DNA from: Candidatus Latescibacterota bacterium
GTDB lineage: Bacteria; Latescibacterota; UBA2968; UBA8231
Length of the DNA stretch: 64,000 nucleotides
Direction of reading: 5' to 3'
Assembly: GCA_965203175.1 (NCBI GenBank)
Contig: OZ241867.1
Coordinates: forward strand, 6,112,001 to 6,176,000
Shown here: piece by piece, positions 1 through 64,000 of the stretch
Layout of the letters: every line of letters begins with the position of its first letter
Numbering within the stretch: position 1 is the first letter of the stretch
Translations under genes and position numbers: made by a program
The notes under the pieces: generated by a model
Told to the model about the DNA's origin: nothing
The model's input: only the letters and a program-made list of their open reading frames with translations
Databases searched by the model: none

Positions 1-1
1 G

Positions 2-2296
2 CCCCTGTCCAAGGCCGCCTTGGTCCTCGACGACACCTTGTCGTTAGCCGCCCAACTCGACGGCGCGACCGCCCGCATCGCCTTACAAATCGAGCGCACG
101 GGTGCGTACCACATCGACCTCGTCGATCGCAAAGGCGCGACAAACCGCGACCCCATCCGCTACGCCATCCAAGTGCGCGAAGACCAGAAGCCAGTAGTCG
201 CCATCACCGATCCCGGCCGCGACAGCGATCTGCCCGAGGCCCTCAAGGTTCTACTCAAGGCCGAGGCCAGCGACGACTTTTCCGTCGAGGAAATCGCCTT
301 GGTCTATCGAGTCAACAACAGTCCCGAACAGCGCCAAGTCCTATCCATCAATCCCCAGCGCGAGGTGCTCGTCAGCTACATCTGGGACCTATCAGCCGCC
401 AACCTCTTGCCCGAAGACCGCATCTACTACCACTTAGAAGCCCTCGACAACAATCAAGTGGCCGGCCCGCAAAAGGGTCAGAGCCGCCAGTACGTGCTGC
501 GCTTCCCCTCCCTGTATGAACTCTACGCAGAGGCCGATCAAGCCCAGGAGGAACAACTCTCCTCCTTGGAGGAACTCGCAGCCGAGGGACAGGCTCATCA
601 GGAGTACATCGAGCGAGTGCGCCGCGAACTGCTCAAAAGCGAGGAACTGAGTTGGGAGCAAAAGAAAGAACTCGAATCAACGCTTGCGGCCGAGGCTGAG
701 CGCGCCCGCGCCGTAGAGGAACTAGCGGCTGAGTTGGAGAAAACCATCGACTCCATGCAGGACGAGGGCACGGGCAGCGAAGAGTTGCTCGACAAGCTCG
801 ACCACATCCGCGAGCTCATGGGCGACATTGCCACCCCTGAAATGCAGCAGGCCCTCGCCGAACTGCAAAAAGCTGCCACCAACCCAGACCCCCAAGCCCT
901 CGCCGACGCCCTCAAGCGCTTTAACGAAGACCAGCAAGCCTTCCAGCAACGGCTCGACCGCACCATTGCCCTGCTCAAACAGGTGCGGACTGAGCAGCAG
1001 TTGCGCGCCATCGTCGAGCAAGCCGCGGAATTAGCCCGACGCCAGAGCCAAATCAACCGCGAGCTTGCGGACGGCCAGAGCGGCCTGCGCCAGCAGCTAC
1101 AGGAGGGCAGTTTGCAGCGCGACACCGAGCGACTCGCCGAGCAGCTACAGGAACTGAGCGATTCCACAGCCGAGCAAAATACCGCGCTCTCTGAACAGCT
1201 AGCGCACCGCGCCGAGGACGTAGAGAACAAGGCCCTCTCCGAGCGCATGCGCCAGATGGTGCGCCAGATGCGAGCCAAATCCCCAGGTGCAGCCCAGCAG
1301 ACCGGACAGGCCCTAGCCGCAGACCTTGACGCACTAGCCGAGGATTTGCAGCAGATGCAAGACGAATACCTCGCCGCAGAAAAGGACCAACTCAGCCGCG
1401 AACTGCGCCGCGCCATGCGCGACCTCGTCCAGTTATCCCAACGCCAAGAGAGCCTGTTCGGCAACGCCCGCGCCCAAGACCAAGTCGCGCTCATGCAAGG
1501 CACGAGCCAAGTCGTGGAGCGCATCGCTGCCGTGGGTCGGCGCACCTTAGCCCTCGCTCCCAATCTGAGCGCAACCATTGGCTACGCTCTGCGCGAGATG
1601 CACGACGCAGCGCAGCGCCTCGGCCAGCGGGATGTGCAGGGAGCGCGCCATCCCCAGAGGAAGGCCATGCGCTATCTCAACGAGACCGTTCTACTCCTGC
1701 GCGAGAGCCTCGACAACCTCGCCAAGGCGCAAACCCCTTCGGCCTTTGCCGAGGCCATGCAGCAGTTGCTCGGCCTCTCCGAACAGCAGAGCCAACTCAA
1801 CCAAGCATCCGAACAGGCCATGGGCCAGATGCCCGGCCCTTCACTCCAGCAGCAAATCGCACGCCTCAGCGCCCAACAGCAGGGCCTCATGCAGGCGCTC
1901 GACGAGATCTCTCGCTCGCTGCGCGGGCACCGAGGGGCGCAACAGCGCGTGCAAGCCATACAGGATGAGATGCGAGACGTGCTCGCCGACTTGCAGCGCG
2001 GGCGGCTCAACCAGCGCACGCGGCAAAACCAGGAGCGCATCTACCAGCGCATGCTCGACGCCAGCCGCTCCATCCACAGCCGCGGCTTTGATGAGAAGCG
2101 GCGCAGCATCACAGCCACCGACCAGCCCTACGCCGGCCCAACTGCCCTACCCACGGATCGCGGGCAGACGCCCGACCTGTGGCGCGAAGCTCTGCGCCAA
2201 GCGCTCGCCGGCCCCTATCCCGAGGAGTACCGCGCCTTGCTCCGGCGCTACTACGACCAAATCTACCAAGACCTACAAGCACGCGAAGCCCCATGA
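2..2296 (+). CDS. DUF4175-like long coiled-coil protein (5' partial)
   Basis: Frame open from the window edge. N-terminal Ig-like part (DQKPVVAITDPGRD...ASDDFSV...YYHLEALDNNQVAGPQ), then Q/E/L/A-rich helical repeats and a C-terminal YPEEYRALLRRYY, as in DUF4175 proteins of MoxR/DUF58 loci. Confidence 0.75.
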   Translation, partial: PLSKAALVLDDTLSLAAQLDGATARIALQIERTGAYHIDLVDRKGATNRDPIRYAIQVREDQKPVVAITDPGRDSDLPEALKVLLKAEASDDFSVEEIALVYRVNNSPEQRQVLSINPQREVLVSYIWDLSAANLLPEDRIYYHLEALDNNQVAGPQKGQSRQYVLRFPSLYELYAEADQAQEEQLSSLEELAAEGQAHQEYIERVRRELLKSEELSWEQKKELESTLAAEAERARAVEELAAELEKTIDSMQDEGTGSEELLDKLDHIRELMGDIATPEMQQALAELQKAATNPDPQALADALKRFNEDQQAFQQRLDRTIALLKQVRTEQQLRAIVEQAAELARRQSQINRELADGQSGLRQQLQEGSLQRDTERLAEQLQELSDSTAEQNTALSEQLAHRAEDVENKALSERMRQMVRQMRAKSPGAAQQTGQALAADLDALAEDLQQMQDEYLAAEKDQLSRELRRAMRDLVQLSQRQESLFGNARAQDQVALMQGTSQVVERIAAVGRRTLALAPNLSATIGYALREMHDAAQRLGQRDVQGARHPQRKAMRYLNETVLLLRESLDNLAKAQTPSAFAEAMQQLLGLSEQQSQLNQASEQAMGQMPGPSLQQQIARLSAQQQGLMQALDEISRSLRGHRGAQQRVQAIQDEMRDVLADLQRGRLNQRTRQNQERIYQRMLDASRSIHSRGFDEKRRSITATDQPYAGPTALPTDRGQTPDLWREALRQALAGPYPEEYRALLRRYYDQIYQDLQAREAP

Positions 2297-3114
2297 GAAT
2301 ACCCGCCCTCATCTGCGCCCTCGGCCTGTGGAGCGCGACTGCTGCGACCGCCAACCTGCAGGCACAAGTCGAGCAAGCGCGTCTATTGCTAGAGCACGAC
2401 GCACAGGCGGCCTGCAGCGCCCTGCAATCAGTAGTCGAAGCTCCACAGCGCGGCCCGTGGACCGAACCGGCCCGGCTACTGATAGCCGAGTGCAGCCTGC
2501 GCCTTGGTGACCTAGATCGCGCAGATAGCTTGTGGGCGGACTTGGAAAGGCGCGGCGGTCCGGCTGCGTACGCGGCTCGCTATCACCGCGCCGAACTGCT
2601 CTACTTCCGCGGCGACTTTGCCGCAGCTACAGCCGCCTTGGCCACGCTAGGTGCTACCGACCCGAACCACGTCCTCGCCAACGATGGCCTCGCCCTGCTG
2701 ACCGTATGCGAAGAATACGCCGAGTCCGATGGCCTCGCCGATCTCAGTCGCGCTCAGCTTCTAGAGCGACAAGGACAGAGCAAAGCGGCCGACGTGCACT
2801 GGACAGCCCTCGAAGAGGGTGCCGACCCGGGCCTTGCTGAGTGGAGCTTGCTCATCCGCGCCGAATTGCGCGCGCAACAAGATCGTTCTGACGAGGCCAT
2901 GGCCCTGTACCAGCGACAAATCGCCCGCTTCCCCCAAGGCGAACACATCGTCGCCGCCCATCTCGGCCTAGCCGCGCTCTACGAGCGCCAAGGCGCGATT
3001 GAGCAGGCCCTCAAGATCTGCGAGACCGCGCTCCTCCAACACCCGCACGACGCCCGCGCCCCAGAGGTGCGCCTGCGCATCGAGCGGCTCCGCCACCTGC
3101 GCGAAAGCGGCTGA
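2293..3114 (+). CDS. Secreted tetratricopeptide-repeat protein
   Basis: ATG 2293 overlaps the upstream stop (ATGA); signal peptide MRIPALICALGLWSATAATA; TPR-like helices (ARYHRAELLYFRGDFAAA, AHLGLAALYERQG). Confidence 0.8.
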   Translation: MRIPALICALGLWSATAATANLQAQVEQARLLLEHDAQAACSALQSVVEAPQRGPWTEPARLLIAECSLRLGDLDRADSLWADLERRGGPAAYAARYHRAELLYFRGDFAAATAALATLGATDPNHVLANDGLALLTVCEEYAESDGLADLSRAQLLERQGQSKAADVHWTALEEGADPGLAEWSLLIRAELRAQQDRSDEAMALYQRQIARFPQGEHIVAAHLGLAALYERQGAIEQALKICETALLQHPHDARAPEVRLRIERLRHLRESG

Positions 3115-3118
3115 TCCC

Positions 3119-4378
3119 ATGCCCATTCTCTTTGCCTTAGCCCTTTGTACCCTTGCCCTCCTCCCGGCCCGCGCCGAACAGATCCTCGTGCCTATGGACA
3201 CCTCCCAGCGCGACCATCTCCGGGCCTACGGCCTCGCTTATTGGACCTTGGAACGCGGCATTCCGGTCGAGTGGTTGCTCAACTACCGCGGCGGCGCATT
3301 CCTCGTCGAAGCACACGCCCTCATCGCCAGCGAAGCCGTTCTGCGCGGCGTCAGCACCGAGCACATCTCCGAGGCCCAAGCCGCCCAGATCTACGCGGAG
3401 ATCGATGCGTCCAACATGGAAGTCGTGCGCTTGGAAAAGGTGCCGAAAATTGCCGTGTACACGCCGCCCAACAAACAACCCTGGGACGACGCAGTGACCC
3501 TCGCGCTGGAATACGCCCAAATCGACTACGAAAAAATCTGGGACGACGAAGTGCTCCAAGGCGCGCTCGACGACTACGACTGGCTGCACCTGCACCACGA
3601 GGACTTCACCGGCCAGTACGGCAAGTTCTACGGCTCCTACAGCAATCAGATATGGTACCGCGAACAGCAAGTCTCGTACGAGCAGATGGCGCGCCGCCTC
3701 GGCTACGCCAAAGTCTCCGAACAAAAGAAGGCCGTAGTCGTCAAAATTTACGAGTACATGGCGGCGGGCGGCTTCCTCTTCGCCATGTGCTCGGCCACCG
3801 ACACCTTTGACATCGCCCTCGCCGCGCTCGACGTAGATATATGCCACGCGGTCTTCGACGGCGACGCAGCCGACCCCAACGCCCAAGCCCAGCTCGACTT
3901 CAGCCGCACCGTGGCCTTTGAGAACTTCGTCCTCGAAACCAACCCACTCGTGTACGAATTCTCAAACATCGACACCACGCCGGACGACATGCGCCGAATC
4001 CGCACGGCCGAGGCCGAGTACTTCACGCTGTTCGAGTTCTCTGCCAAATACGATCCCGTGCCGACGATGCTCACCCAGTGCCACACCAACATCGTCGATG
4101 GTTTCCTCGGCCAGACCACGGCCTTCCGCCAGTCGCTGATCAAGGACTCGGTCATCCTCCTCGGCCAAGAAGAGGGCACCGACAGTGTCAAGTACATCCA
4201 CGGCCGCGTCGGCAAGGGCACCTTCACTTTCTACGCCGGCCACGACCCAGAAGACCACAGGCACCACGTCCACGACCCGCCGACCAACCTCACCCTGCAC
4301 CCCAATTCGCCCGGCTATCGGCTGATCTTGAACAACGTGCTTTTCCCAGCGGCGAAGAAAAAAGAGCGCAAGACCTGA
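3119..4378 (+). CDS. Conserved secreted FCB-group protein with class I GAT-like fold (family often labelled 'asparagine synthetase B')
   Basis: Signal peptide; family motifs ILVPMDxxQxxHLRAYG, WLLNYRGG, QPWDDAVTLALEYA, DWLHLHHEDFTGQYGKFY, GGFLFAMCSATD, GYRLILNNVLFPAAKKK. Confidence 0.75.
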   Translation: MPILFALALCTLALLPARAEQILVPMDTSQRDHLRAYGLAYWTLERGIPVEWLLNYRGGAFLVEAHALIASEAVLRGVSTEHISEAQAAQIYAEIDASNMEVVRLEKVPKIAVYTPPNKQPWDDAVTLALEYAQIDYEKIWDDEVLQGALDDYDWLHLHHEDFTGQYGKFYGSYSNQIWYREQQVSYEQMARRLGYAKVSEQKKAVVVKIYEYMAAGGFLFAMCSATDTFDIALAALDVDICHAVFDGDAADPNAQAQLDFSRTVAFENFVLETNPLVYEFSNIDTTPDDMRRIRTAEAEYFTLFEFSAKYDPVPTMLTQCHTNIVDGFLGQTTAFRQSLIKDSVILLGQEEGTDSVKYIHGRVGKGTFTFYAGHDPEDHRHHVHDPPTNLTLHPNSPGYRLILNNVLFPAAKKKERKT

Positions 4379-4446
4379 GCGGGGAAAGGGAAGGGCTGTG
4401 CAACTTGCTCAAAGGAAGTTTAGAACCTTTTAGTAAAGGAGTTCCC

Positions 4447-5889
4447 ATGGCGGATTCAATTCGGTTGTTGAGCGACGAAGAGGTGCAGCGGTTTATCATC
4501 GATGGATGTCTGACTGTGCAGGCGGATTATCCACCCTCGTTTCACGCCAGTATTCGCGATCAGATCGAGGCGGTTTTTGCAGAAGAAGGTAATCCCGGAA
4601 ATAATATTTTGCCTCGGGTTCCGCAGATCGGGCGCGTGTTTGAGCACCCCAATGTGAAGGGTGCCCTGACGAGTCTGTTGGGACCCGATTACATTTTGAA
4701 CCCCCATCGACATTGCCACTTGAATCCACCCGGGCGACGGGGACAGCAATGGCATAAAGATTGTTATGTGTACGATCACAATGTACGGCATCCGAGATTT
4801 TACTGGGTGCTCGCTTTTTATTTTCCCCAGGACACGACCGAGGATATGGGGCCGTCGGGGGTGTTGCCCGGGATGCAGATGTACAAAACCATTAGCGATG
4901 TAGATCCCGAAAAAACTCGGGAAAAAGCGCGGGCATTTTGCGGTCCTGCGGGGACGGTGGCGCTCATTCACTTTGACTCTTGGCATCGCGCAACAGAGAA
5001 TGTCAGTAGCAAAAATCGGTATATGTTGAAATTTCAGTTTGCCCGTACGCAGGAGCCAGAGCAACCGACTTGGGATCATCAAAGTCGCGCGTGGTCGCCC
5101 GGAATCGAGGATCGGCATCCGGCCCTATCGCGAGATGTCTGGCACTGGTTGTGTGGAGAACCTGCAAAAAAACAGCGATCTCTAAATGGCAATATGAAAG
5201 ACTTACTCTCGGTCTTAAAGCGCGGATCAGAGGGCGAGCGGTTGGATGCGGCGTATGGGCTGGCCGAGTTTGGCGCGCCGGCCGTGCCCGAACTCGTCGC
5301 CGCCATGCGCGAGGAAGCACTGGCCACTATCGACGAGACCGAGGCCAAGACACCGGATAATGCCCACGGAACAAATCCCACGAGCGGTTGTGCGGCGCTG
5401 GCATTGGCATCCATAGGCGCACCAGCCGCAGGGGCTTTGGCGGAGATGCTGTCCGATGAGCACTGGTGGGTGCGAGCGGTCGCCGCCCATGTGTTGGGAC
5501 GCTTGGGCTCGAGCGCAACGGGGACTGTACCCGCCCTGAGAACGGCGATGAGCGATCACCACTGGTGGGTGCGCCGCAATGCGATTGAGACTTTGGGCAC
5601 CATCGGCGTTTTTTCCGCTGAGTTGATTGCCGACCTGACAGCAGCACTCGGCGATGAGGACTACCGCGTGCGCCGCAACGCCGCCCTCGTGCTGGCGAAG
5701 TCCGGCGAAGCGGGCTGCGTGGCGATTGAGACATTGGCTGAGATGCTCGCGGACGAGAATCGCTACAACCGATTTTACGCCGCCTATGGGTTAAAACAAA
5801 TTGGCACGCCCGACGCACGGGATGTTTTGCTCCGCTCACTTTTCAACTCGCGTTGGTGCTCCATTACGACAAAAGACAACATCTACTGA
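4447..5889 (+). CDS. Phytanoyl-CoA dioxygenase (PhyH)-like Fe/2OG domain fused to HEAT repeats
   Basis: RBS AAGGAG before ATG 4447; HxD (WHKD), distal His (WHRATEN) and Arg (NRYM); C-terminal HEAT repeats DEHWWVRAVAA, DHHWWVRRNA, DEDYRVRRNAA. Confidence 0.85.
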   Translation: MADSIRLLSDEEVQRFIIDGCLTVQADYPPSFHASIRDQIEAVFAEEGNPGNNILPRVPQIGRVFEHPNVKGALTSLLGPDYILNPHRHCHLNPPGRRGQQWHKDCYVYDHNVRHPRFYWVLAFYFPQDTTEDMGPSGVLPGMQMYKTISDVDPEKTREKARAFCGPAGTVALIHFDSWHRATENVSSKNRYMLKFQFARTQEPEQPTWDHQSRAWSPGIEDRHPALSRDVWHWLCGEPAKKQRSLNGNMKDLLSVLKRGSEGERLDAAYGLAEFGAPAVPELVAAMREEALATIDETEAKTPDNAHGTNPTSGCAALALASIGAPAAGALAEMLSDEHWWVRAVAAHVLGRLGSSATGTVPALRTAMSDHHWWVRRNAIETLGTIGVFSAELIADLTAALGDEDYRVRRNAALVLAKSGEAGCVAIETLAEMLADENRYNRFYAAYGLKQIGTPDARDVLLRSLFNSRWCSITTKDNIY

Positions 5890-5978
5890 AGCCCCAAAAG
5901 CCGTGCGAAATCTGGCCAAGCCGCCCCTCCGCCCATACTTTTTGTCGATTCACCAACTCATGGACTGAAAGGAAGTAC

Positions 5979-6968
<990 letters not shown>

Positions 6969-6969
6969 C

Positions 6970-7869
6970 GTGAGCGAAGCCGTCTCCTACCTCCACCCGG
7001 AAACCATCTCGCGCCTCTCGCGCCTCGACCTGATTGCGCGCCTCGTGGTCGAGGGCTTTATCACCGGCCTGCACCGCAGCCCGTACCACGGCTTCTCGGT
7101 CGAATTCTCCGAGCACCGTCCCTACATGCCGGGCGACCCCCTGCGCGACCTCGATTGGAAGGCATACGCCAAGTCCGACCGCCTGTACGTCAAACAGTAC
7201 GAAGAGGAAACCAACCTCAAAGCCTATCTGCTGCTCGACGTGTCCGGCTCCATGGACTTTGCGGCCGGTGCGCCGCTGAGCAAATTTCGCTACGCTGTAT
7301 CTCTAGCAGCCGCGCTGTCGTACCTCATGCTCAAGCAGCGCGACGCGGTCGGCCTGTTGCTCTACCACCACCAGACCGAGGCATACGTGCCGCCGCGCTC
7401 GGTACAAAGCCACCTCCAAGTGCTCCTCAAGACCATCGACCAAGCGCGGCCGCACAACGAGACGAGTATGGCCCCGGCCTTCCACGACCTCGCCGAGCGC
7501 ATCCGCCGCCGCGGCCTCGTCATTGTGCTCTCCGACCTGCTCGACGCGCCCGACCAAGTCCTCGAAGGCCTGCGCCACTTCCGCCACCTGCGGCACGAAG
7601 TGATCGTCTTCCACCTGCTCGACCCCCGCGAGCGCGACCTCGCCTTCCGCGACCAGACCCGCTTCTACGACCTCGAAGACCCAGACCAAACCCTCACCAC
7701 CCAACCCTGGCACATCCAGCACGAATACCGCGCGCTGATGGACGACCTGATCCAGACCTATCGACTCGGGTGCGCCGAGGCCGGCATCGACTACGCCCTG
7801 CTCGACACGGCAACCCCCTTTGACGTGGCCCTATCGCGCTACCTAGCGCAGCGCAAAAAAATGGGTTAG
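6970..7869 (+). CDS. DUF58 (vWA-like) protein, MoxR partner
   Basis: GLHRSPYHGFSVEFSEHRPYMPGD, DWKAYAKSDRLYVKQYEEE, LLDVSGSM; directly after moxR. Confidence 0.93.
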   Translation: MSEAVSYLHPETISRLSRLDLIARLVVEGFITGLHRSPYHGFSVEFSEHRPYMPGDPLRDLDWKAYAKSDRLYVKQYEEETNLKAYLLLDVSGSMDFAAGAPLSKFRYAVSLAAALSYLMLKQRDAVGLLLYHHQTEAYVPPRSVQSHLQVLLKTIDQARPHNETSMAPAFHDLAERIRRRGLVIVLSDLLDAPDQVLEGLRHFRHLRHEVIVFHLLDPRERDLAFRDQTRFYDLEDPDQTLTTQPWHIQHEYRALMDDLIQTYRLGCAEAGIDYALLDTATPFDVALSRYLAQRKKMG

Positions 7870-7888
7870 CCGCCGTCCCGCCCTGAAA

Positions 7889-7917
7889 CTTGACTTTTTT
7901 GTACAGATTCCTAAGTT
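7889..7917 (+). promoter_or_regulatory. Putative sigma70-like suf promoter overlapping a possible Rrf2 operator
   Basis: TTGACT (7890-7895), 16 nt, TAAGTT (7912-7917); imperfect dyad CTTGAC-TTTTTT-GTACAG; RBS AAGGAG before sufB. Confidence 0.45.
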
Positions 7918-7949
7918 CTTGAGACTGCGCCTAGATACAAGGAGCCAAC

Positions 7950-10496
7950 ATGAGCGAAAGCACCCAAACCCTAGAGCAATTCGCCAACCGCGATTACGAG
8001 TGGGGATTCGTCACCGACATAGAGGCCGACTCGGCCCCACCCGGCCTCAACGAAGAGATCATCCGCTTTATCTCCGCCAAAAAGGACGAGCCTGAGTTCA
8101 TGCTCGACTGGCGGCTCAAAGCCTATCGCCGCTGGCTCACCATGGAGGATCCAACGCGCCGCAAAGAGAGTCAGCGCTGGGCCATGGTCCACTATCCCGA
8201 CATCAACTACCAAGACATCGTTTACTACTCGGCCCCCAAGCAGAAACAGCTCGACAGCCTCGACGAGGTCGATCCCGAAATTTTGGCTACCTACCAGAAG
8301 CTCGGCATCCCGCTCGAAGAGCAGAAAATGCTCGCCGGCGTGGCTGTGGACGCCGTCTTCGACAGCGTCTCCGTGGCCACCACGTTCAAGGACAAGCTGG
8401 CCGATTTGGGCATCATCTTCTGCTCCATGTCCGAAGCCATCCAAGATCACCCCGAGCTTGTGCGAAAATACCTCGGCTCGGTCGTGCCCTATACCGACAA
8501 TTTCTTCGCCACCCTCAACTCCGCGGTCTTTACCGACGGCTCCTTCGTGTACGTGCCGCCGGGCGTGCGCTGCCCCATGGAGCTATCGACGTACTTCCGC
8601 ATCAACGCGGCGAACACCGGCCAATTCGAGCGCACCTTGGTCATCGCCGACGAGGGGTCGTACGTGTCATATTTAGAGGGCTGCCTCCCGCCCGGCGAAC
8701 AGGTATCAACGCCCACGGGCTGGAGAAACATCGAGAGCCTAAAACCCGGCGACTTGGTGTACGATCACGAGGGTGCCCCTCGCAGAGTGCGTGCCTCCAT
8801 GACCCGCCGCCACAAGGGCGAAATGATCACCATTCGCCCAGTGTCGCGTTACAACCAGTTCAGTTTGACCTCGGAGCATCCCGTGCTAGCCATCAAGCGC
8901 GAGGGCGTTCGGGTCAAACGCAAAGCGCGCCGCAACGGCTGGTTGCCCGAAGTCGATACAAAGAAACTGCTGGCCGCCGACCCCGAGTGGGTCCCCGCCG
9001 GACAACTGGCTCAAGGCGACTTCGTCCTCGTGCCCAAATTGCAGCAACAGGAGAGGGCTGGTTTCAGCGACCAAGAGACCGAATTGCTCGGCTATTACCT
9101 CGCCGAAGGCAGTTCCTACCACAACAAGGCCAACAAGCAACACACCAATCAGTTCTCCTTCGGCCTTCAAGAAAAAGACCTTATCGCGCAGACGCGGTCC
9201 CTGATTGAAGATGTGACCGGCAGGCCATCGTACCTGACCGAGCAGCCCGACCGCAATGGGGCTGGTGTGGCCTTCTTCTCCCAACAGTACGCCGACTGGT
9301 TCATCGAACACTGCGGTAAGGGGGCCTGTACCAAGATGCTCAGCGAGGGGTTGATGAGCCTACCCACGCGCCAAGCCAAAATTCTCCTCGACGCCTATCT
9401 CGAAGGGGACGGCAATGTCCACGACCGTGGCAACTCGCGCATGGTGCGCTTCTGCACCGGCTCCGAGACCTTGGCGCAGCAGGTCCAGATGCTGCTCAAT
9501 CGACTAGGGATCTACGCTTGGATCACGGTTCGCCAAGGCGGCAAGGGGAAATTCTCCAATAATTCCGACCGGGTCGTCAACCGCCAGCCGCTGTATCAGG
9601 TCGGCTATACCGAAAGCAAGAAGTGGGACATGGTCCGCGAGACCGACACCCATTTTATTGTCCCGATCCGCGAAGTGACCCGCGCCCCCTACGACGATCT
9701 GGTCTTCAACATCGACGTCGAAGAGACCCATAGCTACACCGTGCGCGGCACGGCCGTCCACAACTGCACAGCGCCCATGCGCGACGAAAACCAGCTCCAC
9801 GCAGCCGTCGTCGAACTCGTAGCCCTCGGCGACGCACAGATCAAGTACTCCACCGTGCAGAACTGGTATCCCGGCGACGAAAACGGCAAAGGCGGGATCT
9901 ACAACTTCGTCACCAAGCGCGGCGCATGTCGCGGCGACCATTCCAAGATCTCGTGGACCCAAGTAGAGACCGGCTCGGCCATCACTTGGAAGTACCCTAG
10001 CTGCATCCTCCAAGGCGATCACTCGATCGGCGAATTTTACTCAGTAGCCGTCACCTCCAAGCGGCAGCAGGCCGACACGGGCACCAAGATGCACCACATC
10101 GGCAAAAACACCCGCAGCACCATTGTCTCCAAGGGCATTTCAGCCCAGCGCGGCCAAAACACCTATCGCGGCAAGGTGCAGGTGCTCAAAAACGCGACCG
10201 GTGCCCGCAACTTCACCCAGTGCGATTCCATGCTCATCGGCGACCAATGCGGCGCGCACACCTTTCCCTATATCGAGGTCCGCAATCCCACCGCCCACGT
10301 CGAGCACGAGGCTTCCACCTCCAAGATCGGCGAGGACCAAATTTTCTACTGCAACCAGCGCGGGATTTCCACTGAAGACGCCATCTCCATGATCGTCAAC
10401 GGCTTCTGCAAGGAAGTCCTCGCCGAACTGCCGATGGAATTCGCCGTCGAGGCGCAAAAGCTGCTGGGGATCAGCCTCGAAGGCAGCGTCGGGTAG
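7950..10496 (+). CDS. sufB: Fe-S cluster assembly protein SufB precursor containing an intein
   Basis: VAVDAVFDSVSV, CPMELSTYFRIN, GQFERTL, SYLEG/CTAPMRDENQLHAAVVE, QADTGTKM, EHEASTSKIGEDQ. Exteins total 487 aa after removing the 361-aa intein. Confidence 0.97.
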   Translation: MSESTQTLEQFANRDYEWGFVTDIEADSAPPGLNEEIIRFISAKKDEPEFMLDWRLKAYRRWLTMEDPTRRKESQRWAMVHYPDINYQDIVYYSAPKQKQLDSLDEVDPEILATYQKLGIPLEEQKMLAGVAVDAVFDSVSVATTFKDKLADLGIIFCSMSEAIQDHPELVRKYLGSVVPYTDNFFATLNSAVFTDGSFVYVPPGVRCPMELSTYFRINAANTGQFERTLVIADEGSYVSYLEGCLPPGEQVSTPTGWRNIESLKPGDLVYDHEGAPRRVRASMTRRHKGEMITIRPVSRYNQFSLTSEHPVLAIKREGVRVKRKARRNGWLPEVDTKKLLAADPEWVPAGQLAQGDFVLVPKLQQQERAGFSDQETELLGYYLAEGSSYHNKANKQHTNQFSFGLQEKDLIAQTRSLIEDVTGRPSYLTEQPDRNGAGVAFFSQQYADWFIEHCGKGACTKMLSEGLMSLPTRQAKILLDAYLEGDGNVHDRGNSRMVRFCTGSETLAQQVQMLLNRLGIYAWITVRQGGKGKFSNNSDRVVNRQPLYQVGYTESKKWDMVRETDTHFIVPIREVTRAPYDDLVFNIDVEETHSYTVRGTAVHNCTAPMRDENQLHAAVVELVALGDAQIKYSTVQNWYPGDENGKGGIYNFVTKRGACRGDHSKISWTQVETGSAITWKYPSCILQGDHSIGEFYSVAVTSKRQQADTGTKMHHIGKNTRSTIVSKGISAQRGQNTYRGKVQVLKNATGARNFTQCDSMLIGDQCGAHTFPYIEVRNPTAHVEHEASTSKIGEDQIFYCNQRGISTEDAISMIVNGFCKEVLAELPMEFAVEAQKLLGISLEGSVG
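8682..9764 (+). mobile_element. Intein with LAGLIDADG homing endonuclease in SufB
   Basis: Starts CLPPGEQV (block A); LTSEHP (block B TxxH); LLGYYLAEG and LLDAYLEGDG (LAGLIDADG); VFNIDVEETHSY (block F); ends VHN followed by Cys+1 (CTAP). Confidence 0.97.
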
Positions 10497-10823
10497 ATGA
10501 ATGCGATAGAGGCTGCGAGACTGAGCACTACTGTCGATAGCTCAAAGGATAAGTAAATGGGATGGCTTGGTAAGGGTGCTTCCGCATGGCGTACCACCTG
10601 CATTATGACGACAACGGTACCAAGGGCGCAACGCATGTCATACGGGAAATGTACAACGCCGAGGTCGTCAAGCGACTAGCGCGCATCCTCTATAACCACT
10701 ACGACCGCAAAGGTGACTCATAAAACGCGGTCATCTTCAACAATCTCGTTACCACGTGGCAGGATATTATCACGAGAACGCAAGGTCCCGCATAGGGCAG
10801 GCTTTTCGAGAGATAGGAATGGT

Positions 10824-11777
10824 ATGAATCAGAAATCTGGATTCCCTTCTGTACCGATAGAGACGCTTCCATTTTGTTGCGGGGATAGAGAACTCGCTAT
10901 TAGTTCAAGTGATTTATACGAGGACAACTTGATCTATGTAAAAAATCTCAAATATGATTATTACAGCCAAATGGCCGATATGCTAGAAGACTTATGGAAC
11001 GAGGATACCGCCAACGAATCTATTGCGATGAATATAAGGCTGCTTTATTTCCAGAGTTTAGAAACTTTGATGGCATTTCTATCCGCATTTGCTCAAGCTG
11101 GTCCAATAGTTGTTGGATGGATGCACCTTTATATGCCAAACGATCTCAGCCTTATTATTCAGAAGATATCTAACGGTGAACATAGTTATAACAGGACTCC
11201 TTTCAAGGAGTTGACTTGGTTCAAGTTAGCCAGTTGGATTATCGGACGAAGTGAGTATAAAGAGAAATTTGAAGATGTATACGGAAAGCTGTGGGGCAAG
11301 TTTTCTTCAGACTTCTTAGACAACTCGCTTATAAACGAGTATAACAGTCAAAAACATGGTCTCAGAATCAGTCTCCAAGAAGACATGAAACCAGGCAAGA
11401 TTTATAATATAAGTCAGAACACGAGTTTTGATGTAGGTCCACAAGGCTTAGGTGCTTTATCTTTTGTGAAGAGAAAGATAGCAGGCTTCAATCACAATCT
11501 CTGTCGCCAAGTGAGAGAGTGGAACATCCTAGATAATCTTGAAGGGCTGCGACTAGTTTCAGTTTCATTAGAACAGGTGCTTGTATGTATAACGGGTTAT
11601 CTTGAACATATGATGAAACGTTCTGGTATCTCTATGGGCACTTTTACTATTCCAGAGAAAAGGATTTATGAATACTTAGCAAATAGACATGAAGATACTT
11701 TTGTATTTACTGAAGAGATACAGGGCTCTACGTCTCCGTTGAGAAAGGGTGATGTCATAAGTACCTATAGAGGTTAG
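10824..11777 (+). CDS. AT-rich hypothetical protein inserted in the suf operon
   Basis: 317-aa ORF (extendable to 10713) visibly lower in GC than the flanking genes; contains EYNSQKHG, loosely HEPN-like. Confidence 0.7.
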   Translation: MNQKSGFPSVPIETLPFCCGDRELAISSSDLYEDNLIYVKNLKYDYYSQMADMLEDLWNEDTANESIAMNIRLLYFQSLETLMAFLSAFAQAGPIVVGWMHLYMPNDLSLIIQKISNGEHSYNRTPFKELTWFKLASWIIGRSEYKEKFEDVYGKLWGKFSSDFLDNSLINEYNSQKHGLRISLQEDMKPGKIYNISQNTSFDVGPQGLGALSFVKRKIAGFNHNLCRQVREWNILDNLEGLRLVSVSLEQVLVCITGYLEHMMKRSGISMGTFTIPEKRIYEYLANRHEDTFVFTEEIQGSTSPLRKGDVISTYRG

Positions 11778-11963
11778 AAATTCACGATATAATAATATAA
11801 TGATATACTATCGCTCAAGTCGAAGGGAGCATTCCTACTTGGTAAATCAAACCACCCACAGGAGACACTATCTCATGCAAACAGTTAACAATATAATTTA
11901 CCTGATAACTGTTTACTGATAAATCGTCACACATAGCATTACAACCCCAATCGAAAGCGTCCT

Positions 11964-12709
<746 letters not shown>

Positions 12710-12713
<4 letters not shown>

Positions 12714-14002
12714 ACGGCGTCGCCCATTATCAGTCCTGCTTTAACGACCTCGTCGGCACAGATGAGTTGCTGTCGCTGCGGCAAAAAGCCATTGAGCACC
12801 TCGCCGACGCTGGCTTTCCCACGACCAAAGACGAGGAGTGGGCTTTTACCAACATCGGCCCGCTGACTCGGATCAACTTCGAACTAGCCACATCCGCGTC
12901 CGCACCTGCCGTTCTCGACGACTACCGCTACGGCCTCAACGGGCTGGTCTTTGTCGATGGCCACTTTGCCCCTGCGCATTCTCATCTCAACGGCCTGTCC
13001 GCCGGTGTGCGCGTCGAGCACTTGGGCGACGCCATTGCCTCAAACGGCGACCTAGTCTCGGAGTCCCTAGGCCAAGCCGCCACCACCGAGAACGAGGCAT
13101 TCACCGCGCTCAACACCGCCTTCTTGCAAGACGGTGCGGTCGTCTATCTACCCCCGGGAGCCGTCGTCGAGCAGCCCATCCACTTGCTGTTTGTCTCCAC
13201 CGGCCAACGCGCCAACGTCGTCTCTCATCCGCGCGTCCTCGTAGTCGTCGAAGCCAACGCCCAAGCGACCCTAGTCGAAAGCTACGTCGGCTTGGATTCG
13301 GAACCGTATCTGACCAATAGCGTCAGCGAATTCTTCGTCGGCCCCAACGCCGTGCTCGACCACTACCGAATCCAGCGCGAATCCGCCGCCGCCTTCCACA
13401 TTGCAGCGACCCACGTCCGCGAGGAACGCGCCGCTCAATTTCGCTCGACCGCCATCACCTTGGGCGGACGCCTGACCCGCCACCACGTCCACACCGCTTT
13501 AGAGGGCGAAGGCGTTGACTCCACTCTCAACGGCCTCTACATCGAAGACGGGGCGCAACACGTCGATAACCACACGCTCATCGAACACGCCCAGCCTCAC
13601 TGCCAGAGCCACGAATTCTACAAGGGCATCCTCGGCGGCCGGGCCACCGGCGTCTTCCGCGGCAAGATCCACGTCCACCAAGCCGCGCAAAAAACCGACG
13701 CCTACCAAGCCAACCAAAACCTCCTACTTTCGGAGACGGCCCAAATAAACACCAAGCCCCAGCTCGAAATCTACGCCGACGACGTCAAGTGTTCGCACGG
13801 AGCCACCATTGGCCAGCTCGACGAAGACGCCCTCTTTTACTTGCGCTCCCGTGGCATTGGCCACCAAGAGGCCGTCCGAGTGCTGACGCGCGCCTTTGCC
13901 GGCGAAGTCCTCGACCGCGTGCGCGTCCCCGCCCTCAAAGACCAACTCGACCGACTAGTCGATCACCGGCTAGATCAAGCTGCCGCCGAAGTTGCCCCAT
14001 GA
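12710..14002 (+). CDS. sufD: Fe-S cluster assembly protein SufD
   Basis: [59 protein letters not shown]. Confidence 0.96.
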
Positions 14003-15228
14003 CCGCTTCCTTTGACATCACCAAGGTCCGCCGCGACTTCCCCGTACTCGGCGAGAAAATCCGTGGCAAGGACCTCGTCTATTTCGACAATGGCGCAACC
14101 ACCCAAAAGCCGCTGACGGTCATCTACGCGCTCCAGCGCTACTACGCCCGCGAAAACGCCAACATTCATCGCGGCGTCCACTTCCTCAGCCAGCAGGCGA
14201 CCTTTGCCTACGAGCGAGCGCGCGGTCGCGTCGGCCAATTCATCAACGCCCGCGAGAGCAGCGAAATCGTCTTCGTGCGCGGCACCACCGAGGCGCTCAA
14301 TCTCGTCGCCTACAGCTACGGCCGGTCGCAGCTAGGCCCCGACGACGAGATCATCGTCTCGCAGCTAGAGCACCACTCCAACATCGTGCCGTGGCAACTG
14401 CTGTGCGAGGAAAAGGGCGCGCGCCTGCGGGTAGTGCCCATCAGCGATACGGGCGAGTTCCTCTTCGACGAGTACGAGCGCCTGCTGTGCGAGCGCACCC
14501 GCATCGTCGCCATCGCCCACGCTTCCAACGCCCTCGGCACCATCCTGCCGGTAAAGGAAATCACTGCCTTGGCCCACCAGCACGGCGCAGTCGTCGTTGT
14601 CGATGGAGCGCAAGGAGTGCCCCACCTGCCGGTGGACGTGCAAGACCTCGACTGCGACTTCTACGCCTTTTCCGGGCACAAGCTCTTCGGCCCCACCGGC
14701 ATTGGCGTGCTCTACGGCAAGCAGGCCCTTTTACACGCCATGCCGCCCTATGAAGGCGGCGGCTCCATGATCGAAAAGGTCAGCTTTGCCGGCACCACGT
14801 ATGCTCCCCCGCCGATGCGCTTTGAGGCCGGCACGCCGCACATCGCCGGCGTCACTGGCTTGGAGACCGCCATTGATTACGTCAACTCCGTGGGCCGCGA
14901 GCAGATCGCCGCGTACGAGGCCGACTTGCTTGCGTACGCCGACGCAGCCCTCGCCGACATTCCGGGTCTGCGCCTGATTGGCACGGCCCGCGAGCGCGTG
15001 GCCGTGATCTCCTTCGCCCTCGGCGACATCCACCCGCACGACATCGGCACCATCCTCGACGCTGAGGGCATTGCCGTGCGCGCTGGCCACCACTGCGCCC
15101 AGCCGACCATGCAGTTTTACCAAGTGCCCGCTACGGTGCGCGCCTCGTTGGCTTTTTACAACACGCGCGCAGAAATTGACGCCCTAGTCGCGGCATTGCA
15201 CAAGGTCAAGGAGGTATTTGGTGGGTAA
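13999..15228 (+). CDS. sufS: Cysteine desulfurase SufS
   Basis: YFDNGATTQKP, NIHRGVH, FSGHKLFGPTGIG (PLP Lys), RAGHHCAQP; ATGA overlap with sufD. Confidence 0.97.
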   Translation: MTASFDITKVRRDFPVLGEKIRGKDLVYFDNGATTQKPLTVIYALQRYYARENANIHRGVHFLSQQATFAYERARGRVGQFINARESSEIVFVRGTTEALNLVAYSYGRSQLGPDDEIIVSQLEHHSNIVPWQLLCEEKGARLRVVPISDTGEFLFDEYERLLCERTRIVAIAHASNALGTILPVKEITALAHQHGAVVVVDGAQGVPHLPVDVQDLDCDFYAFSGHKLFGPTGIGVLYGKQALLHAMPPYEGGGSMIEKVSFAGTTYAPPPMRFEAGTPHIAGVTGLETAIDYVNSVGREQIAAYEADLLAYADAALADIPGLRLIGTARERVAVISFALGDIHPHDIGTILDAEGIAVRAGHHCAQPTMQFYQVPATVRASLAFYNTRAEIDALVAALHKVKEVFGG

Positions 15229-15231
15229 GAA

Positions 15232-15276
15232 ATGGGTAAAGGTTTATACAACATTAATGAGGTATTTCAACGATGA
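15232..15276 (+). repeat. Diverged 48-nt in-frame duplicate of the sufS 3' end (mini-ORF MGKGLYNINEVFQR)
   Basis: GAGGTATTT at 15211 and 15259 (offset 48); LHKVKEVF vs LYNINEVF; its TGA overlaps the sufU ATG. Confidence 0.6.
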
Positions 15277-15725
15277 CTGAGCTTCGCGAGCTATACCAGC
15301 AGATCATCCTCGATCACAACAAAAATCCGCGCAATTTCGGCAAGCTGCCCGAGGCCAATCGCATGCAAGAGGGCCACAATCCCCTGTGTGGCGACCACCT
15401 GCAGATCTATCTCCACGTGGCCGACGAGCGGATTGCCGACATTAGCTTTGACGGATCGGGTTGCGCCATTTCCAAAGCCTCGGCTTCCCTGATGACCGCC
15501 GCCCTCAAAGGCAAGCGTCCCGACGAGGCGGTCAAGCTGTTTGAGCAGTTCCAGCAGATGGTGACCGCCGAGCCAGATGCACCCGTCGATCACCAAGCCT
15601 TGGGCAAGATGGCCGTCTTCGCTGGGGTGCGCGAGTTCCCCATGCGCGTCAAGTGCGCGACCCTCGCTTGGCACGCCGCCAAAGCGGCCATAGAACAAGA
15701 CCCATCGCCTGCATCCACCGAATAG
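15273..15725 (+). CDS. sufU: SUF-system NifU-like protein SufU
   Basis: LYQQIILDH, NPLCGD, GCAISKAS, RVKCATL. Confidence 0.95.
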   Translation: MTELRELYQQIILDHNKNPRNFGKLPEANRMQEGHNPLCGDHLQIYLHVADERIADISFDGSGCAISKASASLMTAALKGKRPDEAVKLFEQFQQMVTAEPDAPVDHQALGKMAVFAGVREFPMRVKCATLAWHAAKAAIEQDPSPASTE

Positions 15726-15758
15726 AACGTGTAACTAACCGCGAAAAAGGAGTCCTCC

Positions 15759-16097
15759 ATGGAACTGTTGCACGAAAAAACCTTTCCCCCCGATTCTACC
15801 GAGGCCAAAGTCGTGGCCGTGCTCAAGACCTGCTACGACCCCGAGATTCCGGTCGATATCTTTGCCCTCGGCCTGATCTACGATGTCGAGGTCAGCGACT
15901 CTCAGGACGTCCATGTGACCATGACCTTGACCTCGCCTGCCTGCCCGGTAGCCGGCACCCTGCCGCCGGAAATCGAACACAAAATCAAGTCCCACGTCCC
16001 GGGCATCGCCACGGCCTTGGTCGAGGTCGTGTGGGATCCGCCGTGGACGATCGACATGATGACCGAAGGGGCCAAACTCGAACTAGGCATGATGTGA
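15759..16097 (+). CDS. sufT: DUF59/SufT Fe-S maturation protein
   Basis: YDPEIPVDIFALGLIY, MTLTSPACP, WDPPWT. Confidence 0.92.
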   Translation: MELLHEKTFPPDSTEAKVVAVLKTCYDPEIPVDIFALGLIYDVEVSDSQDVHVTMTLTSPACPVAGTLPPEIEHKIKSHVPGIATALVEVVWDPPWTIDMMTEGAKLELGMM

Positions 16098-16098
16098 C

Positions 16099-16557
16099 AT
16101 GAAACTCAACTCGAGCGAAGAATACGGCTTGCGCTGCCTCTTGCAACTGGCCCGCCAAGCCCCCGGCAGCCTGACCATCCCGGAAATCAGCCAAGCCGAG
16201 GGCATCACCCATCACAACGTCGCCAAGCTCTTGCGCATTCTCCGGCAAGGCGGCTTTGTCGCAAGTGCCCGTGGCCAGCAAGGCGGCTACGCCCTCGCCA
16301 AGCCCCCCCACCAAATCGCCGTGGCCGACGCGCTCGCCACGCTGGGCGGTCGCCTCTTCGACGACGGCTTCTGCGATCACTTTGCCGGCAGCGCGGATTG
16401 CTGCACGCACTCGCTGACTGCGTGTTCAGTGCGCGCGCTGTGGGGGCAAGTGCAGCAGGCCGTGGATCAAATTTTATCGCGCACAACCCTCGCCGACCTG
16501 CTGGAACAGGGGTACGCCCTAGCCGACGAAGAGGCCCTGCTCGATATATCGGCTTAG
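16099..16557 (+). CDS. Rrf2-family transcriptional regulator (probably Fe-S binding)
   Basis: EEYGLRCLLQLA, winged HTH, SARGQQGGYAL, Cys cluster CDHFAGSADCCTHSLTAC. Confidence 0.92.
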   Translation: MKLNSSEEYGLRCLLQLARQAPGSLTIPEISQAEGITHHNVAKLLRILRQGGFVASARGQQGGYALAKPPHQIAVADALATLGGRLFDDGFCDHFAGSADCCTHSLTACSVRALWGQVQQAVDQILSRTTLADLLEQGYALADEEALLDISA

Positions 16558-17396
16558 GCCCGAAACGGATTCTCCTCCCCCTCGGCCCGATGCCGATAGA
16601 GCGGCTTAACCGTCTCCGGCAGGGCTTCGTAGGCTTCCCTCGGCACAATCGCATTGTTGCGTCCGCCAAATTCCACGCTCAACCACCACGGACAATAGCG
16701 CGTAATAATCGCCACCCTCGGCTCCGGACTAGGATTCGCCGCGGTAGAATGCCAGATCCGACTGTCCATCACCAGCGCACTGCCCTCCGGACCGACAACC
16801 TGAATCTCTCCGCGAATCGGCTTGAACTGATCCATCCTCTCTTCCAGCCCTTCGGGCGTCTGGTGCATCCGCGGATTGAGCGGATCGCGGTGACTGCGCG
16901 GCACCACCCACGTCCCACCCGTCTCCGGACCAAACGGCGACAGCATCCACAGTACCGATAGCTGCATGGTCACATTTGGGAAGGGCTGCGCCACCCGGCC
17001 GGCGAAATCCCTATCGGTCAGGTCGTGCGGCCAATCCGAGTGAAAGCCGCGCCAGTCCAAGTCCTCGCGGTTGGGCACTTGCGTCTTAAACTCGGTTTGC
17101 GCGATCCGCACGTGCCCGCCAAAAACCGCCTGCGCCACCCCCAACAAACGCTCGTCGCCCAGATACGGCGCAAACTCTGATAAATACGCGATCAGGCAAA
17201 CGCCCGGCTCGCCGTTGGGCCCGGTCTGCCGCCCGATGTGCCCGCCCATGGCCTCGTAGTCCTGCTGCGCCTTTGCGTGCGCCTCTTGCACGTGCGCCCG
17301 CACCCGGTCTATGGCGTCCTCCGGAATAATCCGCTCCAACACGCACCACCCTTCGCGGCGCAATTGATCCACTTTTTCCTTTATCTCAGCGTCCAT
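16554..17396 (-). CDS. PhyH-family Fe/2OG dioxygenase
   Basis: LRREGWCVLERII, FHSD (HxD), GGTWVVPRSH, IWHSTAANPSPEPR. Confidence 0.88.
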   Translation of the reverse strand: MDAEIKEKVDQLRREGWCVLERIIPEDAIDRVRAHVQEAHAKAQQDYEAMGGHIGRQTGPNGEPGVCLIAYLSEFAPYLGDERLLGVAQAVFGGHVRIAQTEFKTQVPNREDLDWRGFHSDWPHDLTDRDFAGRVAQPFPNVTMQLSVLWMLSPFGPETGGTWVVPRSHRDPLNPRMHQTPEGLEERMDQFKPIRGEIQVVGPEGSALVMDSRIWHSTAANPSPEPRVAIITRYCPWWLSVEFGGRNNAIVPREAYEALPETVKPLYRHRAEGEENPFRA

Positions 17397-17487
17397 AAAC
17401 CCTCTCATTCTCGGTTGCTCAAGCAATTGCGTACTGCTATACTAGACCCACTCACTAATGCACCCCATCCTTTTCCCGGCCCTTCTC

Positions 17488-18753
17488 ATGCACATCACCA
17501 ACATCGAAGTCCACGCCATCTGCCCGCCGTATTGCGACTTCAACGCCCTGGCGCTGGCCCGCTACCACGGCGCGCGCCTCCAACGCCGCGCCATCCTCGT
17601 CGTCCACACGGACAACGGCCTAGAGGGCCTCGGCGAGAACATCGGCGACGCGCCTGACGGCGACGCCTTGCGCGCAAAATACATCGGCACCTCGCCCTTT
17701 GACTGGATCAACGCCGAGCAGGACCTCGCCATGAACATGGCCTGCTACGACCTAATGGGCAAGCACCTCGGTATCCCCGCGTGGAAGCTGATCGGCCCCA
17801 AGGTCCGCTCGTGGATTCCGGTCGCCGCTTGGACCGTGGCCCAAGCTCCAGACGCCATGGCCGAAGAAGTGCGCCAAGCTGCCGCTCGCGGCTATCACTG
17901 GATCAAGTACCACGTCGATGAAATGCAGGACGTCATCGCCCAAACCGAGGCCATGCAGGAGGCTGCTCCACCCTATTTCAAAATCCACTACGACTTCAAC
18001 GCCAACAGCAACTACTACACCATGCGCACCATTCTCGCCGAGCTGGTCAAATTCCGGGTCGCCGGCCGCTTTGAAGACGTGGTCCAAGGCACGGACGAAG
18101 ACGCCTATCGCATGTTGCGCGAGCAGTGCCCGCTGCCCATCATCGGCCACCACGTCCCGCCCGAAGCCATGACCAAGCGCTACGTCGATGGGACCATGGC
18201 CGGGCACGCCCCCATCGGCAGTGCCATCAAAGCCGCCGCCATTGCCGAGCGGCTCAACATGCCCCTCATGTACCAACAGACCGGCGGCATTATCAATCAA
18301 GCCTTTTTGGCCCACGAAGTCGCAGTATTCAAAATGGCCACCATCGACCACGTCAATTGCTGCCACCTATGGCAAGAGGACGTGGTCAAAGACCCCATGC
18401 CCGTAATCGACGGCAGCGTCGCCGTGCCCCAAGGGCCGGGCCTAGGCGTCGAACTCGATCGCGCACAATTGGAAAAATTGGCCAGCGCGGCCCCGGTCGA
18501 TAGAGGCCGCTTCTTGATCCGCATCCGCTCCGCCGGTGGCCTCACCGCGTATGTGCGCCACGACCCCGAGCCGAGCGGCTCTACCGACAATCTGCGCTTC
18601 CACGACCGCTTGCACCGCCAAGGCGTTCCCGGGCGGCCACCTTCGTACGCCAACCCGCTCACCACTGAATTCTGGGACGCAGAAAAAGACCCCGAGCACT
18701 TTGAGGAACTGTGGCAGGCTACGGCCGACGGCCCTTTATGGAAAGAGGAATAG
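17488..18753 (+). CDS. Mandelate racemase/muconate-lactonising (enolase superfamily) protein
   Basis: VHTDNGLEGLGE, MACYDLMGKHLGIPAWKLIG, IHYDFN, RFED, VPQGPGLGVELD. Confidence 0.88.
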   Translation: MHITNIEVHAICPPYCDFNALALARYHGARLQRRAILVVHTDNGLEGLGENIGDAPDGDALRAKYIGTSPFDWINAEQDLAMNMACYDLMGKHLGIPAWKLIGPKVRSWIPVAAWTVAQAPDAMAEEVRQAAARGYHWIKYHVDEMQDVIAQTEAMQEAAPPYFKIHYDFNANSNYYTMRTILAELVKFRVAGRFEDVVQGTDEDAYRMLREQCPLPIIGHHVPPEAMTKRYVDGTMAGHAPIGSAIKAAAIAERLNMPLMYQQTGGIINQAFLAHEVAVFKMATIDHVNCCHLWQEDVVKDPMPVIDGSVAVPQGPGLGVELDRAQLEKLASAAPVDRGRFLIRIRSAGGLTAYVRHDPEPSGSTDNLRFHDRLHRQGVPGRPPSYANPLTTEFWDAEKDPEHFEELWQATADGPLWKEE

Positions 18754-18754
18754 G

Positions 18755-19564
18755 ATGAACGAAGACGAAAAGTATTTTTTCGACCTCAACGGCTACATCG
18801 TCGTACCCAACGTCTTGTCGGCCGAGGACATCGCGCTGGCCAACGAGGCCATTGACCGCCATGCCGATCAGATCCACGAGCGCACGGGCGAGCTGTCGCT
18901 GTCGGCTGGCTCCAAGGCGCTCGAAGGCGTCACCGGACGCGGCGACCTCGGCGGCGCGCTCTCGTGGCCCGACCCGGATGGCCGCCCTTTCCGCGACATG
19001 CTGGTCAACCCCAAGATCGTGCCCTTTCTGCACGAGATTTTGGGCACCGGCTTCCGCCTCGATCACAATCTCGGCATCATCACCATGCGCAAAGGGGCCG
19101 AGGGCCACCTCCTGCACGGATCGTCCGGCCCCGGCTTTGACCGCCACCAGTACTACATCTTCAAAGACGGCAAAATGCACAACGGCCTGACCGTAGCCGC
19201 CTATCAACTCACGGATGTGCGCGAGGGCGACGGAGGCTTGTGCTTGATCCCCGGCAGCCACAAGGGCAACTATCCCTGCCCGATGGCGCTCCGACGCGGC
19301 GAGGCGTACCGCGAATTCATCAAGCCGATCACCTGCAACGCCGGCGACTGCATCATATTCACCGAGGCCACCACCCACGGCACCCTACCTTGGACCGCCG
19401 ACCACGACCGCCGCACTGCCCTCTTCCGCTTCTCACCGGGCAACCTCGCCTACGTACCCCACAACTGGTCCGAAGACATGCTCGCCCTAATGACCGACGA
19501 GCAGCGCAAAGTTCTAGAGCCGCCCTATCACTCGCGGCTGGAACGTCCCGTGTTGGAAATGTAG
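18755..19564 (+). CDS. PhyH-family Fe/2OG oxygenase with atypical HxS motif
   Basis: YFFDLNGYIVVPNVL, LHGSSG, DGGLCLIPGSHK, FTEATTHGTLPW, RRTALFRF. Confidence 0.85.
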   Translation: MNEDEKYFFDLNGYIVVPNVLSAEDIALANEAIDRHADQIHERTGELSLSAGSKALEGVTGRGDLGGALSWPDPDGRPFRDMLVNPKIVPFLHEILGTGFRLDHNLGIITMRKGAEGHLLHGSSGPGFDRHQYYIFKDGKMHNGLTVAAYQLTDVREGDGGLCLIPGSHKGNYPCPMALRRGEAYREFIKPITCNAGDCIIFTEATTHGTLPWTADHDRRTALFRFSPGNLAYVPHNWSEDMLALMTDEQRKVLEPPYHSRLERPVLEM

Positions 19565-19753
19565 CCGCGTCCGATAGAAACCTGACGAAGCAATCGCGCC
19601 GATGCACACATGAGTTTCTATGTAGCTGGAACGGCAGCGTATGGTTGAGACACGGACATATTGGAGGACGAGGCGTTGCGGGAATTGCTGGGCTCAACAT
19701 GGTGAGCAAGTAACAGTAATGAAAACTTTAACAAAGCTTGAGAAAGGTTTGGA

Positions 19754-20671
19754 GTGAATAATTATTGGTTAAAGAGGTACCTTGAAATTGAAGGGAAGTT
19801 GAATTGGGATCGAAATAGAGTAGAAATACTCGAATCTCTTATCAGAGAGACTTCCTATTTTGTTGTAGATCTTGAACGCCTCATACCTAATCCGTCACCG
19901 TTCAACGAAGGCGAAGTTGTCGCCCAATGCATCAAAGGGACCTACGATCAGGAAAAGGCCAAATCCTGGGTATATATGCATTTATATGGGCATGCAGTTC
20001 GTCAGGCGAACGCAATAGGCATTCTTATAGAAGAATCGTGTATACAATCAGGACTACAGCTATGGCGATCACTCTTTGAGGCTTATGTAATCTGTGAATT
20101 TCTTGCAATACATTGCAGCGAAAATCCGCAAATATTCCGAGACTATATCAGTCATAGCCTATTACGGTCCTGGATCCGAAGTAAAGAAAACTATAACAAT
20201 ATCTGCAAGGAGAAAGGAAAGGAGTCTCGTTACGATGAGTCAGAAATCTGCTCTATGAAGGAAATATTTAAATGTAAATTTGTATCCTTAGGTAGGGACT
20301 ATTCGTGGGCTAGATCAATTTTTGAATATATACCAGATTTTAGAAATATATTAGATAGAGTGGATAGCGATATGGAAATTTTCTATCATTTATCTTCGAA
20401 GGAAATCCATCCTACCATTGGACATCGATTTGCTTTAGCTGGCCTAAGTCTCCCTTTACCAATGATTCCTATGATGCCTATAAACGATGTATTCAATTTG
20501 GAGGAAATGTATCTTGACTATTTGACTGCCAAGCCACTAGTCCAGATGACAAGCCGGATAAGTGACTTTCTGATTCTCGACGAATCATTGCTGAAACGTT
20601 TGGAATCTCTTAGGAAACTAGGTAAAGATGTGCTAAACAAGCTAGTAAAAGAGGTGCCAAGCGACAGTTGA
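19754..20671 (+). CDS. AT-rich DUF5677-like hypothetical protein
   Basis: Low GC versus neighbours; LWRSLFEAYV and FYHLSSKEIHPT match the recalled R..lE / Y..lS..vH pattern of DUF5677. Confidence 0.65.
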   Translation: MNNYWLKRYLEIEGKLNWDRNRVEILESLIRETSYFVVDLERLIPNPSPFNEGEVVAQCIKGTYDQEKAKSWVYMHLYGHAVRQANAIGILIEESCIQSGLQLWRSLFEAYVICEFLAIHCSENPQIFRDYISHSLLRSWIRSKENYNNICKEKGKESRYDESEICSMKEIFKCKFVSLGRDYSWARSIFEYIPDFRNILDRVDSDMEIFYHLSSKEIHPTIGHRFALAGLSLPLPMIPMMPINDVFNLEEMYLDYLTAKPLVQMTSRISDFLILDESLLKRLESLRKLGKDVLNKLVKEVPSDS

Positions 20672-20727
20672 TTGAACACGTCAATCAACCAAAACCTTCA
20701 ACAAAACCCATAGCTCAGGAAGCCTTC

Positions 20728-21561
20728 ATGTCTAAGCGCAAAATCGTCGTCACCGGTGCTGCCGGATACGTCGCCGGCCGCATGTTACCGGCCCTACAGG
20801 AACGCTACGAAACCGTTCTGCTGGATGTGAAAACGACCAGTCGTCAAGGTGAAGAAGTCGCAGGAATCCACATCGCCGATCTGCGGGAGAAAGACCGCGA
20901 TAAATATCGGGAACACTTCCGAGGTGCCGACGCGGTAGTCCACTGCGGCTTCGTCCGAACCGGGCAAGGCGAACAGCGCTTCTGGAACGAGGCTGACAAT
21001 ATTACCATGGCCCACAATGTGTACCGAGTCTGCCAAGACGAGGGCGTGCGGCGAGCCGTGATCGTCAGCTCTAATCACGCAGCCGACTACTACGAAAACT
21101 TGATCTGGTCGGGACGCATGGATTTTGTCACGCCCGACATGCTGCCGCTATCGGACAATTTCTACGGCTGGGCCAAGGCATCGTATGAACTGTTGGGCTT
21201 TATGTTCGCCTGTGGCAAGGAAGGACCAGTCCTAGAAAACGTGCAATTGCGCATCGGCGGCCCCCGCGAGACCGACATTGACAACTGCGGCAACGATCTA
21301 CAGCAAATGCACCGAGGCTTGGGAGCCTATCTCAGCGTGCGCGACCAAGTGCAACTCGTAACCAAGAGCATTGAGACCGAGGACATCCGCGACGCCAACG
21401 GTGTACCCTTCCAGATTTTCTACGGCATCAGCGGCAATGCACACAACTTCTGGAGCTTGGCCAACGCCCGGCGTGCGATCGGCTACGCGCCCCAAGACGA
21501 CAGCCAAGTGCGCTTTGCCGACAAAATCGCGGCGATTACGCAGGCGGCGCAGGACGAATAG
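20728..21561 (+). CDS. NAD-dependent epimerase/dehydratase, uronate-dehydrogenase-like
   Basis: VTGAAGYVA, SSNHA, FYGWAK (YxxxK), LRIG, IGYAPQD. Confidence 0.85.
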   Translation: MSKRKIVVTGAAGYVAGRMLPALQERYETVLLDVKTTSRQGEEVAGIHIADLREKDRDKYREHFRGADAVVHCGFVRTGQGEQRFWNEADNITMAHNVYRVCQDEGVRRAVIVSSNHAADYYENLIWSGRMDFVTPDMLPLSDNFYGWAKASYELLGFMFACGKEGPVLENVQLRIGGPRETDIDNCGNDLQQMHRGLGAYLSVRDQVQLVTKSIETEDIRDANGVPFQIFYGISGNAHNFWSLANARRAIGYAPQDDSQVRFADKIAAITQAAQDE

Positions 21562-21562
21562 A

Positions 21563-22633
21563 ATGAGCGAATCCAACGACGAAATTCGCGTTGATGCAGA
21601 AGAACTACTGGAACTAGTCGTCGCCGTTTTCGAGCGGTGCGGCATGTCCCAAGCGGACGCAGCTCTATTGGCCGATTCGCTCGTGGACGCGGATCTATGC
21701 GGAACCCACTCGCACGGCGTCATACGAGTGCCCGAGTACGCGAAGAAGCTGACAGTTAAAGGCGTGAACCCGACCGCCAAGCCCGAAATCGTCCGCGAAG
21801 GTCCTTCGTTCGTCATAGTAGATGGACGCAATTCAATGGGACAAATCGGCACTGCCTTGGCCATGCGGCAGGTGATCGGCAAAGCAGCGCAGACCGGCAT
21901 CGCCGCGGGAGCCATTCGCGGCAGCAATCACTGCGGTGCCATGGCGTATTTCACCCGCATGGCGCTGCCGCACGACATGATCGGAATCGCAACCACAAAT
22001 GCGATCCCAACGATGGCACCTTGGGGAGGTGCCGAGCGGATCTTGGGCATTAATCCGCTTGCGATCTCCGTACCGGCAGGAGAGATGTCTCCCATCGCGT
22101 ACGACGCCGCGTTTAGCGGGTCTTCCCACGGAAAGATTCGGATCTACCAACAGAAAGGGATGTGCATACCCGAGGGGTGGGTTCTAGACCGGGAGGGCCG
22201 GCCCACGACCGACCCCAACGTGGCGATCGACGGCCTGCTAGCCCCCATCGGAGGGTTCAAAGGGGCTGGGCTGGCGATGATCATGGGCGTCCTTTCGTCT
22301 ATGCTTTCCGGTGCCAGCTACGGGACCGAACTAGGAAGTATCAAGGAGGGACCGATCCCCGGAGAAGACGGCCACTTTGTCGCCGCTATCCACATCGCCT
22401 CCTTCGAAGACGTCGAACGCTTCAAGTCAAGAGTGGACGCCGCCATCCAACAGATCCACGACTGCCGACTCGCTCCCGGTTTTGACCGAGTGTACGCTCC
22501 AGGCGAACTAGAAGCGATTCGCCGCGTTGAATATCGCGAGAAGGGAATCCCACTCAATCGCGTGACGCTGGCAGATATGCGAAAGACGGCGGAGCAACTC
22601 AGTATCGACGTGAACGAATACACATGGCTTTAG
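21563..22633 (+). CDS. Ldh_2 family (malate/L-lactate/ureidoglycolate dehydrogenase-like) oxidoreductase
   Basis: ADLCGTHSHGV, SNHCGAMAY, LGINPLA, GGFKGAGLA, VYAPGE. Confidence 0.92.
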   Translation: MSESNDEIRVDAEELLELVVAVFERCGMSQADAALLADSLVDADLCGTHSHGVIRVPEYAKKLTVKGVNPTAKPEIVREGPSFVIVDGRNSMGQIGTALAMRQVIGKAAQTGIAAGAIRGSNHCGAMAYFTRMALPHDMIGIATTNAIPTMAPWGGAERILGINPLAISVPAGEMSPIAYDAAFSGSSHGKIRIYQQKGMCIPEGWVLDREGRPTTDPNVAIDGLLAPIGGFKGAGLAMIMGVLSSMLSGASYGTELGSIKEGPIPGEDGHFVAAIHIASFEDVERFKSRVDAAIQQIHDCRLAPGFDRVYAPGELEAIRRVEYREKGIPLNRVTLADMRKTAEQLSIDVNEYTWL

Positions 22634-22653
22634 GACATTGGGGTACTTGGACT

Positions 22654-22971
22654 TCAGATTTCACAGGTGTCTCCATTACACTCCTGACCCGCATTTCCCA
22701 TGATTTTCTGAATTGCCGGTAGATACAATAGAAGTCCAAACAGAAAAAATACGGGCACTTGTAAACACACTTTTCGAGTGGCATAAATGCCCGTGAAAAC
22801 CTTGTTCTGCTGTTTGTCAACCACGACTATTTTTCCAATAGGTACTTCTCCCAATGGCGAATCATCGGTCGATAGTTCGATTCGACCAAACCAATCCATT
22901 TGAGCCGTGTGTTTAGCCTTACGCACACAATATGGGCAGTTTGGATTGTAGTATAGAGCAAGTCGTGTCAT
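22654..22971 (-). CDS. DCC1/DUF393-like thiol-disulfide oxidoreductase
   Basis: LYYNPNCPYC (CxxC), FTGIYATRKV, hydrophobic C-terminal segment, tail CNGDTCEI. Confidence 0.7.
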   Translation of the reverse strand: MTRLALYYNPNCPYCVRKAKHTAQMDWFGRIELSTDDSPLGEVPIGKIVVVDKQQNKVFTGIYATRKVCLQVPVFFLFGLLLYLPAIQKIMGNAGQECNGDTCEI

Positions 22972-22997
22972 ATTGCGGTTGCTGTTAAATATCCCAA

Positions 22998-24404
22998 CTA
23001 CCACCAACCAAGCATCTTCCACCAGATCAACCCAATACCCAACCAAATCGCCAAATGATACAGCGACACCATAAAACCGCTAGCGAACCACCTTCGCGGT
23101 GATACGTAATCCAGACCAAAGTAGATTATCACCGGCCCCGTCGAGTAATTGGTCGTACACCCACAGAGATTAGAAAAATATGCGAATACAGCGACCGTGA
23201 GCATCGCCGGTGCCCCCGCGCCTAGCGCCACCGCTAAAAACACCGTACCCATCGCGGCAATGTGCGCCGACAACATCGAAAAACTGTACATCGAATAGAA
23301 GTAAATCAGCGCCATAACCAAGACAACCGTTATACCGCTGACATCGGCAAACCACGCGCCGACAGCCTGGGCAAACCAATCAATAAACCCGTGCTCCTTG
23401 AGGCTTCTCGCCATAGTCAGCAAACCACCAATCCATATAAGCGTCTCCCAAGCCTTATCGTTCTCCACCATATCCTGCCATTTTTCGGTATGGGTGATGA
23501 GCAAAACAGAGACGCCGATCCAAGCGACCACTGTTGTATGCATTCCATGAATCGGCTTGGTCACCCACAACAGAAGCAGAACCGGCAACACTACTCCCAT
23601 AATTTTCTCACCCCTGCTCCACCTGCCCATCTTCTGAAGTTCCCTTTGCGCGACCGCCTGCGCTGCACGGGTATCCGTCAGCGTCGGCTTTGCTAGCAAA
23701 AAGATAAATACCGGCAGCAGCGCTAGTCCGACGAGTCCCGGCACCACCGACCCAAGCACCCACGTCCCCCAATCAAAGGTGACGCCAAACACCGCTTGGG
23801 CGGCCTGCGCCACCATTGGATTGGCCGCCATGCCCGTGAGAAACATTGCCGCGGTGATCAGATTGGCGTGCGAGCCAACCAGCGCAAGATAGGTTCCCGC
23901 TCTCTCGGGATGCCGAGTCGGATAGGAGTCCAACGCTTCGGCCAAGGAGCGCACGATGGGTGCTAAAATACCGCCACCGCGCGCGGTATTTGAAGGCACC
24001 ACTGGTCCTAGCAACAACTCCGCACCACAGATCGAGTATCCCAATCCCAACGGCGATTTCGCCAAGCGACTGACCAACAAAAGCGCCAACCGCCGCCCCA
24101 ATCCCGTACGGATAATGCCGCCAGCCAGCAGAAAAGCAGCGACGATCAACCAGACCATTGGGTCGCCATACCCAGACATCGCCTCTTGTATTGTAATTAT
24201 GCCAGTCGCCGTCAGCGCCACTAAACCGAATATCACCATCGCGCCGATCGGATAAGGGCGCAGAATAAAGCTCACAATTACCGCGATAAAAACCGAAAAA
24301 ACATGCCAACCTTTAACTGGCAGATCTTCGGGAATGGGCATGAACCAGAGCACCCCTGCCAAAAGCACACAAACCCCAAATCGCAAAACACTCTGCTGCC
24401 CCAT
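22998..24404 (-). CDS. DASS-family divalent anion:Na+ symporter
   Basis: TGLGRRLAL, PSNTARGGGI, AMFLTGMAANP, TNYSTGP, WWKMLGWW; many TM helices. Confidence 0.93.
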   Translation of the reverse strand: MGQQSVLRFGVCVLLAGVLWFMPIPEDLPVKGWHVFSVFIAVIVSFILRPYPIGAMVIFGLVALTATGIITIQEAMSGYGDPMVWLIVAAFLLAGGIIRTGLGRRLALLLVSRLAKSPLGLGYSICGAELLLGPVVPSNTARGGGILAPIVRSLAEALDSYPTRHPERAGTYLALVGSHANLITAAMFLTGMAANPMVAQAAQAVFGVTFDWGTWVLGSVVPGLVGLALLPVFIFLLAKPTLTDTRAAQAVAQRELQKMGRWSRGEKIMGVVLPVLLLLWVTKPIHGMHTTVVAWIGVSVLLITHTEKWQDMVENDKAWETLIWIGGLLTMARSLKEHGFIDWFAQAVGAWFADVSGITVVLVMALIYFYSMYSFSMLSAHIAAMGTVFLAVALGAGAPAMLTVAVFAYFSNLCGCTTNYSTGPVIIYFGLDYVSPRRWFASGFMVSLYHLAIWLGIGLIWWKMLGWW

Positions 24405-24611
24405 CAGTTCCGTCACTGTATAAATACTCCTTTCCCTGTCATACTCCCGCAAAAGAGCGATTTTGAGTCAAATCCACGGCCAGTCTCCATAATAGCCCTC
24501 AACGCGGTAACCGTCCAGATGAGTGCGAGTCAGCTCAAGGCGGCGATGGGATCGTTCCTTTGTCCTTGCATGATGACTTTTTTCGATGTATTAATTGTGT
24601 AGGCGCTGTGT

Positions 24612-24684
24612 TTAGGTCTTGATTGCAATCCTGCAACAACCGTAAATAAGACCTAAGTCATTAATATATCACAACTTATATCAC
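24612..24684. promoter_or_regulatory. Divergent intergenic region with inverted and direct repeats
   Basis: TTAGGTCTT (24612-20)/AAGACCTAA (24648-56); palindrome GATTGCAATC (24621-30); TATATCAC at 24665 and 24677. Confidence 0.4.
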
Positions 24685-24711
24685 TGTTGGCGTTTTATCG
24701 GGGAGGGTACA

Positions 24712-26085
24712 ATGGCCAATAAAGTGACGATTTTTGGCGCGGGCAGCGTGGTGTTTTCGCTCGGCTTGGTCAAGGATTTGTGTCTGACCAAGGCACTGAA
24801 CGGCAGCCACGTCTGTTTTATGGACATCAACGAGGAAGTGCTCGATGTCATTTATGCACTCGGGCAGCGCTATGCCGAGGACTTGGGCGCAGATATGACG
24901 TTTGAGAAAACCACGGAGCAAGGAGCGGCGTTAAAAGACGCCGATTTTGTAATCAATACGGCAACGGTGACGCACAACGAGTACTTCATGCAGCGCCGGC
25001 GCAACATGACGGCCAAACTCGGCTATTTTTACAACAGAACCGGCATGCCCGAATATCACAATTTGCAACTGATGTTGAACGTGGCAAAAGACATGGAAAA
25101 GCTGTGTCCCGATGCGTGGATTTTGTTGGCGGGCAACCCAGTCTTTGACGGAACGACTTTGATGACGCGGGAGACGGGAATTAAAGTGTGCGGCTTGTGT
25201 CATGGGCATTACGGCTATACGGGCGTGGCCCGCACATTGAGACTGGATCCCGCTAAGGTTACGTGGCAAGCGCCGGGGTTAAACCACAATATCTGGCTAA
25301 CGGATTTCATCTACGAAAACGAAGACATGTATCCGAAGCTGGATAAATGGATTGCCGAGGAAAGCGAATCGTACTGGGAGAGAATGACCCGGGAAGGCAA
25401 GGCGATCCCCACGCAAATGTCGCGCGCGGCGATCCATCAATACAAGCTGTACGGCCTGATGCCCATTGGCGACACGCCTCGGCGGGGCGGCTGGTGGTAT
25501 CACACGGATTTGGCGACGCGAAAATACTGGTACGACCCCAATGGCGGCAAAGACACGCCGGCCGGACGCGATGCGGTTTTAGCTGGCAAGGCCAAAAAAT
25601 ACGAGCAGATGAAGGCGGCAGCCTACGACGAAAAAATCCGGCCGATTGATCTGTTCGGCGATCAGATGACGGCCGAGCAGCACATTCCCATTATGAATGG
25701 ATTGGTCAACAACGTCGAAGGTCAGTTTCAGGTGAATGTGCCCAACTGCGGGGCGCTGCCGGGCATTCCCGACGACGTGGCAGTGGAAGTCCCTGCGATT
25801 GTCAATAAGAAGGGCATTCAGCCTTTACGCGTACCGCCATTGCCCAAGAAGATCATGCTGGAATGCATCTATCCCGATTGGCTTGAGATGGAGCGCACCC
25901 TCGAAGCGGTTTTGTCGGGCGATAAATCGATGATGCTATTCGGCGTGCTCGAAAGCAAAGAGACGAAATCGTACGAGCATGGCCTGGAGACGCTGGACGC
26001 GCTGTTTAATATTGAACCCAATGAACCGATGAAGTACGTGGAAGATATAAACGCACATTTTTCTTGGCCGAAGAACTGGTCGTAG
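24712..26085 (+). CDS. Glycoside hydrolase family 4 (NAD+-dependent alpha-glycosidase)
   Basis: KVTIFGAGS, ADFVINT, CPDAWILLAGNP, GLCHG, GLNH, VNVPNCGAL, VAVEVP. Confidence 0.93.
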   Translation: MANKVTIFGAGSVVFSLGLVKDLCLTKALNGSHVCFMDINEEVLDVIYALGQRYAEDLGADMTFEKTTEQGAALKDADFVINTATVTHNEYFMQRRRNMTAKLGYFYNRTGMPEYHNLQLMLNVAKDMEKLCPDAWILLAGNPVFDGTTLMTRETGIKVCGLCHGHYGYTGVARTLRLDPAKVTWQAPGLNHNIWLTDFIYENEDMYPKLDKWIAEESESYWERMTREGKAIPTQMSRAAIHQYKLYGLMPIGDTPRRGGWWYHTDLATRKYWYDPNGGKDTPAGRDAVLAGKAKKYEQMKAAAYDEKIRPIDLFGDQMTAEQHIPIMNGLVNNVEGQFQVNVPNCGALPGIPDDVAVEVPAIVNKKGIQPLRVPPLPKKIMLECIYPDWLEMERTLEAVLSGDKSMMLFGVLESKETKSYEHGLETLDALFNIEPNEPMKYVEDINAHFSWPKNWS

Positions 26086-26120
26086 AAAGGAACCATCCTC
26101 AAAGCAAAGGCTGAATAGCA

Positions 26121-27131
26121 ATGGAAGACACAGGTAGTACAGTGGCGGTGACCGGTGCTGCAGACTTTCTCGGTAGCCATATATGCCGCGCCTTGTTGCA
26201 GTGTGGATATGCAGTGCGCGCTGTTACGCGCGAGGGTAGCGATCGCAAACTTCCCGGTGATCTGGACGAGCAGGTCGAATTGCAGCCTGCCGATGTCCGC
26301 GATCCTGAGTCGTTAAACCAGGCATTCCAAAATGTTCACGCCGTCATACACAATGCCGCGATTGTGACGATTGACGAAGATCCCGCAGGTCTGGCCGATG
26401 AAGTCAACCTGACGGGCACCCGGAATGTGATTCAAGCATGTATTGGCAACGGAGTCCACAGATTGGTGTACATCGGTTCCATACACGCATTCAGCCCGAT
26501 ACGCGGGATGACGCTAAGTGTCAGTTCAAAACTGGGCCAAAATTCCCAAATCCCCTACGTGGCTACCAAAGCCGAAGCGCATATAAGCGTAATCGACGCG
26601 GCGAGTAGCAACGGGCTCAATGCCTCTATCGTCTGTCCTTCAGACCTCATAGGCCCCGGCGACAGTAAACCGACTCCCGTCGGCAGCATGTTGCTCGCCA
26701 TGGCGCGCAAGCAACTCCCGTGCCTCATCAACGGAGGATTTTGGTGGAGCGACGTGCGAGACGTGGCGAATGCCATAGCCAACGCGGTAGAGGCGAGAGG
26801 ATACGGGGGCGAGGTTTATTTCACTGCAGGGCAGTACGCAAAGACCAGCCAACTGGCGCGTCTGTGTTCCCAAGTTCTAGGGCGTAAAGTAAAGCGTCCC
26901 GTCGTGCCCTATTTTATGGCTCGGACAGCCTTGCCCCTGATTAAATCACATGCTGCGAAGCGCAGTCTATCGTCTCTTTACTCCCGCAATTCGCTCAAAC
27001 TCTTGCACGACTGTCCAGGGTCTGTTGATGAATCCTTAGCGATAAGTCAATTGGGATACAGGCCTCGGCCACTTGAAGAGTCGATTCGCGACGCCTTCAA
27101 TTGGTTCACAGAGCAGGGAATTCGTTTTTAA
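26121..27131 (+). CDS. Extended SDR/NAD-dependent epimerase (dihydroflavonol-reductase-like)
   Basis: VAVTGAADFLGSH, HNAA, VNLTGT, YVATK, DVRDVA, LGYRPRPLEESIRD. Confidence 0.85.
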   Translation: MEDTGSTVAVTGAADFLGSHICRALLQCGYAVRAVTREGSDRKLPGDLDEQVELQPADVRDPESLNQAFQNVHAVIHNAAIVTIDEDPAGLADEVNLTGTRNVIQACIGNGVHRLVYIGSIHAFSPIRGMTLSVSSKLGQNSQIPYVATKAEAHISVIDAASSNGLNASIVCPSDLIGPGDSKPTPVGSMLLAMARKQLPCLINGGFWWSDVRDVANAIANAVEARGYGGEVYFTAGQYAKTSQLARLCSQVLGRKVKRPVVPYFMARTALPLIKSHAAKRSLSSLYSRNSLKLLHDCPGSVDESLAISQLGYRPRPLEESIRDAFNWFTEQGIRF

Positions 27132-27156
27132 TCGGGAAATTTTGCACACGTATGGT

Positions 27157-28989
27157 TCATGGTCCCACTCGTCGCTCAATAATAGGTAAAACCACATGCG
27201 ACGGATGTTCGGGGTCGTGATAAATCGCCTGCTCTGCAATCTCAAACCGCCGCTCAACGCCCAAATCGCCGCCCGTATTCGGATTCACGTCAAAGCGCGG
27301 CCAGTTGCTGCTGGAAATGTCCAAGCGAATCCGATGTCCCTTCTTGAAGACATTGGATGTTGGATACAGTTGAAAGACGAACTCGTAGATCTCCCCCGGT
27401 TCCAATAACTCTGGAGCATCCCAACTGTTCCGATAGCGGGCGCGGATGATGGAATCCGTCAGGTTGATCGCGAGCCCATCGGGATAGTCTTCGCTCAATG
27501 GACAAACGTCGATCAATTTGGCTGTGAAGTCCGTATCGCGGGCCGATGATGAGGCGTGCAGTTTAACCGTAATGGGTCCCGTGACTTCCACATCCCCCTC
27601 TAACGGATCGGTCTGAAAGGTCAGCACATCGCTGCGGGCATTGAGGGGCAGGGTGTCTTTGCAGCCAAAGAACCTAGCGTCCCCTCGCTGATCAAACGCG
27701 CCAGCACCCATGATGGGGTCCGCCGCGGAAATGCCCCCGCCAATGGTTGGAACGGGGTCGCGCGGATCAAAACTAAAGCGGCTTGGCAAGTGGCCAGTCG
27801 TTGGCAGCGCGGTGGATAGCTCGCCGGCGGCGTGCAGATAGTACGGCGTGAACTGGGTGTCGGGCAGGGGGAAATCCTGCTCATCGCGCCAATAGCCGCC
27901 GTGATGGAGGCGTCCCTGATAGTTAGCTGTTCCCTCGCCCGTGCCCATCGCGAAAATCTTGACCGGCGACCAATCGGCAACTTCTGTGTGCAGCCCTTTG
28001 AGGAAGTGGTCGAACCACGCCAGCCGCAGGTCGTTGTAATTAATAAAGGAGTGATTGCCGAAATCGACGTCGCCGGCATTCGACACACCCCAGCCACCGT
28101 GCGTCCACGGCCCCATCAGCAACACCTGCCGCGACTTTTTCATTTTGCTCAGCGCGGTAAAATTCTCACAAGTCGCCCGCGCATACGAGTCATACCATCC
28201 ACCTAGGTAAAGCGTCGGCACATCGGCGTGTTCTTCGTAATACTGGGAGATCGCATACCCGCGCTGCTTCCAGTAATCGTCGTATTCCCCGTGCGTAAAC
28301 AGATCGAGCACCCATTGCTCGTAATTCGGCAGCATCCGCAACGGCGAGGTACCTTTCTTGAGCGGAGCGCGCAATACCCATTCGTCCACATTGGCAAACG
28401 CCTTGTCAACTGCGGCTTTGAGGTTGACATCGGCAAGCGCTTCCTTGCTGGTAGTCGCCATGCGGAAGGCATAGATCATGAACCGTTGTTCAAGCGCGCC
28501 GTTTTGCCGCATTGAACAGTGGTAGTAATTCGACGCGCCAACAGCGACGATCATCGTCGTCAGGTGCGGCGGATTGAGCGTTGCCAGCGCCGACTGGTCA
28601 CTGCCGCAATACGACCCACCCATCGTGCCAACCTTCCCATCGCTCCACTCTTGCGCGGCGAGCCATTCCACCGTGTCGTAGCCATCGGGAGCTTCCTTGG
28701 CAAACGGATACCACTCGCCGGCGCTGGCAAAGCGGCCGCGCACATCCTGAATAGCGCAGACGTAACCGCGCCGAGCGTAGTACGCACCGTTCGTCACATT
28801 GCCCGCTGCCGCCTTGTCGTAGGGAGTGCGTTCCAAAATTACCGGGAATTTTCCCGCTGCCGGCTGATCTCTCAGCGCAGGCAAGTAGATGTCAGTGGCC
28901 AAGCAGACGCCATCGCGCATCGGAATCATCACATTGGATTGGCAGAGCGCGTCGTACTGCTGATGTGAACCTCGATATGATTCGGGCAT
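27157..28989 (-). CDS. CocE/NonD-family serine hydrolase
   Basis: IPMRDGVCLATDIY, ERTPY, QDVRGR, GGSY nucleophile, GGWYD, GPWTH, ISSSNWPRFDVNPNTG. Confidence 0.95.
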   Translation of the reverse strand: MPESYRGSHQQYDALCQSNVMIPMRDGVCLATDIYLPALRDQPAAGKFPVILERTPYDKAAAGNVTNGAYYARRGYVCAIQDVRGRFASAGEWYPFAKEAPDGYDTVEWLAAQEWSDGKVGTMGGSYCGSDQSALATLNPPHLTTMIVAVGASNYYHCSMRQNGALEQRFMIYAFRMATTSKEALADVNLKAAVDKAFANVDEWVLRAPLKKGTSPLRMLPNYEQWVLDLFTHGEYDDYWKQRGYAISQYYEEHADVPTLYLGGWYDSYARATCENFTALSKMKKSRQVLLMGPWTHGGWGVSNAGDVDFGNHSFINYNDLRLAWFDHFLKGLHTEVADWSPVKIFAMGTGEGTANYQGRLHHGGYWRDEQDFPLPDTQFTPYYLHAAGELSTALPTTGHLPSRFSFDPRDPVPTIGGGISAADPIMGAGAFDQRGDARFFGCKDTLPLNARSDVLTFQTDPLEGDVEVTGPITVKLHASSSARDTDFTAKLIDVCPLSEDYPDGLAINLTDSIIRARYRNSWDAPELLEPGEIYEFVFQLYPTSNVFKKGHRIRLDISSSNWPRFDVNPNTGGDLGVERRFEIAEQAIYHDPEHPSHVVLPIIERRVGP

Positions 28990-29053
28990 AAGTTGTCTCC
29001 TCAGAAGCCGTCTTAAAGCCTGCGAGTGCGCGCTTTGGGTTGTACTAGGAACG

Positions 29054-30466
29054 CTAATCCGGCAGCGGGTCTTCGCCCGCATAGGGCTGGTCGCCCACTT
29101 TTACCTGCAGGCGGCGCAATTCCCCGCGCAATCGGCGCACTACATCGGCGTAGGCCGGGTCGCGGTACACATTGACCAGTTCGCACGGGTCTTTTTCCAG
29201 ATCGAACAATTCCCACTCCGGCTCTTTGCTCTCGTCTATGGCACCGGGCTGGCCTAGGGCGTCGGCATAGTAGTAGATGAGCTTGTAGCGCAAAGTGCGG
29301 ACTCCGTAGTGGGCGTACACGTGATGGTGCGTCAAGTGCATCCAGTAGCGGTAGTACATCGCCGTCTGCCAGTCGTCCGGGGTCCGTCCCTCCAGCACGG
29401 GGCGCATGGAGCGGCCCTGGAACGAGTCGGGAATGGCGACGCCAGCGTAGTCGAGGAAGGTGGGGGCAAAGTCGACGTTGAGAATCATGTCGGTGCTGAC
29501 ACTGCCTGCGGCAATGGCGCGGGGATAGCGGATGAGGAAGGGCATGCGCAGCGATTCCTCGTACATGAAGCGCTTGTCGTACCAGCCGTGGTCGCCGAGG
29601 AAAAAGCCCTGATCCGAGGTATAGACGACAATGGTGTCGTCGGCAATGCCCTCGGCGTCGAGATAGTCGAGCACGCGACCGACATTGTCATCAACCGAGG
29701 CAACGCAGCGCAGATAGTCCTTTATGTAGCGCTGGTACTTCCACCTTTTCTCCTCTTCCAGGGTCAGCCCTTCGGGTACGGGCTGCTTGAGATCCGTGGC
29801 ATTGAGGTCGCGGTCAACTCGCATTTTGGCGGCGGCCGCAGCGGCCGCCCGATTCTGGTAGTCGTCGTCAAAGGTCTCCGGCTCGGGGATATCCTCGTCT
29901 TCGTACAGATGAGCGTGTTTTTCGTCCGGCTCCCAAGGACGGTGCGGGGCCTTGTGGTGGTACATCAGGCAAAAGGGCCGCTCCTTGTCGCGCGCCTGGA
30001 GCCAGTCGAGCGACAGGTCGGTGATAATGTCGGTGGTGTAGCCCTGGTATTGGACCTTGTCGCCGTTGCACACCATTTCCGGGTCGAAATAAGGGCCTTG
30101 GCCCTGGAGGATGTTGTAGTAGTCAAAGCCGGTGGGCCAGTGAGCCGGCCCCTGGCCTAGATGCCATTTGCCGACGATGGCGGTCTGATAGCCGACGCCC
30201 TGCAAGAGCTTGGCGAAGTTGAGCTGGCGGTTGTCGTGGCGCGAGTTCAAGGTAGTCATGCCGTTGACGTGATTGTACGTGCCCGTGAGGATGGTGGCGC
30301 GGGAGGGGCCGCAAATCGAATTGGTGCAAAAGCAGTTGTCAAAGCGCATGCCGCCTTGGGCAATGCGGTCGAGGTTGGGCGTTCTATTGATGCGGCTGCC
30401 GTAGCAACTCATGGCGTGAGCCGCGTGGTCGTCGGTCATAATGAAGAGGATGTTGGGGCGAGACAT
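29054..30466 (-). CDS. Sulfatase
   Basis: RPNILFIMTDDH, CGPSRATILTG (CxPxR), GKWHL, YTSDQG, DKRFMYEES. Confidence 0.95.
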   Translation of the reverse strand: MSRPNILFIMTDDHAAHAMSCYGSRINRTPNLDRIAQGGMRFDNCFCTNSICGPSRATILTGTYNHVNGMTTLNSRHDNRQLNFAKLLQGVGYQTAIVGKWHLGQGPAHWPTGFDYYNILQGQGPYFDPEMVCNGDKVQYQGYTTDIITDLSLDWLQARDKERPFCLMYHHKAPHRPWEPDEKHAHLYEDEDIPEPETFDDDYQNRAAAAAAAKMRVDRDLNATDLKQPVPEGLTLEEEKRWKYQRYIKDYLRCVASVDDNVGRVLDYLDAEGIADDTIVVYTSDQGFFLGDHGWYDKRFMYEESLRMPFLIRYPRAIAAGSVSTDMILNVDFAPTFLDYAGVAIPDSFQGRSMRPVLEGRTPDDWQTAMYYRYWMHLTHHHVYAHYGVRTLRYKLIYYYADALGQPGAIDESKEPEWELFDLEKDPCELVNVYRDPAYADVVRRLRGELRRLQVKVGDQPYAGEDPLPD

Positions 30467-30485
30467 GGAACTCCTTGCGAAAAGA

Positions 30486-32825
30486 TTAGTAGATGACAGC
30501 GACTGGGCGCACAGCCACGTCCTCGCCGGCAGCAGCACCGAGATCAATGTAACAGAGGTAAAGTCCCGGAGGCACTAACACCCCTTGGGCATCGCGCCCA
30601 GACCACGTATAGGAGACGACATCCTCGCCGGCAGCGACCAACTCGGTCACCTCGCGGCCCGCCAAGTCGAGCACCCGCACCCGAGGGGTCGCCGTCTCTA
30701 CCTTGAAGACCACGAAGCGGATATGCACTTGGTCGTTGACCCCGTCGCCGTTGGGCGTAAAGGTCGCCGGAGCCAGTTCTAGATCGCCGATGAGTTGTTC
30801 GCTTCCGGTCAGGTCCGGCAGGAGCACCACGTTGGCGCGTCGCGCCGCGGCCTCCACGGACTGCCAAAGGCCCGGCCGGTCTCCATGACCAAGCTCCGCA
30901 CTGAAGACCGTAGCATTGCGCCACAGACGCGCAGTGAAATGAACCGCTAGCGAATCGCCGCCGACGCGCTGGCCCAGGTTCACGAATAAGGAGTCGCCCC
31001 GCTGCGCGACCTCCTCTAGAGCGATAGTCTCGCCAGCAAGGGTCACTTCCACCGCTCCAGTCTCCAGCCAGCCGCCGGGAGCGACGAGCCGCAGCCGGTC
31101 GAAGCCGCTGTCGTCTTCGGCAGCCGTCGGCCACAGCATATAGGTAAAGCGCGTGTCCTCGTTGGGCTGGGCCTCGCGCGGCCAAATCTCACCCTTGGCC
31201 TCGGTCACCAAGGCGTCCTCAAATTCGATCGCTAGCGAGCGCAACACAGGCGCGACTCGCGGATCCTCGGTCGAGAGCAGGGCCTCTAGCTGGATGAAGC
31301 GGCGCGGGCTATCCGACTGGAAAGCTTCGCCCGAAAGCTGATAGACATTGCTCCACGCGCCCCAATCATCGCCGACGACCAGCGCGGTATCTACCTGGCC
31401 GCGCAGCACCTTGGGCAAACTGAGCCACTTCTCTTCAGTGACTACTTCGCCGATCTTGTTGTGATACGCGTATTCCTCGCTGAGCTTCACGCCCGAACGG
31501 GAGCGAAGTTGCATCCGCGTTCCCACTGGCAAATCCGCATCCCACGACAGGTGCTTGATGGCCTTGGCACGGCCGTCGCCGACAATTTGGCCCAAGTCGA
31601 TAAAGCCCGAGCGCAGTACCACTTGCGCTGGGTAGCCGGGCGAAAACAGCATCAGTTCTGCCGCACGCGCGTGCCACTCATGCGAGGTCAGGAAGCCGTG
31701 CCAGAACAGGTAGCGCACTTTGCGCGGCTTGAACAGGTAGCGATAGTGCCGCTCAGGACCGGCGAAGGGATTTTGCTCGTTGCCGTGGCCCACCAAGCGA
31801 TCGTAGTCCACCTCGCCCGAGGTCGTGCGCCGACCGTCCGAGACTAAGAAGGCGAATCCCGTGCCTCCGTTGCGCACTGAAGAACCGGAAGCCCCCTCGC
31901 CCTGGTTGTTGAAGTAGAGGAATATCTCGTCAATCCAGAACTGGGCCCCTAGATCCAGTTCCCACCACAGCCCTTCGTTGCGCCAGCCAGAGGTAGCTCG
32001 ATAGGTAGTGAACTTGTTGGCATAGGTATTCATGTCGCCGTCGACCAAGCCCTCTACGTCGCGGACGACTAGGCCGGTTTTAAAGGACCCACCGCGCTCA
32101 AGGACGCCGAGGCTAAAATTGTCACCCACAGCACTCACCTCAACCTCGGCTAGAGCCGCGTCTGCGCTCTGCTCATCAGCGCCAATGCGAATGTATTGGA
32201 TGACCCGGAAACGCGCCGCGTCCTCAAACACCACATCTAGGCCGGGGTCTAGGACCCGCGTGATGTCGTTGCGCCCGCTCAGCCCGATGCGGATCTCGGT
32301 CTCTTCGTTGGGCAAGGTCGTCTGATAGACCGATTCAAAGCGGAAGACATCCTTGCGGGGATCAATCGTCGCTCCAGTGGCCACATAAACCGTAAACTGT
32401 CGCAAGGGACGCGCGCCCTCTTGGTCGGGAAAGCGCAAGCGCAATTCTTGGGCCAGCACCGCCCGCCCGAGATCAATCTCGACTTCCCACTTGGCCAGCG
32501 GATCGGCCGGGTCGGGCTGCCAGAAGGTGTTATAATCGCCGTCGATAATATTGGCGGCGTCACTTAGGTTGGACCCAGCCCGGAAGATGCCGCCCTGCAC
32601 GGCTTTTTGCTCCATCGTATCGTGGAAAAAGTCACCCGCATTGCGCGCTGGGTCGATGTCCTTGCGGAACTTGATCAACTCTAGGTGCCCAGACGGGCCG
32701 AGCTGCACCAGACCCTGCGGCAGTTGCCAAGTCTGCCACTTCTCGGCGCTGTCAAAGGTAAACACCTCGGCTGCGAGGGGGCGAGCTAACAGGCTGAGGC
32801 TCGCACACAAGAAAAATATCTTCAT
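30486..32825 (-). CDS. Secreted protein with discoidin-like domains and CHU_C/FlgD-type C-terminal domain
   Basis: Signal peptide MKIFFLCASLSLLARPLAA; IIDGDYNTFW...EIDLG; LVDGD...WELDLG; C-terminal FTPNGDGVND...WSGRDAQG..VPPGLY...VAVIY. Confidence 0.8.
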   Translation of the reverse strand: MKIFFLCASLSLLARPLAAEVFTFDSAEKWQTWQLPQGLVQLGPSGHLELIKFRKDIDPARNAGDFFHDTMEQKAVQGGIFRAGSNLSDAANIIDGDYNTFWQPDPADPLAKWEVEIDLGRAVLAQELRLRFPDQEGARPLRQFTVYVATGATIDPRKDVFRFESVYQTTLPNEETEIRIGLSGRNDITRVLDPGLDVVFEDAARFRVIQYIRIGADEQSADAALAEVEVSAVGDNFSLGVLERGGSFKTGLVVRDVEGLVDGDMNTYANKFTTYRATSGWRNEGLWWELDLGAQFWIDEIFLYFNNQGEGASGSSVRNGGTGFAFLVSDGRRTTSGEVDYDRLVGHGNEQNPFAGPERHYRYLFKPRKVRYLFWHGFLTSHEWHARAAELMLFSPGYPAQVVLRSGFIDLGQIVGDGRAKAIKHLSWDADLPVGTRMQLRSRSGVKLSEEYAYHNKIGEVVTEEKWLSLPKVLRGQVDTALVVGDDWGAWSNVYQLSGEAFQSDSPRRFIQLEALLSTEDPRVAPVLRSLAIEFEDALVTEAKGEIWPREAQPNEDTRFTYMLWPTAAEDDSGFDRLRLVAPGGWLETGAVEVTLAGETIALEEVAQRGDSLFVNLGQRVGGDSLAVHFTARLWRNATVFSAELGHGDRPGLWQSVEAAARRANVVLLPDLTGSEQLIGDLELAPATFTPNGDGVNDQVHIRFVVFKVETATPRVRVLDLAGREVTELVAAGEDVVSYTWSGRDAQGVLVPPGLYLCYIDLGAAAGEDVAVRPVAVIY

Positions 32826-32836
32826 GCGTTGCTTCC

Positions 32837-34816
32837 TTAATAGGCCAAGCCAACGGGCAGGAGCACGCGCCCGCGCTGGGACTCGGTCACCAGCGCCAGC
32901 TCCAATAAGTACAAGCCCGGCGGCAAGAGCGCGCCCTGTTCGTCGCGGCCATCCCAAAAGGCCTGCTGCGGACCAGTGCCCTGTGCGCCGATTTCTACGT
33001 GAGCGCGGCGGTTGCCCGCCAAGTCGTACACATCGAGTACCACCGGCACGGGCTCGGGTAGTAGGAAGAGCGCGTACTCTATAGCTAAGCGGTCGTTGAC
33101 CCCATCGCCGTTGGGCGTGATGACCCCGCTCGACAAGTGCACGCGCCGGACGATCTCCGAGGCCGTGTCTGCAGCCCCTATCACCCGCAGGCTATTGGTG
33201 GAAACGGCGACACTAGCGTCGCCCGGCTCAATCGGCTGCGGCAGGCGGTTCTCGTCCTCGGTCAACACCTCGCCAGTAAAGGTCGTCGCGCGTGTAAAGA
33301 CTTCCGCGGCAAAGACCACCCGCAGCGGATCGTTGGACTCGGCAGTCACTTTGCGCGGCAGGAGCACCTCTAAGCTCGCGTCGCCTTCGACCACGGTGAG
33401 CGGATCAACCACGGCGAGCGGATCGCCCATTTCCAAGCGCGCAAACTCAGGTGCAATGCCCGTTTGGATCCGCACCCGGTCAAAGCCCCCTTCAACGGCG
33501 CTGGCAAACGAGGCTCGCACGTCGTACACAAACATCTCCCGCGCCCCCAACTCGACTTGAACAAAACCCGGAGCGGGCTGCATGTCGGCTGCGCGCGCGA
33601 CTTCGCCCACGATCTGATCGGCCAGCGGCGGCGAGGTCTCAATCCACAGCGAGTCGAGCTCCACCCAGTCACCAAAAGCCCGGCTTTGCAGGGTGATTTG
33701 GAGTTGCAAATGCGAACCATTGCGCAAGTCGAGCCAAGTGCCAGATTCTGTAATGGGACTGGACCAAAAAGACCAATTCTCGCTGTCGTAGCCAATGGAC
33801 GCGCGGATGCCAGGCTGGCGGTCGATTTGCAAGATTCCCTCGGTTTCGGGCAGGCGTAGGTCGTTTTCGTAGCGCTCGCGCGTCACCACAAATTCCTTGC
33901 CCGAATCCGTGTATTCTCGGTAGACGTTGGGATCGCCATCGCGACCGGTCCGCACCTCCACCTCCACCCACGCCTCGGCGTCTGACACGACCACGGTCTC
34001 TTCGCCGACCATCCGCATGGTGCGCGCTGCCCACGCCAAGCGGCCAAAGTTCACTTCGTCCCCCAAGTCGAGGATTTTGCTGCGGTAGATCGCCCGCTTG
34101 GGCACGCCGCGGCCGGTGAGCACAAATTCGGCAATGGTGCCGCGCACTGTGTTGCTGTCGGTGGTGCGCTGCTCGTCGAGCGCGGACGCTTTGCGCTGGT
34201 AGCGCACAAAGCGCACGTATTGCTGGGGAAAATCGATCCCGACCTCTGGGTCGAAGTTGACCGGCACATCGGCGATGAGGGTGTTCAAGCGGCGATAGCC
34301 CTTTTGCGCGAGGACATCGCTCGTCTCAGCGGCAATGCTCACCTCAAAGGCCGGCACCGGATCTTGGTTGAGCGGCACGCCGTCGGAGCGGATCCCCTCG
34401 GTCGGCGTGGCAAATCCAAAGCGCATGGCCGGCACGGGCACGCCGATGTCGATGGTCCACCAGCCGTCGCGGGCGGTGTTGTACGTGCTCCGCAGCCCAT
34501 CTACATAGAGCGGGCTGTCGAAGTACGAAGTCCGGTTGACATTGGTACCGTCCATGTACCACAGCCGCGGCTGATGTCCGTCGATATATCCCAACTCGCG
34601 CGGGACGATCAGCTCGGACCAACCCGCTACCGCCAAGAACATGTTGTCGCCGTCGGCAAAATACACAGGGCGGATGCGCTCGGCGTTGATATCCATGATG
34701 ATCCGCGTGGTGTCGCTTCCGTCCCACGCCAGCCCGGCCCCGCCGATTTGCCACAGCGATATTTGCGCTTCCGCCGAGGAGCACAGCGCAATCGCGATCA
34801 GTGCAATTCTATACAT
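32837..34816 (-). CDS. Secreted paralogue with CHU_C/FlgD-type C-terminal domain
   Basis: Signal peptide ending AEA|Q; YRSKILDLG...WSFWS module; ITPNGDGVND...WDGRDEQG..LPPGLY...VGLAY. Confidence 0.8.
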   Translation of the reverse strand: MYRIALIAIALCSSAEAQISLWQIGGAGLAWDGSDTTRIIMDINAERIRPVYFADGDNMFLAVAGWSELIVPRELGYIDGHQPRLWYMDGTNVNRTSYFDSPLYVDGLRSTYNTARDGWWTIDIGVPVPAMRFGFATPTEGIRSDGVPLNQDPVPAFEVSIAAETSDVLAQKGYRRLNTLIADVPVNFDPEVGIDFPQQYVRFVRYQRKASALDEQRTTDSNTVRGTIAEFVLTGRGVPKRAIYRSKILDLGDEVNFGRLAWAARTMRMVGEETVVVSDAEAWVEVEVRTGRDGDPNVYREYTDSGKEFVVTRERYENDLRLPETEGILQIDRQPGIRASIGYDSENWSFWSSPITESGTWLDLRNGSHLQLQITLQSRAFGDWVELDSLWIETSPPLADQIVGEVARAADMQPAPGFVQVELGAREMFVYDVRASFASAVEGGFDRVRIQTGIAPEFARLEMGDPLAVVDPLTVVEGDASLEVLLPRKVTAESNDPLRVVFAAEVFTRATTFTGEVLTEDENRLPQPIEPGDASVAVSTNSLRVIGAADTASEIVRRVHLSSGVITPNGDGVNDRLAIEYALFLLPEPVPVVLDVYDLAGNRRAHVEIGAQGTGPQQAFWDGRDEQGALLPPGLYLLELALVTESQRGRVLLPVGLAY

Positions 34817-34957
34817 CGGTGCGCGTGCCATCACGCCCTCCAGGTTGAACGGCACTCAATATTATAATGCAATGCGCAACGGCAAGCTATTGACGCGAGC
34901 GCGTCCTGCTCCCTTTATATGCCAACCTATCCAACCCCAAACAAGGAGCTTTTCCAC

Positions 34958-35683
34958 ATGGGCAAATCAGGGTACGACGATACCCCCATCCTACCCAACT
35001 CTCCCTATTGCGTCCACGATCACCGGCGGCCCGCCCCGGCAGTGGTAACGCCCGGCAGCGACAACAGCCCCCCCTCCGACGCGCTCGTCCTCTTCGACGG
35101 GACCAGCCTCGACGGCTGGCAGAGCACCAACGGCGGCGACGCCCCTTGGCAAGTGGCCGACGGCTACATGGAGGTCGCGCCCCGTACCGGCGACATCGTG
35201 AGCACGGCGCGCTTTGGCGACGTCCAGTACCATCTCGAATTCGCCTGTCCCAGCGAGGTCAAAGGCGAAAGCCAAGGGCGCGGCAACAGCGGCGTTTTCC
35301 TCATGAGCCTCTACGAGATCCAAGTCCTCGACGGGTACGACAACCCCACGTATGCCGACGGCACCACGGCCGCGCTCTATGGCGAGTACCCGCCGCTGGT
35401 CAACGCCTGTCGTCCGCCCGGCGAATGGCAGACCTACGACATCTTCTGGACAGCCCCGCGCTTCAACGATGCCGAACTGGTCAGCCCGGCCTATCTGACC
35501 CTGGTGCACAACGGCGTCTTGGTCCACCACCACGTCGAGGTCTTAGGCCCCACCGGCCATCGCGGCGTCTATCGCTATGAAGCGCATCCCCCCACCGGGC
35601 CGCTCCGCCTGCAAGACCACGGCGACCTAGTGCGCTATCGCAATATCTGGGCGCGGCCAGTAAAGGGATACGACGAAGGCTGA
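34958..35683 (+). CDS. DUF1080 (3-keto-disaccharide hydrolase-like) protein
   Basis: PPSDALVLFDG, GRGNSGVF, YEIQVLD, GEWQTYDI, LQDHGDLVRYRNIW. Confidence 0.92.
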   Translation: MGKSGYDDTPILPNSPYCVHDHRRPAPAVVTPGSDNSPPSDALVLFDGTSLDGWQSTNGGDAPWQVADGYMEVAPRTGDIVSTARFGDVQYHLEFACPSEVKGESQGRGNSGVFLMSLYEIQVLDGYDNPTYADGTTAALYGEYPPLVNACRPPGEWQTYDIFWTAPRFNDAELVSPAYLTLVHNGVLVHHHVEVLGPTGHRGVYRYEAHPPTGPLRLQDHGDLVRYRNIWARPVKGYDEG

Positions 35684-35689
35684 GAGAGT

Positions 35690-37675
35690 TTATACCCAGT
35701 AAATGGAATTGCCGGTCATGCCCGTAAAGTAGTCGATAACCAGCCACATCCCTGCCACGGAAAATTGGCCGAGAATCAATCCCAAAAAGAAAGGACAAGC
35801 CAGCCGAAAATAGGTCGGGCCTCCGTACTTGAGAATGATGGCTTTAATTAGCCAAGCCAAAAAGACACTAAAAGAAATGTAGTTAGTCAGGTAGGTACTC
35901 GCGCTGACGGCATACCCGAGCGGGTGCAGGGGCCACCAGAACAGGTGGTGACGCGCAATCATCAGCAGAGCCATGACCCCACCACCGGCTAGGGTCGATA
36001 TCCAGCCTACCAGATCGGGGCCGTCTAGCGTGTGGAGTTCGCGCGCCACAAATTTGAAGGGCACTTGAGGGCCGCTGATGAAAAACCAAGGCTCTAGATT
36101 AACGCCGCCGTAGGTATAGCTCAGATAGAGTACGACCCAGATCGAAGCCCCCAGACTAATACAGATAGCCAGCATAATGGCGGCAAAAAGTGCCCGTTTG
36201 CTCCCGCGCAAATACTCCTCGGCCAATTTGAGGCCATTGGCACAGGACGCCAAGACAAAGGTGCGGATGTCAGCGGCCCAAACATACGTGAAACTCAGTG
36301 CCGTAAGGGTCTGGCCTCCGAGCACTGCAGAGCCCAGACCCGAGGTGACAAAATCCGAGGCGATTAGCGGTGCCCGAGTGGCGGCAATACCGCCTTCGGC
36401 CACGACCCGGGTAATGCCGACAAACAGCGTGAACATGGCAAATAAATAGATGGGCACCACCCACCACGCCAGACCCGCTAGTCCCAACCAGATCCCAATA
36501 AAAAGGCTCGTGGCTATAAGGCCGAAAACAGCGGTCCGGTAGGAGAGTATCTCGTCCGAATCATCGACATCTGGGAGTCCCCTAAACGCCTTGCGGCAAA
36601 CCCGCACCAGATGCCGACGGGCCATCCACAGACTGAAAAATACCAGCACGATCATGGCACCCATGCCCTGGTGGGCGAAGATGGGGAAGGTGGCGAAATT
36701 GAGCTTTTCTGTGCTCGCCACACCCAGAACGCCAAGGGTGCCTTCCTGGACGCGGCCGACTAGGTTAAAAAACCAGACGCTAAAAGCGATATCGAGATTG
36801 ACCAGAAAGGCAAAACCCACCATGGGGAAGCTCAGGGCAATCTGCAGGTTGGTGGTATTGCGGAAAAGCGGGATGCTGGTGACCAGAACGATATCGGGAA
36901 CAAAGTCGTAGTAATTGTGCAGGGCGCGGATGGAGCCGATGACAAAGGGAATGGCAAAGCCCGCCCACATAATCGGATTCTTAAAAAAGGGACTGAGTCT
37001 GTCCGCTGGCTTGCCCTCGGCAATCATGGCGATGGGCACCTGAATGAGCGGAAAGTTCAGGCGTTCGTCCTGGATCCAAGGGCGTCGCAAGATGACTGCA
37101 ATGCAAATCATGGCCACGTACACGCACAGAATGAGAGGCATCCAAGCCAATAGGGGCACCAACCAAGCGGACCACGGTATGGGCATCCCCTGGGGCAGAC
37201 CTTCGTAGAAATACCGGGCCGCATCGTAGTCTTGCGGTACGAGCCAAGAACGAACAAAAGGATGAATCAGCGCCGCCCACTCGTTTTCCGGCGTGGCGTA
37301 GTAGAGCACGCCGCTAGTGATGGGCAGGAGGTATTCGGTGAGCCCCATACTGGGGATGGCGCAGCCCACGATGGCCATGATATAGACGACCACCAGTTCC
37401 TGACGCCGCAGGCCCAAGCGGGGATGCAGGGCCTTGAGCCCGGTTTGAATAAAAAACACAAAGAGAAAAAACAAAAAAATAGCGCCAGCCGTACTGAAAT
37501 CGAGGGCAAAGTTCGAGCCGCGCAAGATCATGTTGCTGTAGGGCGCTATAGTGCTGATGCCCAAGGTCATCAAAGACCCAACCAGCAGGGAGCGCCCCGT
37601 AACACCCGCTGCGGAAGCCGCGCCCTGATTTTCTTTTTTATACCTTGCATCCGATAACTCTGATACTTGCGCCAA
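35690..37675 (-). CDS. DUF6785-like polytopic membrane protein (putative transporter)
   Basis: Many TM helices; YYATPENEW, IPWSAW, ERLNFPL, WWPLHPLGY, IKAIILKYGG, PFFLGLILG. Confidence 0.8.
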   Translation of the reverse strand: MAQVSELSDARYKKENQGAASAAGVTGRSLLVGSLMTLGISTIAPYSNMILRGSNFALDFSTAGAIFLFFLFVFFIQTGLKALHPRLGLRRQELVVVYIMAIVGCAIPSMGLTEYLLPITSGVLYYATPENEWAALIHPFVRSWLVPQDYDAARYFYEGLPQGMPIPWSAWLVPLLAWMPLILCVYVAMICIAVILRRPWIQDERLNFPLIQVPIAMIAEGKPADRLSPFFKNPIMWAGFAIPFVIGSIRALHNYYDFVPDIVLVTSIPLFRNTTNLQIALSFPMVGFAFLVNLDIAFSVWFFNLVGRVQEGTLGVLGVASTEKLNFATFPIFAHQGMGAMIVLVFFSLWMARRHLVRVCRKAFRGLPDVDDSDEILSYRTAVFGLIATSLFIGIWLGLAGLAWWVVPIYLFAMFTLFVGITRVVAEGGIAATRAPLIASDFVTSGLGSAVLGGQTLTALSFTYVWAADIRTFVLASCANGLKLAEEYLRGSKRALFAAIMLAICISLGASIWVVLYLSYTYGGVNLEPWFFISGPQVPFKFVARELHTLDGPDLVGWISTLAGGGVMALLMIARHHLFWWPLHPLGYAVSASTYLTNYISFSVFLAWLIKAIILKYGGPTYFRLACPFFLGLILGQFSVAGMWLVIDYFTGMTGNSIYWV

Positions 37676-37786
37676 GGATGGAGCGGAGGCGCAATCTATC
37701 GAAAAACCTCTTGTGCTGTCAGGCCGTATATACTATAGATGCTTCTCTGCATTTGCCAGTAAGCTCCATTGACGAAAGGAAGTGCA

Positions 37787-39871
37787 ATGACAGTCTCTGC
37801 TGCCCTCAAAGAGCAACGCGTTACTACTTTTACTAAAGTCGAGGAGATCTACGCCAGCGCCGCCAATACGACGGATCTGTGGATGGGCCGACAGGACGAA
37901 GGCATCCGCCTGTTTCGCGGCCAAGTGGTCGAGAACGACGCGCCCGGCTCGGGCCGTTCAGACCAGGAAGGCATCGAGCCTTTTGTCGAGCTGAGCGGCC
38001 AGACGGTGTTCCGCAAAATCCTGCATTTGGATAATCCGGCTGTACTTGGAACCCAGTTGGCATTTATCGCCAAGGAATGCCAAGACAATCAATCCACCCT
38101 CCAGTTCACAATAAACGGACACCCGGTCCTGCGTCCCTCCTCGCGCCAAGCCGCCCCCCGTGCCAACCAGTATTGGGAGTTGATAGTCGGGGAATGGAGT
38201 TGGAGCCGCTGGTACTACGTGGATATCCCGCCAGAGACACTACAGCTAGGCGACAATGTGATTGAAGTGGCCGCCGTGGACGGCTTAGCTGGCTGGCAGC
38301 TAATGGTGGCGGACTATCGCGATTTTTACAAGGGCATGGACGATCCAGTAACGCTCCCCTACGCCAGCCGCTATAGTACCGACGGCGGCCAAACCTGGGA
38401 AGCAGAACGCGGGGAATACGTACTGCGCCTGGTCCTCGACCGCTTTCGCCGCAACGGCGAGTTGGTCTCTAAAGTAATCGACGCGGCTGGCGAGTCGGAC
38501 GACGCGGTTAAAAGCGAGCGCAACCTGCAGCGCATAACCCTAGACTGGGAAGCGGATATCCCCGAGGGCACTCGGCTCGATTGGGCTTTGCGAACCGGCT
38601 CTCGTCCTGTCTGGGATGCAGACCACTGGAGCGACTGGCAGGCCTATGACGGACAACCAGCAACAGTCAGAGGCCGTTACATCCAGTGGAAAGTCGATTT
38701 TTCAACTGCGGACGGGTTGCAATCCCCTGTGCTCAAAAGCGTCCAGATCAACGCCGACTTCCAACAAGGGGAACAGTTTACAGGCCGCTTAGTCAGCGCT
38801 AAGAACGCCCAGATCCTACGGCCGTCCATCCCCATGCCGTATGAGGACTATCGCGCCCAGATACTGCGGGATTTGCGCCAACAATGCGAACTGGACGCGG
38901 TAGTGGCCGGAGCACAGACCGAATTCGCTAAAATCGCGCGGCTGCACCGCTGGGCGTATCACATCCCCCTGAGCGACTGCAGCCATTTCCCGTGGGATCC
39001 GCTCGCCTGGGTTTGCCTTGAACGGGACGAGAACGGTGCCATTCGGATGAACCAGTACGAACAGCGGCGGCGCGACCACATGTGCCTTTATCCCAATGTG
39101 GTCTTAGTAGCTGCCTGTTTGAGTATGGGCATCCCCGCTCGCCACCTCAATTTCCACAGCGAGGGGATGACCGGCCACGAAATCGCCGAGGTCTGGTCCA
39201 ATGACTACGGCAAGTGGATGCACCTAGACGCCACCCGCGATTACTACTGGTACGATCCCAAAACCCTAGTGCCGCTGGACACCCAAGAAATCCACCAAGT
39301 GCTGGCCGAGCGGCTAGAGCGTCCCGAACGTTGGGATCGCCCTTACCTTTTTCACCAAGACTTGGAGGCCGTGGTAAAAGACCTGCCCATCGCCTTCTAC
39401 GATGGGGACTACGAGCATTCCACCGAGGAGGGTTCACTCTTTTTGTTCCGCTCGTTTTGCCACTTCCGCATCGTGCCGCGCTTTGACGTGTTCAGCCGGC
39501 CCCGCCCCCTGCCGGTGAGCCAAGGTACCGAAGTGTGGTCGTGGAACGGCTACCTCAACTGGGCCGACGACCAAGTCCCGCCGCTACCCCACTTTACCCG
39601 GCACGCGAATCGACGGGCGGATTTCTACCCGACGCTCAATCAAACGCAGTATGTCGCCGAGGCCGTTGGCGAACGCCAGCTACGCATTCATCTAGAGACG
39701 GAAACTCCTAGTTTTCTGACCTTCCAAGTACAGATCGATGGACAGTCATGGCAGGAGTGTCCGGCCCAGATCGACTGGTCATTGCACGAAGGACTGAACG
39801 TGCTGGAGATGCGCGCCTTGAACAACATGGGAATACCGGGCGTGGTCAGCGCGTTGAACGTCGAGGTATGA
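37787..39871 (+). CDS. Transglutaminase-like (Cys-His-Asp) domain protein with N-terminal beta-sandwich modules
   Basis: HMCLYPNVVLVAACLSMGIPAR, GHEIAEVWSNDYGKWMHLD; RBS AAAGGA before ATG 37787. Confidence 0.82.
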   Translation: MTVSAALKEQRVTTFTKVEEIYASAANTTDLWMGRQDEGIRLFRGQVVENDAPGSGRSDQEGIEPFVELSGQTVFRKILHLDNPAVLGTQLAFIAKECQDNQSTLQFTINGHPVLRPSSRQAAPRANQYWELIVGEWSWSRWYYVDIPPETLQLGDNVIEVAAVDGLAGWQLMVADYRDFYKGMDDPVTLPYASRYSTDGGQTWEAERGEYVLRLVLDRFRRNGELVSKVIDAAGESDDAVKSERNLQRITLDWEADIPEGTRLDWALRTGSRPVWDADHWSDWQAYDGQPATVRGRYIQWKVDFSTADGLQSPVLKSVQINADFQQGEQFTGRLVSAKNAQILRPSIPMPYEDYRAQILRDLRQQCELDAVVAGAQTEFAKIARLHRWAYHIPLSDCSHFPWDPLAWVCLERDENGAIRMNQYEQRRRDHMCLYPNVVLVAACLSMGIPARHLNFHSEGMTGHEIAEVWSNDYGKWMHLDATRDYYWYDPKTLVPLDTQEIHQVLAERLERPERWDRPYLFHQDLEAVVKDLPIAFYDGDYEHSTEEGSLFLFRSFCHFRIVPRFDVFSRPRPLPVSQGTEVWSWNGYLNWADDQVPPLPHFTRHANRRADFYPTLNQTQYVAEAVGERQLRIHLETETPSFLTFQVQIDGQSWQECPAQIDWSLHEGLNVLEMRALNNMGIPGVVSALNVEV

Positions 39872-39892
39872 ACAAATAACCGCAAAAAATTA

Positions 39893-39921
39893 TTGATAAA
39901 TAAAAAAAATCAACTTATCAT
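39893..39921 (+). promoter_or_regulatory. sigma70-like promoter
   Basis: TTGATA (39893-98), 17 nt, TATCAT (39916-21), with an A-rich upstream tract. Confidence 0.7.
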
Positions 39922-40038
39922 AGGCAGCCCAACCGGAACCAATCCAGTTTTAGGAAAGGAGGCTTAAGGCATTGAATTTCGCTTTCTAACTATCTTTCTA
40001 ATGAACAATCGCGTTTTAAACTAAACGAAGGAGAAGCA

Positions 40039-41940
40039 ATGAGATTCTTGAAAAGTATTACTATCGGGGCTGCATCCCTGCTGCTTGCGGCAGGAACGGC
40101 CAGCGCCCAGTTCGTCCATGCTGGTAACCCCGATGTTACTAGCCTCGCCGATATGACCAGCGGCGGCAGTCCTACGGTCCTAGAGATTGAAGGCTTGGCG
40201 GATGTATCCAACTACGCGTTCGATGGTTCAGACCTAGAAATCCCTTTTACCCTTTCGGGTAGCGGCGCCACGGTCTGGCTGATCATCTATCATGCTGACG
40301 CGAGTCCTCCCTTGACCATTACCGGCGAAGGGCCAGCGCCCTATAACGATCCCGAACATCCCGATCCGGGCTGGCACGTGTACGAAGGGGTCAATCCCTT
40401 GGTGTTCAAGTCCAACGGCGAGCGCTTTGAAGAAGGCGACAACGCCATCGTTTGGAACGGCCACGACAACGACGGCAATGTGGTGCCCGCAGGAAGCTAC
40501 AAGCTGTTCCTAGCCGCCTTTGACGACGAAGCCGCACCCCATCTGGTGGCCGGTGCCGTCTTCCGCAAACTGGGGACTCCGGGTCGCTTCATCATCGACA
40601 CGGCCAACAACCGCGTCTTCGACCATACTCGCAACAACAATATGAACAACGACTGGATCGAGAACCTTGAGGGATTCGATCTGATTGACCACACTGCCAT
40701 CATTGATGCGGGCGGTGGCACGCCGCTATCCGGCGTGCCGCTCAACAGCGATATGACCGAGTTCATCGGTATCGGCCAGTCCAACCGCCTCATGCGCTGG
40801 ACCGTGGACTGGGATTCCAATCGCCTCGCTCCGGAGGAGGACTGGGGCATTGATAACGACGCCGAGAACGGCATTATCAACATTGAGGAACTGCCCGGCA
40901 GCCCAGGGCAGCGCACCCTCATCACCAATCCCGACAAGACCGTCGCCTATGTCACCGCCGGCGTGACCGGCACGGTGGCCCAAATCGTCTCCTACGACGT
41001 CGAGACCGGTGCCAAGCTAGACACTTGGGACGTGACCGACCTGTTTATCTACGATAATGCAGGCTCCGACCGCGTCGGTGGGCCGATGGAAACGGCCGCC
41101 TTTTACAATGGCGAGCCCCCTCCCGAAGGCATCACCACTACCTCCCACCACACTTCGTGCATCGTGCGCCACAGCTACAATGGCGATCTGATGTGGATGA
41201 ACCGCAACGGCGACGGCTTTGGCGATACCCGCGCCTTCAATTCGGATGACGGCACGTTTGGCGACCTGCTCTACGGCCATACCGAAGCGCCCAACTTCAA
41301 GTACTCGATTTTCGCCAACAAATGGGGCTGGGTCTCGGTCTGTGAAAACGGCTTGGATAACACCAGTTTCGGGGCCATGCTCGGTGAAGACGGCTCCGGC
41401 CTGTTCAAGTTTGAGCCCAAGGAGGCACCGCTGACTTGGTCGCAGCATGTGGCCGTGGTCGACGAGGGCGACGACTGGGACGGCGTGTACATGATTATCG
41501 GCGGTTTCGGCGATGCCTTGGCTTCCAACGAATGGGTGTCCGAGGATGTCGGCGTAGTGCCGCCCACCCATCCAGTGGCCCAGTTCCCTTATGATCAGAA
41601 GCAGGTGACTTTGGGCTCGGCTGGCACTGCGATTGCAGAGGTGGAAGGTGCTGCTACGCCCAACACTCCTGCTCTGGGTGATGCGTATCCCAATCCCTTC
41701 AACCCCGAAACCACGATTCGCTTCGACCTGCCCTGGCAAGCGCCGATCCAGATCAAGATTTACAACCAGACTGGCCAGTTGGTGCGCGTGTTGGCCAATC
41801 AGGTTATGGGTCCGGGCAAATTCACTGTCACGTGGGACGGCAGGGATGACAGCGGTGCAGAAGTATCCACTGGAGTGTACCTCTACCGGATTGAAGCACC
41901 CAATCTGCAGTTGAGTAAAAAGGTCACATTCCTCAAATAA
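40039..41940 (+). CDS. Secreted protein with N-terminal FlgD-like Ig module and C-terminal T9SS-type-A/FlgD-like domain
   Basis: RBS AAGGAG; signal peptide ASA|Q; WNGHDNDGNVVPAGSY; C-terminal YPNPFNPETTIRF...WDGRDDSG..VSTGVYLYRI...KKVTFLK. Confidence 0.85.
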   Translation: MRFLKSITIGAASLLLAAGTASAQFVHAGNPDVTSLADMTSGGSPTVLEIEGLADVSNYAFDGSDLEIPFTLSGSGATVWLIIYHADASPPLTITGEGPAPYNDPEHPDPGWHVYEGVNPLVFKSNGERFEEGDNAIVWNGHDNDGNVVPAGSYKLFLAAFDDEAAPHLVAGAVFRKLGTPGRFIIDTANNRVFDHTRNNNMNNDWIENLEGFDLIDHTAIIDAGGGTPLSGVPLNSDMTEFIGIGQSNRLMRWTVDWDSNRLAPEEDWGIDNDAENGIINIEELPGSPGQRTLITNPDKTVAYVTAGVTGTVAQIVSYDVETGAKLDTWDVTDLFIYDNAGSDRVGGPMETAAFYNGEPPPEGITTTSHHTSCIVRHSYNGDLMWMNRNGDGFGDTRAFNSDDGTFGDLLYGHTEAPNFKYSIFANKWGWVSVCENGLDNTSFGAMLGEDGSGLFKFEPKEAPLTWSQHVAVVDEGDDWDGVYMIIGGFGDALASNEWVSEDVGVVPPTHPVAQFPYDQKQVTLGSAGTAIAEVEGAATPNTPALGDAYPNPFNPETTIRFDLPWQAPIQIKIYNQTGQLVRVLANQVMGPGKFTVTWDGRDDSGAEVSTGVYLYRIEAPNLQLSKKVTFLK

Positions 41941-41954
41941 AGTGACTGACTTAG

Positions 41955-41993
41955 TAAGTGCTGCCGGCTGGTACGCCGGCAGCACTTATTTTA
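41955..41993 (+). terminator. Rho-independent terminator
   Basis: 14-bp stem TAAGTGCTGCCGGC/GCCGGCAGCACTTA, 6-nt loop, followed by TTTTAT. Confidence 0.8.
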
Positions 41994-42008
41994 TGCAGGT
42001 AAACAACG

Positions 42009-44147
42009 GTGCGAATCGATATATTCTTTCGCCTGCCAGCGATCCTAATGGCCTTGGCGCTGCTGTGCAGCAGTAGCCTTTCCGCCCAAGACCTCTCGCG
42101 TGCCACTATCTCTAGCTGGCCCACGACTACGTATTATCTCGGCTTTTTCGAATTTGCAAGCAAAACGGACGGTCAGATCCAGATTGTCGCTGGGGGCCAC
42201 TATACCCTCTATCTCAACGGCGATATAGTAGGTAGCGATCAGGGGCCTGACGCGGCACAATCCTACGAAGTTTCCTTTAAGCGCCGGGTAAATCACGTAG
42301 CCGTAACCGTCCAACACGATGGCCGGCAGAGTCCGTACGGACTGTTCTGCGTGCTGAATGGAGGAGAAGAGCATTTTGTCAGTTCGCCCACAGATCGGGT
42401 CAATCCCTGGTTCTGGACCGGCACCCCGCTTCCCAACGAGGAAGATGCGGATTGGATGACCATCCGCCAGAGGGATTTAGGGGATTACGAGGAAAACGGT
42501 GCAGCCGTGCGCTGGCAGCCCGTTCAAGCCGGCAGTCTCGATCCGGGTATCTATGCCGAGTTTGCGGACTTGGATCTGACCAGGAACTGGAGTATGGCAG
42601 GGTTCGCCGGTGGCCTAGCCGGCCATCAAGGCGGATTGCAACTGCGCGATTTGGCCGGCCAGAATATGGCCTTCAATACGCTGTCGACCGAGCCCAACAT
42701 GGTGGACGGCAACCTCAGCACTTCAGTGAATTTTCGCAAGGGAGCCGGTGCGCTTTTACAGAGTGTTGAAACTGATCTAGGCCGCCTTTTCTCCATTGAG
42801 CGGGTGCGGGTAATCACACAGCCCCCTTCGAGTAGAAACAGTTATGAAGATCTTTCGCTGCGCGGGTATAGCATTCTAGTGAGCAAGGACGGGGTCGGAT
42901 TCCTAGAAGTCGGATCGCAAAATCAGATTGCCACGTTTCAGGAGAGCGAAGTGGTCTTTCCACCCGTTCCCGCCCGCCACGTGCGCCTGACTATCACCGA
43001 GTTTTCCAATCGCAATGCTGCGCCGCGGGTGGGCGAGCTAGAAGTCTACGTTCAAGGGCTGGATCAGCAGGGCACATACCGGTCTCCCCCGCTGAATCTG
43101 GGCACCGATGATCTGAAGAATTTTGAACGAGTCCAATGGTTCGGCCAAGTGCCGTCCAACGCGGAAATGAGTCTGCGCTTTCGCAGCGGCGACGATGGCC
43201 AAGTCTGGAGCACCTGGTCGGACTGGTCGCCGGATCTCGACAGACCGCTGGACGTCCCCGAACCGCGCCGCTTCCTGCAATTCGAATCCCGCCTTGCGAC
43301 CCAAGCGTTGACGGAGGGGCCAGTGCTAGACAGCCTAGTTGTCTTCTACGACAGCGGGCCCATCCCGGCCACTCGGGCAGCGGCCTCAATTTTGCCGCTG
43401 CGCACTTCGATTGGCGTGGATACGCTTTTTACCTATACGCTTGAGTTAGACATCGGGGCCGATGATGCCGGGATTGGACGCTTGGCGATTATAACCCCGT
43501 GGCCGGCCAGTCTGGACAGGAACGATGTTCAAGGCCTAGGTGATGCTGGCATTGCCGATGTGGTGGCCAGTAATGACTCCCTAGTGTTGGTCTTCGACCC
43601 GCCTATCACCTCCGAAACCGGCACTACGGAACTGGTCATACCCTTCACTACCCGGCTGCTGGCGGCTAGCCACGCCTTCCAAGGATTGCTTTTTCCGCCA
43701 GATGCAGTTTCCTCGCTGCGGGTCCAAAAGCGCGAGGGCACCGATCCAAATACTGGATTGGCGTATTCCATTACCGCCTCGGCAACCGATTTCGCTATCG
43801 CTATCCTCGACGATGTGAAGGCCTATCCTGCAGCCTTCACGCCTAATGGCGACACCATCAACGACGAAGCCACTTTGGGCTTTGTTTTGGGGCGAGTGAA
43901 TGATGCCCAGGTCCACTTTGAAATCTACGATCTGGGCGGCCGCTTGGTCCGCACTCTCCCTGCACACAAACTCAATGCCGGGAACTATGCGCCTAGAGAT
44001 GGGCTCGACGCGAGTCTGCCTGGTCGCTGGGACGGACGCGGAGATGACGGCGCAGTACTGCCGCCCGGCTTGTACGTGTTTCGCGTTGTCGTAGATCTGA
44101 AACCCGACAAAAAAGTGGGAACGGGCGTTATAGGCCTAGCCTACTGA
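42009..44147 (+). CDS. Secreted protein with F5/8 type C (discoidin)-like domain and CHU_C/FlgD-type CTD
   Basis: Signal peptide LSA|Q; MVDGNLST...ETDLGRLFSIERVRV...ARHVRL...VGELEV; FTPNGDTIND...WDGRGDDG..LPPGLY...IGLAY. Confidence 0.82.
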   Translation: MRIDIFFRLPAILMALALLCSSSLSAQDLSRATISSWPTTTYYLGFFEFASKTDGQIQIVAGGHYTLYLNGDIVGSDQGPDAAQSYEVSFKRRVNHVAVTVQHDGRQSPYGLFCVLNGGEEHFVSSPTDRVNPWFWTGTPLPNEEDADWMTIRQRDLGDYEENGAAVRWQPVQAGSLDPGIYAEFADLDLTRNWSMAGFAGGLAGHQGGLQLRDLAGQNMAFNTLSTEPNMVDGNLSTSVNFRKGAGALLQSVETDLGRLFSIERVRVITQPPSSRNSYEDLSLRGYSILVSKDGVGFLEVGSQNQIATFQESEVVFPPVPARHVRLTITEFSNRNAAPRVGELEVYVQGLDQQGTYRSPPLNLGTDDLKNFERVQWFGQVPSNAEMSLRFRSGDDGQVWSTWSDWSPDLDRPLDVPEPRRFLQFESRLATQALTEGPVLDSLVVFYDSGPIPATRAAASILPLRTSIGVDTLFTYTLELDIGADDAGIGRLAIITPWPASLDRNDVQGLGDAGIADVVASNDSLVLVFDPPITSETGTTELVIPFTTRLLAASHAFQGLLFPPDAVSSLRVQKREGTDPNTGLAYSITASATDFAIAILDDVKAYPAAFTPNGDTINDEATLGFVLGRVNDAQVHFEIYDLGGRLVRTLPAHKLNAGNYAPRDGLDASLPGRWDGRGDDGAVLPPGLYVFRVVVDLKPDKKVGTGVIGLAY

Positions 44148-44283
44148 AGCGTGTAGGTCAATGCGTTTGCGGTCGTTTGCTGTTCACCCGAGATATCTCG
44201 GCGGGTAATTATTTTTTTGCCTCGTGTCCCGCACAAGACTCGAGCATTGGGCCACTGTAATTCACGTTATGAAACGTGCACCT

Positions 44284-46962
44284 ATGCACCATACTCTCAG
44301 CTATGCCCTTAGCGTTCTTTGCCTGCTGCTAGCGGTTGGCGCTGACCTAGTCGAGGCCCAATTTCTATCGCGGGACTATCGACGCTTGTGGGCCAATGAG
44401 CTGTTTGAAAACTACGGTGCATCGGGCTATCGCGACTATGACCTAGAAGATGAGAATCGCCGCTTCGACCTATTTGGCAACCTACTGATCGATGGCGTCG
44501 ACGTAGTTGAGTACAGCGAAATTCGCCGCGACGCGCCTGGGATTAGGGGCAGTTTTGAATCCCGCAATGCGCGCTACGATCGCTTCTTCCAGAAGCTGAT
44601 CATCGCCAACGAGGGCTTCGGTTCCTGGTCTACCCGCCTGATAATTGGAGACCACATCCGCACCTTTTTCACTCCGATGACCTTGAATCTGCCTAGCTAC
44701 AGCGGCATTCGCTGGGACGGCTCTTCTCGCAAAAGTCGTTTCAGCGTTATTGGCACGCATCTTACCGATCCGGTGCTCGCGTCGGGTTTAGGATCCCTCG
44801 AACAAAACGCAACCCAACGCCGGATCTTTGGTACGAGCCTGTTCGGCGGACACTGGGAGAGCCAGATCGGCGATATCCTTACGATAGGCTCCACCTATGT
44901 CAACGTGCACCGCTTTGACGCCGAAGCCAATGCCAAAACCAACAGCTTGCGAGGCACTGTGCCTCAGGTGATGCAGGACGGCTTGCGCAAGGTATTCGTT
45001 TTTATTAGCGACGATGCACCGTACAGAGGTTCTGGTGCCGAAGTACACCAATTGGACATGTTCGTAAACGACATCCCTGTACTGCCTGTGCGGGTGGGCC
45101 GGATCAACAACCTGCTCGAACACCTCCCAGTGACTACGGATTTGAGCAGCACGATTCTGTTGCAGCCACACGAAATCGGCTATTTACGCCGCAACCGCGA
45201 CTGGCTGCACGCAGTGGTCGATGCCAGCAATACGCCTTTTTTTCGTTCTCTACTGGCTGGTATTACCCAGGACGTAGCCCCCGCGACGCAAGCTGCTCCC
45301 CTTAGCGCCCACGACACGGACGTTATCTATTATGAATATGTCGTGCCTGATACGGTGAGCCGGATCGATTTCAGTGCCGTCGTGGCCAATGACTACAGCG
45401 TCGATGTGGTCGGAGCCGTACAGGTGCCGCTACTGGCACCGGGAGATGACGATTTTTACTACGATTGGCACAATGCGGCACGCGCCGCCGGCCAAGCCGG
45501 CCAGCGCAGCAATTTGCGCCAAATCCAATTCAACTACGGTTTTCCCACTGGCCTCTCGCTACTAGGTCTTAATTTTGCAGCCACCTTTATGGGCTTTCAA
45601 CTGCAGGGAGAACTCGCCCGCAGCACGACCTTTTTCAAGGTGCCCGAAGCCCAAGGCAAGCGCTACAAGCGCGAAAGTTCAATGTATTACGTCAACATGC
45701 TACGTCCTGTATACGACCGGGCAGAGGTGGGCTTCGAGTTGTTCGACGTGCCGCACGACTACACCACAGATTTCTCTTTGTTTTTTTCTTCAAAGGTAGG
45801 CCCCACTGTCGGCGGCCGACTCTACGATTCGTTCGCACTAGTCGAGGATAACGACGACCTAGACGACTGGCCCGACCGGGTAGAGCGCAACGATCCATTG
45901 GCACCGTATTTGAGCGCCAGCGGCCAAGGCCACGGCGTGTATCCCGGCTTCGATCCTGACGGTGACGGCGTCCTCGATTTTAATCTAGACCTGGATCGCG
46001 GCTCCGACGCTACACAGCCCTTTATAGGCTACTACGCTGAACTGCCTAGCTTGGTTTTCGGTGATGATTTCGACAACAACGGCATCGTCGATTTTCGCGA
46101 AAACGACAATCTACCCGATTACCTATATCCAGTGGACCATCGCGGCTTGCATGGTTTTGTCTCGCTGCAACCTACTGATCGCACCCAGTTGCGGCTGGGC
46201 CTATACCGGGTGCGTCAGCCGGCCCTAGGCACGCGCAACCACTCCCGTTATTTGGAAACTCAGTACCAGCGCGACTGGAAAGATTGGGGCTATGTGCGCC
46301 TTAGTTACCGCATTAAGCGGACGCGAGACAACATCCAGAATACGACCTTTTTCCCCACTTCCGATACCACCTTAAGCCCGGACCGACTAGAAAACAGGAA
46401 CAGCCTCAGCAATCAGATCTTTTTTGAGGGAGATCTGACAACTCTGCCGGCGTTGAACATACGCAATATCATCTCCTTTACCCACATCGACCTAAAGGGA
46501 CAAATCCTAGCCGATCCCGTGGCAGCCAAACCGGGCACGATGACCCGTTTTGCCATGGTGAACAAGATCGACTACACCATAAACCGGGGACGTTTCAGCA
46601 TTTTCCCCCAATTCAAGCATATCTACCAGCGGCACAAGTCGCCCGAACTCCAGATCCCGGATGCCCAGAGCCGCTGGCTCATGCCCATTCTGCGCGTGGA
46701 CTATCGGTTGACAGCCAAAACCATGCTCAAAACAGGCATCCAAGGCTTGCCCTTTTGGCACGAGCGTTTTCTCGATGCGGCCCGTCCAGAGAGCGAGTTT
46801 ACGCGGCTGACCTACACGGCATTTTTCCAAAACAAGAGCAATTACCGCGGCTACGACCTGACCATACTGTTGGGAACCTATCATACGACTAAGAAATTCA
46901 CCGGCTCGACCCGGCCCAAAGACGGTTTTCTGGAATATTTCTTTAGGGTCTATATTGGCTAA
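44284..46962 (+). CDS. Large exported hypothetical protein, putative outer-membrane beta-barrel, paralogue 1
   Basis: Signal peptide VEA|Q; alternating beta-strand pattern; Asp-rich insert; motifs shared with the next two ORFs. Confidence 0.75.
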   Translation: MHHTLSYALSVLCLLLAVGADLVEAQFLSRDYRRLWANELFENYGASGYRDYDLEDENRRFDLFGNLLIDGVDVVEYSEIRRDAPGIRGSFESRNARYDRFFQKLIIANEGFGSWSTRLIIGDHIRTFFTPMTLNLPSYSGIRWDGSSRKSRFSVIGTHLTDPVLASGLGSLEQNATQRRIFGTSLFGGHWESQIGDILTIGSTYVNVHRFDAEANAKTNSLRGTVPQVMQDGLRKVFVFISDDAPYRGSGAEVHQLDMFVNDIPVLPVRVGRINNLLEHLPVTTDLSSTILLQPHEIGYLRRNRDWLHAVVDASNTPFFRSLLAGITQDVAPATQAAPLSAHDTDVIYYEYVVPDTVSRIDFSAVVANDYSVDVVGAVQVPLLAPGDDDFYYDWHNAARAAGQAGQRSNLRQIQFNYGFPTGLSLLGLNFAATFMGFQLQGELARSTTFFKVPEAQGKRYKRESSMYYVNMLRPVYDRAEVGFELFDVPHDYTTDFSLFFSSKVGPTVGGRLYDSFALVEDNDDLDDWPDRVERNDPLAPYLSASGQGHGVYPGFDPDGDGVLDFNLDLDRGSDATQPFIGYYAELPSLVFGDDFDNNGIVDFRENDNLPDYLYPVDHRGLHGFVSLQPTDRTQLRLGLYRVRQPALGTRNHSRYLETQYQRDWKDWGYVRLSYRIKRTRDNIQNTTFFPTSDTTLSPDRLENRNSLSNQIFFEGDLTTLPALNIRNIISFTHIDLKGQILADPVAAKPGTMTRFAMVNKIDYTINRGRFSIFPQFKHIYQRHKSPELQIPDAQSRWLMPILRVDYRLTAKTMLKTGIQGLPFWHERFLDAARPESEFTRLTYTAFFQNKSNYRGYDLTILLGTYHTTKKFTGSTRPKDGFLEYFFRVYIG

Positions 46963-46977
46963 TATGGGCGGAATCAC

Positions 46978-49767
46978 ATGAGATTATCGGCTACATTGGT
47001 CCTAGCAGGAGTGATATGGTCTGCCGCTGCCGAAGCACAGCTACTATTCAGACCCGGCGAGCCCTATATCAACTATGCGTACGAAAGTTACCGCAGCTAC
47101 GAAAACCTCATCTTTGGCCGGGACCGCACGCCTCAATTCGACCCCTTGGGCCAGTTCGTGCTGAACGGGGCGACCGTGTTTCAACTACAGGAATTCCGCA
47201 CCATCCGTCCGGCCGCCGGCAGTATCATTGCCAAACCCAGGCTCTACGAGGCCTATCTCAATCGGCTAGTGATCGCCAACGATTCGTATAAAGGTGCCAA
47301 TTCACAGTTAATTGTTGGCGACCGGATTCGCACCAAGTACACCTCGCTGACCCTAGACCTGGCGGCGATGAACGGGATACGTTTGGACACTCATTTCAAG
47401 GGTGGTTCGGTGGTGCTAGCCACATCCAGAGTGGACAAACCTATTTTTGAATCTGTGCTCAACGCCGACCACAGAATTCACGGCACCGAAGGCTCTGAAT
47501 TCCGGCCGCGTTGGAGTACGTATCTGATGTCGGGGGACGTGCGCACTCAATTGCCAGGCCTAGATATGGGCTTGAGTTGGGTCAACCAATATCGCACGGA
47601 CAGTTTTAAAAAGCTTAGCGAAAACAGCTTCAAAGGCACCCTGCCCACAACGGGCAGACCGCCGGAGTGGATTGTGGTGCGCGTATCGGCTCAAGGACCC
47701 GAAGACAATGCGGGCGTACGGGTGGTTCCGCCGGTGCTAACGCTCAATGGACGCCAGATTACCCACGTGTTGGGTCCTTACGACAAGCTAGACACCGAAA
47801 CGCTGACGCTGACGGTTACAGAGCACGAAGATCGGACCATCATTCCGCCCATAACGCGCGACACCAGTAACGATCTTATCATCGATCACCCTCATATCGA
47901 ACCGACACCGCAGGGCTTTTACGAAACCCGAGGCCGGAGCAGTTTGCTATTCTGGTTTAAGGTGCCAGCTTTTTTTGCGGACAACGGCGACACCGTCATC
48001 GTCACCAAGACATATGCCAGCCTAGACGTGGCCGGCGACTACGCGATCGAGCTATCCGAGGTTTTTGACGGCCTCTCAAGGAATCCGGCGACCTATTTCT
48101 ACACTGCGGCCCAGTCGCGCGGCAGGCCAGCTAACCTCAACGACTTCAAACGAGTGCGGGTACATTATGGCCGCCAGACAGGCCGTACTCTTGCCAGCGC
48201 CCATCTAAACTGGGACATTCGCGGCTTCTCACTGAATACCGAATACGTGCGCAATTTCTCGTACCGGGCCTATCCATCTCTAGTAAGTACCAAGAATCGC
48301 CATATGTTAGACCAAAGCCAAGCTTGGTTTGCCGTTTTACGCCGGGATTGGGATAGGTTCAGTATCGGCGGCGAGGTATTTAACGTAGATGGTGAATACT
48401 CCACTGTCTTGACAGTACAGGACGATGATTTCAGGAGTTATTCTGGTTTTCTCACCAGCCCCTTTCAGTTCCCCAATAACTATCACGAACCGCGCCTGCC
48501 CACGTTTATTGGCCCGAACATAGCAGATCAGACCTATACACTCGAATTCAATACCGTGGACGACAACGACGATAAGGACCAGTTCCCCGACTCGTACTTT
48601 CTTCGCCGGACGACAAACCTAGCGACCGGAGGCCGCTTTATCGAAGATCCCGATGGGGTATTCCCGGGACTCGACGCCGATTTGAATGGCCGTCCAGATA
48701 TCAATGAGAACAACAACCAGATCCCCGACTACTTTGAGCCTTTCTTGCTCTACGATGTCAACCCCGACGCCTTCGAATGGGGGGACGACACCAACAACAA
48801 CGGCAAGATCGACGAGCGCGAAAATGACGAAAAGCCAGACTATCCGTACGATGCAGATCGCCGCGGCTTTCACGGTTTTACAACCCTTCTTCTGACCAGA
48901 GCCGTATCTGCAACGCTGGGCCATCACAATACCTGGGCACCTTTCGGGGGCGGTCGGGCAACATCCACCTATGGCAAGGTTGAGTATCGTCGTCGCATCC
49001 CCTTTCTGGTAGACTTGTATGCAGTAGAACGGCTCAAGCGCGTACAGGACGACATTGCCGACGACGTGTTCGGTCTCAGGCGCAGCCCTATCTATTTCGA
49101 GCCCGACGTGATCCCCATCGTAGCGCTGACGGACGAAGAGATTTTCAATCCTCTGGGCGAGGCCGAATTGCTGCAGGATCCGCTGCTGATGCAAGATAGC
49201 TGGGTGAATACGTTTTTTACGCGGACCCGTTTGATATGCGTCCCCAACCTGAATGTAGAACTAACAGTCAAGTACGAGAATAACTTTCAGCAAAGCACTT
49301 CCCTGCAAGCAGACAACAGGATATCCGATCTAGCCACGGTCTTCAAAGCCGACTACCTGTGGAATCCGTGGCGCGAACTGCGGGTAATTCCGCAGTTCAA
49401 ATGGCTGCGGCAACGCTTACAAGACGATGAAAACGCGCTCTTGCCGATCCACGAGAATTTTCTCTATCCCATTTTGCGGCTGGAATATCCGCTTTCCTCT
49501 CGCACGACAATAAAATTGGGAGCCCAAGGCTTTTCGTTTTTCACCAGCAAGTACCGCAATGAATTGACGCCGGAAGCGAATTTTGATTCCGCAGTGTATC
49601 TGCTGCTGTTGAGCAACAATTCTACCTACGTCGGTTATCAGCTCAACCTCAATCTGGGATATGAGAAACGCGTGCGAACATTCCTGGACCAAAAGCGCAG
49701 TATCCAAGATATCGATTTCTCGCGCCTATTCCTGCGCCTGATTGTCGGGTTACGGCCTTTGTATTGA
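46978..49767 (+). CDS. Large exported hypothetical protein, putative outer-membrane beta-barrel, paralogue 2
   Basis: Signal peptide AEA|Q; IVGDRIRTKYTSLTL, DDNDDKDQFPD, GVFPGLD, DERENDEKPDYPY, NNSTYVGY. Confidence 0.75.
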   Translation: MRLSATLVLAGVIWSAAAEAQLLFRPGEPYINYAYESYRSYENLIFGRDRTPQFDPLGQFVLNGATVFQLQEFRTIRPAAGSIIAKPRLYEAYLNRLVIANDSYKGANSQLIVGDRIRTKYTSLTLDLAAMNGIRLDTHFKGGSVVLATSRVDKPIFESVLNADHRIHGTEGSEFRPRWSTYLMSGDVRTQLPGLDMGLSWVNQYRTDSFKKLSENSFKGTLPTTGRPPEWIVVRVSAQGPEDNAGVRVVPPVLTLNGRQITHVLGPYDKLDTETLTLTVTEHEDRTIIPPITRDTSNDLIIDHPHIEPTPQGFYETRGRSSLLFWFKVPAFFADNGDTVIVTKTYASLDVAGDYAIELSEVFDGLSRNPATYFYTAAQSRGRPANLNDFKRVRVHYGRQTGRTLASAHLNWDIRGFSLNTEYVRNFSYRAYPSLVSTKNRHMLDQSQAWFAVLRRDWDRFSIGGEVFNVDGEYSTVLTVQDDDFRSYSGFLTSPFQFPNNYHEPRLPTFIGPNIADQTYTLEFNTVDDNDDKDQFPDSYFLRRTTNLATGGRFIEDPDGVFPGLDADLNGRPDINENNNQIPDYFEPFLLYDVNPDAFEWGDDTNNNGKIDERENDEKPDYPYDADRRGFHGFTTLLLTRAVSATLGHHNTWAPFGGGRATSTYGKVEYRRRIPFLVDLYAVERLKRVQDDIADDVFGLRRSPIYFEPDVIPIVALTDEEIFNPLGEAELLQDPLLMQDSWVNTFFTRTRLICVPNLNVELTVKYENNFQQSTSLQADNRISDLATVFKADYLWNPWRELRVIPQFKWLRQRLQDDENALLPIHENFLYPILRLEYPLSSRTTIKLGAQGFSFFTSKYRNELTPEANFDSAVYLLLLSNNSTYVGYQLNLNLGYEKRVRTFLDQKRSIQDIDFSRLFLRLIVGLRPLY

Positions 49768-49777
49768 GGTGCTCAAA

Positions 49778-52700
49778 ATGGTGTTTAGAGTACTTAGAAA
49801 TATCTTAACGGCGACAAAAATACTCTGGGTAGGTGCCTGTGGACTGGCGCTGCTGTTATTCTTGTGTACCGGTGCTTTTGCCCAAGAGGTTGAGGACTCG
49901 CCCGAACATCCCCGATTAGGTCCGCCGCGCCTGCTTTTGGACCAGCCCTATATAGGGCAATTCGGGCAGGAGTACTATCAGAACTACGGGTTTGAAGACT
50001 ACTCCAGACAACCCCCCACGACCAGCAACCTGCGCAACTTTTACAATTCACTGGGGGATCCGCTCCTGTACGGGACCGAGTCCATCCGCTGGGTGGAACG
50101 CCAAGGGTTGGGCGTGCGGCGCGGCTTCAGTTCCCAGTCAGAGCGTTTCTCGCATGGCCAAGCTCCCGGATCGAGTTATGGCAGTCTTTTCAATTATGTC
50201 ATTGTCGGCACCGACGGCACCGACGCTTGGCAGGCGCGGGCCATCTATGCCAACGAACTGCGCTCGAAATTTACGCCGCTCACATTTAAAATGGCCAATG
50301 TCGATGGCCTGAGAATCGACGTAGGTACGGAACAGGACAAGTTCTCGGCCATAGCCTCCAATTTGGTGCCCAACAATACTTTCATTGTCAATACCATGAT
50401 GCTGGGCACGCACTACGAACGCAAATTGGGCTTCCTCAATTTTGGCACCACCTTTCTCAACGCACACCAGTTCGAACCTCGCATGGAGAGCGGACACCGG
50501 ACACTTAAAGGCGTAGTAGGCGCAGTGCAGCGCTCGACCGCCCTAGTGGCCATCCGCATTTCGGATGGTTCGCCGCAGGACGGCAGCGGCGGTCCAGTGC
50601 TGCATGGGGTCAAGGTATTCGTCAACGGCATTCACAGGCCCGAAGCAGACCCCTTCGTCATCCGTCTGCGCGCGCGCGGCGCTGAGCGTCAAAGCTATAT
50701 GGCCGGTCTGCTGCGCAGCGGCGACCGTCGGCCTTTGCCGGAGTTGGACAACGACTACCAAGCCATCAATCGGGGGGCAGTATGGAACACCTACGATCCG
50801 TACATCAACTACGCCTCTTTTGACACCGATGTATTCTATCGGGGGTACGAGTTCCCCTTCTGGATTGATCATCTCTTCTACCGGGATTTCAAGCTCTACG
50901 GTGCCGATCATGTGCTCAACGCCGACGAGGAGATCAGCGTCAACTCCGAATTCGCCCACGAACTGAGCGAATTCGACCCCACGACCAACCCAGAAGGCCA
51001 GTTTCTCGGACTGCATACTCTGGCCGATCTACCACAGACGTTCGACGGTGAGGAGTACGGCATCCTCTATGTCGATCTGGAACCGTTCCAAGAACAGATC
51101 ACTTCGGTGAATATCGAACTAGCGCTGGCCAATGACTACCATGTCGAGGTGTCTGAGATCGACCTATCAGGCGAGGCCGGAGATATGCCCAATCCCAACT
51201 ACAGGGACCGCTACAATTATGCGACCTTTTTCCGCACTGTGGCCACAACACCGGGCAACCCGCAAGATGGCCGGGTTCGGACCGTGCGCGTCAAGGTGGG
51301 TGCCCCTACCGGCTTGAGCATCTATAGCGCCAATGTATACGGCGTTTTAAAGGGGTTTGAAATAAACGGCGAGTTCAGCCGCAGCAACAGCTTCTACCAA
51401 TATGCCAGCGGCATGCCCGCCCCGCGCGTACCCTCCGAAGCACTCAGCGTCAATGCCCTTAATCGCGAACAGTTTCCGGGGACCCGCTCCACCATCGCCG
51501 ACAATGCCTATTACTTGACGATTAAACGCGACTTCGACCGCTTGGGCTTGGGGGCTGAATTGTTTTCCATGGGCGCACTCTACAACACGGAGTTGCGTAC
51601 CTACATAGGCCGCAGTGAAAACAATTTCGGCAGCTTGGTTGCCTACAATAATGTGTACCTACACCGCCTAGTCGAGGACAACGACGACAACGACCGCTAT
51701 CCAGATAGTTGGTACACCAACAGACCGACCATATTCCAGGGGCAATCCGACATCGACGGCATCTTTCCCGGGCTTGATGAGGACCGAGACGGCATACCCG
51801 ATACCAACAGAAATTTCAATGGTACTCCGGATTACCTCGAACCGTTCCTCATGTACGATTCCGATCCCCAGGTCTACGACTACGGCCTTGATCTCAACCA
51901 CAATGACTTTATCGACGTACGCGAAAACGACATCCAGCCGGACCTCCCCTACGATCCCGGGTTGCGAGGCCGCCATCTGTACGGGACTTGCGAGCCCATC
52001 CACAGGGCGCGTATAACATTGGGAGTCATGGACGCGGAGCAAATTGCGGCCAATGACCCCAGCGATTTTTACTACGGCAATCTGGGATACGAGCGGCAGA
52101 TACCTGCGCTAGGTCAATTCTTTGGCGTGCTGTCGGTAGAACGAGTGGAAGATGGCGTAGCCGACCCCCTTAGCATCTACAGCGACGAGGTGCTCACCCC
52201 TGCCCAGCAACTTGATCGCGAATTTGCCGGTTTACAGCGCAATATACAGCTCTCCCCTTTCTTGGAGGAACCGCGAGACGATCCACTGCTGTTCAAGAAC
52301 AGCACCTACACCCGGATGTTCGTCGATGCCCGCTGGAAGGCCGTGCCAAACCTGAAAGTCCACAACAAAGTCAAGTACGAGATCAATTCGCAGCACGAAG
52401 GCGAACTCTACGATGGCACCTTCCAACAAGGCAATCGCTTGTCTCGTCTAACCATGGTCCACAAGGCGGATTACCTGTGGCAGATAAGGCCTCGACTCGG
52501 TTTATTTTCCGGTCTTAAGTTTCGCTATCTCAAAGAGCGGCAAAAAACAGATGACCTGACCACGGCGCAAGAGCGCCATATCATCCCGCTGCTGAAACTG
52601 CAGTACGAACTGACGCTGAGGACGCGTTTCCAGCTCGGTATTCAAGGGCTTGGCATGGCTTTGCCTTATTCTGTGACCGATGAAATACAGCCAATAAACG

Positions 52701-52891
52701 ACTTTGAACAGTACGACGCAGTGTTGATGATGACGAACAATTCCCAGTATTTCGGTTACATCATTTCCACCAACGCGGGCATCGGTCGCCGCGTCAAGAA
52801 ATTCGACGATCCAACTCGGGGTGAGACAAAGGACGAAGATTTCACCTCCGCTTTTATTAATGTGATCCTAGGATTCGTAGATGAAACCTAA
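49778..52891 (+). CDS. Large exported hypothetical protein, putative outer-membrane beta-barrel, paralogue 3
   Basis: RBS GAGGT; signal peptide AFA|Q; EDNDDNDRYPD, GIFPGLD, DVRENDIQPDLPY, NNSQYFGY. Confidence 0.75.
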   Translation: MVFRVLRNILTATKILWVGACGLALLLFLCTGAFAQEVEDSPEHPRLGPPRLLLDQPYIGQFGQEYYQNYGFEDYSRQPPTTSNLRNFYNSLGDPLLYGTESIRWVERQGLGVRRGFSSQSERFSHGQAPGSSYGSLFNYVIVGTDGTDAWQARAIYANELRSKFTPLTFKMANVDGLRIDVGTEQDKFSAIASNLVPNNTFIVNTMMLGTHYERKLGFLNFGTTFLNAHQFEPRMESGHRTLKGVVGAVQRSTALVAIRISDGSPQDGSGGPVLHGVKVFVNGIHRPEADPFVIRLRARGAERQSYMAGLLRSGDRRPLPELDNDYQAINRGAVWNTYDPYINYASFDTDVFYRGYEFPFWIDHLFYRDFKLYGADHVLNADEEISVNSEFAHELSEFDPTTNPEGQFLGLHTLADLPQTFDGEEYGILYVDLEPFQEQITSVNIELALANDYHVEVSEIDLSGEAGDMPNPNYRDRYNYATFFRTVATTPGNPQDGRVRTVRVKVGAPTGLSIYSANVYGVLKGFEINGEFSRSNSFYQYASGMPAPRVPSEALSVNALNREQFPGTRSTIADNAYYLTIKRDFDRLGLGAELFSMGALYNTELRTYIGRSENNFGSLVAYNNVYLHRLVEDNDDNDRYPDSWYTNRPTIFQGQSDIDGIFPGLDEDRDGIPDTNRNFNGTPDYLEPFLMYDSDPQVYDYGLDLNHNDFIDVRENDIQPDLPYDPGLRGRHLYGTCEPIHRARITLGVMDAEQIAANDPSDFYYGNLGYERQIPALGQFFGVLSVERVEDGVADPLSIYSDEVLTPAQQLDREFAGLQRNIQLSPFLEEPRDDPLLFKNSTYTRMFVDARWKAVPNLKVHNKVKYEINSQHEGELYDGTFQQGNRLSRLTMVHKADYLWQIRPRLGLFSGLKFRYLKERQKTDDLTTAQERHIIPLLKLQYELTLRTRFQLGIQGLGMALPYSVTDEIQPINDFEQYDAVLMMTNNSQYFGYIISTNAGIGRRVKKFDDPTRGETKDEDFTSAFINVILGFVDET

Positions 52892-52916
52892 TCGGCAGTT
52901 TGGGAGATAAAGCGCT

Positions 52917-55900
52917 ATGAATCTGACCCTAATAGTAGGCTTGCTCACTATAGCCGGAGCGTACTTTGCCGCCCGTACGCCGAGCGAAGAAGAACTGGTG
53001 GCCTCATTTCAAGAAGCCCAGCGGTTCTATGCCGAAGGTGCCTATGACCAAGCTATTGTAGAATACACGGCCGTTACTCGGGTGCAGAGCAAGGTCCTAA
53101 CTGTCCAGAACATAGAGGTGATGGTTGGTGAGGAACGTTTCCCCCTCAGGGATGCTGCGCTCTACCAAATCGGCAACGCCCATTCAAAGCTCTATCAGGA
53201 CTACACCCGCTTTGCGGAAGAGACTCCTAACGACGAAAAAAGGGCTGAATACCAAGCCCTGTCAGATAGCACTTTTGCCCGGGCTGTGGCCGAATTCCGC
53301 CACGTGATCGAAACAGCTACCAGTCAGGTGCTCCGGATTCGGGCCCACAGCCGACTCATTGATCTTTTTTTTACGGCTAAAGCCTATCCCGAAGTGATCG
53401 CCGCATCCCAAGAGATGATCGCCAACTATCCCAACAGTTCCCAAATAGCGAATGCTTACTACAACACGGGATGGGCCCACTACGAGACCAAAAACTATGA
53501 TCGCGCCATCCAATCTTTTGAGGCCCTGCTGGTGCGCTTTTCTACCGGCTACCAGTCCGATCGCAGCCTCTTTCAAATTGGCGAGTGCTATCGGGAACAG
53601 GGGGATTGTCTGCGGGCTATCGGCTACTACCGCCGCTTAGTGGAGCGCCAGCGCATCGAAACGCTCACCGAAGATGAACTGTTGCAGATGAAGCGAGAAA
53701 AGATGGCGGGTCTGGTGGATGAGACAGCCCTGGAACTGGCGGCCAAGGCCATGATTCGCGTCGGGAGCTGTTACGCCCAGTTGGGCAGTTTCGCGGAAGG
53801 GCTCCAAGCCTATCATCGCGTCATTGACCTATTCAGCACCGAGCGCAGTCTGGTAGAAGAAGCCTATTTGCGCATGGCCGACCTGTATCGGGAACAGGGG
53901 AACCTAGATGCGGCGCTGCAGACCTATCGCGAAGCCATCGATCAGTCGCAAGACCGCACCCTAAAAGCGCGCATCCAGTATGCCCTTGCCGAACGCCTGT
54001 TTAGTCAGGAGCTTTACGAGCAGGCGATTCAAGAATACCGGATTTATCTCCAAGGCTACGGCGACATCGCGCGAGTGGCCGGTTTTAGCCAAGATCGCGT
54101 GCGCTACCGAATCGGCAGCAGCCATCAACAGTTAGGTCAACAGTATCTGGAGGCGGGCAACAGACCAGCGGCCACTGGGCAGTTAGAGCACGCCATTGCC
54201 CAGTACGACACTTTGTACGACGCTGCTGGTTCCTACGTCCTAGATTCCCAGTTCAACCGCGCCCTAGCCCATCAAGCATTAGCCACCGCTTCATCGGTAG
54301 CGTACGCCCGCACCGCGTACGAAACGATTATCCAAGAGGACCAAGAAGCAGGCTATACCCAACGGGCACTGGTACAACTAGCCGAGCTGCTATTTGAGCA
54401 GGGCCAGTATGCCGATGCGGCCGAACAGGCGGAGCAGTTGTTGCGCACTTATGTAGACAGTGAATTCACAAACGAAGCCCTGATGCGTTTGGCTCTTTCC
54501 CGCCAGGCCGAAGGGGACCTGGACCAGGCCGGCGTCGCCTTCCTGCGGGTCGCTCCAGAGTCGCCCTATTTTGTTCAAGCGCGTATAGGCGGCGGGCATG
54601 TCTTTTTGACACAGGGTACGCACTCTGAGGCCATAGCCGCCCTCGAACCGGCTTTTGACCAAATAGAGGATGAAAAACAGCTTGGCAGCTATCACTATTT
54701 GCTGGGGCAGGCTTATAGCGGACAGGAAGAATATCGTCGGGCGATCACTCATTTTACCGAGGCTTTGGGACTGTCGCTAGATAGCAAACTAGTAGAGGCC
54801 CTCCACTTGAGTCGCAGCAATGCCGCCTTTGCCGTGGAGGACTACCAACAAGGTGAGCAAGATCTGCACTGGATCATTGAGAACGTGGAGGAGGAGGAAA
54901 AAGTCCGCTTTGCCCGCAATGCGCTAGCGTTTTCTTATATCAAACAGAACCGGGGCGGAGATGCGGTCCAAGTGTTGGATGAAATGGTCGCCCAAGCCGA
55001 TGGCCCGAAGGAAAAGGCAGACCTGCTCAATCGCATGATGGATCTCCACTACGACCAAGACAACTATCCGCAGACAGTGCGCACAGCCCGGCAACTGCTG
55101 ACCCTAGACTTTGCCGACGAAAGCGCCTCCGGAGCGAACGGCATTCAGGAAAAAGCCTATTTCATCTTAGGAGACGCATTGTTGCGTTTGGGACGGAACG
55201 CAGAGGCTATTGACGTTTTTAACCAAGCGCTGAACGCATATCCGAATTCACGCTTTGCTCAGGATATGCAGTTGGCTCTCGGCACACACTATTTTTCTCA
55301 GGAGAAGCTCGACCGGGCCGTAGAGATATTCACCCAATTAAAGGACACCAAGCTGAATCCAGAGAAGGCCCTGTTGGTTTCGTTTTATCTGGCTAACGCC
55401 CACTATAGCCTGCGTGAATTCGCGCAAGCACAGGTGCTTTTCCAGCAGCTATTAGCAGATTACCCCAATGCACGCGAACTGCCCGATATTCTCTTCGGGC
55501 TAGCGGAAAGCTTTTACCAACAAGGTCAATACGCAGAGGCCATCGTCTACTACCAGCGCCTCCTCGGCGAATTCCCAGACGAGCCTTCCGCCGACGACTC
55601 CCAGTACAACATGGCCTGGTGCCTTATCGAGCTCAAGCGCGAAAAGCAAGCCATGCAGGCATTCCGCACGCTGCTAGCGCGTTATCCCCAGAGCGAGTTC
55701 GCCGCTTCGGTTCAGTTCACCTTCGGAGATTACGCGTACAATCGCGGCGACTACCAGGAGGCAATGCGGTTATACTTACTCGTGCAGGAACGTTTTCCCA
55801 CTGCTGAGGTGGCGTCTCAGGTACCCCGGCTGGTCGCCGAACTCAGGGAGGCCATCGCGTATGAACGCTACGAACAAGGCATCGCCCTGATGGACTCGGC

Positions 55901-56159
55901 CGAAGTGACCAAGGAAACTCAATACTATCAACAGGCCGTGGAGATTTTTCAGGATGTGATCGACAATTATCCCGGCACCGAGAGCGAAGTCGGCGCGCTG
56001 AGCAATATGGGAGTCTGCTTAGAGGGGCTGGGGAAATGGCAGCAGGCCGTAGAAGTGTACGACCGCGTGATTCAATTGTTCGAGGATAAACGCGCCACTA
56101 GGGATGCCTTTCTATTTGCCCAATCCCACCGGGATTGGATCATCTCCACCCGGCTCTGA
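52917..56159 (+). CDS. Large tetratricopeptide-repeat protein (CpoB/BamD-like repeats), N-terminally anchored or exported
   Basis: Hydrophobic N-terminus; many TPRs (AYYNTGWAHY, SLFQIGECY, SQYNMAWCL, VQFTFGDYAY). Confidence 0.9.
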   Translation: MNLTLIVGLLTIAGAYFAARTPSEEELVASFQEAQRFYAEGAYDQAIVEYTAVTRVQSKVLTVQNIEVMVGEERFPLRDAALYQIGNAHSKLYQDYTRFAEETPNDEKRAEYQALSDSTFARAVAEFRHVIETATSQVLRIRAHSRLIDLFFTAKAYPEVIAASQEMIANYPNSSQIANAYYNTGWAHYETKNYDRAIQSFEALLVRFSTGYQSDRSLFQIGECYREQGDCLRAIGYYRRLVERQRIETLTEDELLQMKREKMAGLVDETALELAAKAMIRVGSCYAQLGSFAEGLQAYHRVIDLFSTERSLVEEAYLRMADLYREQGNLDAALQTYREAIDQSQDRTLKARIQYALAERLFSQELYEQAIQEYRIYLQGYGDIARVAGFSQDRVRYRIGSSHQQLGQQYLEAGNRPAATGQLEHAIAQYDTLYDAAGSYVLDSQFNRALAHQALATASSVAYARTAYETIIQEDQEAGYTQRALVQLAELLFEQGQYADAAEQAEQLLRTYVDSEFTNEALMRLALSRQAEGDLDQAGVAFLRVAPESPYFVQARIGGGHVFLTQGTHSEAIAALEPAFDQIEDEKQLGSYHYLLGQAYSGQEEYRRAITHFTEALGLSLDSKLVEALHLSRSNAAFAVEDYQQGEQDLHWIIENVEEEEKVRFARNALAFSYIKQNRGGDAVQVLDEMVAQADGPKEKADLLNRMMDLHYDQDNYPQTVRTARQLLTLDFADESASGANGIQEKAYFILGDALLRLGRNAEAIDVFNQALNAYPNSRFAQDMQLALGTHYFSQEKLDRAVEIFTQLKDTKLNPEKALLVSFYLANAHYSLREFAQAQVLFQQLLADYPNARELPDILFGLAESFYQQGQYAEAIVYYQRLLGEFPDEPSADDSQYNMAWCLIELKREKQAMQAFRTLLARYPQSEFAASVQFTFGDYAYNRGDYQEAMRLYLLVQERFPTAEVASQVPRLVAELREAIAYERYEQGIALMDSAEVTKETQYYQQAVEIFQDVIDNYPGTESEVGALSNMGVCLEGLGKWQQAVEVYDRVIQLFEDKRATRDAFLFAQSHRDWIISTRL

Positions 56160-56177
56160 GTGGAAGGTCGCATAACA

Positions 56178-56738
56178 ATGGAAATGCGTTTCAAACAACG
56201 CTGGCACTTCGTTATTCTGGGTAGTGCCTTGATACTGGCCTCTAGCCAGCTTCTCCATGCCCAAGCAGGGACGGATAACCAGCCCAAGGCGACCGCTATA
56301 TCTCATTCTCAGGCCATCGCCCTTTCGGTCGCCTTTCCGGGTTTGGGACAACTGGCTGCTGGGCATCGAATCAAGGGCACGGCACTAGTGGCAACCGGTA
56401 TCGCAACTATAGTGGGGTGGCTCACATCGCACGCTGATTACAATACGCAGACCAATCAGTTTGCCTTAGAAAAAGAACGCTATCTTTCGCTGCAAAACGG
56501 AGGCTCCTTTGACGCGGCGGAAAAAAGCTGGCGACGGCTCGGCAACTTAAAATCCGATCTGGACGGCTCCCATATCCGTCGCCGCTTATTCGGCGTCTTA
56601 GCCGTGGGTGTCTACGGCTACAATTTGCTCGATGTCCTGCTGTTAGATGGAGCGTCTCCCGCTGCGAAGCGGCGAATGCGCATCGCGCCATTGCCACAGA
56701 CCAGAACATCAGGCGTCTTACTGGTTGCCCAGTTTTAG
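56178..56738 (+). CDS. DUF5683-like membrane or exported protein
   Basis: Signal peptide; ALSVAFPGLGQL; VYGYNLLDV; C-terminal ...LLVAQF. Confidence 0.65.
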   Translation: MEMRFKQRWHFVILGSALILASSQLLHAQAGTDNQPKATAISHSQAIALSVAFPGLGQLAAGHRIKGTALVATGIATIVGWLTSHADYNTQTNQFALEKERYLSLQNGGSFDAAEKSWRRLGNLKSDLDGSHIRRRLFGVLAVGVYGYNLLDVLLLDGASPAAKRRMRIAPLPQTRTSGVLLVAQF

Positions 56739-56762
56739 CATCTGGTCTAGGAGAAACTGGAT

Positions 56763-57134
56763 ATGGAAACCCGAATTTATCTCTTACTCGGTCTGCTGAT
56801 CTGGGGGTGCAGCAACGACACGGAACTACCTATGCAATACCATCGGGGATATCTTGCGCAGCCTACCAATGTGGAAGCGGTAGCCGAAGAAGACAAGATT
56901 ATGGTTTCATGGCATCTGGATTCAGCAGCCAATGTGTCCGGTTTTGTCATTAGCTTCACCGATTCGATTGGAGTCGTGCAAACGCGCTCGTTGGAAGATA
57001 CAGAGGCGAGGTCCTATGAGGAGACAGACCTAGATCTGAGCCCAGGAGTCTGGTATCTGATCCAGGTGTGGGCGGTGGATGCCCGCCTATTTTTCGGACC
57101 GCGCTCGGCAGTAGATACGTTGGCGGTTTTTTAA
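56763..57134 (+). CDS. Small lipoprotein with fibronectin type III-like domain
   Basis: Lipobox LIWG|C; PTNVEAV...VSW...LSPGVWYLIQVWAVD. Confidence 0.78.
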   Translation: METRIYLLLGLLIWGCSNDTELPMQYHRGYLAQPTNVEAVAEEDKIMVSWHLDSAANVSGFVISFTDSIGVVQTRSLEDTEARSYEETDLDLSPGVWYLIQVWAVDARLFFGPRSAVDTLAVF

Positions 57135-57175
57135 ACTGCCTCTTCCGAGCATGAACTTAGCAGGAGTGGCGTAGT

Positions 57176-58411
57176 ATGGTCTCAGACCTAGGCCGTTTTC
57201 AAGCGCCAAGTGATCAGTTAAACTTTAACCGCCTCCTGCGGGAAACCCTCAAATACACCGTCTGGGGGTTACTCATCGGTGCGGGACTGATCGCCGGGGT
57301 CTTCGTCTATTGGCTATTGAGTGTCGAGGAGCGCGACGCGCCGGAACCGGCGTTGACCCGACTCATCATTCGCAAACCTAGGGCGACCAAGACTTTTGCG
57401 CTCAAGCGTCAACGGCTCCGGCCACGAGCCCTCACCAAACAGGTCACGGCACTCAAGCCGCGGCTGTCCACGCCGGCGGCTCCGCGCCTCAAAGGCTCCA
57501 GTGTTTTCGGCAATGTCCAGACGTTCGAATACGCCCTGCAAGCAGACGTGCCAATCAACCTGAAGACTAGCTCCATCGAATTGTCCGCTGCTAAGATCAC
57601 CGGCACCAAAGATCCGGAGAAGCGCATTGCCATGCGCGAGGAATTGATCGATCTGAACGCGCTGGATACGGGTAAATACAAGGGTCTCATCATCCAGGAC
57701 CCGACCGACCGCCGCAAAGTCAAGGGGTTCGTCTATCTGGGTACGGCTTGGGCCAACGACCTAAAGCCAACGTTTGACAGCGCTGCCAAGGCCATCCCCA
57801 ACCTAGTCGACGCCCTCAACGAACAGACGGGCATCTCGGCCAGAGTGGACGCGCATTTATTTATCGATTCTCAAGAACTGTTTCGCACGCCTTTTGTATA
57901 TATCACCGCTACTGAGGCCTTTGAACTGACGGAACGCGAACTAGAGAATCTAGGGAAATATTTGCGGCAGGGCGGGTTCATCTTCGTCGACAATGCCAAT
58001 CCCACCACAGAATTCAGTCAGGGGGAGGCGTCTCTGCGACGCATCTTCCGCGGTGCCTTAGGGGCGCAAGGCCAACTGCGGCCCATTTCCAACAACCATC
58101 CGATCTACCACACCTTTTACGATTTTGACGGCCCGCCAGTGGGTTCCGAACTGGAGATTCCCAGCTTCTCCGAACAGCGCAGCCTTGACCACTTAGTCAT
58201 CGCCGAGCAATCGTATTACCTAGAGGGTGTTTTCCTAGATGATCGCCTGGTAGCCATGTACTCCGACAAGGGATACGTCCATACTTGGGCACGCAATTAC
58301 GGCAATGAACCACAGTTGCGATTTGGCATCAATGCCGTCATTTTTGCCCTGACGCAGGAAGGATCTATCGCCCAGCAGCAGATTGATTTCTTCAGTCAAC
58401 GGGGCCAATAA
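57176..58411 (+). CDS. Membrane-anchored DUF4159 protein
   Basis: TM helix, K/R/P-rich linker, then PFVYIT, LGKYLRQGGFIFVDN, NHPIYHTFYDF, GINAVIFALT. Confidence 0.85.
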   Translation: MVSDLGRFQAPSDQLNFNRLLRETLKYTVWGLLIGAGLIAGVFVYWLLSVEERDAPEPALTRLIIRKPRATKTFALKRQRLRPRALTKQVTALKPRLSTPAAPRLKGSSVFGNVQTFEYALQADVPINLKTSSIELSAAKITGTKDPEKRIAMREELIDLNALDTGKYKGLIIQDPTDRRKVKGFVYLGTAWANDLKPTFDSAAKAIPNLVDALNEQTGISARVDAHLFIDSQELFRTPFVYITATEAFELTERELENLGKYLRQGGFIFVDNANPTTEFSQGEASLRRIFRGALGAQGQLRPISNNHPIYHTFYDFDGPPVGSELEIPSFSEQRSLDHLVIAEQSYYLEGVFLDDRLVAMYSDKGYVHTWARNYGNEPQLRFGINAVIFALTQEGSIAQQQIDFFSQRGQ

Positions 58412-58419
58412 GAGAGGTA

Positions 58420-59178
58420 ATGGCCATGCATTTGGGAATTATGCTAATGTTATTCGCGTCCGGCTGTAGCTTTTTTATTCCGCCGACCATTCTGTACAAA
58501 AACGAGCTGATACCCCGTTCTTCCCAAGGCGCTGAGGAACAGTATCTCGTGGGTGACGATGGGTCGGTCGCGTATGCTATAGAGGGCCTGCGCGTCAAGG
58601 TGGAACCGATGACGGATGATCAATTGAATGCACTGTTGCCCGAGGATTCGAGCAAAGGGAAGTTCTCGACGAATCCCTACACCTACGGCAATTGGATTGA
58701 TCCACTGTTGGGTTACCGGCCCAAGCGTTTTACGGTTTTTCGCGTTACGGTTATCAACGATATCTATGCCAAAGTCCTGCTCGATCCAATCAAAGCGCTG
58801 CTCTATACCGACCAGGGCGAGGCCCTGCATTCCTATGGTCTGCCATCTTTTTCGCCGCACAAAAGTTTTGAGCGCTACTACCGAGCCATTCGGGGTCAGA
58901 GCGGCAACGAATTTTATCGCTTTGACCTGCGCATGGGCAATGCGCGTAGCACGGCCTATATAGAAAACCAAAAGGTGTTCAAAGGAGAGAAATATTCAGG
59001 GCTCATCGCCTTCGATCCACTAAACGAGGAAGTCAGCCAAGTGCGCCTAGTGCTCAAAGATTTTGTCCTGAAATTCGACGCCTCCGGACAGCCGCTGGAA
59101 ACCGTGGATATCGCCCTCGAGTTCGATCAAAAGATCGCAACCGAGAAAGTGCGGCAAGCGGAGGCCACGAACAGGTAG
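58420..59178 (+). CDS. Hypothetical lipoprotein
   Basis: Lipobox FASG|C; NPYTYGNWIDP, FTVFRVTVIN, YSGLIAF (Ig-like). Confidence 0.75.
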   Translation: MAMHLGIMLMLFASGCSFFIPPTILYKNELIPRSSQGAEEQYLVGDDGSVAYAIEGLRVKVEPMTDDQLNALLPEDSSKGKFSTNPYTYGNWIDPLLGYRPKRFTVFRVTVINDIYAKVLLDPIKALLYTDQGEALHSYGLPSFSPHKSFERYYRAIRGQSGNEFYRFDLRMGNARSTAYIENQKVFKGEKYSGLIAFDPLNEEVSQVRLVLKDFVLKFDASGQPLETVDIALEFDQKIATEKVRQAEATNR

Positions 59179-59186
59179 CCAACCCA

Positions 59187-60122
59187 TTGCGTTTGCTAAC
59201 CATTTTATTCTTTTGCACTTGGGTAGGTCCCAACCTCCTGGTGCTCGACGTGGCAATCGCTGCCGAGGGGCCGCTGCCGACCTTGCGCCTTGCCCTGCTC
59301 GATTTTGAAGACCGGGCCGGCTTTCAGGCGGAATGGCATTTGTCTAGGGATGTACCCGATTTGCTGGGTCGATATCTGGATGCAGACGATGCGGTCTCTG
59401 TCATTCTGCCAAAAGAAGTAGAGGCCGTTCAACTAAACAAACAGTTCGAAAAATACCAGGGCATTGACCGGGCTGTGCGGTTAGGGCAATTCTTGGATGC
59501 CGACGTGGTCATTACCGGTGTCGTGGAGAAGATGGGCATGCGCCGAGTGACAGTGGGGAATCCCAATCTGGCTGGCTATAAATCCTACAATTCAGTGATC
59601 CACCTCAGCCAAGTACAGCTAATCAGAGTGGCGACCGGAAAAATAGTCGAGACCTTTGAAACGCGCAGAGACTCCACGGAAAAGTCGTACGGCCTAGATC
59701 TGTTCGGCCGGCCGCGCCAACAGGATCGGATATTCCGCGAACTCTTCAAGGTTGACTTCGGTTCCGAGCGTTTTTTTGATTTGACCTTTGGCAAACTCGT
59801 CGATGTCGCTTTCAGAGACCTCAGCAGCCAAATGATTACGAGTCTGACGGAGCGCCCCCCCATCGACCTTTCCGGCGAGCAGGCCCAGGTCCTAGCGGTC
59901 GAAGCCGACGAGGTGTATCTAGGCATCGGCATTTTGGATCGCGTCGAGTACGGCGATGTCCTGCCGCTGTATGATAAAGAGGTCCGAATTGCTCTAGTCA
60001 GAGTGCATCAGCTCATCGGGCCGCACTTATGCAAGGCCGAGGTTGTTGAGAAATTCGGTGTCATTGACACTGGTTTGCGCATAGGACAGCGCTTATCTAG
60101 AAACGCCAAAGAAGACGATTAA
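59187..60122 (+). CDS. CsgG/HfaB-like domain plus FlgT_C-like domain, exported
   Basis: LALLDFEDRAG, AVRLGQFLDADVVITG (CsgG/TolB_N-like); QVLAVEADEVYLGIG...VEYGDVL...IALVRV (FlgT C-terminal-like). Confidence 0.65.
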   Translation: MRLLTILFFCTWVGPNLLVLDVAIAAEGPLPTLRLALLDFEDRAGFQAEWHLSRDVPDLLGRYLDADDAVSVILPKEVEAVQLNKQFEKYQGIDRAVRLGQFLDADVVITGVVEKMGMRRVTVGNPNLAGYKSYNSVIHLSQVQLIRVATGKIVETFETRRDSTEKSYGLDLFGRPRQQDRIFRELFKVDFGSERFFDLTFGKLVDVAFRDLSSQMITSLTERPPIDLSGEQAQVLAVEADEVYLGIGILDRVEYGDVLPLYDKEVRIALVRVHQLIGPHLCKAEVVEKFGVIDTGLRIGQRLSRNAKEDD

Positions 60123-60154
60123 AACTTTTCTCTTGCCAACAAGGAGCGATAGCC

Positions 60155-60901
60155 ATGTGGGAAATAATTCAAAGTGGCGGACCGATGATGGTGCCCCTCA
60201 TCGCCTGTGCGATTCTAGCCCTTGCCTATTCGATTGAACGCCTGTGGATCTTCAGTCAATTGCCCACCTCGGAAGAAGCCCAAACTGAGCTCGATCGGCT
60301 CGAAACCGCGCTGCGCAACCGCGGCGAACAAGCCGTCGTCGAAGAGTGCAACCAAGGCAAGGGGCTGCTCAATTACGTCTTTGCTTCGCTGTTGAAACGA
60401 TACGATACGCTGATGATCGAACAGCGGGAATTCAAAGACACCAACGAGGAGATCATCCGGCTAGCCGACGCCGGCGGCGGCGGGCAGGTCAGCCGGTTTA
60501 TGGTCATGCAGCGGGAACTGGCCGATCTCAAAGACGAACTGGTCATTCAGACCGAGGCTGCCGCCCGAACCTATTTGGGCAAGAATCTGGCGATCCTGAA
60601 TACCATCGGCAACATAAGCCCCTTGCTGGGCTTGCTCGGCACCATTATGGGGATGATCATCGCCTTTGAGTCCATCGCCACCGCCGGGGCCGGCGACCCC
60701 AAAGTCGTCGCGGGCGGTATTTCCCAAGCTTTGGTCACCACCGCATCGGGGCTGATCGTGGCCATCCCAACGATTGTCTTGTATCGCTATCTAGCGCGCA
60801 AAGCAGACAATCTACTCGAAGACGCTGAGATGTACGGCCATGCCTTTGCCAATGCGCTGATCACGACCGGACAGCGCCAACAATACGAAACGACCGAGTA
60901 G
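60155..60901 (+). CDS. exbB: MotA/TolQ/ExbB proton-channel protein
   Basis: GGPMMVPL..., ISPLLGLLGTIMGMI, GISQALVTTASGLIVAIP. Confidence 0.93.
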   Translation: MWEIIQSGGPMMVPLIACAILALAYSIERLWIFSQLPTSEEAQTELDRLETALRNRGEQAVVEECNQGKGLLNYVFASLLKRYDTLMIEQREFKDTNEEIIRLADAGGGGQVSRFMVMQRELADLKDELVIQTEAAARTYLGKNLAILNTIGNISPLLGLLGTIMGMIIAFESIATAGAGDPKVVAGGISQALVTTASGLIVAIPTIVLYRYLARKADNLLEDAEMYGHAFANALITTGQRQQYETTE

Positions 60902-60925
60902 CTCCCGCCGGGAGGAGTCAACCTG

Positions 60926-61342
60926 ATGGCTAGACATCGCAAAGATCGTCCCGAGAGCTTTCTGGCCGAAGGCGGTCCGGATATGACGCCTTTGATCGAC
61001 TGCGTGTTTTTGCTGCTGATTTTTTTCATGGTCACCACGGTGTTTCTCCACACCAAAGGGCTAGAAGTGGACATGCCAGCCCAAAGCGAGGCTACGGAAG
61101 AAAAAAAGAAAGATATCAACGTCTTGGTCGATCGCGACGGCCAGATTCAGATCAAGGGCGAGGCCGTGCAGCCGACGGCCTTGGCGGCACGGCTGGTCAC
61201 GGCCATGGACGAGGCCAATAACGACAATATCATCATTCAGGCCGACGGCGAGTGCGCTCAGAAACACGTCGTGTTTGTGGTGGATAGAGCCAAGGAGGTT
61301 GGGGTTGAGGGCATCGCTTTTGTGCGGGAACGGGAGGAGTGA
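60926..61342 (+). CDS. exbD: ExbD/TolR protein 1
   Basis: DMTPLIDCVFLLLIFFMV (essential Asp), IIIQADG, VVDRAKEVG. Confidence 0.93.
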   Translation: MARHRKDRPESFLAEGGPDMTPLIDCVFLLLIFFMVTTVFLHTKGLEVDMPAQSEATEEKKKDINVLVDRDGQIQIKGEAVQPTALAARLVTAMDEANNDNIIIQADGECAQKHVVFVVDRAKEVGVEGIAFVREREE

Positions 61343-61755
61343 GTCGGATGCCTAGGCGCAAATCCCTATACGAAGAGCAAGAATTGAACATGACGCCTTT
61401 GATCGACTGCGTGTTTTTGCTGCTGATCTTCTTCATGGTAACCACGGTATTCAAGCAGCCCTACAGTCTGCAGGTCGTATTGCCCGAAGCGCAACAGGGC
61501 GTGATCGTCGAAGAGAAGAAACTAGTCGCCTCGATCACCCAGGACGGCCGCATGGAAATCAACCGCCATCTGGTGACCTTGGACAATTTGGAGCAGGTTC
61601 TGTTGCGGGAAAAAGAAGGCACCCGAAGTCTGACGCTGGTGGTGCGAACCGATCAGGAGACCCCGCATAAGTACCTACTGGATCTCTTCGAGGTGGCTAA
61701 GCGCGTGGGAATTGAAAAAATACCCCTGGCTACGGAAGACCTGCGAGAAAAATAG
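61339..61755 (+). CDS. exbD: ExbD/TolR protein 2
   Basis: NMTPLIDCVFLLLIFFMV, VVRTDQETP, VAKRVGIEKI; start 61339 (GTG) or 61348 (ATG). Confidence 0.93.
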   Translation: MSRMPRRKSLYEEQELNMTPLIDCVFLLLIFFMVTTVFKQPYSLQVVLPEAQQGVIVEEKKLVASITQDGRMEINRHLVTLDNLEQVLLREKEGTRSLTLVVRTDQETPHKYLLDLFEVAKRVGIEKIPLATEDLREK

Positions 61756-61839
61756 TTTGGAATTGGACCGCCACGGCGAACAACTCCTCTGCAGACGCCC
61801 ACAGAAATCCACCCCATCTGAATAAATGTAGCCTTCGCC

Positions 61840-63999
61840 CTAGCGTTGCCCTGCCAGCCGCTGACGCGCCCGGTGGATCCCTTGGGCCGCGCCAGCGTGA
61901 TCGGGTACCAAGCGCAATACGGCTTCCCACTGGGCTATTGCTTGCGACCAATTTTTCTGGACCGCATAGACCTGTGCCAGCGCATCCCTTGTATCCGGCA
62001 CCTTGGGATCAAGCTCAATACTGCGCTCAAACGATGTAGTCGCTGCGTTTAAATTTCCCTGCATGGCATAGGCCATGCCCAGATTGCTGTGGACCAGCGC
62101 CAGATCCGGTTTAATCTCCAAGGCGCGCCGGTATGCAGCCACAGCCCGATCATAGCGACCGCTCTGGTGGTAGGCTTGGCCCAGATCGTTGAAGGCATCA
62201 TAGAGTTGCGGATCCAGTTGGCAAGCCCGTTCGTAGGCGCGGATGGCCAGTGCTATTTGGTTGCGCTGGTACAATACCCGTCCCTTACCGTGAAAGGCCG
62301 GGGCGTAGGAAGGATCCAGTGCGATAGCGCGTTCAAAAAACTGCAACCCTAGCGCAAAGCGTCCCTGTTCTACATAGGTCAATCCCAATAGGTAATGGGC
62401 CCGGACATTCTCTGGATAATCGGCGACCTTTTTCTCATAGAGTTCCACCCGATTCTGCACTAGACTTAAACGCTCAAACAGCGCCTGCTCTTTGGCCGCC
62501 TGTCCATGCTGTCCCTTGTTCGCGTATAACTGAGCCAGATGCAAATGCGGTTTGGGATCCCACGGCGCAAGCCGAACCGCTTTTCTGAAGGCGGCAACAG
62601 CGGCCCCTAGCCTATCAGCCCGCAGGTAGGCTAGCCCCAACCAGTGGGCGTACTCCCAGGCTTGTGGTTTCAGCAGAGTCGCCTGTCCGAGTGCCTCGAT
62701 TGCTTCGGGCAGGCGACTCTGCTGCAAATAGACCTTGCCCAGCAAATGGTGAGCATCGGCTCGCGTTGGTTTTATCTGCACGGCCTGTTCCAGCACCTTG
62801 CGCGCCGCAGCAAACTCGCCCAAGCCGGAGAATAGCACCAAGCCCAAGTTGACATAGGCCGGGATATACTCCGGGTCCAGTTCCAAGGCTTTTTGCAACA
62901 TAGCCCGCGCTTCGAGATAGCGACCCTGTTTGAAGAGAGCCTCGCTGGCGCGGCGATAATCTGCCGGTCCCCAATCCGGTGCCCCTGTGACCTGCGGTGC
63001 GATATCGGATGCTCTGATTTGAGAAGCCGATGCTCTCGCAGTCGGCACCACAGCCGGCACTTCATTCCCGGCCGCGATCTGGTCACTGCCTTCGCGTACG
63101 ATCAGATAGCGACGCAGCAGAGGATCGCGGATTACCTGTTTTAGGCCCGAAGGCCAGCGAATCTCCACCTGATCCACACTCGTCGCCCGGCCCAGACCAA
63201 ACAACAGGCGCTCATCGTGCTGACTCTGAAAACCGTACCCGCGCTGCACTTCCTTGGTTTGCACTATATCTCCTGCCCACACCCGCACGCGCGCGCCGAT
63301 GGCATCCTTGTTGCTCTGCACGCCCACCAGTTTTAAGCCCAGCCAATTGTGAGCATTCCCTCCGTCGTTGCGCAACAATGCCGGCCGGCCATTGAGATTG
63401 GTCACCAGCAAATCTGGATCGCCGTCGTTGTCGTAGTCGCCTACGGCTCCACCCCGACTTACCTGTTTGAGTTGCCACCCCGGACCGGCTTGTCCTCCCA
63501 CTTCGACAAAGCGGCCCTGTCTATTTTGATAGAGCAAATTGCGCTGTGCATAGCGCAGGCCGGTCGCGTATTGACTTAGCTGGGGATAGACGTGCCCGTT
63601 GACCGCAAATACATCCTGCCAGCCGTCGTTGTCGTAGTCGAAGAAACCCGCGCTCCAGCCCAGATAGGGTAGTACTGCACCGCCCAACCCCGCTTCATAA
63701 GTGGCATCTACAAATGCGCCGTTGCCTCTATTCCGGTACAGCGTATTAACATCATCCGAAAAATTGGTCACGTATAGATCCAGATCGCCGTCGTTGTCGT
63801 AGTCTCCACCGTGGACGCCCATGCCGGCTTGCGCCCGACCGCCTTCGCTAAAGCCCACCCCCAGCGGGATGGCGGTATCGACTAGGTTCCAGTTCCCGTC
63901 GTTCCGATAGAGGACATTGACTTCCGAGTCATTGGCCACATAGATATCGGCGTCACCGTCGTTGTCGTAATCCCCGAAAACAACGCCCAGTCCCGGCAG
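61840..63999 (-). CDS. CRTAC1-like FG-GAP/ASPIC-UnbV protein with C-terminal TPRs (5' partial)
   Basis: Repeated GDYDNDGDxD; NKDAIGARV, LLFGLG, IRWPSG (ASPIC/UnbV); C-terminal TPRs; frame stays open to the window end. Confidence 0.9.
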   Translation of the reverse strand: MPGLGVVFGDYDNDGDADIYVANDSEVNVLYRNDGNWNLVDTAIPLGVGFSEGGRAQAGMGVHGGDYDNDGDLDLYVTNFSDDVNTLYRNRGNGAFVDATYEAGLGGAVLPYLGWSAGFFDYDNDGWQDVFAVNGHVYPQLSQYATGLRYAQRNLLYQNRQGRFVEVGGQAGPGWQLKQVSRGGAVGDYDNDGDPDLLVTNLNGRPALLRNDGGNAHNWLGLKLVGVQSNKDAIGARVRVWAGDIVQTKEVQRGYGFQSQHDERLLFGLGRATSVDQVEIRWPSGLKQVIRDPLLRRYLIVREGSDQIAAGNEVPAVVPTARASASQIRASDIAPQVTGAPDWGPADYRRASEALFKQGRYLEARAMLQKALELDPEYIPAYVNLGLVLFSGLGEFAAARKVLEQAVQIKPTRADAHHLLGKVYLQQSRLPEAIEALGQATLLKPQAWEYAHWLGLAYLRADRLGAAVAAFRKAVRLAPWDPKPHLHLAQLYANKGQHGQAAKEQALFERLSLVQNRVELYEKKVADYPENVRAHYLLGLTYVEQGRFALGLQFFERAIALDPSYAPAFHGKGRVLYQRNQIALAIRAYERACQLDPQLYDAFNDLGQAYHQSGRYDRAVAAYRRALEIKPDLALVHSNLGMAYAMQGNLNAATTSFERSIELDPKVPDTRDALAQVYAVQKNWSQAIAQWEAVLRLVPDHAGAAQGIHRARQRLAGQR

Positions 64000-64000
64000 C

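Follow-up and report, generated by a model that had tools for sequence, protein, structure and literature searches.

The window analysed here, 64,000 nucleotides of a Candidatus Latescibacterota bacterium contig, contains a 14-gene operon belonging to what is apparently a so far undescribed, proton-powered envelope gene system common to several Bacteroidota-related phyla. Judged from sequence, it represents a three-barrel form, particular to its lineage, of an envelope system conserved in the FCB group, which ranges over Latescibacterota, Ignavibacteria, some Bacteroidia, Zixibacteria, Kryptoniota and Zhuqueibacterota. Its conserved parts are a discoidin-bearing protein with a type IX secretion system (T9SS)-type C-terminal domain (CTD), a giant plug-less barrel, a TPR protein of ~1050-1090 aa, an ExbB-ExbD(-ExbD) motor, a membrane-anchored DUF4159 protein, a lipoprotein of the g10 type and a DUF5683 membrane protein. 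Ancestrally there is also a PorV/PorQ-like small barrel, its gene placed after that for the CTD protein and ahead of that for the giant barrel. In this sponge-associated bacterium the giant-barrel system is hugely multiplied. A literature search found no description of a giant-barrel/ExbBD envelope system. The first-pass annotation had proposed a new trans-envelope complex, and the conserved unit, the motor and barrels other than TonB receptors all stand; its picture of a self-contained machine does not, and the family is not confined to Latescibacterota.

Gene products of the operon

The run consists of 14 tightly packed, co-directional + strand ORFs (g1 to g14, 40039-61755), with successive intergenic gaps of 68, 76, 15, -26, 25, 0, 24, 41, 8, 8, 32, 24 and -4 nt; 11 of the 13 are under 45 nt, as first noted. 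It ends, also as described, in exbB-exbD-exbD and meets a convergent gene (61840, - strand). The signal peptides, lipoboxes and transmembrane (TM) anchors attributed to the products are apparent on reading the sequences, which is how they were assigned rather than by predictor output. Pfam and NCBIfam matches in g1, g2, g6, g9 and g12-g14 bear out the CTD, TPR, DUF4159 and ExbB/ExbD assignments, while a domain search across all 14 products gave zero matches to TonB_C, Plug, SusD, OmpA and PD40.

The first two genes encode CTD proteins. g1 (40039-41940, + strand, 633 aa) is a secreted protein that ends in a T9SS sorting domain of type A, matching FlgD_ig (64.5 bits), CHU_C and Por_Secre_tail (TIGR04183 at 34.6 bits, cut-off 23). 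g2 (42009-44147, + strand, 712 aa) combines a discoidin (F5/8 type C) domain with a FlgD_ig/CHU_C C-terminal domain; it belongs to a family with 84 copies in the genome (fam0), and many of its homologues have PF13585 CHU_C on record.

Three giant outer-membrane barrel paralogues follow on the + strand: g3 (44224-46962, 912 aa), g4 (46978-49767, 929 aa) and g5 (49742-52891, 1049 aa), the true start of g5 probably lying later than 49742, near 49778. That they are paralogous is upheld by pairwise BLASTP (E 2e-76, 6e-54 and 6e-80); no Pfam or NCBIfam family matched any of them. In the AF2 model of g4 (pLDDT 69.8, pTM 0.72) the barrel is all beta, a further beta domain is inserted at ~225-385, and residues 486-627 form an Asp-rich loop of low confidence. 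The folds nearest to this model, SlpA, AlgE, FimD, MtrB and LptD, are all weak matches; SlpA ranks first, with 395 residues aligned at Z 14.0 and rmsd 8.6. The large proteins model as plug-less giant beta-barrels, in which neither a plug domain nor a TonB box was recognised. Classical TonB receptors with a plug and 22 strands were ruled out for g3-g5 by the absence of a Plug domain match and by the plug-less g4 model, nor are these proteins known T9SS or Glt components.

g6 (52917-56159, + strand, 1080 aa) is a TPR giant whose N-terminus holds a signal sequence or anchor. It is matched by Pfam TPR families and, at the level of repeats, by the NCBIfam models for YbgF/CpoB (eight stretches, 220.7 bits in all), for BamD and for PorW/SprE, the last at 107.9 bits where the cut-off is 250. 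Next come g7 (56160-56738, + strand, 192 aa), a DUF5683-like small membrane protein (PF18935 at 25.9 bits, cut-off 26.7; its counterpart in the Ignavibacteria cassette scores 28.6 bits), and g8 (56763-57134, + strand, 123 aa), a small, weakly fn3-like lipoprotein with a lipobox read as ..WGC, which weakly matches (E 3e-5) a 143-aa lipoprotein that comes after DUF5683 in locus L146. The DUF4159 protein g9 (57176-58411, + strand, 411 aa; 106.3 bits) reads as an N-terminal TM helix, a basic, Pro-rich linker and the DUF4159 domain, and is a candidate force transducer; no His/SHLS-type motor-binding motif was read in its TM helix.

g10 (58420-59178, + strand, 252 aa; lipobox read as ..SGC) is a lipoprotein of a family that has no Pfam model and 18 copies in the genome. 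Long paralogues bear either a DUF4159 domain or a GltG-type AgmX/PglI domain; the only three of these TonB_C-like AgmX/PglI domains in the genome (NF033768, 48.6-61.8 bits, cut-off 40) lie on g10 paralogues of two sister modules, C and D, and the window's own operon has none. g11 (59187-60122, + strand, 311 aa) is a periplasmic, FlgT-like protein with an N-domain of the TolB-N/CsgG/PelC type and a beta C-domain. Its AF2 model (pLDDT 83.7) matches FlgT (Foldseek E 1.8e-13, VIA Z 15.9), PelC (Z 13.2) and the TolB N-domain (Z 12.5), so the predicted fold agrees with the earlier CsgG/FlgT-like label. FlgT itself assembles into a ring next to a stator of the MotA family. The motor genes are g12 (60155-60901, + strand; PF01618, 100 bits), an ExbB/TolQ-family proton channel subunit under the equivalog cut-offs for TolQ, ExbB and MotA, and two ExbD/TolR-family genes, g13 (60926-61342, + strand; PF02472, 101 bits) and the divergent g14 (61339-61755, + strand; PF02472, 101.7 bits), similar to each other only at E 3e-20.

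Conservation and multiplication

Among regions from 10 relatives within the phylum, gene order is kept in seven. The set of 14 genes is complete in one (G156, 42-73% identity) and nearly so in three (G102, G113, G148); of the other regions, two (G107, G099) have a g11 paralogue only. Orthologues of g3 in other genera are 50-63% identical. G005, from another Latescibacterota family, retains g1, g3, g4 and g5 at 46-61% identity, and G008 has a CTD protein, a 351-aa protein, a barrel, a TPR giant, ExbB and ExbD. Whole Latescibacterota families are without giant barrels.

The family extends beyond the phylum. The same cassette (CTD protein, PorV-like barrel, giant barrel, TPR giant, ExbBD, DUF4159, g10-like and DUF5683 proteins) is a single-copy operon in MAGs of Ignavibacteria, Chitinophagaceae, Cytophagia, Zixibacteria, Kryptoniota and Zhuqueibacterota, and in Bacteroidota the system occurs in 10 of 401 sampled genomes. 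Of 14 loci from other phyla, 12 have, in this order, genes for a CTD protein and a protein of ~310 aa ahead of the barrel, and a TPR giant (9) or g10-like gene (3) after it; the other two (L131, L133) have barrel and TPR giant with neither a CTD protein nor a ~310-aa gene ahead. This count leaves out L083, which has no matching order, and L090 (labelled Handelsmanbacteria), where a CTD protein precedes two barrels. In the five loci that were extended, ExbB comes directly after the TPR giant or one gene on in four, DUF4159 lying between the two in L148; DUF4159 is present in four, g10-like genes in four and DUF5683-like genes in three. The g9-type gene adjoins the TPR giant or ExbBD in four of the five (L149 ends at the contig end). 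Order is thus kept across genera, families and phyla, and the genes are conserved as a unit.

Within its own genome, the operon's barrels are three of about 60 paralogues, spread over 41 loci, and the module of TPR giant, DUF4159, lipoprotein and ExbBD occurs five times, with five g6 copies, at odds with the single self-contained machine first envisaged. ExbBD lies directly beside the TPR giant in three of these five modules, and the g9-type gene adjoins the TPR giant or ExbBD in four. Sister modules bear either a TonB-like domain of the GltG type or a small barrel resembling PorV/PorQ. The gene preceding the giant barrel matches the PorV/PorQ family in all seven proteins tested, two of them from Latescibacterota (locus A of this genome and G008), with E 5e-12 to 7e-24 and 46-85 bits, all below the curated cut-off of 90; the window's operon lacks a PorV-like gene. 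The earlier statement that the components match neither Agl-Glt nor T9SS by recognisable motifs was therefore too strong, since sister or ancestral copies have the AgmX/PglI domain and the PorV/PorQ-family barrel. In membership tests, the operon itself could be assigned to none of Ton, Tol-Pal, Agl-Glt and T9SS.

Proposed function and its rivals

The best reading, which we hold tentatively and at a little short of an even chance, is an outer-membrane machine, energised by proton-motive force (PMF), that handles T9SS-type surface proteins. Genes for g2-like CTD proteins are present in 34 of the 41 barrel runs. A canonical T9SS (SprA and PorU) is located elsewhere in the genome; SprA was found in 163 of 168 Latescibacterota genomes, including every barrel-less family, so the operon is unnecessary for CTD-protein export as such. 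All 61 genomes of families f2, f3, f4 and f14 have T9SS without giant barrels, and any role of the operon in T9SS cargo handling is hence accessory. g1 and g2 would cross the outer membrane via the ordinary T9SS, and g3-g5 would receive, hold or release them, a step that a PorV-like carrier may mediate in the ancestral form. By analogy with SprE/PorW beneath SprA, g6 could be a periplasmic scaffold beneath the barrels. ExbB-ExbD-ExbD would turn proton flow into force. g9, laid out like TolA or TonB with a TM helix, an extended linker and a globular domain, might pass that force over the periplasm to g8 and g10, lipoproteins of the outer membrane, and to the FlgT-like g11. Surface proteins would in this way be displayed, moved or released with an input of energy. 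If true, this would be T9SS-like logic made from non-T9SS parts. The SprA Extended Translocon includes a PPI and SprE (PMC10994853) and may be compared with the 19 SurA-like PPIase genes within the barrel runs here.

Import is the best-known role of ExbBD motors, and the main rival, which we consider unlikely yet a serious contender, makes the giant barrels gated uptake channels for large substrates (glycans, peptides), which ExbBD opens by way of DUF4159, the TonB_C-like g10 paralogues (modules C and D) or both. The surface-anchored discoidin/CTD proteins would be substrate-binding lids, Sus-like except that the binders are T9SS-anchored rather than lipid-anchored. The 60 barrel paralogues with 84 partner proteins do resemble nutrient-receptor expansions. 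The discoidin/CBM-type domain of g2 would also fit, and so would the CTD protein of the Ignavibacteria cassette, which is GHL10 glycosidase-like, the PstS-like binding protein at L148, ABC sugar or peptide uptake genes at some barrel loci, and runs that contain an SBP and two permeases, a sugar-acid dehydratase and DUF3604. Against this, ABC permease loci are not enriched by barrels (6/26 within 10 kb, 14.8% expected, p 0.18); the families listed for 60 other barrel-run proteins include TPR (6), BPD_transp_1 (4), MR_MLE (3) and SBP families (2 each), with no carbohydrate-active enzyme family among the 25 of 68 listed. The barrels' lack of a recognisable plug or TonB box also argues against import, and the genome already holds 31 classical plug-bearing receptors and two canonical TonB proteins. 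To our knowledge, T9SS cargo handling is the sole context otherwise known for PorV/PorQ-family proteins.

An Agl-Glt-like adhesion or gliding machine, in which the motor moves complexes of outer-membrane barrels and adhesins relative to the cell, the CTD/discoidin proteins being the adhesins, seems improbable. One TolQ-like and two TolR-like genes, large TPR proteins and outer-membrane barrels recall that layout, as do the GltG/GltJ-type AgmX/PglI domains of sister modules, with weak GltG matches (E 5e-8), and Luciano et al. 2011 (PMC3169522) report that bacteria which do not glide, one Fibrobacteres member among them, have a glt/agl 'core complex' whose function is unknown. But g6 has no equivalog match to GltD, GltE or GltC, small barrels of the GltA/B/H type are absent, AgmX/PglI sits on lipoproteins rather than on a TM-anchored GltG-like protein, and 60 barrels per genome are unlike any Glt system. 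Tol-Pal-like tethering is very improbable: g6 would stand for CpoB/YbgF (its best NCBIfam match), g9 for TolA, g10 for a Pal-like protein, g11 for the TolB N-domain on which it superposes, g12-g14 for TolQRR and the barrels for structural anchors like SlpA, the top fold match of g4. g12 and g13 do score highest against TolQ and TolR, and TolB_N is unmatched anywhere in the genome; every Tol match, however, is far under its equivalog cut-off, the operon has neither an OmpA-type peptidoglycan-binding domain nor a beta-propeller, and five copies in this genome, rarity in Bacteroidota and absence from whole Latescibacterota families do not fit a housekeeping role. Least probable of all is polymer export through a TPR scaffold, a barrel and a PelC-like ring, as in exopolysaccharide secretion by PelBC, AlgKE and BcsC. 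The layout of TPR protein plus barrel is shared with those systems, g11 resembles PelC and g4 AlgE (Z 13.5), and the barrel loci repeatedly include glycosyltransferase-TPR proteins of the PMT_2 type (fam7); yet the operon has no synthase, polymerase or Wza-like gene, and we know of no such system that uses ExbBD. Both of these last readings leave the CTD proteins and PorV-like partners unexplained.

Promoter, expression and flanking genes

The sigma70 promoter described as clear in the first-pass annotation is a match to consensus (TTGATA-17-TATCAT, 39893-39921, + strand, 10/12 positions). A 7-kb scan found five such sites, against 3.2 ± 1.7 in shuffles, so the site gives no evidence of function. 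RNA-library contigs cover 30/30 bins in two of four runs and bridge nine gene junctions, weak evidence of expression because DNA carry-over is possible. Upstream, g0 (37769-39871, + strand, 700 aa; weak transglutaminase-core and BNR matches in Pfam) is co-directional and ends 167 nt before g1; in the remaining relative's region (G142), it adjoins g11-exbBDD (95% identity) and g1-g10 are absent. The divergent flanking gene (35690-37675, - strand) codes for a membrane protein, 661 aa long, from the DUF6785/DUF6784 family (fam6). Four fam6 members from barrel loci elsewhere share 43-46% identity with it over ~650 aa; a fam6 representative matches DUF6785 at 413 bits, plus DUF6784. The convergent gene (61840-64000, running on to ~64875 past the window, - strand) encodes a 1011-aa protein with a Pfam FG-GAP/ASPIC propeller and TPR, 44-50% identical to fam5 members at other barrel loci. 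Since both flankers belong to families that recur at barrel loci, the unit is larger than the 14-gene run.

The operon and its giant barrels

The first-pass annotation described a co-directional run of 14 genes, and this stands: the plus-strand ORFs, numbered g1 to g14, span 40039-61755, and the next gene, at 61840, is convergent. Intergenic distances are 68, 76, 15, -26, 25, 0, 24, 41, 8, 8, 32, 24 and -4 nt. The run opens with two proteins bearing C-terminal domains (CTDs) of T9SS type: g1 (633 aa) has a type-A sorting domain (34.6 bits for TIGR04183, whose cut-off is 23, and 27.1 for Por_Secre_tail, cut-off 27), and g2 (712 aa) joins an F5/8 type C (discoidin) domain to a FlgD_ig/CHU_C C-terminal domain (FlgD_ig 27.2, cut-off 27; CHU_C below cut-off). 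The giant barrels g3, g4 and g5 (912, 929 and 1049 aa) belong to no Pfam or NCBIfam family, nothing relevant being found even at E<=10. They are followed by the TPR giant g6 (1080 aa), with TPRs over its whole length and repeat-level matches to YbgF/CpoB, BamD and PorW/SprE; a borderline DUF5683 protein (g7, 192 aa); a small lipoprotein (g8, 123 aa); g9 (411 aa), whose topology, read from sequence, is a TM helix, a basic/Pro-rich linker and then DUF4159; a lipoprotein without family (g10, 252 aa); g11 (311 aa), likewise without Pfam or NCBIfam family; and ExbB, ExbD and ExbD (g12-g14; 248, 138 and 138 aa; PF01618 100 bits, PF02472 101 bits, twice). Neither Pfam nor NCBIfam has a model for the barrel family or for those of g10 and g11. 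In the protein atlas g10 falls in unnamed clusters only, and sequence search of solved structures gave no match for g10, g11 or g2 and only weak FlgD Ig matches for g1.

The three barrels are paralogous (BLASTP E 2e-76, 6e-54 and 6e-80). An AlphaFold2 model of g4 (pLDDT 69.8, pTM 0.72, 29-row alignment) is an all-beta barrel of ~26-28 long strands, as counted from the DSSP list rather than from coordinates, with an inserted beta domain at residues ~225-385 and an Asp-rich, low-confidence stretch at 486-627 that contains invariant DNDD..D and D.D.DG-type motifs. Residues 1-95 form a conserved, low-confidence coil, with no globular N-domain and no plug. Fold matches are to SlpA (E 3e-9, TM 0.2, Z 14.0, rmsd 8.6, 395 of 929 residues; Foldseek/VIA-align), AlgE (Z 13.5), FimD (Z 13.3), MtrB (Z 11.2), SprA (Foldseek E 3e-4, Z 11.0) and LptD (Foldseek E 1e-6); all of these, SlpA and SprA included, indicate only a generic large-barrel likeness. 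The possibility raised earlier, that the large proteins are classical plug-bearing 22-strand receptors or known T9SS or Glt components, is not borne out by the g4 model, which is plug-less and has only generic barrel matches by Foldseek and VIA-align. SlpA of Deinococcus, a 30-strand S-layer barrel, is the best structural match, and weak SlpA_C Pfam matches occur in two homologues (20.1 and 26.6 bits; cut-off 35), but the barrels here have no SLH or coiled-coil part.

Among 1.84 billion representative proteins, 838 belong to the barrel family at a threshold of E<=1e-3, and 589 at the stricter E<=1e-10. All 57 g4 homologues retrieved are unnamed or 'hypothetical', and the atlas clusters of g4 are mainly from Latescibacterota and otherwise unnamed; the one name offered there, DUF6029 (0.90, rank 26), was rejected as being without HMM support. 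A complex prediction for g3 (46-912) with the C-terminal domain of g2 (600-712), with alignments for both, scored 0.00 (mark 0.32) and, run without controls, has no bearing either way.

The label 'CsgG/FlgT-like' given to g11 in the first-pass annotation is correct at fold level. Its model (pLDDT 83.7) matches FlgT best (E 1.8e-13; Z 15.9, rmsd 3.2, 163 residues), then the Vibrio LPHT ring (Z 15.8), CT253 (Z 13.7), PelC (Z 13.2), the TolB N-domain (Z 12.5) and CsgG (Z about 10.9). One of its homologues is recorded with a CsgG Pfam match, and the source of another calls it 'TolB-like'.

Conservation, sister modules and expansion

At >=40% identity, g11 occurs in 29 other genomes among 168 of the phylum searched, including 10 of the 30 others of the same genus. 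The regions of 10 genomes were compared. One (G156) has all 14 genes in the same order; three (G102, G113, G148) are nearly complete and three (G103, G164, G167) partial, with gaps that do not equal absence since the gene calling was crude (greedy longest-ORF) and left small genes uncalled in relatives (g7, g8 and g13 in G113, g13/g14 in G102). Two others (G107, G099) have only a g11 paralogue in a different context. In a further congener (G142:C1:4923360-4949360, loci L009/L010), a 95% identical homologue of g0, the upstream neighbour of the operon (37769-39871), is followed by g11-exbB-exbD-exbD with no g1-g10 block between, and g10-like and g1-like genes lie convergent just downstream. This suggests that g11 and the motor form a sub-unit which can be separated from the rest, the barrel block being gained, lost or rearranged within the genus.

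Among families of the phylum, barrels are found with a profile of the barrel family in 75/75 genomes of f1, 30/32 of f5-f13 and 0/61 of f2, f3, f4 and f14, and SprA in 163/168 genomes, every barrel-less family included. Other families of the phylum offer G005, with orthologues of g1, g3, g4 and g5 (46-61% identity), and G008, with a g11-like gene and then, further on, genes for a CTD protein, a 351-aa protein, barrel, TPR giant, ExbB and ExbD.

The gene set had been put forward as a unit to be sought in other genomes, and it is conserved as one far outside the lineage of the window. A scan of one genome per species gave 560 stretches encoding relatives, of which 79 were kept, among them some from MAGs labelled Ignavibacteria, Bacteroidota (Chitinophagaceae, Cytophagia), Kryptoniota, Zixibacteria, Zhuqueibacterota and Handelsmanbacteria (26-33% identity, full length). 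The cassette order CTD protein, ~310-aa protein, barrel, then TPR giant (9 loci) or g10-like gene (3 loci) is kept in 12 of 14 other-phylum loci, counted without L083 and L090; in L131 and L133, the other two, the order is reduced to the barrel followed by the TPR giant. Five of these loci were extended: (i) L146 (Ignavibacteriaceae) encodes CTD, 302 aa, barrel, TPR giant, ExbB, ExbD, DUF4159, g10::DUF4159, GHL10-CTD, DUF5683 and a 143-aa lipoprotein; (ii) L148 encodes CTD, 307 aa, barrel, TPR giant, DUF4159, ExbB, ExbD, ExbD, PstS-like, g10-like and DUF5683-like proteins; (iii) L147 (Zhuqueibacterota) has barrel, TPR giant, ExbB, ExbD and two DUF4159 genes, and further on g10 and a g11-like gene (CsgG 23.6 bits); (iv) L149 has barrel, TPR giant, ExbB and ExbD; and (v) L150 (Chitinophagaceae) has CTD, 309 aa, barrel, g10-like, DUF5683-like, 145 aa, CTD, TPR giant and DUF4159. 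Of the seven ~310-aa proteins compared (from module A described below, G008 and five other-phylum cassettes), every one matches the PorV/PorQ family NF033709, but with 46-85 bits none reaches the cut-off of 90; PorQ, PorV and PorP come up as secondary matches. In an even sample of the Bacteroidota phylum, 10 of 401 genomes have the barrel, with one match each, and it is also present in a MAG of Ignavibacterium album (L112). In Latescibacterota the outer-membrane half of the cassette is massively expanded.

The window's own genome (a single contig of 6.58 Mb, with the window at 6.11-6.18 Mb) encodes TPR giants of 1080-1090 aa at five places: module W in the window, A (2.79-2.81 Mb), B (3.05-3.06 Mb), C (5.63-5.65 Mb) and D (6.50-6.52 Mb). 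Adjoining genes are g10-like in 5/5, DUF4159 in 4/5 and ExbB-ExbD(-ExbD) in 3/5; the motor genes are ExbB-ExbD-ExbD next to A and ExbB-ExbD next to B, and both these modules have a PorV/PorQ-like small barrel beside them. The g10 paralogues of C and D (375-413 aa) have a C-terminal extension that is an AgmX/PglI domain (GltG/GltJ-type, TonB_C-like; 61.8, 57.2 and 48.6 bits, cut-off 40), the genome's only three such domains. Module W has neither an AgmX/PglI domain nor a PorV-like barrel. Longer g10-like lipoproteins (485-496 aa) occur in Ignavibacteria and Chitinophagaceae MAGs (L146:5799-7259, minus strand; L148:15041-16498 and L150:9674-11164, plus strand), and that of L146 has DUF4159 at its C-terminal end (27.4 bits). 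Taken with the AgmX/PglI fusion of modules C and D, one lipoprotein domain is joined to two 'transducer-type' domains.

A second copy of exbB-exbD-exbD (60138-61749, 1612 bp) lies ~630 kb away at G000:C1:5537807-5539418, with 99.6% identity. Its neighbours there are GHL10-like, BNR/sortilin-like and FG-GAP/RGL11-like genes. The likely cause is a recent duplication or gene conversion that involved only the motor cassette.

BLASTP of g3-g5 against all ORFs of the same genome found 62 ORFs, which gene calling resolved into 60 genes in 41 co-directional runs. Family fam0 comprises 84 g2-like CTD proteins (552-1111 aa), g2 among them; at least one member is found in 34 of the 41 runs, usually directly upstream of a barrel, and barrel and fam0 genes together occupy 356 kb, 5.4% of the genome. 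Other families recurring in the runs are fam2 (23 copies, ~300 aa, weak CBM9 likeness), fam3 (19 SurA/PpiD-like PPIases of ~560 aa), fam4 (g10-like lipoproteins, 12 in runs and 18 in the genome), fam5 (8 FG-GAP/ASPIC proteins), fam6 (8 DUF6785/DUF6784 membrane proteins), fam7 (7 proteins with PMT_2 glycosyltransferase and TPR) and fam8 (5 TPR proteins). Since the genes flanking our operon belong to fam6 (35690-37675, minus strand) or are fam5-like (61840-64875, minus strand), the locus is wider than the interval first given. The canonical T9SS sortase PorU (632 bits), followed by a 349-aa PorV-like gene, is at G000:C1:2958744-2963109. A PorU-tail-like CTD occurs on at least 50 further ORFs, and g1 and g2 match 104 and 168 ORFs of the genome by BLASTP; on these counts the T9SS-type cargo proteins of the genome number well over a hundred. 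An expansion of this kind, ~60-fold in a 6.6-Mb genome, would be a major, little-studied trait of sponge-associated Latescibacterota.

Relation to known machines and possible function

Few known kinds of machine deliver proton energy from the inner to the outer membrane, namely Ton, Tol-Pal, flagellar stators, T9SS GldLM and Agl-Glt, and a further conserved system of 10-12 genes would lengthen this short list. The ExbB-ExbD proton motor is present (PF01618, PF02472), all matches being below the ExbB/ExbD equivalog cut-offs, and each of Ton, Tol-Pal, Agl-Glt, T9SS and the synthase-dependent exporters lacks at least one defining feature here. None of g1-g14 has TonB_C, Plug, SusD, OmpA or PD40 by Pfam and NCBIfam.

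One of the closest known systems is the T9SS Extended Translocon (SprA-PorV-PPI-SprE-SkpA with the GldLM motor, and PorP-like carriers for type-B cargo). Both have cargo genes with T9SS C-terminal domains (here g1, g2) and, encoded beside the cargo, a small barrel of the PorV/PorQ/PorP family, which here is seen in modules A and B and in the ancestral cassette. Both also have an outer-membrane barrel of very large size, a large TPR protein (the one here being partly similar to PorW/SprE), peptidyl-prolyl isomerases (here at many barrel loci) and a motor of the MotA/ExbB superfamily that is driven by protons, and both range over the FCB group. In contrast to T9SS, the barrels here are of ~900-1050 aa and are not SprA (TIGR04189 is found only on the SprA elsewhere, at G000:2482242-2487677), the motor is ExbB-ExbD rather than GldL-GldM (GldK/L/M/N match none of g1-g14 by NCBIfam), nothing in T9SS corresponds to DUF4159, DUF5683, g10 or the FlgT-like protein, and most genomes have T9SS without this system.

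As described in PMC10994853, the Extended Translocon consists of the giant barrel SprA, the carrier PorV that binds the cargo CTD, a PPIase and the TPR lipoprotein SprE; motor energy is required for extraction of carrier-cargo complexes, and PorP-like carriers serve type-B cargo and also anchor adhesins. By analogy, the architecture here appears to parallel it: CTD cargo would correspond to T9SS cargo, the PorV-like barrel to the PorV carrier, the giant barrel to SprA, the TPR giant to SprE, the PPIases to the PPI, and ExbBD to the GldLM motor, with DUF4159 as a TolA/TonB-like shaft. Contacts between barrel, carrier, cargo, scaffold and motor proteins are putative. A second parallel is to the TPR-tolQ-tolR-tolR operons with a membrane-tethered vWA protein, proposed in section 8 of PMC12204202 (Mol Biol Evol 2025) as a new class of force transducer and described there as of unknown function. 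Those operons share a TPR gene, one TolQ-like and two differing TolR-like genes and a protein made of TM helix, disordered linker and non-TonB globular domain; they differ in that the globular domain is vWA there and DUF4159 here, that the g9 TM helix has no SHLS/His motif, and that the same section describes no barrels, CTD proteins or PorV-like genes. Because of these two parallels we favour, with somewhat less than even confidence, a role of the giant barrels in the energy-dependent handling of surface proteins of T9SS type. Points against it are the missing His/SHLS motif, the sub-threshold scores of the PorV-family matches, and the window copy itself, where no gene for a PorV/PorQ/PorP-type carrier barrel was found (g3 comes directly after g2, and six PorV-like BLASTP queries match no window gene).

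Import through the barrels, which we think unlikely, would draw on the Ton/Sus-like side of the system. On that side are exbB with its two exbD genes, the many outer-membrane barrel paralogues, each of which has a surface protein of binding type as its partner, and the TonB_C-like domain found in modules C and D; discoidin and GHL10 domains also speak for import, as do ABC uptake and sugar-acid genes at a few loci. The clearest case, L034 (G000:C1:4107649-4117550), resembles a small uptake/catabolic operon, with barrel, fam2, SBP_bac_1, two ABC permeases, DUF3604 and an enolase-superfamily dehydratase, but is not typical of the 41 loci. ABC permease loci lie within 10 kb of barrels in 6/26 cases against 14.8% expected (p 0.18) and are not enriched, and no CAZyme family stood out among 60 miscellaneous barrel-run proteins (best 25 of 68 families, so that rarer enzyme families may be missed). 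Moreover, the operon has no plug, PF00593 barrel or TonB (neither Plug, PF07715, nor TonB_dep_Rec, PF00593, is found on g3-g5 even at E<=10; g9 has TonB-like topology but a DUF4159 domain), the barrel partner is a T9SS CTD protein rather than a SusD lipoprotein, and classical receptors and TonB are encoded separately, all 31 plug matches over cut-off in the genome lying outside the operon.

Motility of the Agl-Glt kind explains fewer parts and seems quite improbable. Like the Myxococcus machinery, the system combines one TolQ-like gene and two TolR-like genes with large TPR proteins and barrels in the outer membrane, and proteins of modules C and D end in an AgmX/PglI domain of the GltG/GltJ type; and a 'core complex' of unknown function, a conserved operon in non-gliders, is described by Luciano et al. 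2011 (PMC3169522). Against this, no Glt protein is matched at equivalog level by NCBIfam, the TonB-like domain sits on a lipoprotein and is absent from the window operon (no GltG/GltJ-type TM protein with AgmX/PglI among g1-g14), the barrels are far larger, and Glt is without CTD cargo and PorV-like parts. In the comparison with GltD/GltE/GltC and GltA/B/H, the 18 NCBIfam matches of g6 include no Glt model, and weak repeat-level GltE matches fall in two other TPR proteins. Tethering as by Tol-Pal, still less probable, also leaves more parts unexplained: PD40, TolB_N and OmpA are absent from the operon and TolB_N from the whole genome (93% complete), g11 shares only the fold of the TolB N-domain and is closer to FlgT, and matches to TolQ (81 bits against 221) and TolR (67 and 58 against 127) are below equivalog level, with none to TolA. 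Least probable is polymer export, again explaining fewer parts; the likeness to PelBC, AlgKE and BcsC is of fold only (PelC for g11, AlgE for g4), and no synthase-type family is found in g0-g14 by Pfam or NCBIfam.

Returning to the handling of surface proteins, we rate the system as one of its own kind, partly assembled from known modules, whose function we infer. A bolder version, tentative and on balance doubtful, is that the cassette would be an unrecognised, self-standing FCB-group protein secretion and sorting system parallel to T9SS, with the giant barrel as its own translocon, the PorV-like barrel as carrier, the TPR giant as periplasmic scaffold, the FlgT-like protein as ring, and ExbBD as motor, its force passed on by a transducer of a new kind, DUF4159. 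The outer-membrane half would then have grown, in the Latescibacterota that live with sponges, to ~60 barrel/cargo pairs, a large, variable discoidin-bearing surface repertoire for host-matrix contact. As a further proton-powered machine, the system described here would have as distinctive parts the new giant-barrel family, DUF4159 as a new candidate force transducer and T9SS-type cargo, and would for the first time place DUF4159, DUF5683 and three families that lack a database model in a functional context. Full-text literature search found no description of the barrel family or cassette, though supplements or other papers may contain one. The Pfam database paper is the only one found to mention 'DUF4159', and 'TonB', 'secretion system', 'outer membrane', 'ExbB' and 'gliding' are all absent from the genome paper on sponge Latescibacterota (PMC12993501). 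'PorV2' stems from a citation superscript and is an artefact. Since Ignavibacteria and Chitinophagaceae-type genomes have the system in single copy, the question is open to genetics.

Promoter, transcription and base composition

The first-pass annotation also placed a clear sigma70 promoter before the run. A 10/12 consensus match is indeed present at 39893-39921, but such matches are no more frequent in the region than in shuffles, and promoter and terminator scans of the region gave background level. RNA libraries labelled sponge metagenome contained 27-29% of sampled words. RNA contigs of >=90% likeness span 30/30 bins of 41801-61800 in two of the four runs compared (from three studies; the small-share runs X5-X15 were left out) and bridge the junctions g1-g2, g2-g3, g3-g4, g4-g5, g5-g6, g6-g7, g8-g9, g9-g10 and g12-g13. 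These contigs are 90-99% identical, hence from relatives; strand, transcript ends and level are not readable from them, and DNA carry-over is possible, so that they are a weak sign that the operon is transcribed.

The contigs of these related strains lack 15 nt near the start of g5 (49837) and 18 nt at the g6/g7 boundary (56159); both differences are in-frame and are strain variants at gene starts or ends. Elsewhere in the window, G+C drops to 0.46 at 10001-12000 and to 0.51-0.54 at 20001-26000, against 0.59-0.64 in the surroundings, and these two stretches may be acquired segments.

Follow-up and report, generated by a model that had tools for sequence, protein, structure and literature searches.

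A trio of paralogous genes within a larger cassette

The window, a stretch of 64,000 nucleotides from a Candidatus Latescibacterota genome, contains three large genes (P0001 to P0003) lying in tandem on the same strand, together with several neighbors described below (Table 1). The sequence GAGG precedes the ATG of P0003. A first-pass annotation had described the three products as diverged paralogues, which was borne out by BLASTP among them, with E values of 3e-76 (26% identity, 973 columns), 5e-54 (24%, 1033 columns) and 4e-80 (33%, 630 columns). In a three-way alignment the identity to P0001 was 30% and 27%, and the paralogy is far above chance. The collinear motifs of that annotation were recovered among the invariant columns of this alignment: N43, Y44 and Y49 in the N-terminal motif; R126, T130, T133, G141, R143 and D145; V520, D522, N523, D524, D525, D527, P530 and D531; P554, G555, D557, D559, G562, D565 and N567; G593, D595, N599, D603, R605, E606, N607, D608, P611, D612, Y615, R620, G621 and H623; K761, D763 and Y764; G818, Q820 and G821; and N850, S852, Y854, G856 and Y857.

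Table 1 Features of the cassette in the window (homologue counts refer to 79 related loci)
Feature	Position	Strand	Remarks
Secreted 633-aa protein, C-terminal T9SS type A sorting domain	40039-41940	+	Cassette gene; homologue in 59/79 loci
Secreted 712-aa protein, F5/8 type C (discoidin, lectin-like) and FlgD_ig/CHU_C-like C-terminal domain	42009-44147	+	Cassette gene; homologue in 70/79 loci
Predicted barrel paralogue 1 (P0001)	44284-46962	+	892 aa from ATG 44284; longest ORF from GTG 44224
Asp/Asn-rich insert, paralogue 1	45826-46155	+	EF-hand-like loops at residues 557, 595
Predicted barrel paralogue 2 (P0002)	46978-49767	+	929 aa
Asp/Asn-rich insert, paralogue 2	48544-48876	+	EF-hand-like loops at residues 566, 604
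Putative barrel paralogue 3 (P0003)	49778-52891	+	1037 aa from ATG 49778; longest ORF from TTG 49742
Asp/Asn-rich insert, paralogue 3	51656-51979	+	EF-hand-like loops at residues 667, 705
1080-aa TPR protein, hydrophobic N terminus	52917-56159	+	Many Pfam TPR families; cassette gene; homologue in 58/79 loci
DUF5683-like small protein	56160-56738	+	Pfam DUF5683 25.9 bits, just below 26.7; homologue in 35/79 loci
123-aa putative lipoprotein	56763-57134	+	Weak fibronectin type III: Pfam fn3 22 bits, cutoff 25
DUF4159 protein	57176-58411	+	Pfam DUF4159 106.3 bits; cassette gene; homologue in 61/79 loci
252-aa putative lipoprotein	58420-59178	+	No Pfam/NCBIfam match; cassette gene; homologue in 52/79 loci
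311-aa secreted protein	59187-60122	+	No Pfam/NCBIfam family; homologue in 19/79 loci
MotA/TolQ/ExbB-family proton channel	60155-60901	+	Pfam MotA_ExbB 100.2 bits
ExbD/TolR-family protein	60926-61342	+	Pfam ExbD 101.4 bits
Second ExbD/TolR-family protein	61339-61755	+	Pfam ExbD 101.7 bits

Read from the sequence, the three N termini are signal-peptide-like and end in AxA-Q, and the pattern hydrophobic-x-hydrophobic-x-hydrophobic-G of the last strand is conserved in all three proteins (three-way alignment). The C termini (RVYIG, GLRPLY and GFVDET) are exactly those noted in the first pass. The idea that they lack the terminal Phe of BAM substrates holds for position 1, where none of 70 complete relatives ends in F or Y, but not for positions 2 and 3 (27 of 74 and 17 of 65, respectively); P0002 itself ends in Tyr.

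The barrel family is undescribed and so far comes almost exclusively from Latescibacterota genomes. Pfam and NCBIfam returned no family for P0001 to P0003, save one chance-level row, and all the source names among the relatives are "hypothetical protein," in keeping with the proposal of a new family.

Predicted fold and structural neighbors

Structure prediction with AlphaFold2 and the Foldseek searches covered P0001 and P0002. An outer membrane beta-barrel, as had been suggested from the sequence, is predicted with good confidence for these two of the three proteins (P0001, mean pLDDT of 85.6 and pTM of 0.86 with 87 sequences; P0002, 73.8 and 0.77 with 40 sequences). Both models can be read as one common 22-strand topology; we took the number of strands and the side on which the inserts lie from the DSSP strings rather than from the coordinates. 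On this reading, 10 of 10 periplasmic turns have five residues or fewer in both models, and the long inserts of both correspond to loops 3 and 5. The sole long helix of either model is the signal peptide.

The top Foldseek ranks were taken by outer membrane barrels only: SlpA and MtrB, then LptD, SprA and TonB-dependent transporters. SlpA was the top match of P0002 (8ae1_A, E value of 1.6e-9) and, with MtrB, of P0001 (E value of 2e-7 for SlpA), while the MtrB matches for the two models had E values of 1.4e-7 and 6.9e-7. TM-scores to these closest solved folds (the Deinococcus SlpA barrel and MtrB) were low. These ranks raise the question of whether the proteins are divergent members of the SlpA/OmpM group, whose trimers are abundant structural proteins connecting outer membrane and cell wall. 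There are also sub-threshold matches to Pfam SlpA_C (PF21620) in 11 of the 59 members scanned (3 of 5 and 8 of 51 relatives), always at profile positions ~200 to 314 of 656, and SlpA too has Asp-coordinated metal sites, located in pore insertions and at subunit interfaces (PMC9388160). However, all 11 matches (16.7 to 30.2 bits) fall below the 35-bit gathering score, and none was found in P0001 to P0003 at an E value of ≤1. The three window proteins also have no SLH domain by Pfam, the two models contain no coiled coil, and the DSSP strings read as 22 strands, not 28 or 30. With TM-scores to SlpA of 0.18 to 0.23, and with PDB searches by family profiles (E value of ≤10) recovering none of the SlpA chains, we consider membership in this group very improbable.

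A conserved Asp/Asn-rich insert

The inserts had been placed at about 45838-46152, 48553-48873 and 51668-51976, and the computed bounds differ by only a few codons. Asp and Asn make up 26 to 31% of the richest 110 consecutive residues, versus 13 to 14% of the proteins overall. When the three inserts were aligned with 27 segments of related loci, 21 columns were invariant across these 30 diverse inserts. Columns conserved at ≥90% amount to 23 of 100 in the insert, versus 26 of 792 elsewhere, and by this sequence measure conservation within the protein is highest in the Asp-rich segment.

Each protein has two 12-residue EF-hand-like loops of the form D-x-[DN]-x-[DN]-[GD]-x-hydrophobic-[DE]-x-x-polar, which follow the scheme of the DxDxDG calcium-binding loop (Gly as residue 6, with ligands at positions 1, 3, 5, 9 and 12). 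In P0003, the second loop has Asp instead of Gly at position 6. Glu occupies position 12 of every second loop, as at the end of a canonical EF-hand loop, and also of the P0002 first loop; the first loops of P0001 and P0003 have Leu and Arg there, respectively. The loop columns are invariant or nearly so across the 30 inserts. The calcium loop proposed in the first pass is partly supported, by the pattern but not by Pfam, where no EF-hand model scored above its cutoff (EF-hand_1, 12.3 bits versus 25.4, E value of 0.13, in one insert only). The thrombospondin-3 label had to be dropped: Pfam gave no TSP_3 row for the whole proteins or for the inserts alone (the latter searched at an E value of ≤10), and the insert profile matched no PDB sequence at an E value of ≤10. 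In the P0001 model the insert is mostly coil (pLDDT of ~80 to 94), and the helices that flank an EF-hand loop are missing; in the P0002 model its pLDDT is <50. Ca2+ is most likely what the two sites hold.

Conservation of the triplet across related loci

The analysis covered the best 80 of 215 matches and 79 related loci. The full trio was present in 67 of them, and in 65 the order was 1-2-3; the two exceptions are L035, where it is permuted, and L071, with merged ORFs. At 10 loci a contig end adjoins the missing gene. Where there was room on both sides, fewer than three genes were seen just twice, with two at L072 and one at L057. The question posed at the outset, whether homologues come in multiples, is therefore answered strongly in the affirmative. 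The median spacing is 2 nt from gene 1 to gene 2 and 4 nt from gene 2 to gene 3, although in 17 of the 65 ordered triplets barrels 2 and 3 lie >500 nt apart with further genes of the cassette in between, so that strict translational coupling is not universal.

In a tree covering 21 loci (60 proteins), position 3 formed one clade (support of 100), as did position 1 (20 rows, support of 100) and position 2, which includes the single barrel of L057. The same cassette subgroups return within each position clade. Since each position has its own clade, the triplication is older than the spread of the cassette. Among the best 80 of 215 matches, at least four loci were found on OZ244561.1 and at least four in the RKRN01 assembly. 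The occurrence in multiples shows joint function rather than physical trimerization; the heterotrimer suggested in the first pass is compatible with the genetics.

The surrounding cassette

The trio is embedded in a conserved cassette, whose other products are T9SS-tailed and F5/8C lectin-like proteins, one TPR and one DUF4159 protein, and ExbB/ExbD components. The 1080-aa TPR protein matches the YbgF-type repeats of NCBIfam with 220.7 bits, while PorW/SprE stays below its cutoff (107.9 bits versus 250). The DUF4159 protein consists of an N-terminal membrane helix, a basic linker and the C-terminal DUF4159 domain. Homologues of the 311-aa protein occupy the same downstream spot in the cassettes of the window type, L010 excepted. 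For the proton channel, the NCBIfam TolQ and ExbB models all scored below cutoff. Of the 79 loci, 19 include an ExbB homologue; they belong to at least four cassette subtypes, and the count is bounded by the 10-kb flank, which hides more. Sulfatase, GH4 and 3-keto-disaccharide hydrolase genes are found nearby.

Upstream of the barrels, the 633-aa protein passes the NCBIfam model TIGR04183 (34.6 bits, cutoff of 23) and matches FlgD_ig (64.5 bits), CHU_C (33.8) and Por_Secre_tail (27.1) in Pfam, and the 712-aa protein matches F5_F8_type_C (35.3 bits) and FlgD_ig (27.2). FlgD_ig/CHU_C-tailed and F5/8C proteins of this kind stand beside the barrels in 59 to 70 of the 79 loci, and one or two of them accompany the barrels in the four further paralogous cassette subtypes that we examined. 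PorP/SprF barrels are likewise encoded next to type B cargo, and the trio might accordingly serve as dedicated outer membrane anchors or export partners of the T9SS-tailed proteins, with neither transport nor energy coupling of their own. We find this improbable: the barrels match no T9SS family in Pfam or NCBIfam, PorP/SprF-type proteins are about one-third of their size, and the 712-aa protein fails the type B sorting model (TIGR04131, 17.5 bits versus 35). Three fixed paralogues, the TPR protein, DUF4159 and ExbB/ExbD would also be left unexplained.

The ExbB gene and two ExbD genes within the same operon, together with the 22 strands of the DSSP reading, recall TonB-dependent importers. 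The three proteins could be independent, noninteracting transport barrels, plug-less or mini-plug kin of these importers, each with its own substrate, co-regulated and served by a common ExbB/ExbD motor. Foldseek found TonB-dependent transporters and SusC at E values of ~1e-3 to 1e-4, and an Atlas feature search gave DUF6029 ("TonB-dependent receptor-like beta-barrel") at 0.90 with 166 shared features, a lead only. The several cassettes per genome are reminiscent of polysaccharide utilization loci, and the nearby sulfatase, GH4 and hydrolase genes would suit such a role. Nevertheless, Plug (PF07715) and TonB_dep_Rec (PF00593) were found neither in P0001 to P0003 (E value of ≤1) nor in 51 relatives (E value of ≤0.05). 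TonB_C was likewise absent from the barrels (E value of ≤1), and Pfam and NCBIfam detected no TonB, Plug, TonB_dep_Rec or TonB_C domain in the window's cassette genes (E value of ≤0.01 for the neighbors). TM-scores to TonB-dependent transporters do not exceed 0.30. Independent transporters should also be gained or lost singly; instead, nearly every cassette has all three orthologous clades. We regard this explanation as possible but rather doubtful.

A candidate energized outer membrane platform

The retention of an ordered trio within a larger, repeated cassette suggests an undescribed envelope machine. In our preferred reading (probability of roughly 0.55), the trio forms a 1:1:1 hetero-oligomeric outer membrane platform of paralogous, Ca-stiffened barrels in an energized multicopy cassette. 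The barrels would be Sec-exported and 22-stranded (DSSP reading). Each would combine an N-terminal segment that is short and conserved, a loop 3 carrying a variable beta-rich domain, and the strongly conserved Asp/Asn-rich loop 5, which Ca2+ held at the two EF-hand-like sites most likely stiffens. By associating, the barrels would make up the outer membrane part of a cassette repeated in each genome. Its other parts would be the T9SS-sorted surface proteins (one of them lectin-like, F5/8C), the presumably periplasmic 1080-aa TPR protein, a DUF4159 protein anchored in the inner membrane and a proton-driven ExbB/ExbD motor, to which the platform may be coupled. SlpA, with its Asp-coordinated metal sites, and the three-barrel heterocomplex of Agl-Glt, both compared below, serve as precedents. 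Our best guess for its job is the energized capture or handling of a polymeric cell surface substrate, each cassette copy perhaps with its own specificity.

The analysis shows that the genes are paralogous, that a barrel fold is predicted, that the triplet is fixed, that there is a cassette and that the loop is conserved, whereas calcium binding, association of the barrels, coupling to ExbBD and the substrate are inferred. Against the platform, congruent clades would be expected from linkage and en-bloc duplication by themselves, and the L057 cassette has one barrel and L072 only two within reach. The gaps between barrels 2 and 3, the sub-cutoff EF-hand scores, the low pLDDT of the P0002 insert, the lack of TonB-type domains in the window's cassette and the flank-limited ExbB count of 19 in 79 loci also weigh against it. 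More tentatively, a bolder scheme can be drawn in which a heterotrimer of 22-stranded, calcium-stiffened barrels belongs to an undescribed envelope-spanning machine of Latescibacterota. The TPR and DUF4159 proteins would replace TonB and couple the trimer to ExbB/ExbD, and the machine would operate or present lectin-like proteins delivered by the T9SS. It might descend from a single-barrel, presumably homo-oligomeric ancestor like L057 and have been amplified in diverged copies within each genome, much as polysaccharide utilization loci are in Bacteroidota.

Significance

Latescibacterota are widespread and uncultured, and we know of no account of how their cell surface works. Barrels of ~900 residues that have no curated model, kept in ordered trios within a cassette with a proton-driven motor, provide a concrete candidate for a new kind of energy-dependent work at the outer membrane. 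New here are the conservation of the ordered trio, the position clades, the several loci per genome, the conserved cassette and the loop conservation. If the bolder scheme is right, the machine would be a further energized outer membrane design next to Agl-Glt and to transport of the TonB-dependent and SusCD kinds. The trio would also be a clear example of hetero-oligomer evolution through gene triplication. With the cassette, structure prediction, co-expression in a heterologous host and metatranscriptomics have well-defined objects, and the annotation of hundreds of "hypothetical proteins" would become possible.

Comparison with known systems

TonB-dependent transporters and SusCD utilisomes resemble the trio in the 22-strand barrel (DSSP reading for the trio), in the adjoining ExbB/ExbD and in the many diverged copies per genome beside surface glycan-binding proteins, with weaker Foldseek matches to 8a9y, 6zlt and 8p97. 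They differ in that the trio has no Plug, TonB_dep_Rec or SusD-like match, its operon has no TonB gene, and its barrels come in threes, not singly.

SlpA of Deinococcus radiodurans (8ae1; PF21620) is, like the paralogues, a very large single-chain outer membrane barrel, and the top Foldseek match of both models. Its insertions held by Asp-coordinated metal sites and its three-subunit assembly (PMC9388160) would have counterparts in the putative metal loops and the proposed trimer. A single gene encodes the SlpA homotrimer, which carries an N-terminal SLH domain and a long coiled-coil stalk (PMC9388160), and its barrel is 28- or 30-stranded. The trio consists of three distinct paralogues in which neither an SLH domain nor a coiled coil is found, with ~22 strands (DSSP reading) and TM-scores of ≤0.23.

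The outer membrane barrels of the Agl-Glt system of Myxococcus xanthus are much smaller than ~900 aa. They are termed porin-like, and the three (GltA, GltB and GltH) were purified as a single heterocomplex, which TPR proteins connect to a TolQR-like motor (PMC11761067). In gene content and design only, and not as membership, the cassette resembles Agl-Glt, with its barrels GltA/GltB/GltH, its TPR proteins GltC/GltD/GltE and its motor AglRQS: both would combine three barrels in one heterocomplex, large periplasmic TPR connection, a MotA/ExbB-type motor and a surface protein, in Agl-Glt an adhesin. Glt has the TonB-like GltG/J and a vWA adhesin, whereas the Latescibacterota cassette has DUF4159 and T9SS-tailed F5/8C proteins.

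Three tandem genes encode a new family of predicted outer membrane barrels

The three barrel genes are a real feature of the window and define a new family of a known kind, the outer membrane barrels, to which they are assigned by prediction. They are consecutive + strand open reading frames (ORFs) spaced by 15 and 10 bases, and theirs were the only frames in the 64-kb window matched by the family profile. Pairwise BLASTP among the products (P0001, P0002, and P0003, at positions 1, 2, and 3) gave E values of 3e-76, 5e-54, and 4e-80. In a three-way alignment, where identity to P0001 was 30% and 27%, every motif listed in the first-pass annotation fell on invariant columns in the same order, bearing out its description of three diverged paralogues. 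The N-termini, a hydrophobic stretch ending in AxA-Q, were read as putative Sec signal peptides; together, the three mature barrels would amount to about 2,780 residues. At the other end, the last strand follows the pattern hydrophobic-x-hydrophobic-x-hydrophobic-G in the alignment and is extended by 0 to 5 residues. The C-terminal sequences quoted previously were correct, but the accompanying remark on a lacking terminal aromatic residue holds only in part, P0002 ending in Tyr. Among complete relatives, a terminal F/Y was found in 0 of 70 proteins at position 1, 27 of 74 at position 2, and 17 of 65 at position 3.

Coordinates of the barrel genes and their Asp/Asn-rich inserts within the window
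Feature	Position	Strand	Remarks
P0001	44284-46962	+	892 aa counted from ATG; longest ORF has GTG start at 44224
P0002	46978-49767	+	929 aa
P0003	49778-52891	+	1037 aa; ATG preceded by GAGG; longest ORF has TTG start at 49742
P0001 insert	45826-46155	+	from alignment
P0002 insert	48544-48876	+	from alignment
P0003 insert	51656-51979	+	from alignment

As anticipated, the family lacked a curated match: P0001 to P0003 gave a single chance-level row in Pfam (Uroplakin_II, E of 0.13) and zero rows in NCBIfam. A word-indexed search with P0002 retrieved 57 proteins and a family profile search 51; the 13 and 10 with names were all called "hypothetical protein," those related to P0002 coming from Latescibacterota/Latescibacteria or Gemmatimonadetes MAGs. 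One family protein was titled Dehalococcoidia. A HMMER comparison of P0001 with 1.84 billion cluster representatives yielded 434 clusters at E of ≤1e-3, 264 at ≤1e-10, and 120 at ≤1e-30, while the Atlas search with P0002 returned "hypothetical" Latescibacterota clusters and a single weak lead, DUF6029. We found no published account of the barrel family or its cassette in the literature covered (subscription journals lay outside it), and in excerpts from the 2015 Latescibacteria paper, the outer membrane proteins mentioned are only nonspecific porins and Plug-domain receptors (PMC4454575).

Predicted fold and relationship to SlpA

The AlphaFold2 model of P0002, built from 40 sequences, had a mean pLDDT of 73.8 and a pTM of 0.77, with low confidence in most of the insert and in the N-terminal residues 27 to 95. 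The P0001 model, for which 87 sequences of greater diversity were used, reached a mean pLDDT of 85.6 and a pTM of 0.86, and the P0001 insert (519 to 618), mainly coil and short helices, was modeled at a pLDDT of about 80 to 94. These pTM values, together with outer membrane barrels as the top Foldseek matches, uphold as a prediction the proposed outer membrane location and barrel fold. Topology was taken from the DSSP strings of both models rather than from coordinates, and the two can be read as one common arrangement of 22 predicted strands, in which all 10 periplasmic turns (10/10) have 2 to 5 residues and the remaining connections span 3 to about 200. Loop 3 contains a poorly conserved beta-rich domain (213 to 411 in P0001 and 209 to 390 in P0002), and loop 5 contains the Asp-rich segment (490 to 618 and 482 to 627). 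As barrel connections are usually short on the periplasmic side and long on the outside, the two inserts would be expected either at the outer face or folded back into the lumen.

The top Foldseek match in the PDB for both models was the Deinococcus radiodurans barrel SlpA (8ae1_A; E of 1.6e-9 and 2e-7), followed by related SDBC entries and MtrB (6r2q_B; E of 1.4e-7 and 6.9e-7), with LptD, OmpG, SprA, ushers, and TonB-dependent transporters between 1e-6 and 1e-3. The TM-scores were uniformly low (0.18 to 0.23 for SlpA and at most 0.35, target normalized, for MtrB), so that the comparison indicates a large outer membrane barrel and little beyond. At the sequence level, the SlpA family in Pfam (SlpA_C, PF21620) gave subthreshold matches in 3 of 5 relatives in one scan and 8 of 51 in another, in every case at about positions 200 to 314 of the 656 in the profile and with 16.7 to 30.2 bits against a cutoff of 35; in P0001 to P0003 there were none. 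Family profiles compared with PDB sequences retrieved neither SlpA nor any other meaningful match, the whole-family profiles A2 and A3 giving only chance rows (E of ≥0.058). According to excerpts of its description, the defining features of SlpA are the SLH domain, the coiled coil, a barrel with 28 or 30 strands, and assembly as a homotrimer (PMC9388160), whereas P0001 to P0003 have neither SLH domain nor coiled coil and the P0001 and P0002 models were read from DSSP as 22 stranded. Membership of the trio in the SlpA family was rejected on these grounds, although the barrels may share a very distant ancestor.

A conserved acidic insert

The Asp-rich inserts reported by the first-pass annotation were confirmed in all three paralogues, with a D+N content of 26 to 31% in the richest 110-residue window versus 13 to 14% overall. 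Outer loops are usually less conserved than the rest of a barrel, but here the reverse was found: an 87-sequence alignment that covered the three paralogue classes showed conservation of at least 90% in 23 of 100 columns of the insert, compared to 26 of 792 elsewhere. Each protein carries two EF-hand-type stretches of 12 residues (P0001, 557 and 595; P0002, 566 and 604; P0003, 667 and 705), and the canonical Glu closes the second of them. N-terminal to both is a further, third cluster of acidic residues, V-[ED]-D-N-D-D-x-D-x-x-P-D. Neither the full proteins nor the excised inserts reached the cutoff of the Pfam EF-hand and TSP_3 models; at E of ≤10, the excised inserts matched EF-hand_1 (E of 0.13), Imm75, EF-hand_8, and DUF7151, all far below cutoffs. 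A profile of 30 inserts (A4) retrieved 0 rows from PDB sequences at E of ≤10, and the Atlas search returned nothing usable for this region. Because no TSP_3 or EF-hand model was reached and the 30-insert profile had no PDB match, the earlier label "thrombospondin-3-like" is unsupported; what survives of the calcium loop proposal is the DxDxDG/EF-hand-like pattern, present as two loops per protein. At the motif level, these may reasonably be taken as calcium loops of that type. In excerpts of the SlpA study, metal ions bound by Asp hold insertions in the pore and contacts between subunits in place (PMC9388160), a precedent for the putative, motif-based metal sites of the trio.

Conservation of the trio and its cassette

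Both the three-gene organization of the barrels and their cassette context are conserved and unusual. Scanning one genome per species gave 215 matching stretches, of which the best 80 were kept, corresponding to 79 loci with titles nearly all from Latescibacterota and some from Gemmatimonadetes, Myxococcales, Puniceicoccaceae, and Handelsmanbacteria. Whether homologues occur in multiples, a check proposed in the first-pass annotation, was examined here with a positive outcome: 65 of these 79 loci (best 80 of 215) showed the order 1-2-3, each gene being most similar to its positional counterpart in the window. In 10 of the 14 others, a contig end lies beside the missing gene; the rest comprise a complete trio in the order 3...1-2 (L035), three family genes with merged ORF calls (L071), two family genes with 10 kb of space downstream (L072), and a single barrel (L057). 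Intergenic gaps in the trios had medians of 2 and 4 bases, and other cassette genes separated barrels 2 and 3 in 17 of the 65 ordered loci (best 80 of 215). Such genes are F5/8 type C (F5/8C) in the L038 type (e.g., L038 12616-14700), with TPR and DUF4159 upstream, and TPR, DUF4159, and 252-aa-like genes in the L053 type (L053 12683-18455).

A FastTree phylogeny built on a selection of 21 loci with 60 proteins (the other 58 loci were omitted for size) recovered each position as one clade with a support of 100, position 1 with 20 rows and position 2 with the lone L057 barrel as a long branch at the unresolved base of the clade. Within every position clade, the same subgroups of cassettes reappear, which indicates that the triplication predates the spread of the cassettes and that these were copied whole. 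Several loci are found per chromosome (at least four on OZ244561.1, where L009 and L036 are paralogous cassettes, and at least three each on OZ252098.1 and OZ242361.1). The complete chromosome OZ241362.1 has 96% identity at the locus of the window. An extra position-3 barrel at the upstream edge of two loci (L007 3-1970 and L008 1-1956), some 5 kb ahead of the following trio, suggests two tandem cassettes. Near-identical cassettes also appear under the titles Gemmatimonadetes, Myxococcales, Puniceicoccaceae, or Handelsmanbacteria (L015, L017, L019, L025, L055, and others), for which differences in labeling or binning seem likelier than wide transfer.

Upstream of the trio in the window are a 633-aa protein passing the T9SS type A sorting-domain model and a 712-aa protein with an F5/8C domain and a FlgD_ig/CHU_C-like tail. 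Downstream, the TPR protein (1080 aa) comes first, then a DUF5683-like protein and a small fn3-like lipoprotein. Next are a DUF4159 protein, which has a membrane helix at its N-terminus and a basic linker, and two products of 252 aa (a lipoprotein) and 311 aa, in this order; ExbB and two ExbD come last. Among the 79 loci (best 80 of 215), homologues of the F5/8C protein were found in 70, DUF4159 in 61, the 633-aa protein in 59, TPR in 58, the 252-aa protein in 52, the DUF5683-like protein in 35, and ExbB in 19, counts bounded by the 10-kb flank and a 150-aa ORF floor and, for the tailed proteins, inflated through shared domains. Pfam scans of paralogous cassettes (L036, L038, L053, and L054) recovered the same parts in permuted orders, ExbB adjoins at least four cassette subtypes, and no TonB, Plug, or SusD-like domains were seen among the cassette genes. 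One cassette includes a PhyH-type dioxygenase (L036 20072-20902), with the TPR-side genes on one side of it and DUF4159 on the other. The single L057 barrel (9944-12949) has F5/8C, TPR, DUF5683, ExbB, and DUF4159 neighbors (6243-20324); this similar cassette fits a path from homo-oligomer to hetero-oligomer, of which the tree placement is no proof.

Other features of the window

Just upstream of the cassette are two more secreted proteins with FlgD_ig/CHU_C tails (30486-32957 and 32837-34855, both − strand), one of them bearing F5/8C domains. A DUF6785/DUF6784 membrane protein (35690-37675, −) and a transglutaminase-core protein with a BNR hint (37769-39871, +) adjoin the cassette, and homologues of each were found in 13 of the 79 loci (best 80 of 215), paralogous cassettes included. 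Farther away, an 848-aa SufB/SufD-type protein (7950-10496, +) has LAGLIDADG_3, Hint_2, and Intein_splicing matches between SufBD_N and SUFBD_core and looks like SufB with an inserted intein and homing endonuclease. Between it and the remaining suf genes is a 354-aa ORF with no Pfam match (10713-11777), and the GC content in 10001-12000 falls to 0.46 versus about 0.55 to 0.63 on both sides. The window begins with a Bat/MoxR-like set (2-7869, +) of DUF4175, TPR, HEAT/PhyH, MoxR-type AAA_3 ATPase, and DUF58; DUF4159 proteins are often found with such sets elsewhere. PhyH-type dioxygenase domains recur (4078-5889 and 18536-19564).

Proposed working and comparison with known systems

The genes described here are ancient paralogues, predicted to form barrels and marked by a signature acidic loop, that are kept as a fixed trio in a common cassette. 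The cassette also encodes lectin-like proteins sorted to the surface, the giant TPR protein, and an ExbB/ExbD motor. We propose that the three barrels would form a single outer membrane platform, with Ca2+ fixing loop 5, possibly in the lumen or at subunit contacts, and with the TPR and DUF4159 proteins connecting this platform to the ExbB/ExbD motor. We further propose that the cassette copies would differ in the polymeric substrate or the surface partner that each of them handles.

To our knowledge, the nearest design is the Agl-Glt machine of Myxococcus. In excerpts of its description, the barrels GltA, GltB, and GltH were purified as a heterocomplex that TPR proteins tie to a TolQR-like motor and that carries a surface adhesin (PMC11761067). 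The resemblance of the cassette, with its three predicted barrels, TPR protein, and motor, is one of gene content. The multicopy layout of the cassette and the sulfatase, GH4, and 3-keto-disaccharide hydrolase genes near it in the window recall polysaccharide utilization loci. By this analogy, the cassette would point to uptake rather than motility, and we retain both readings.
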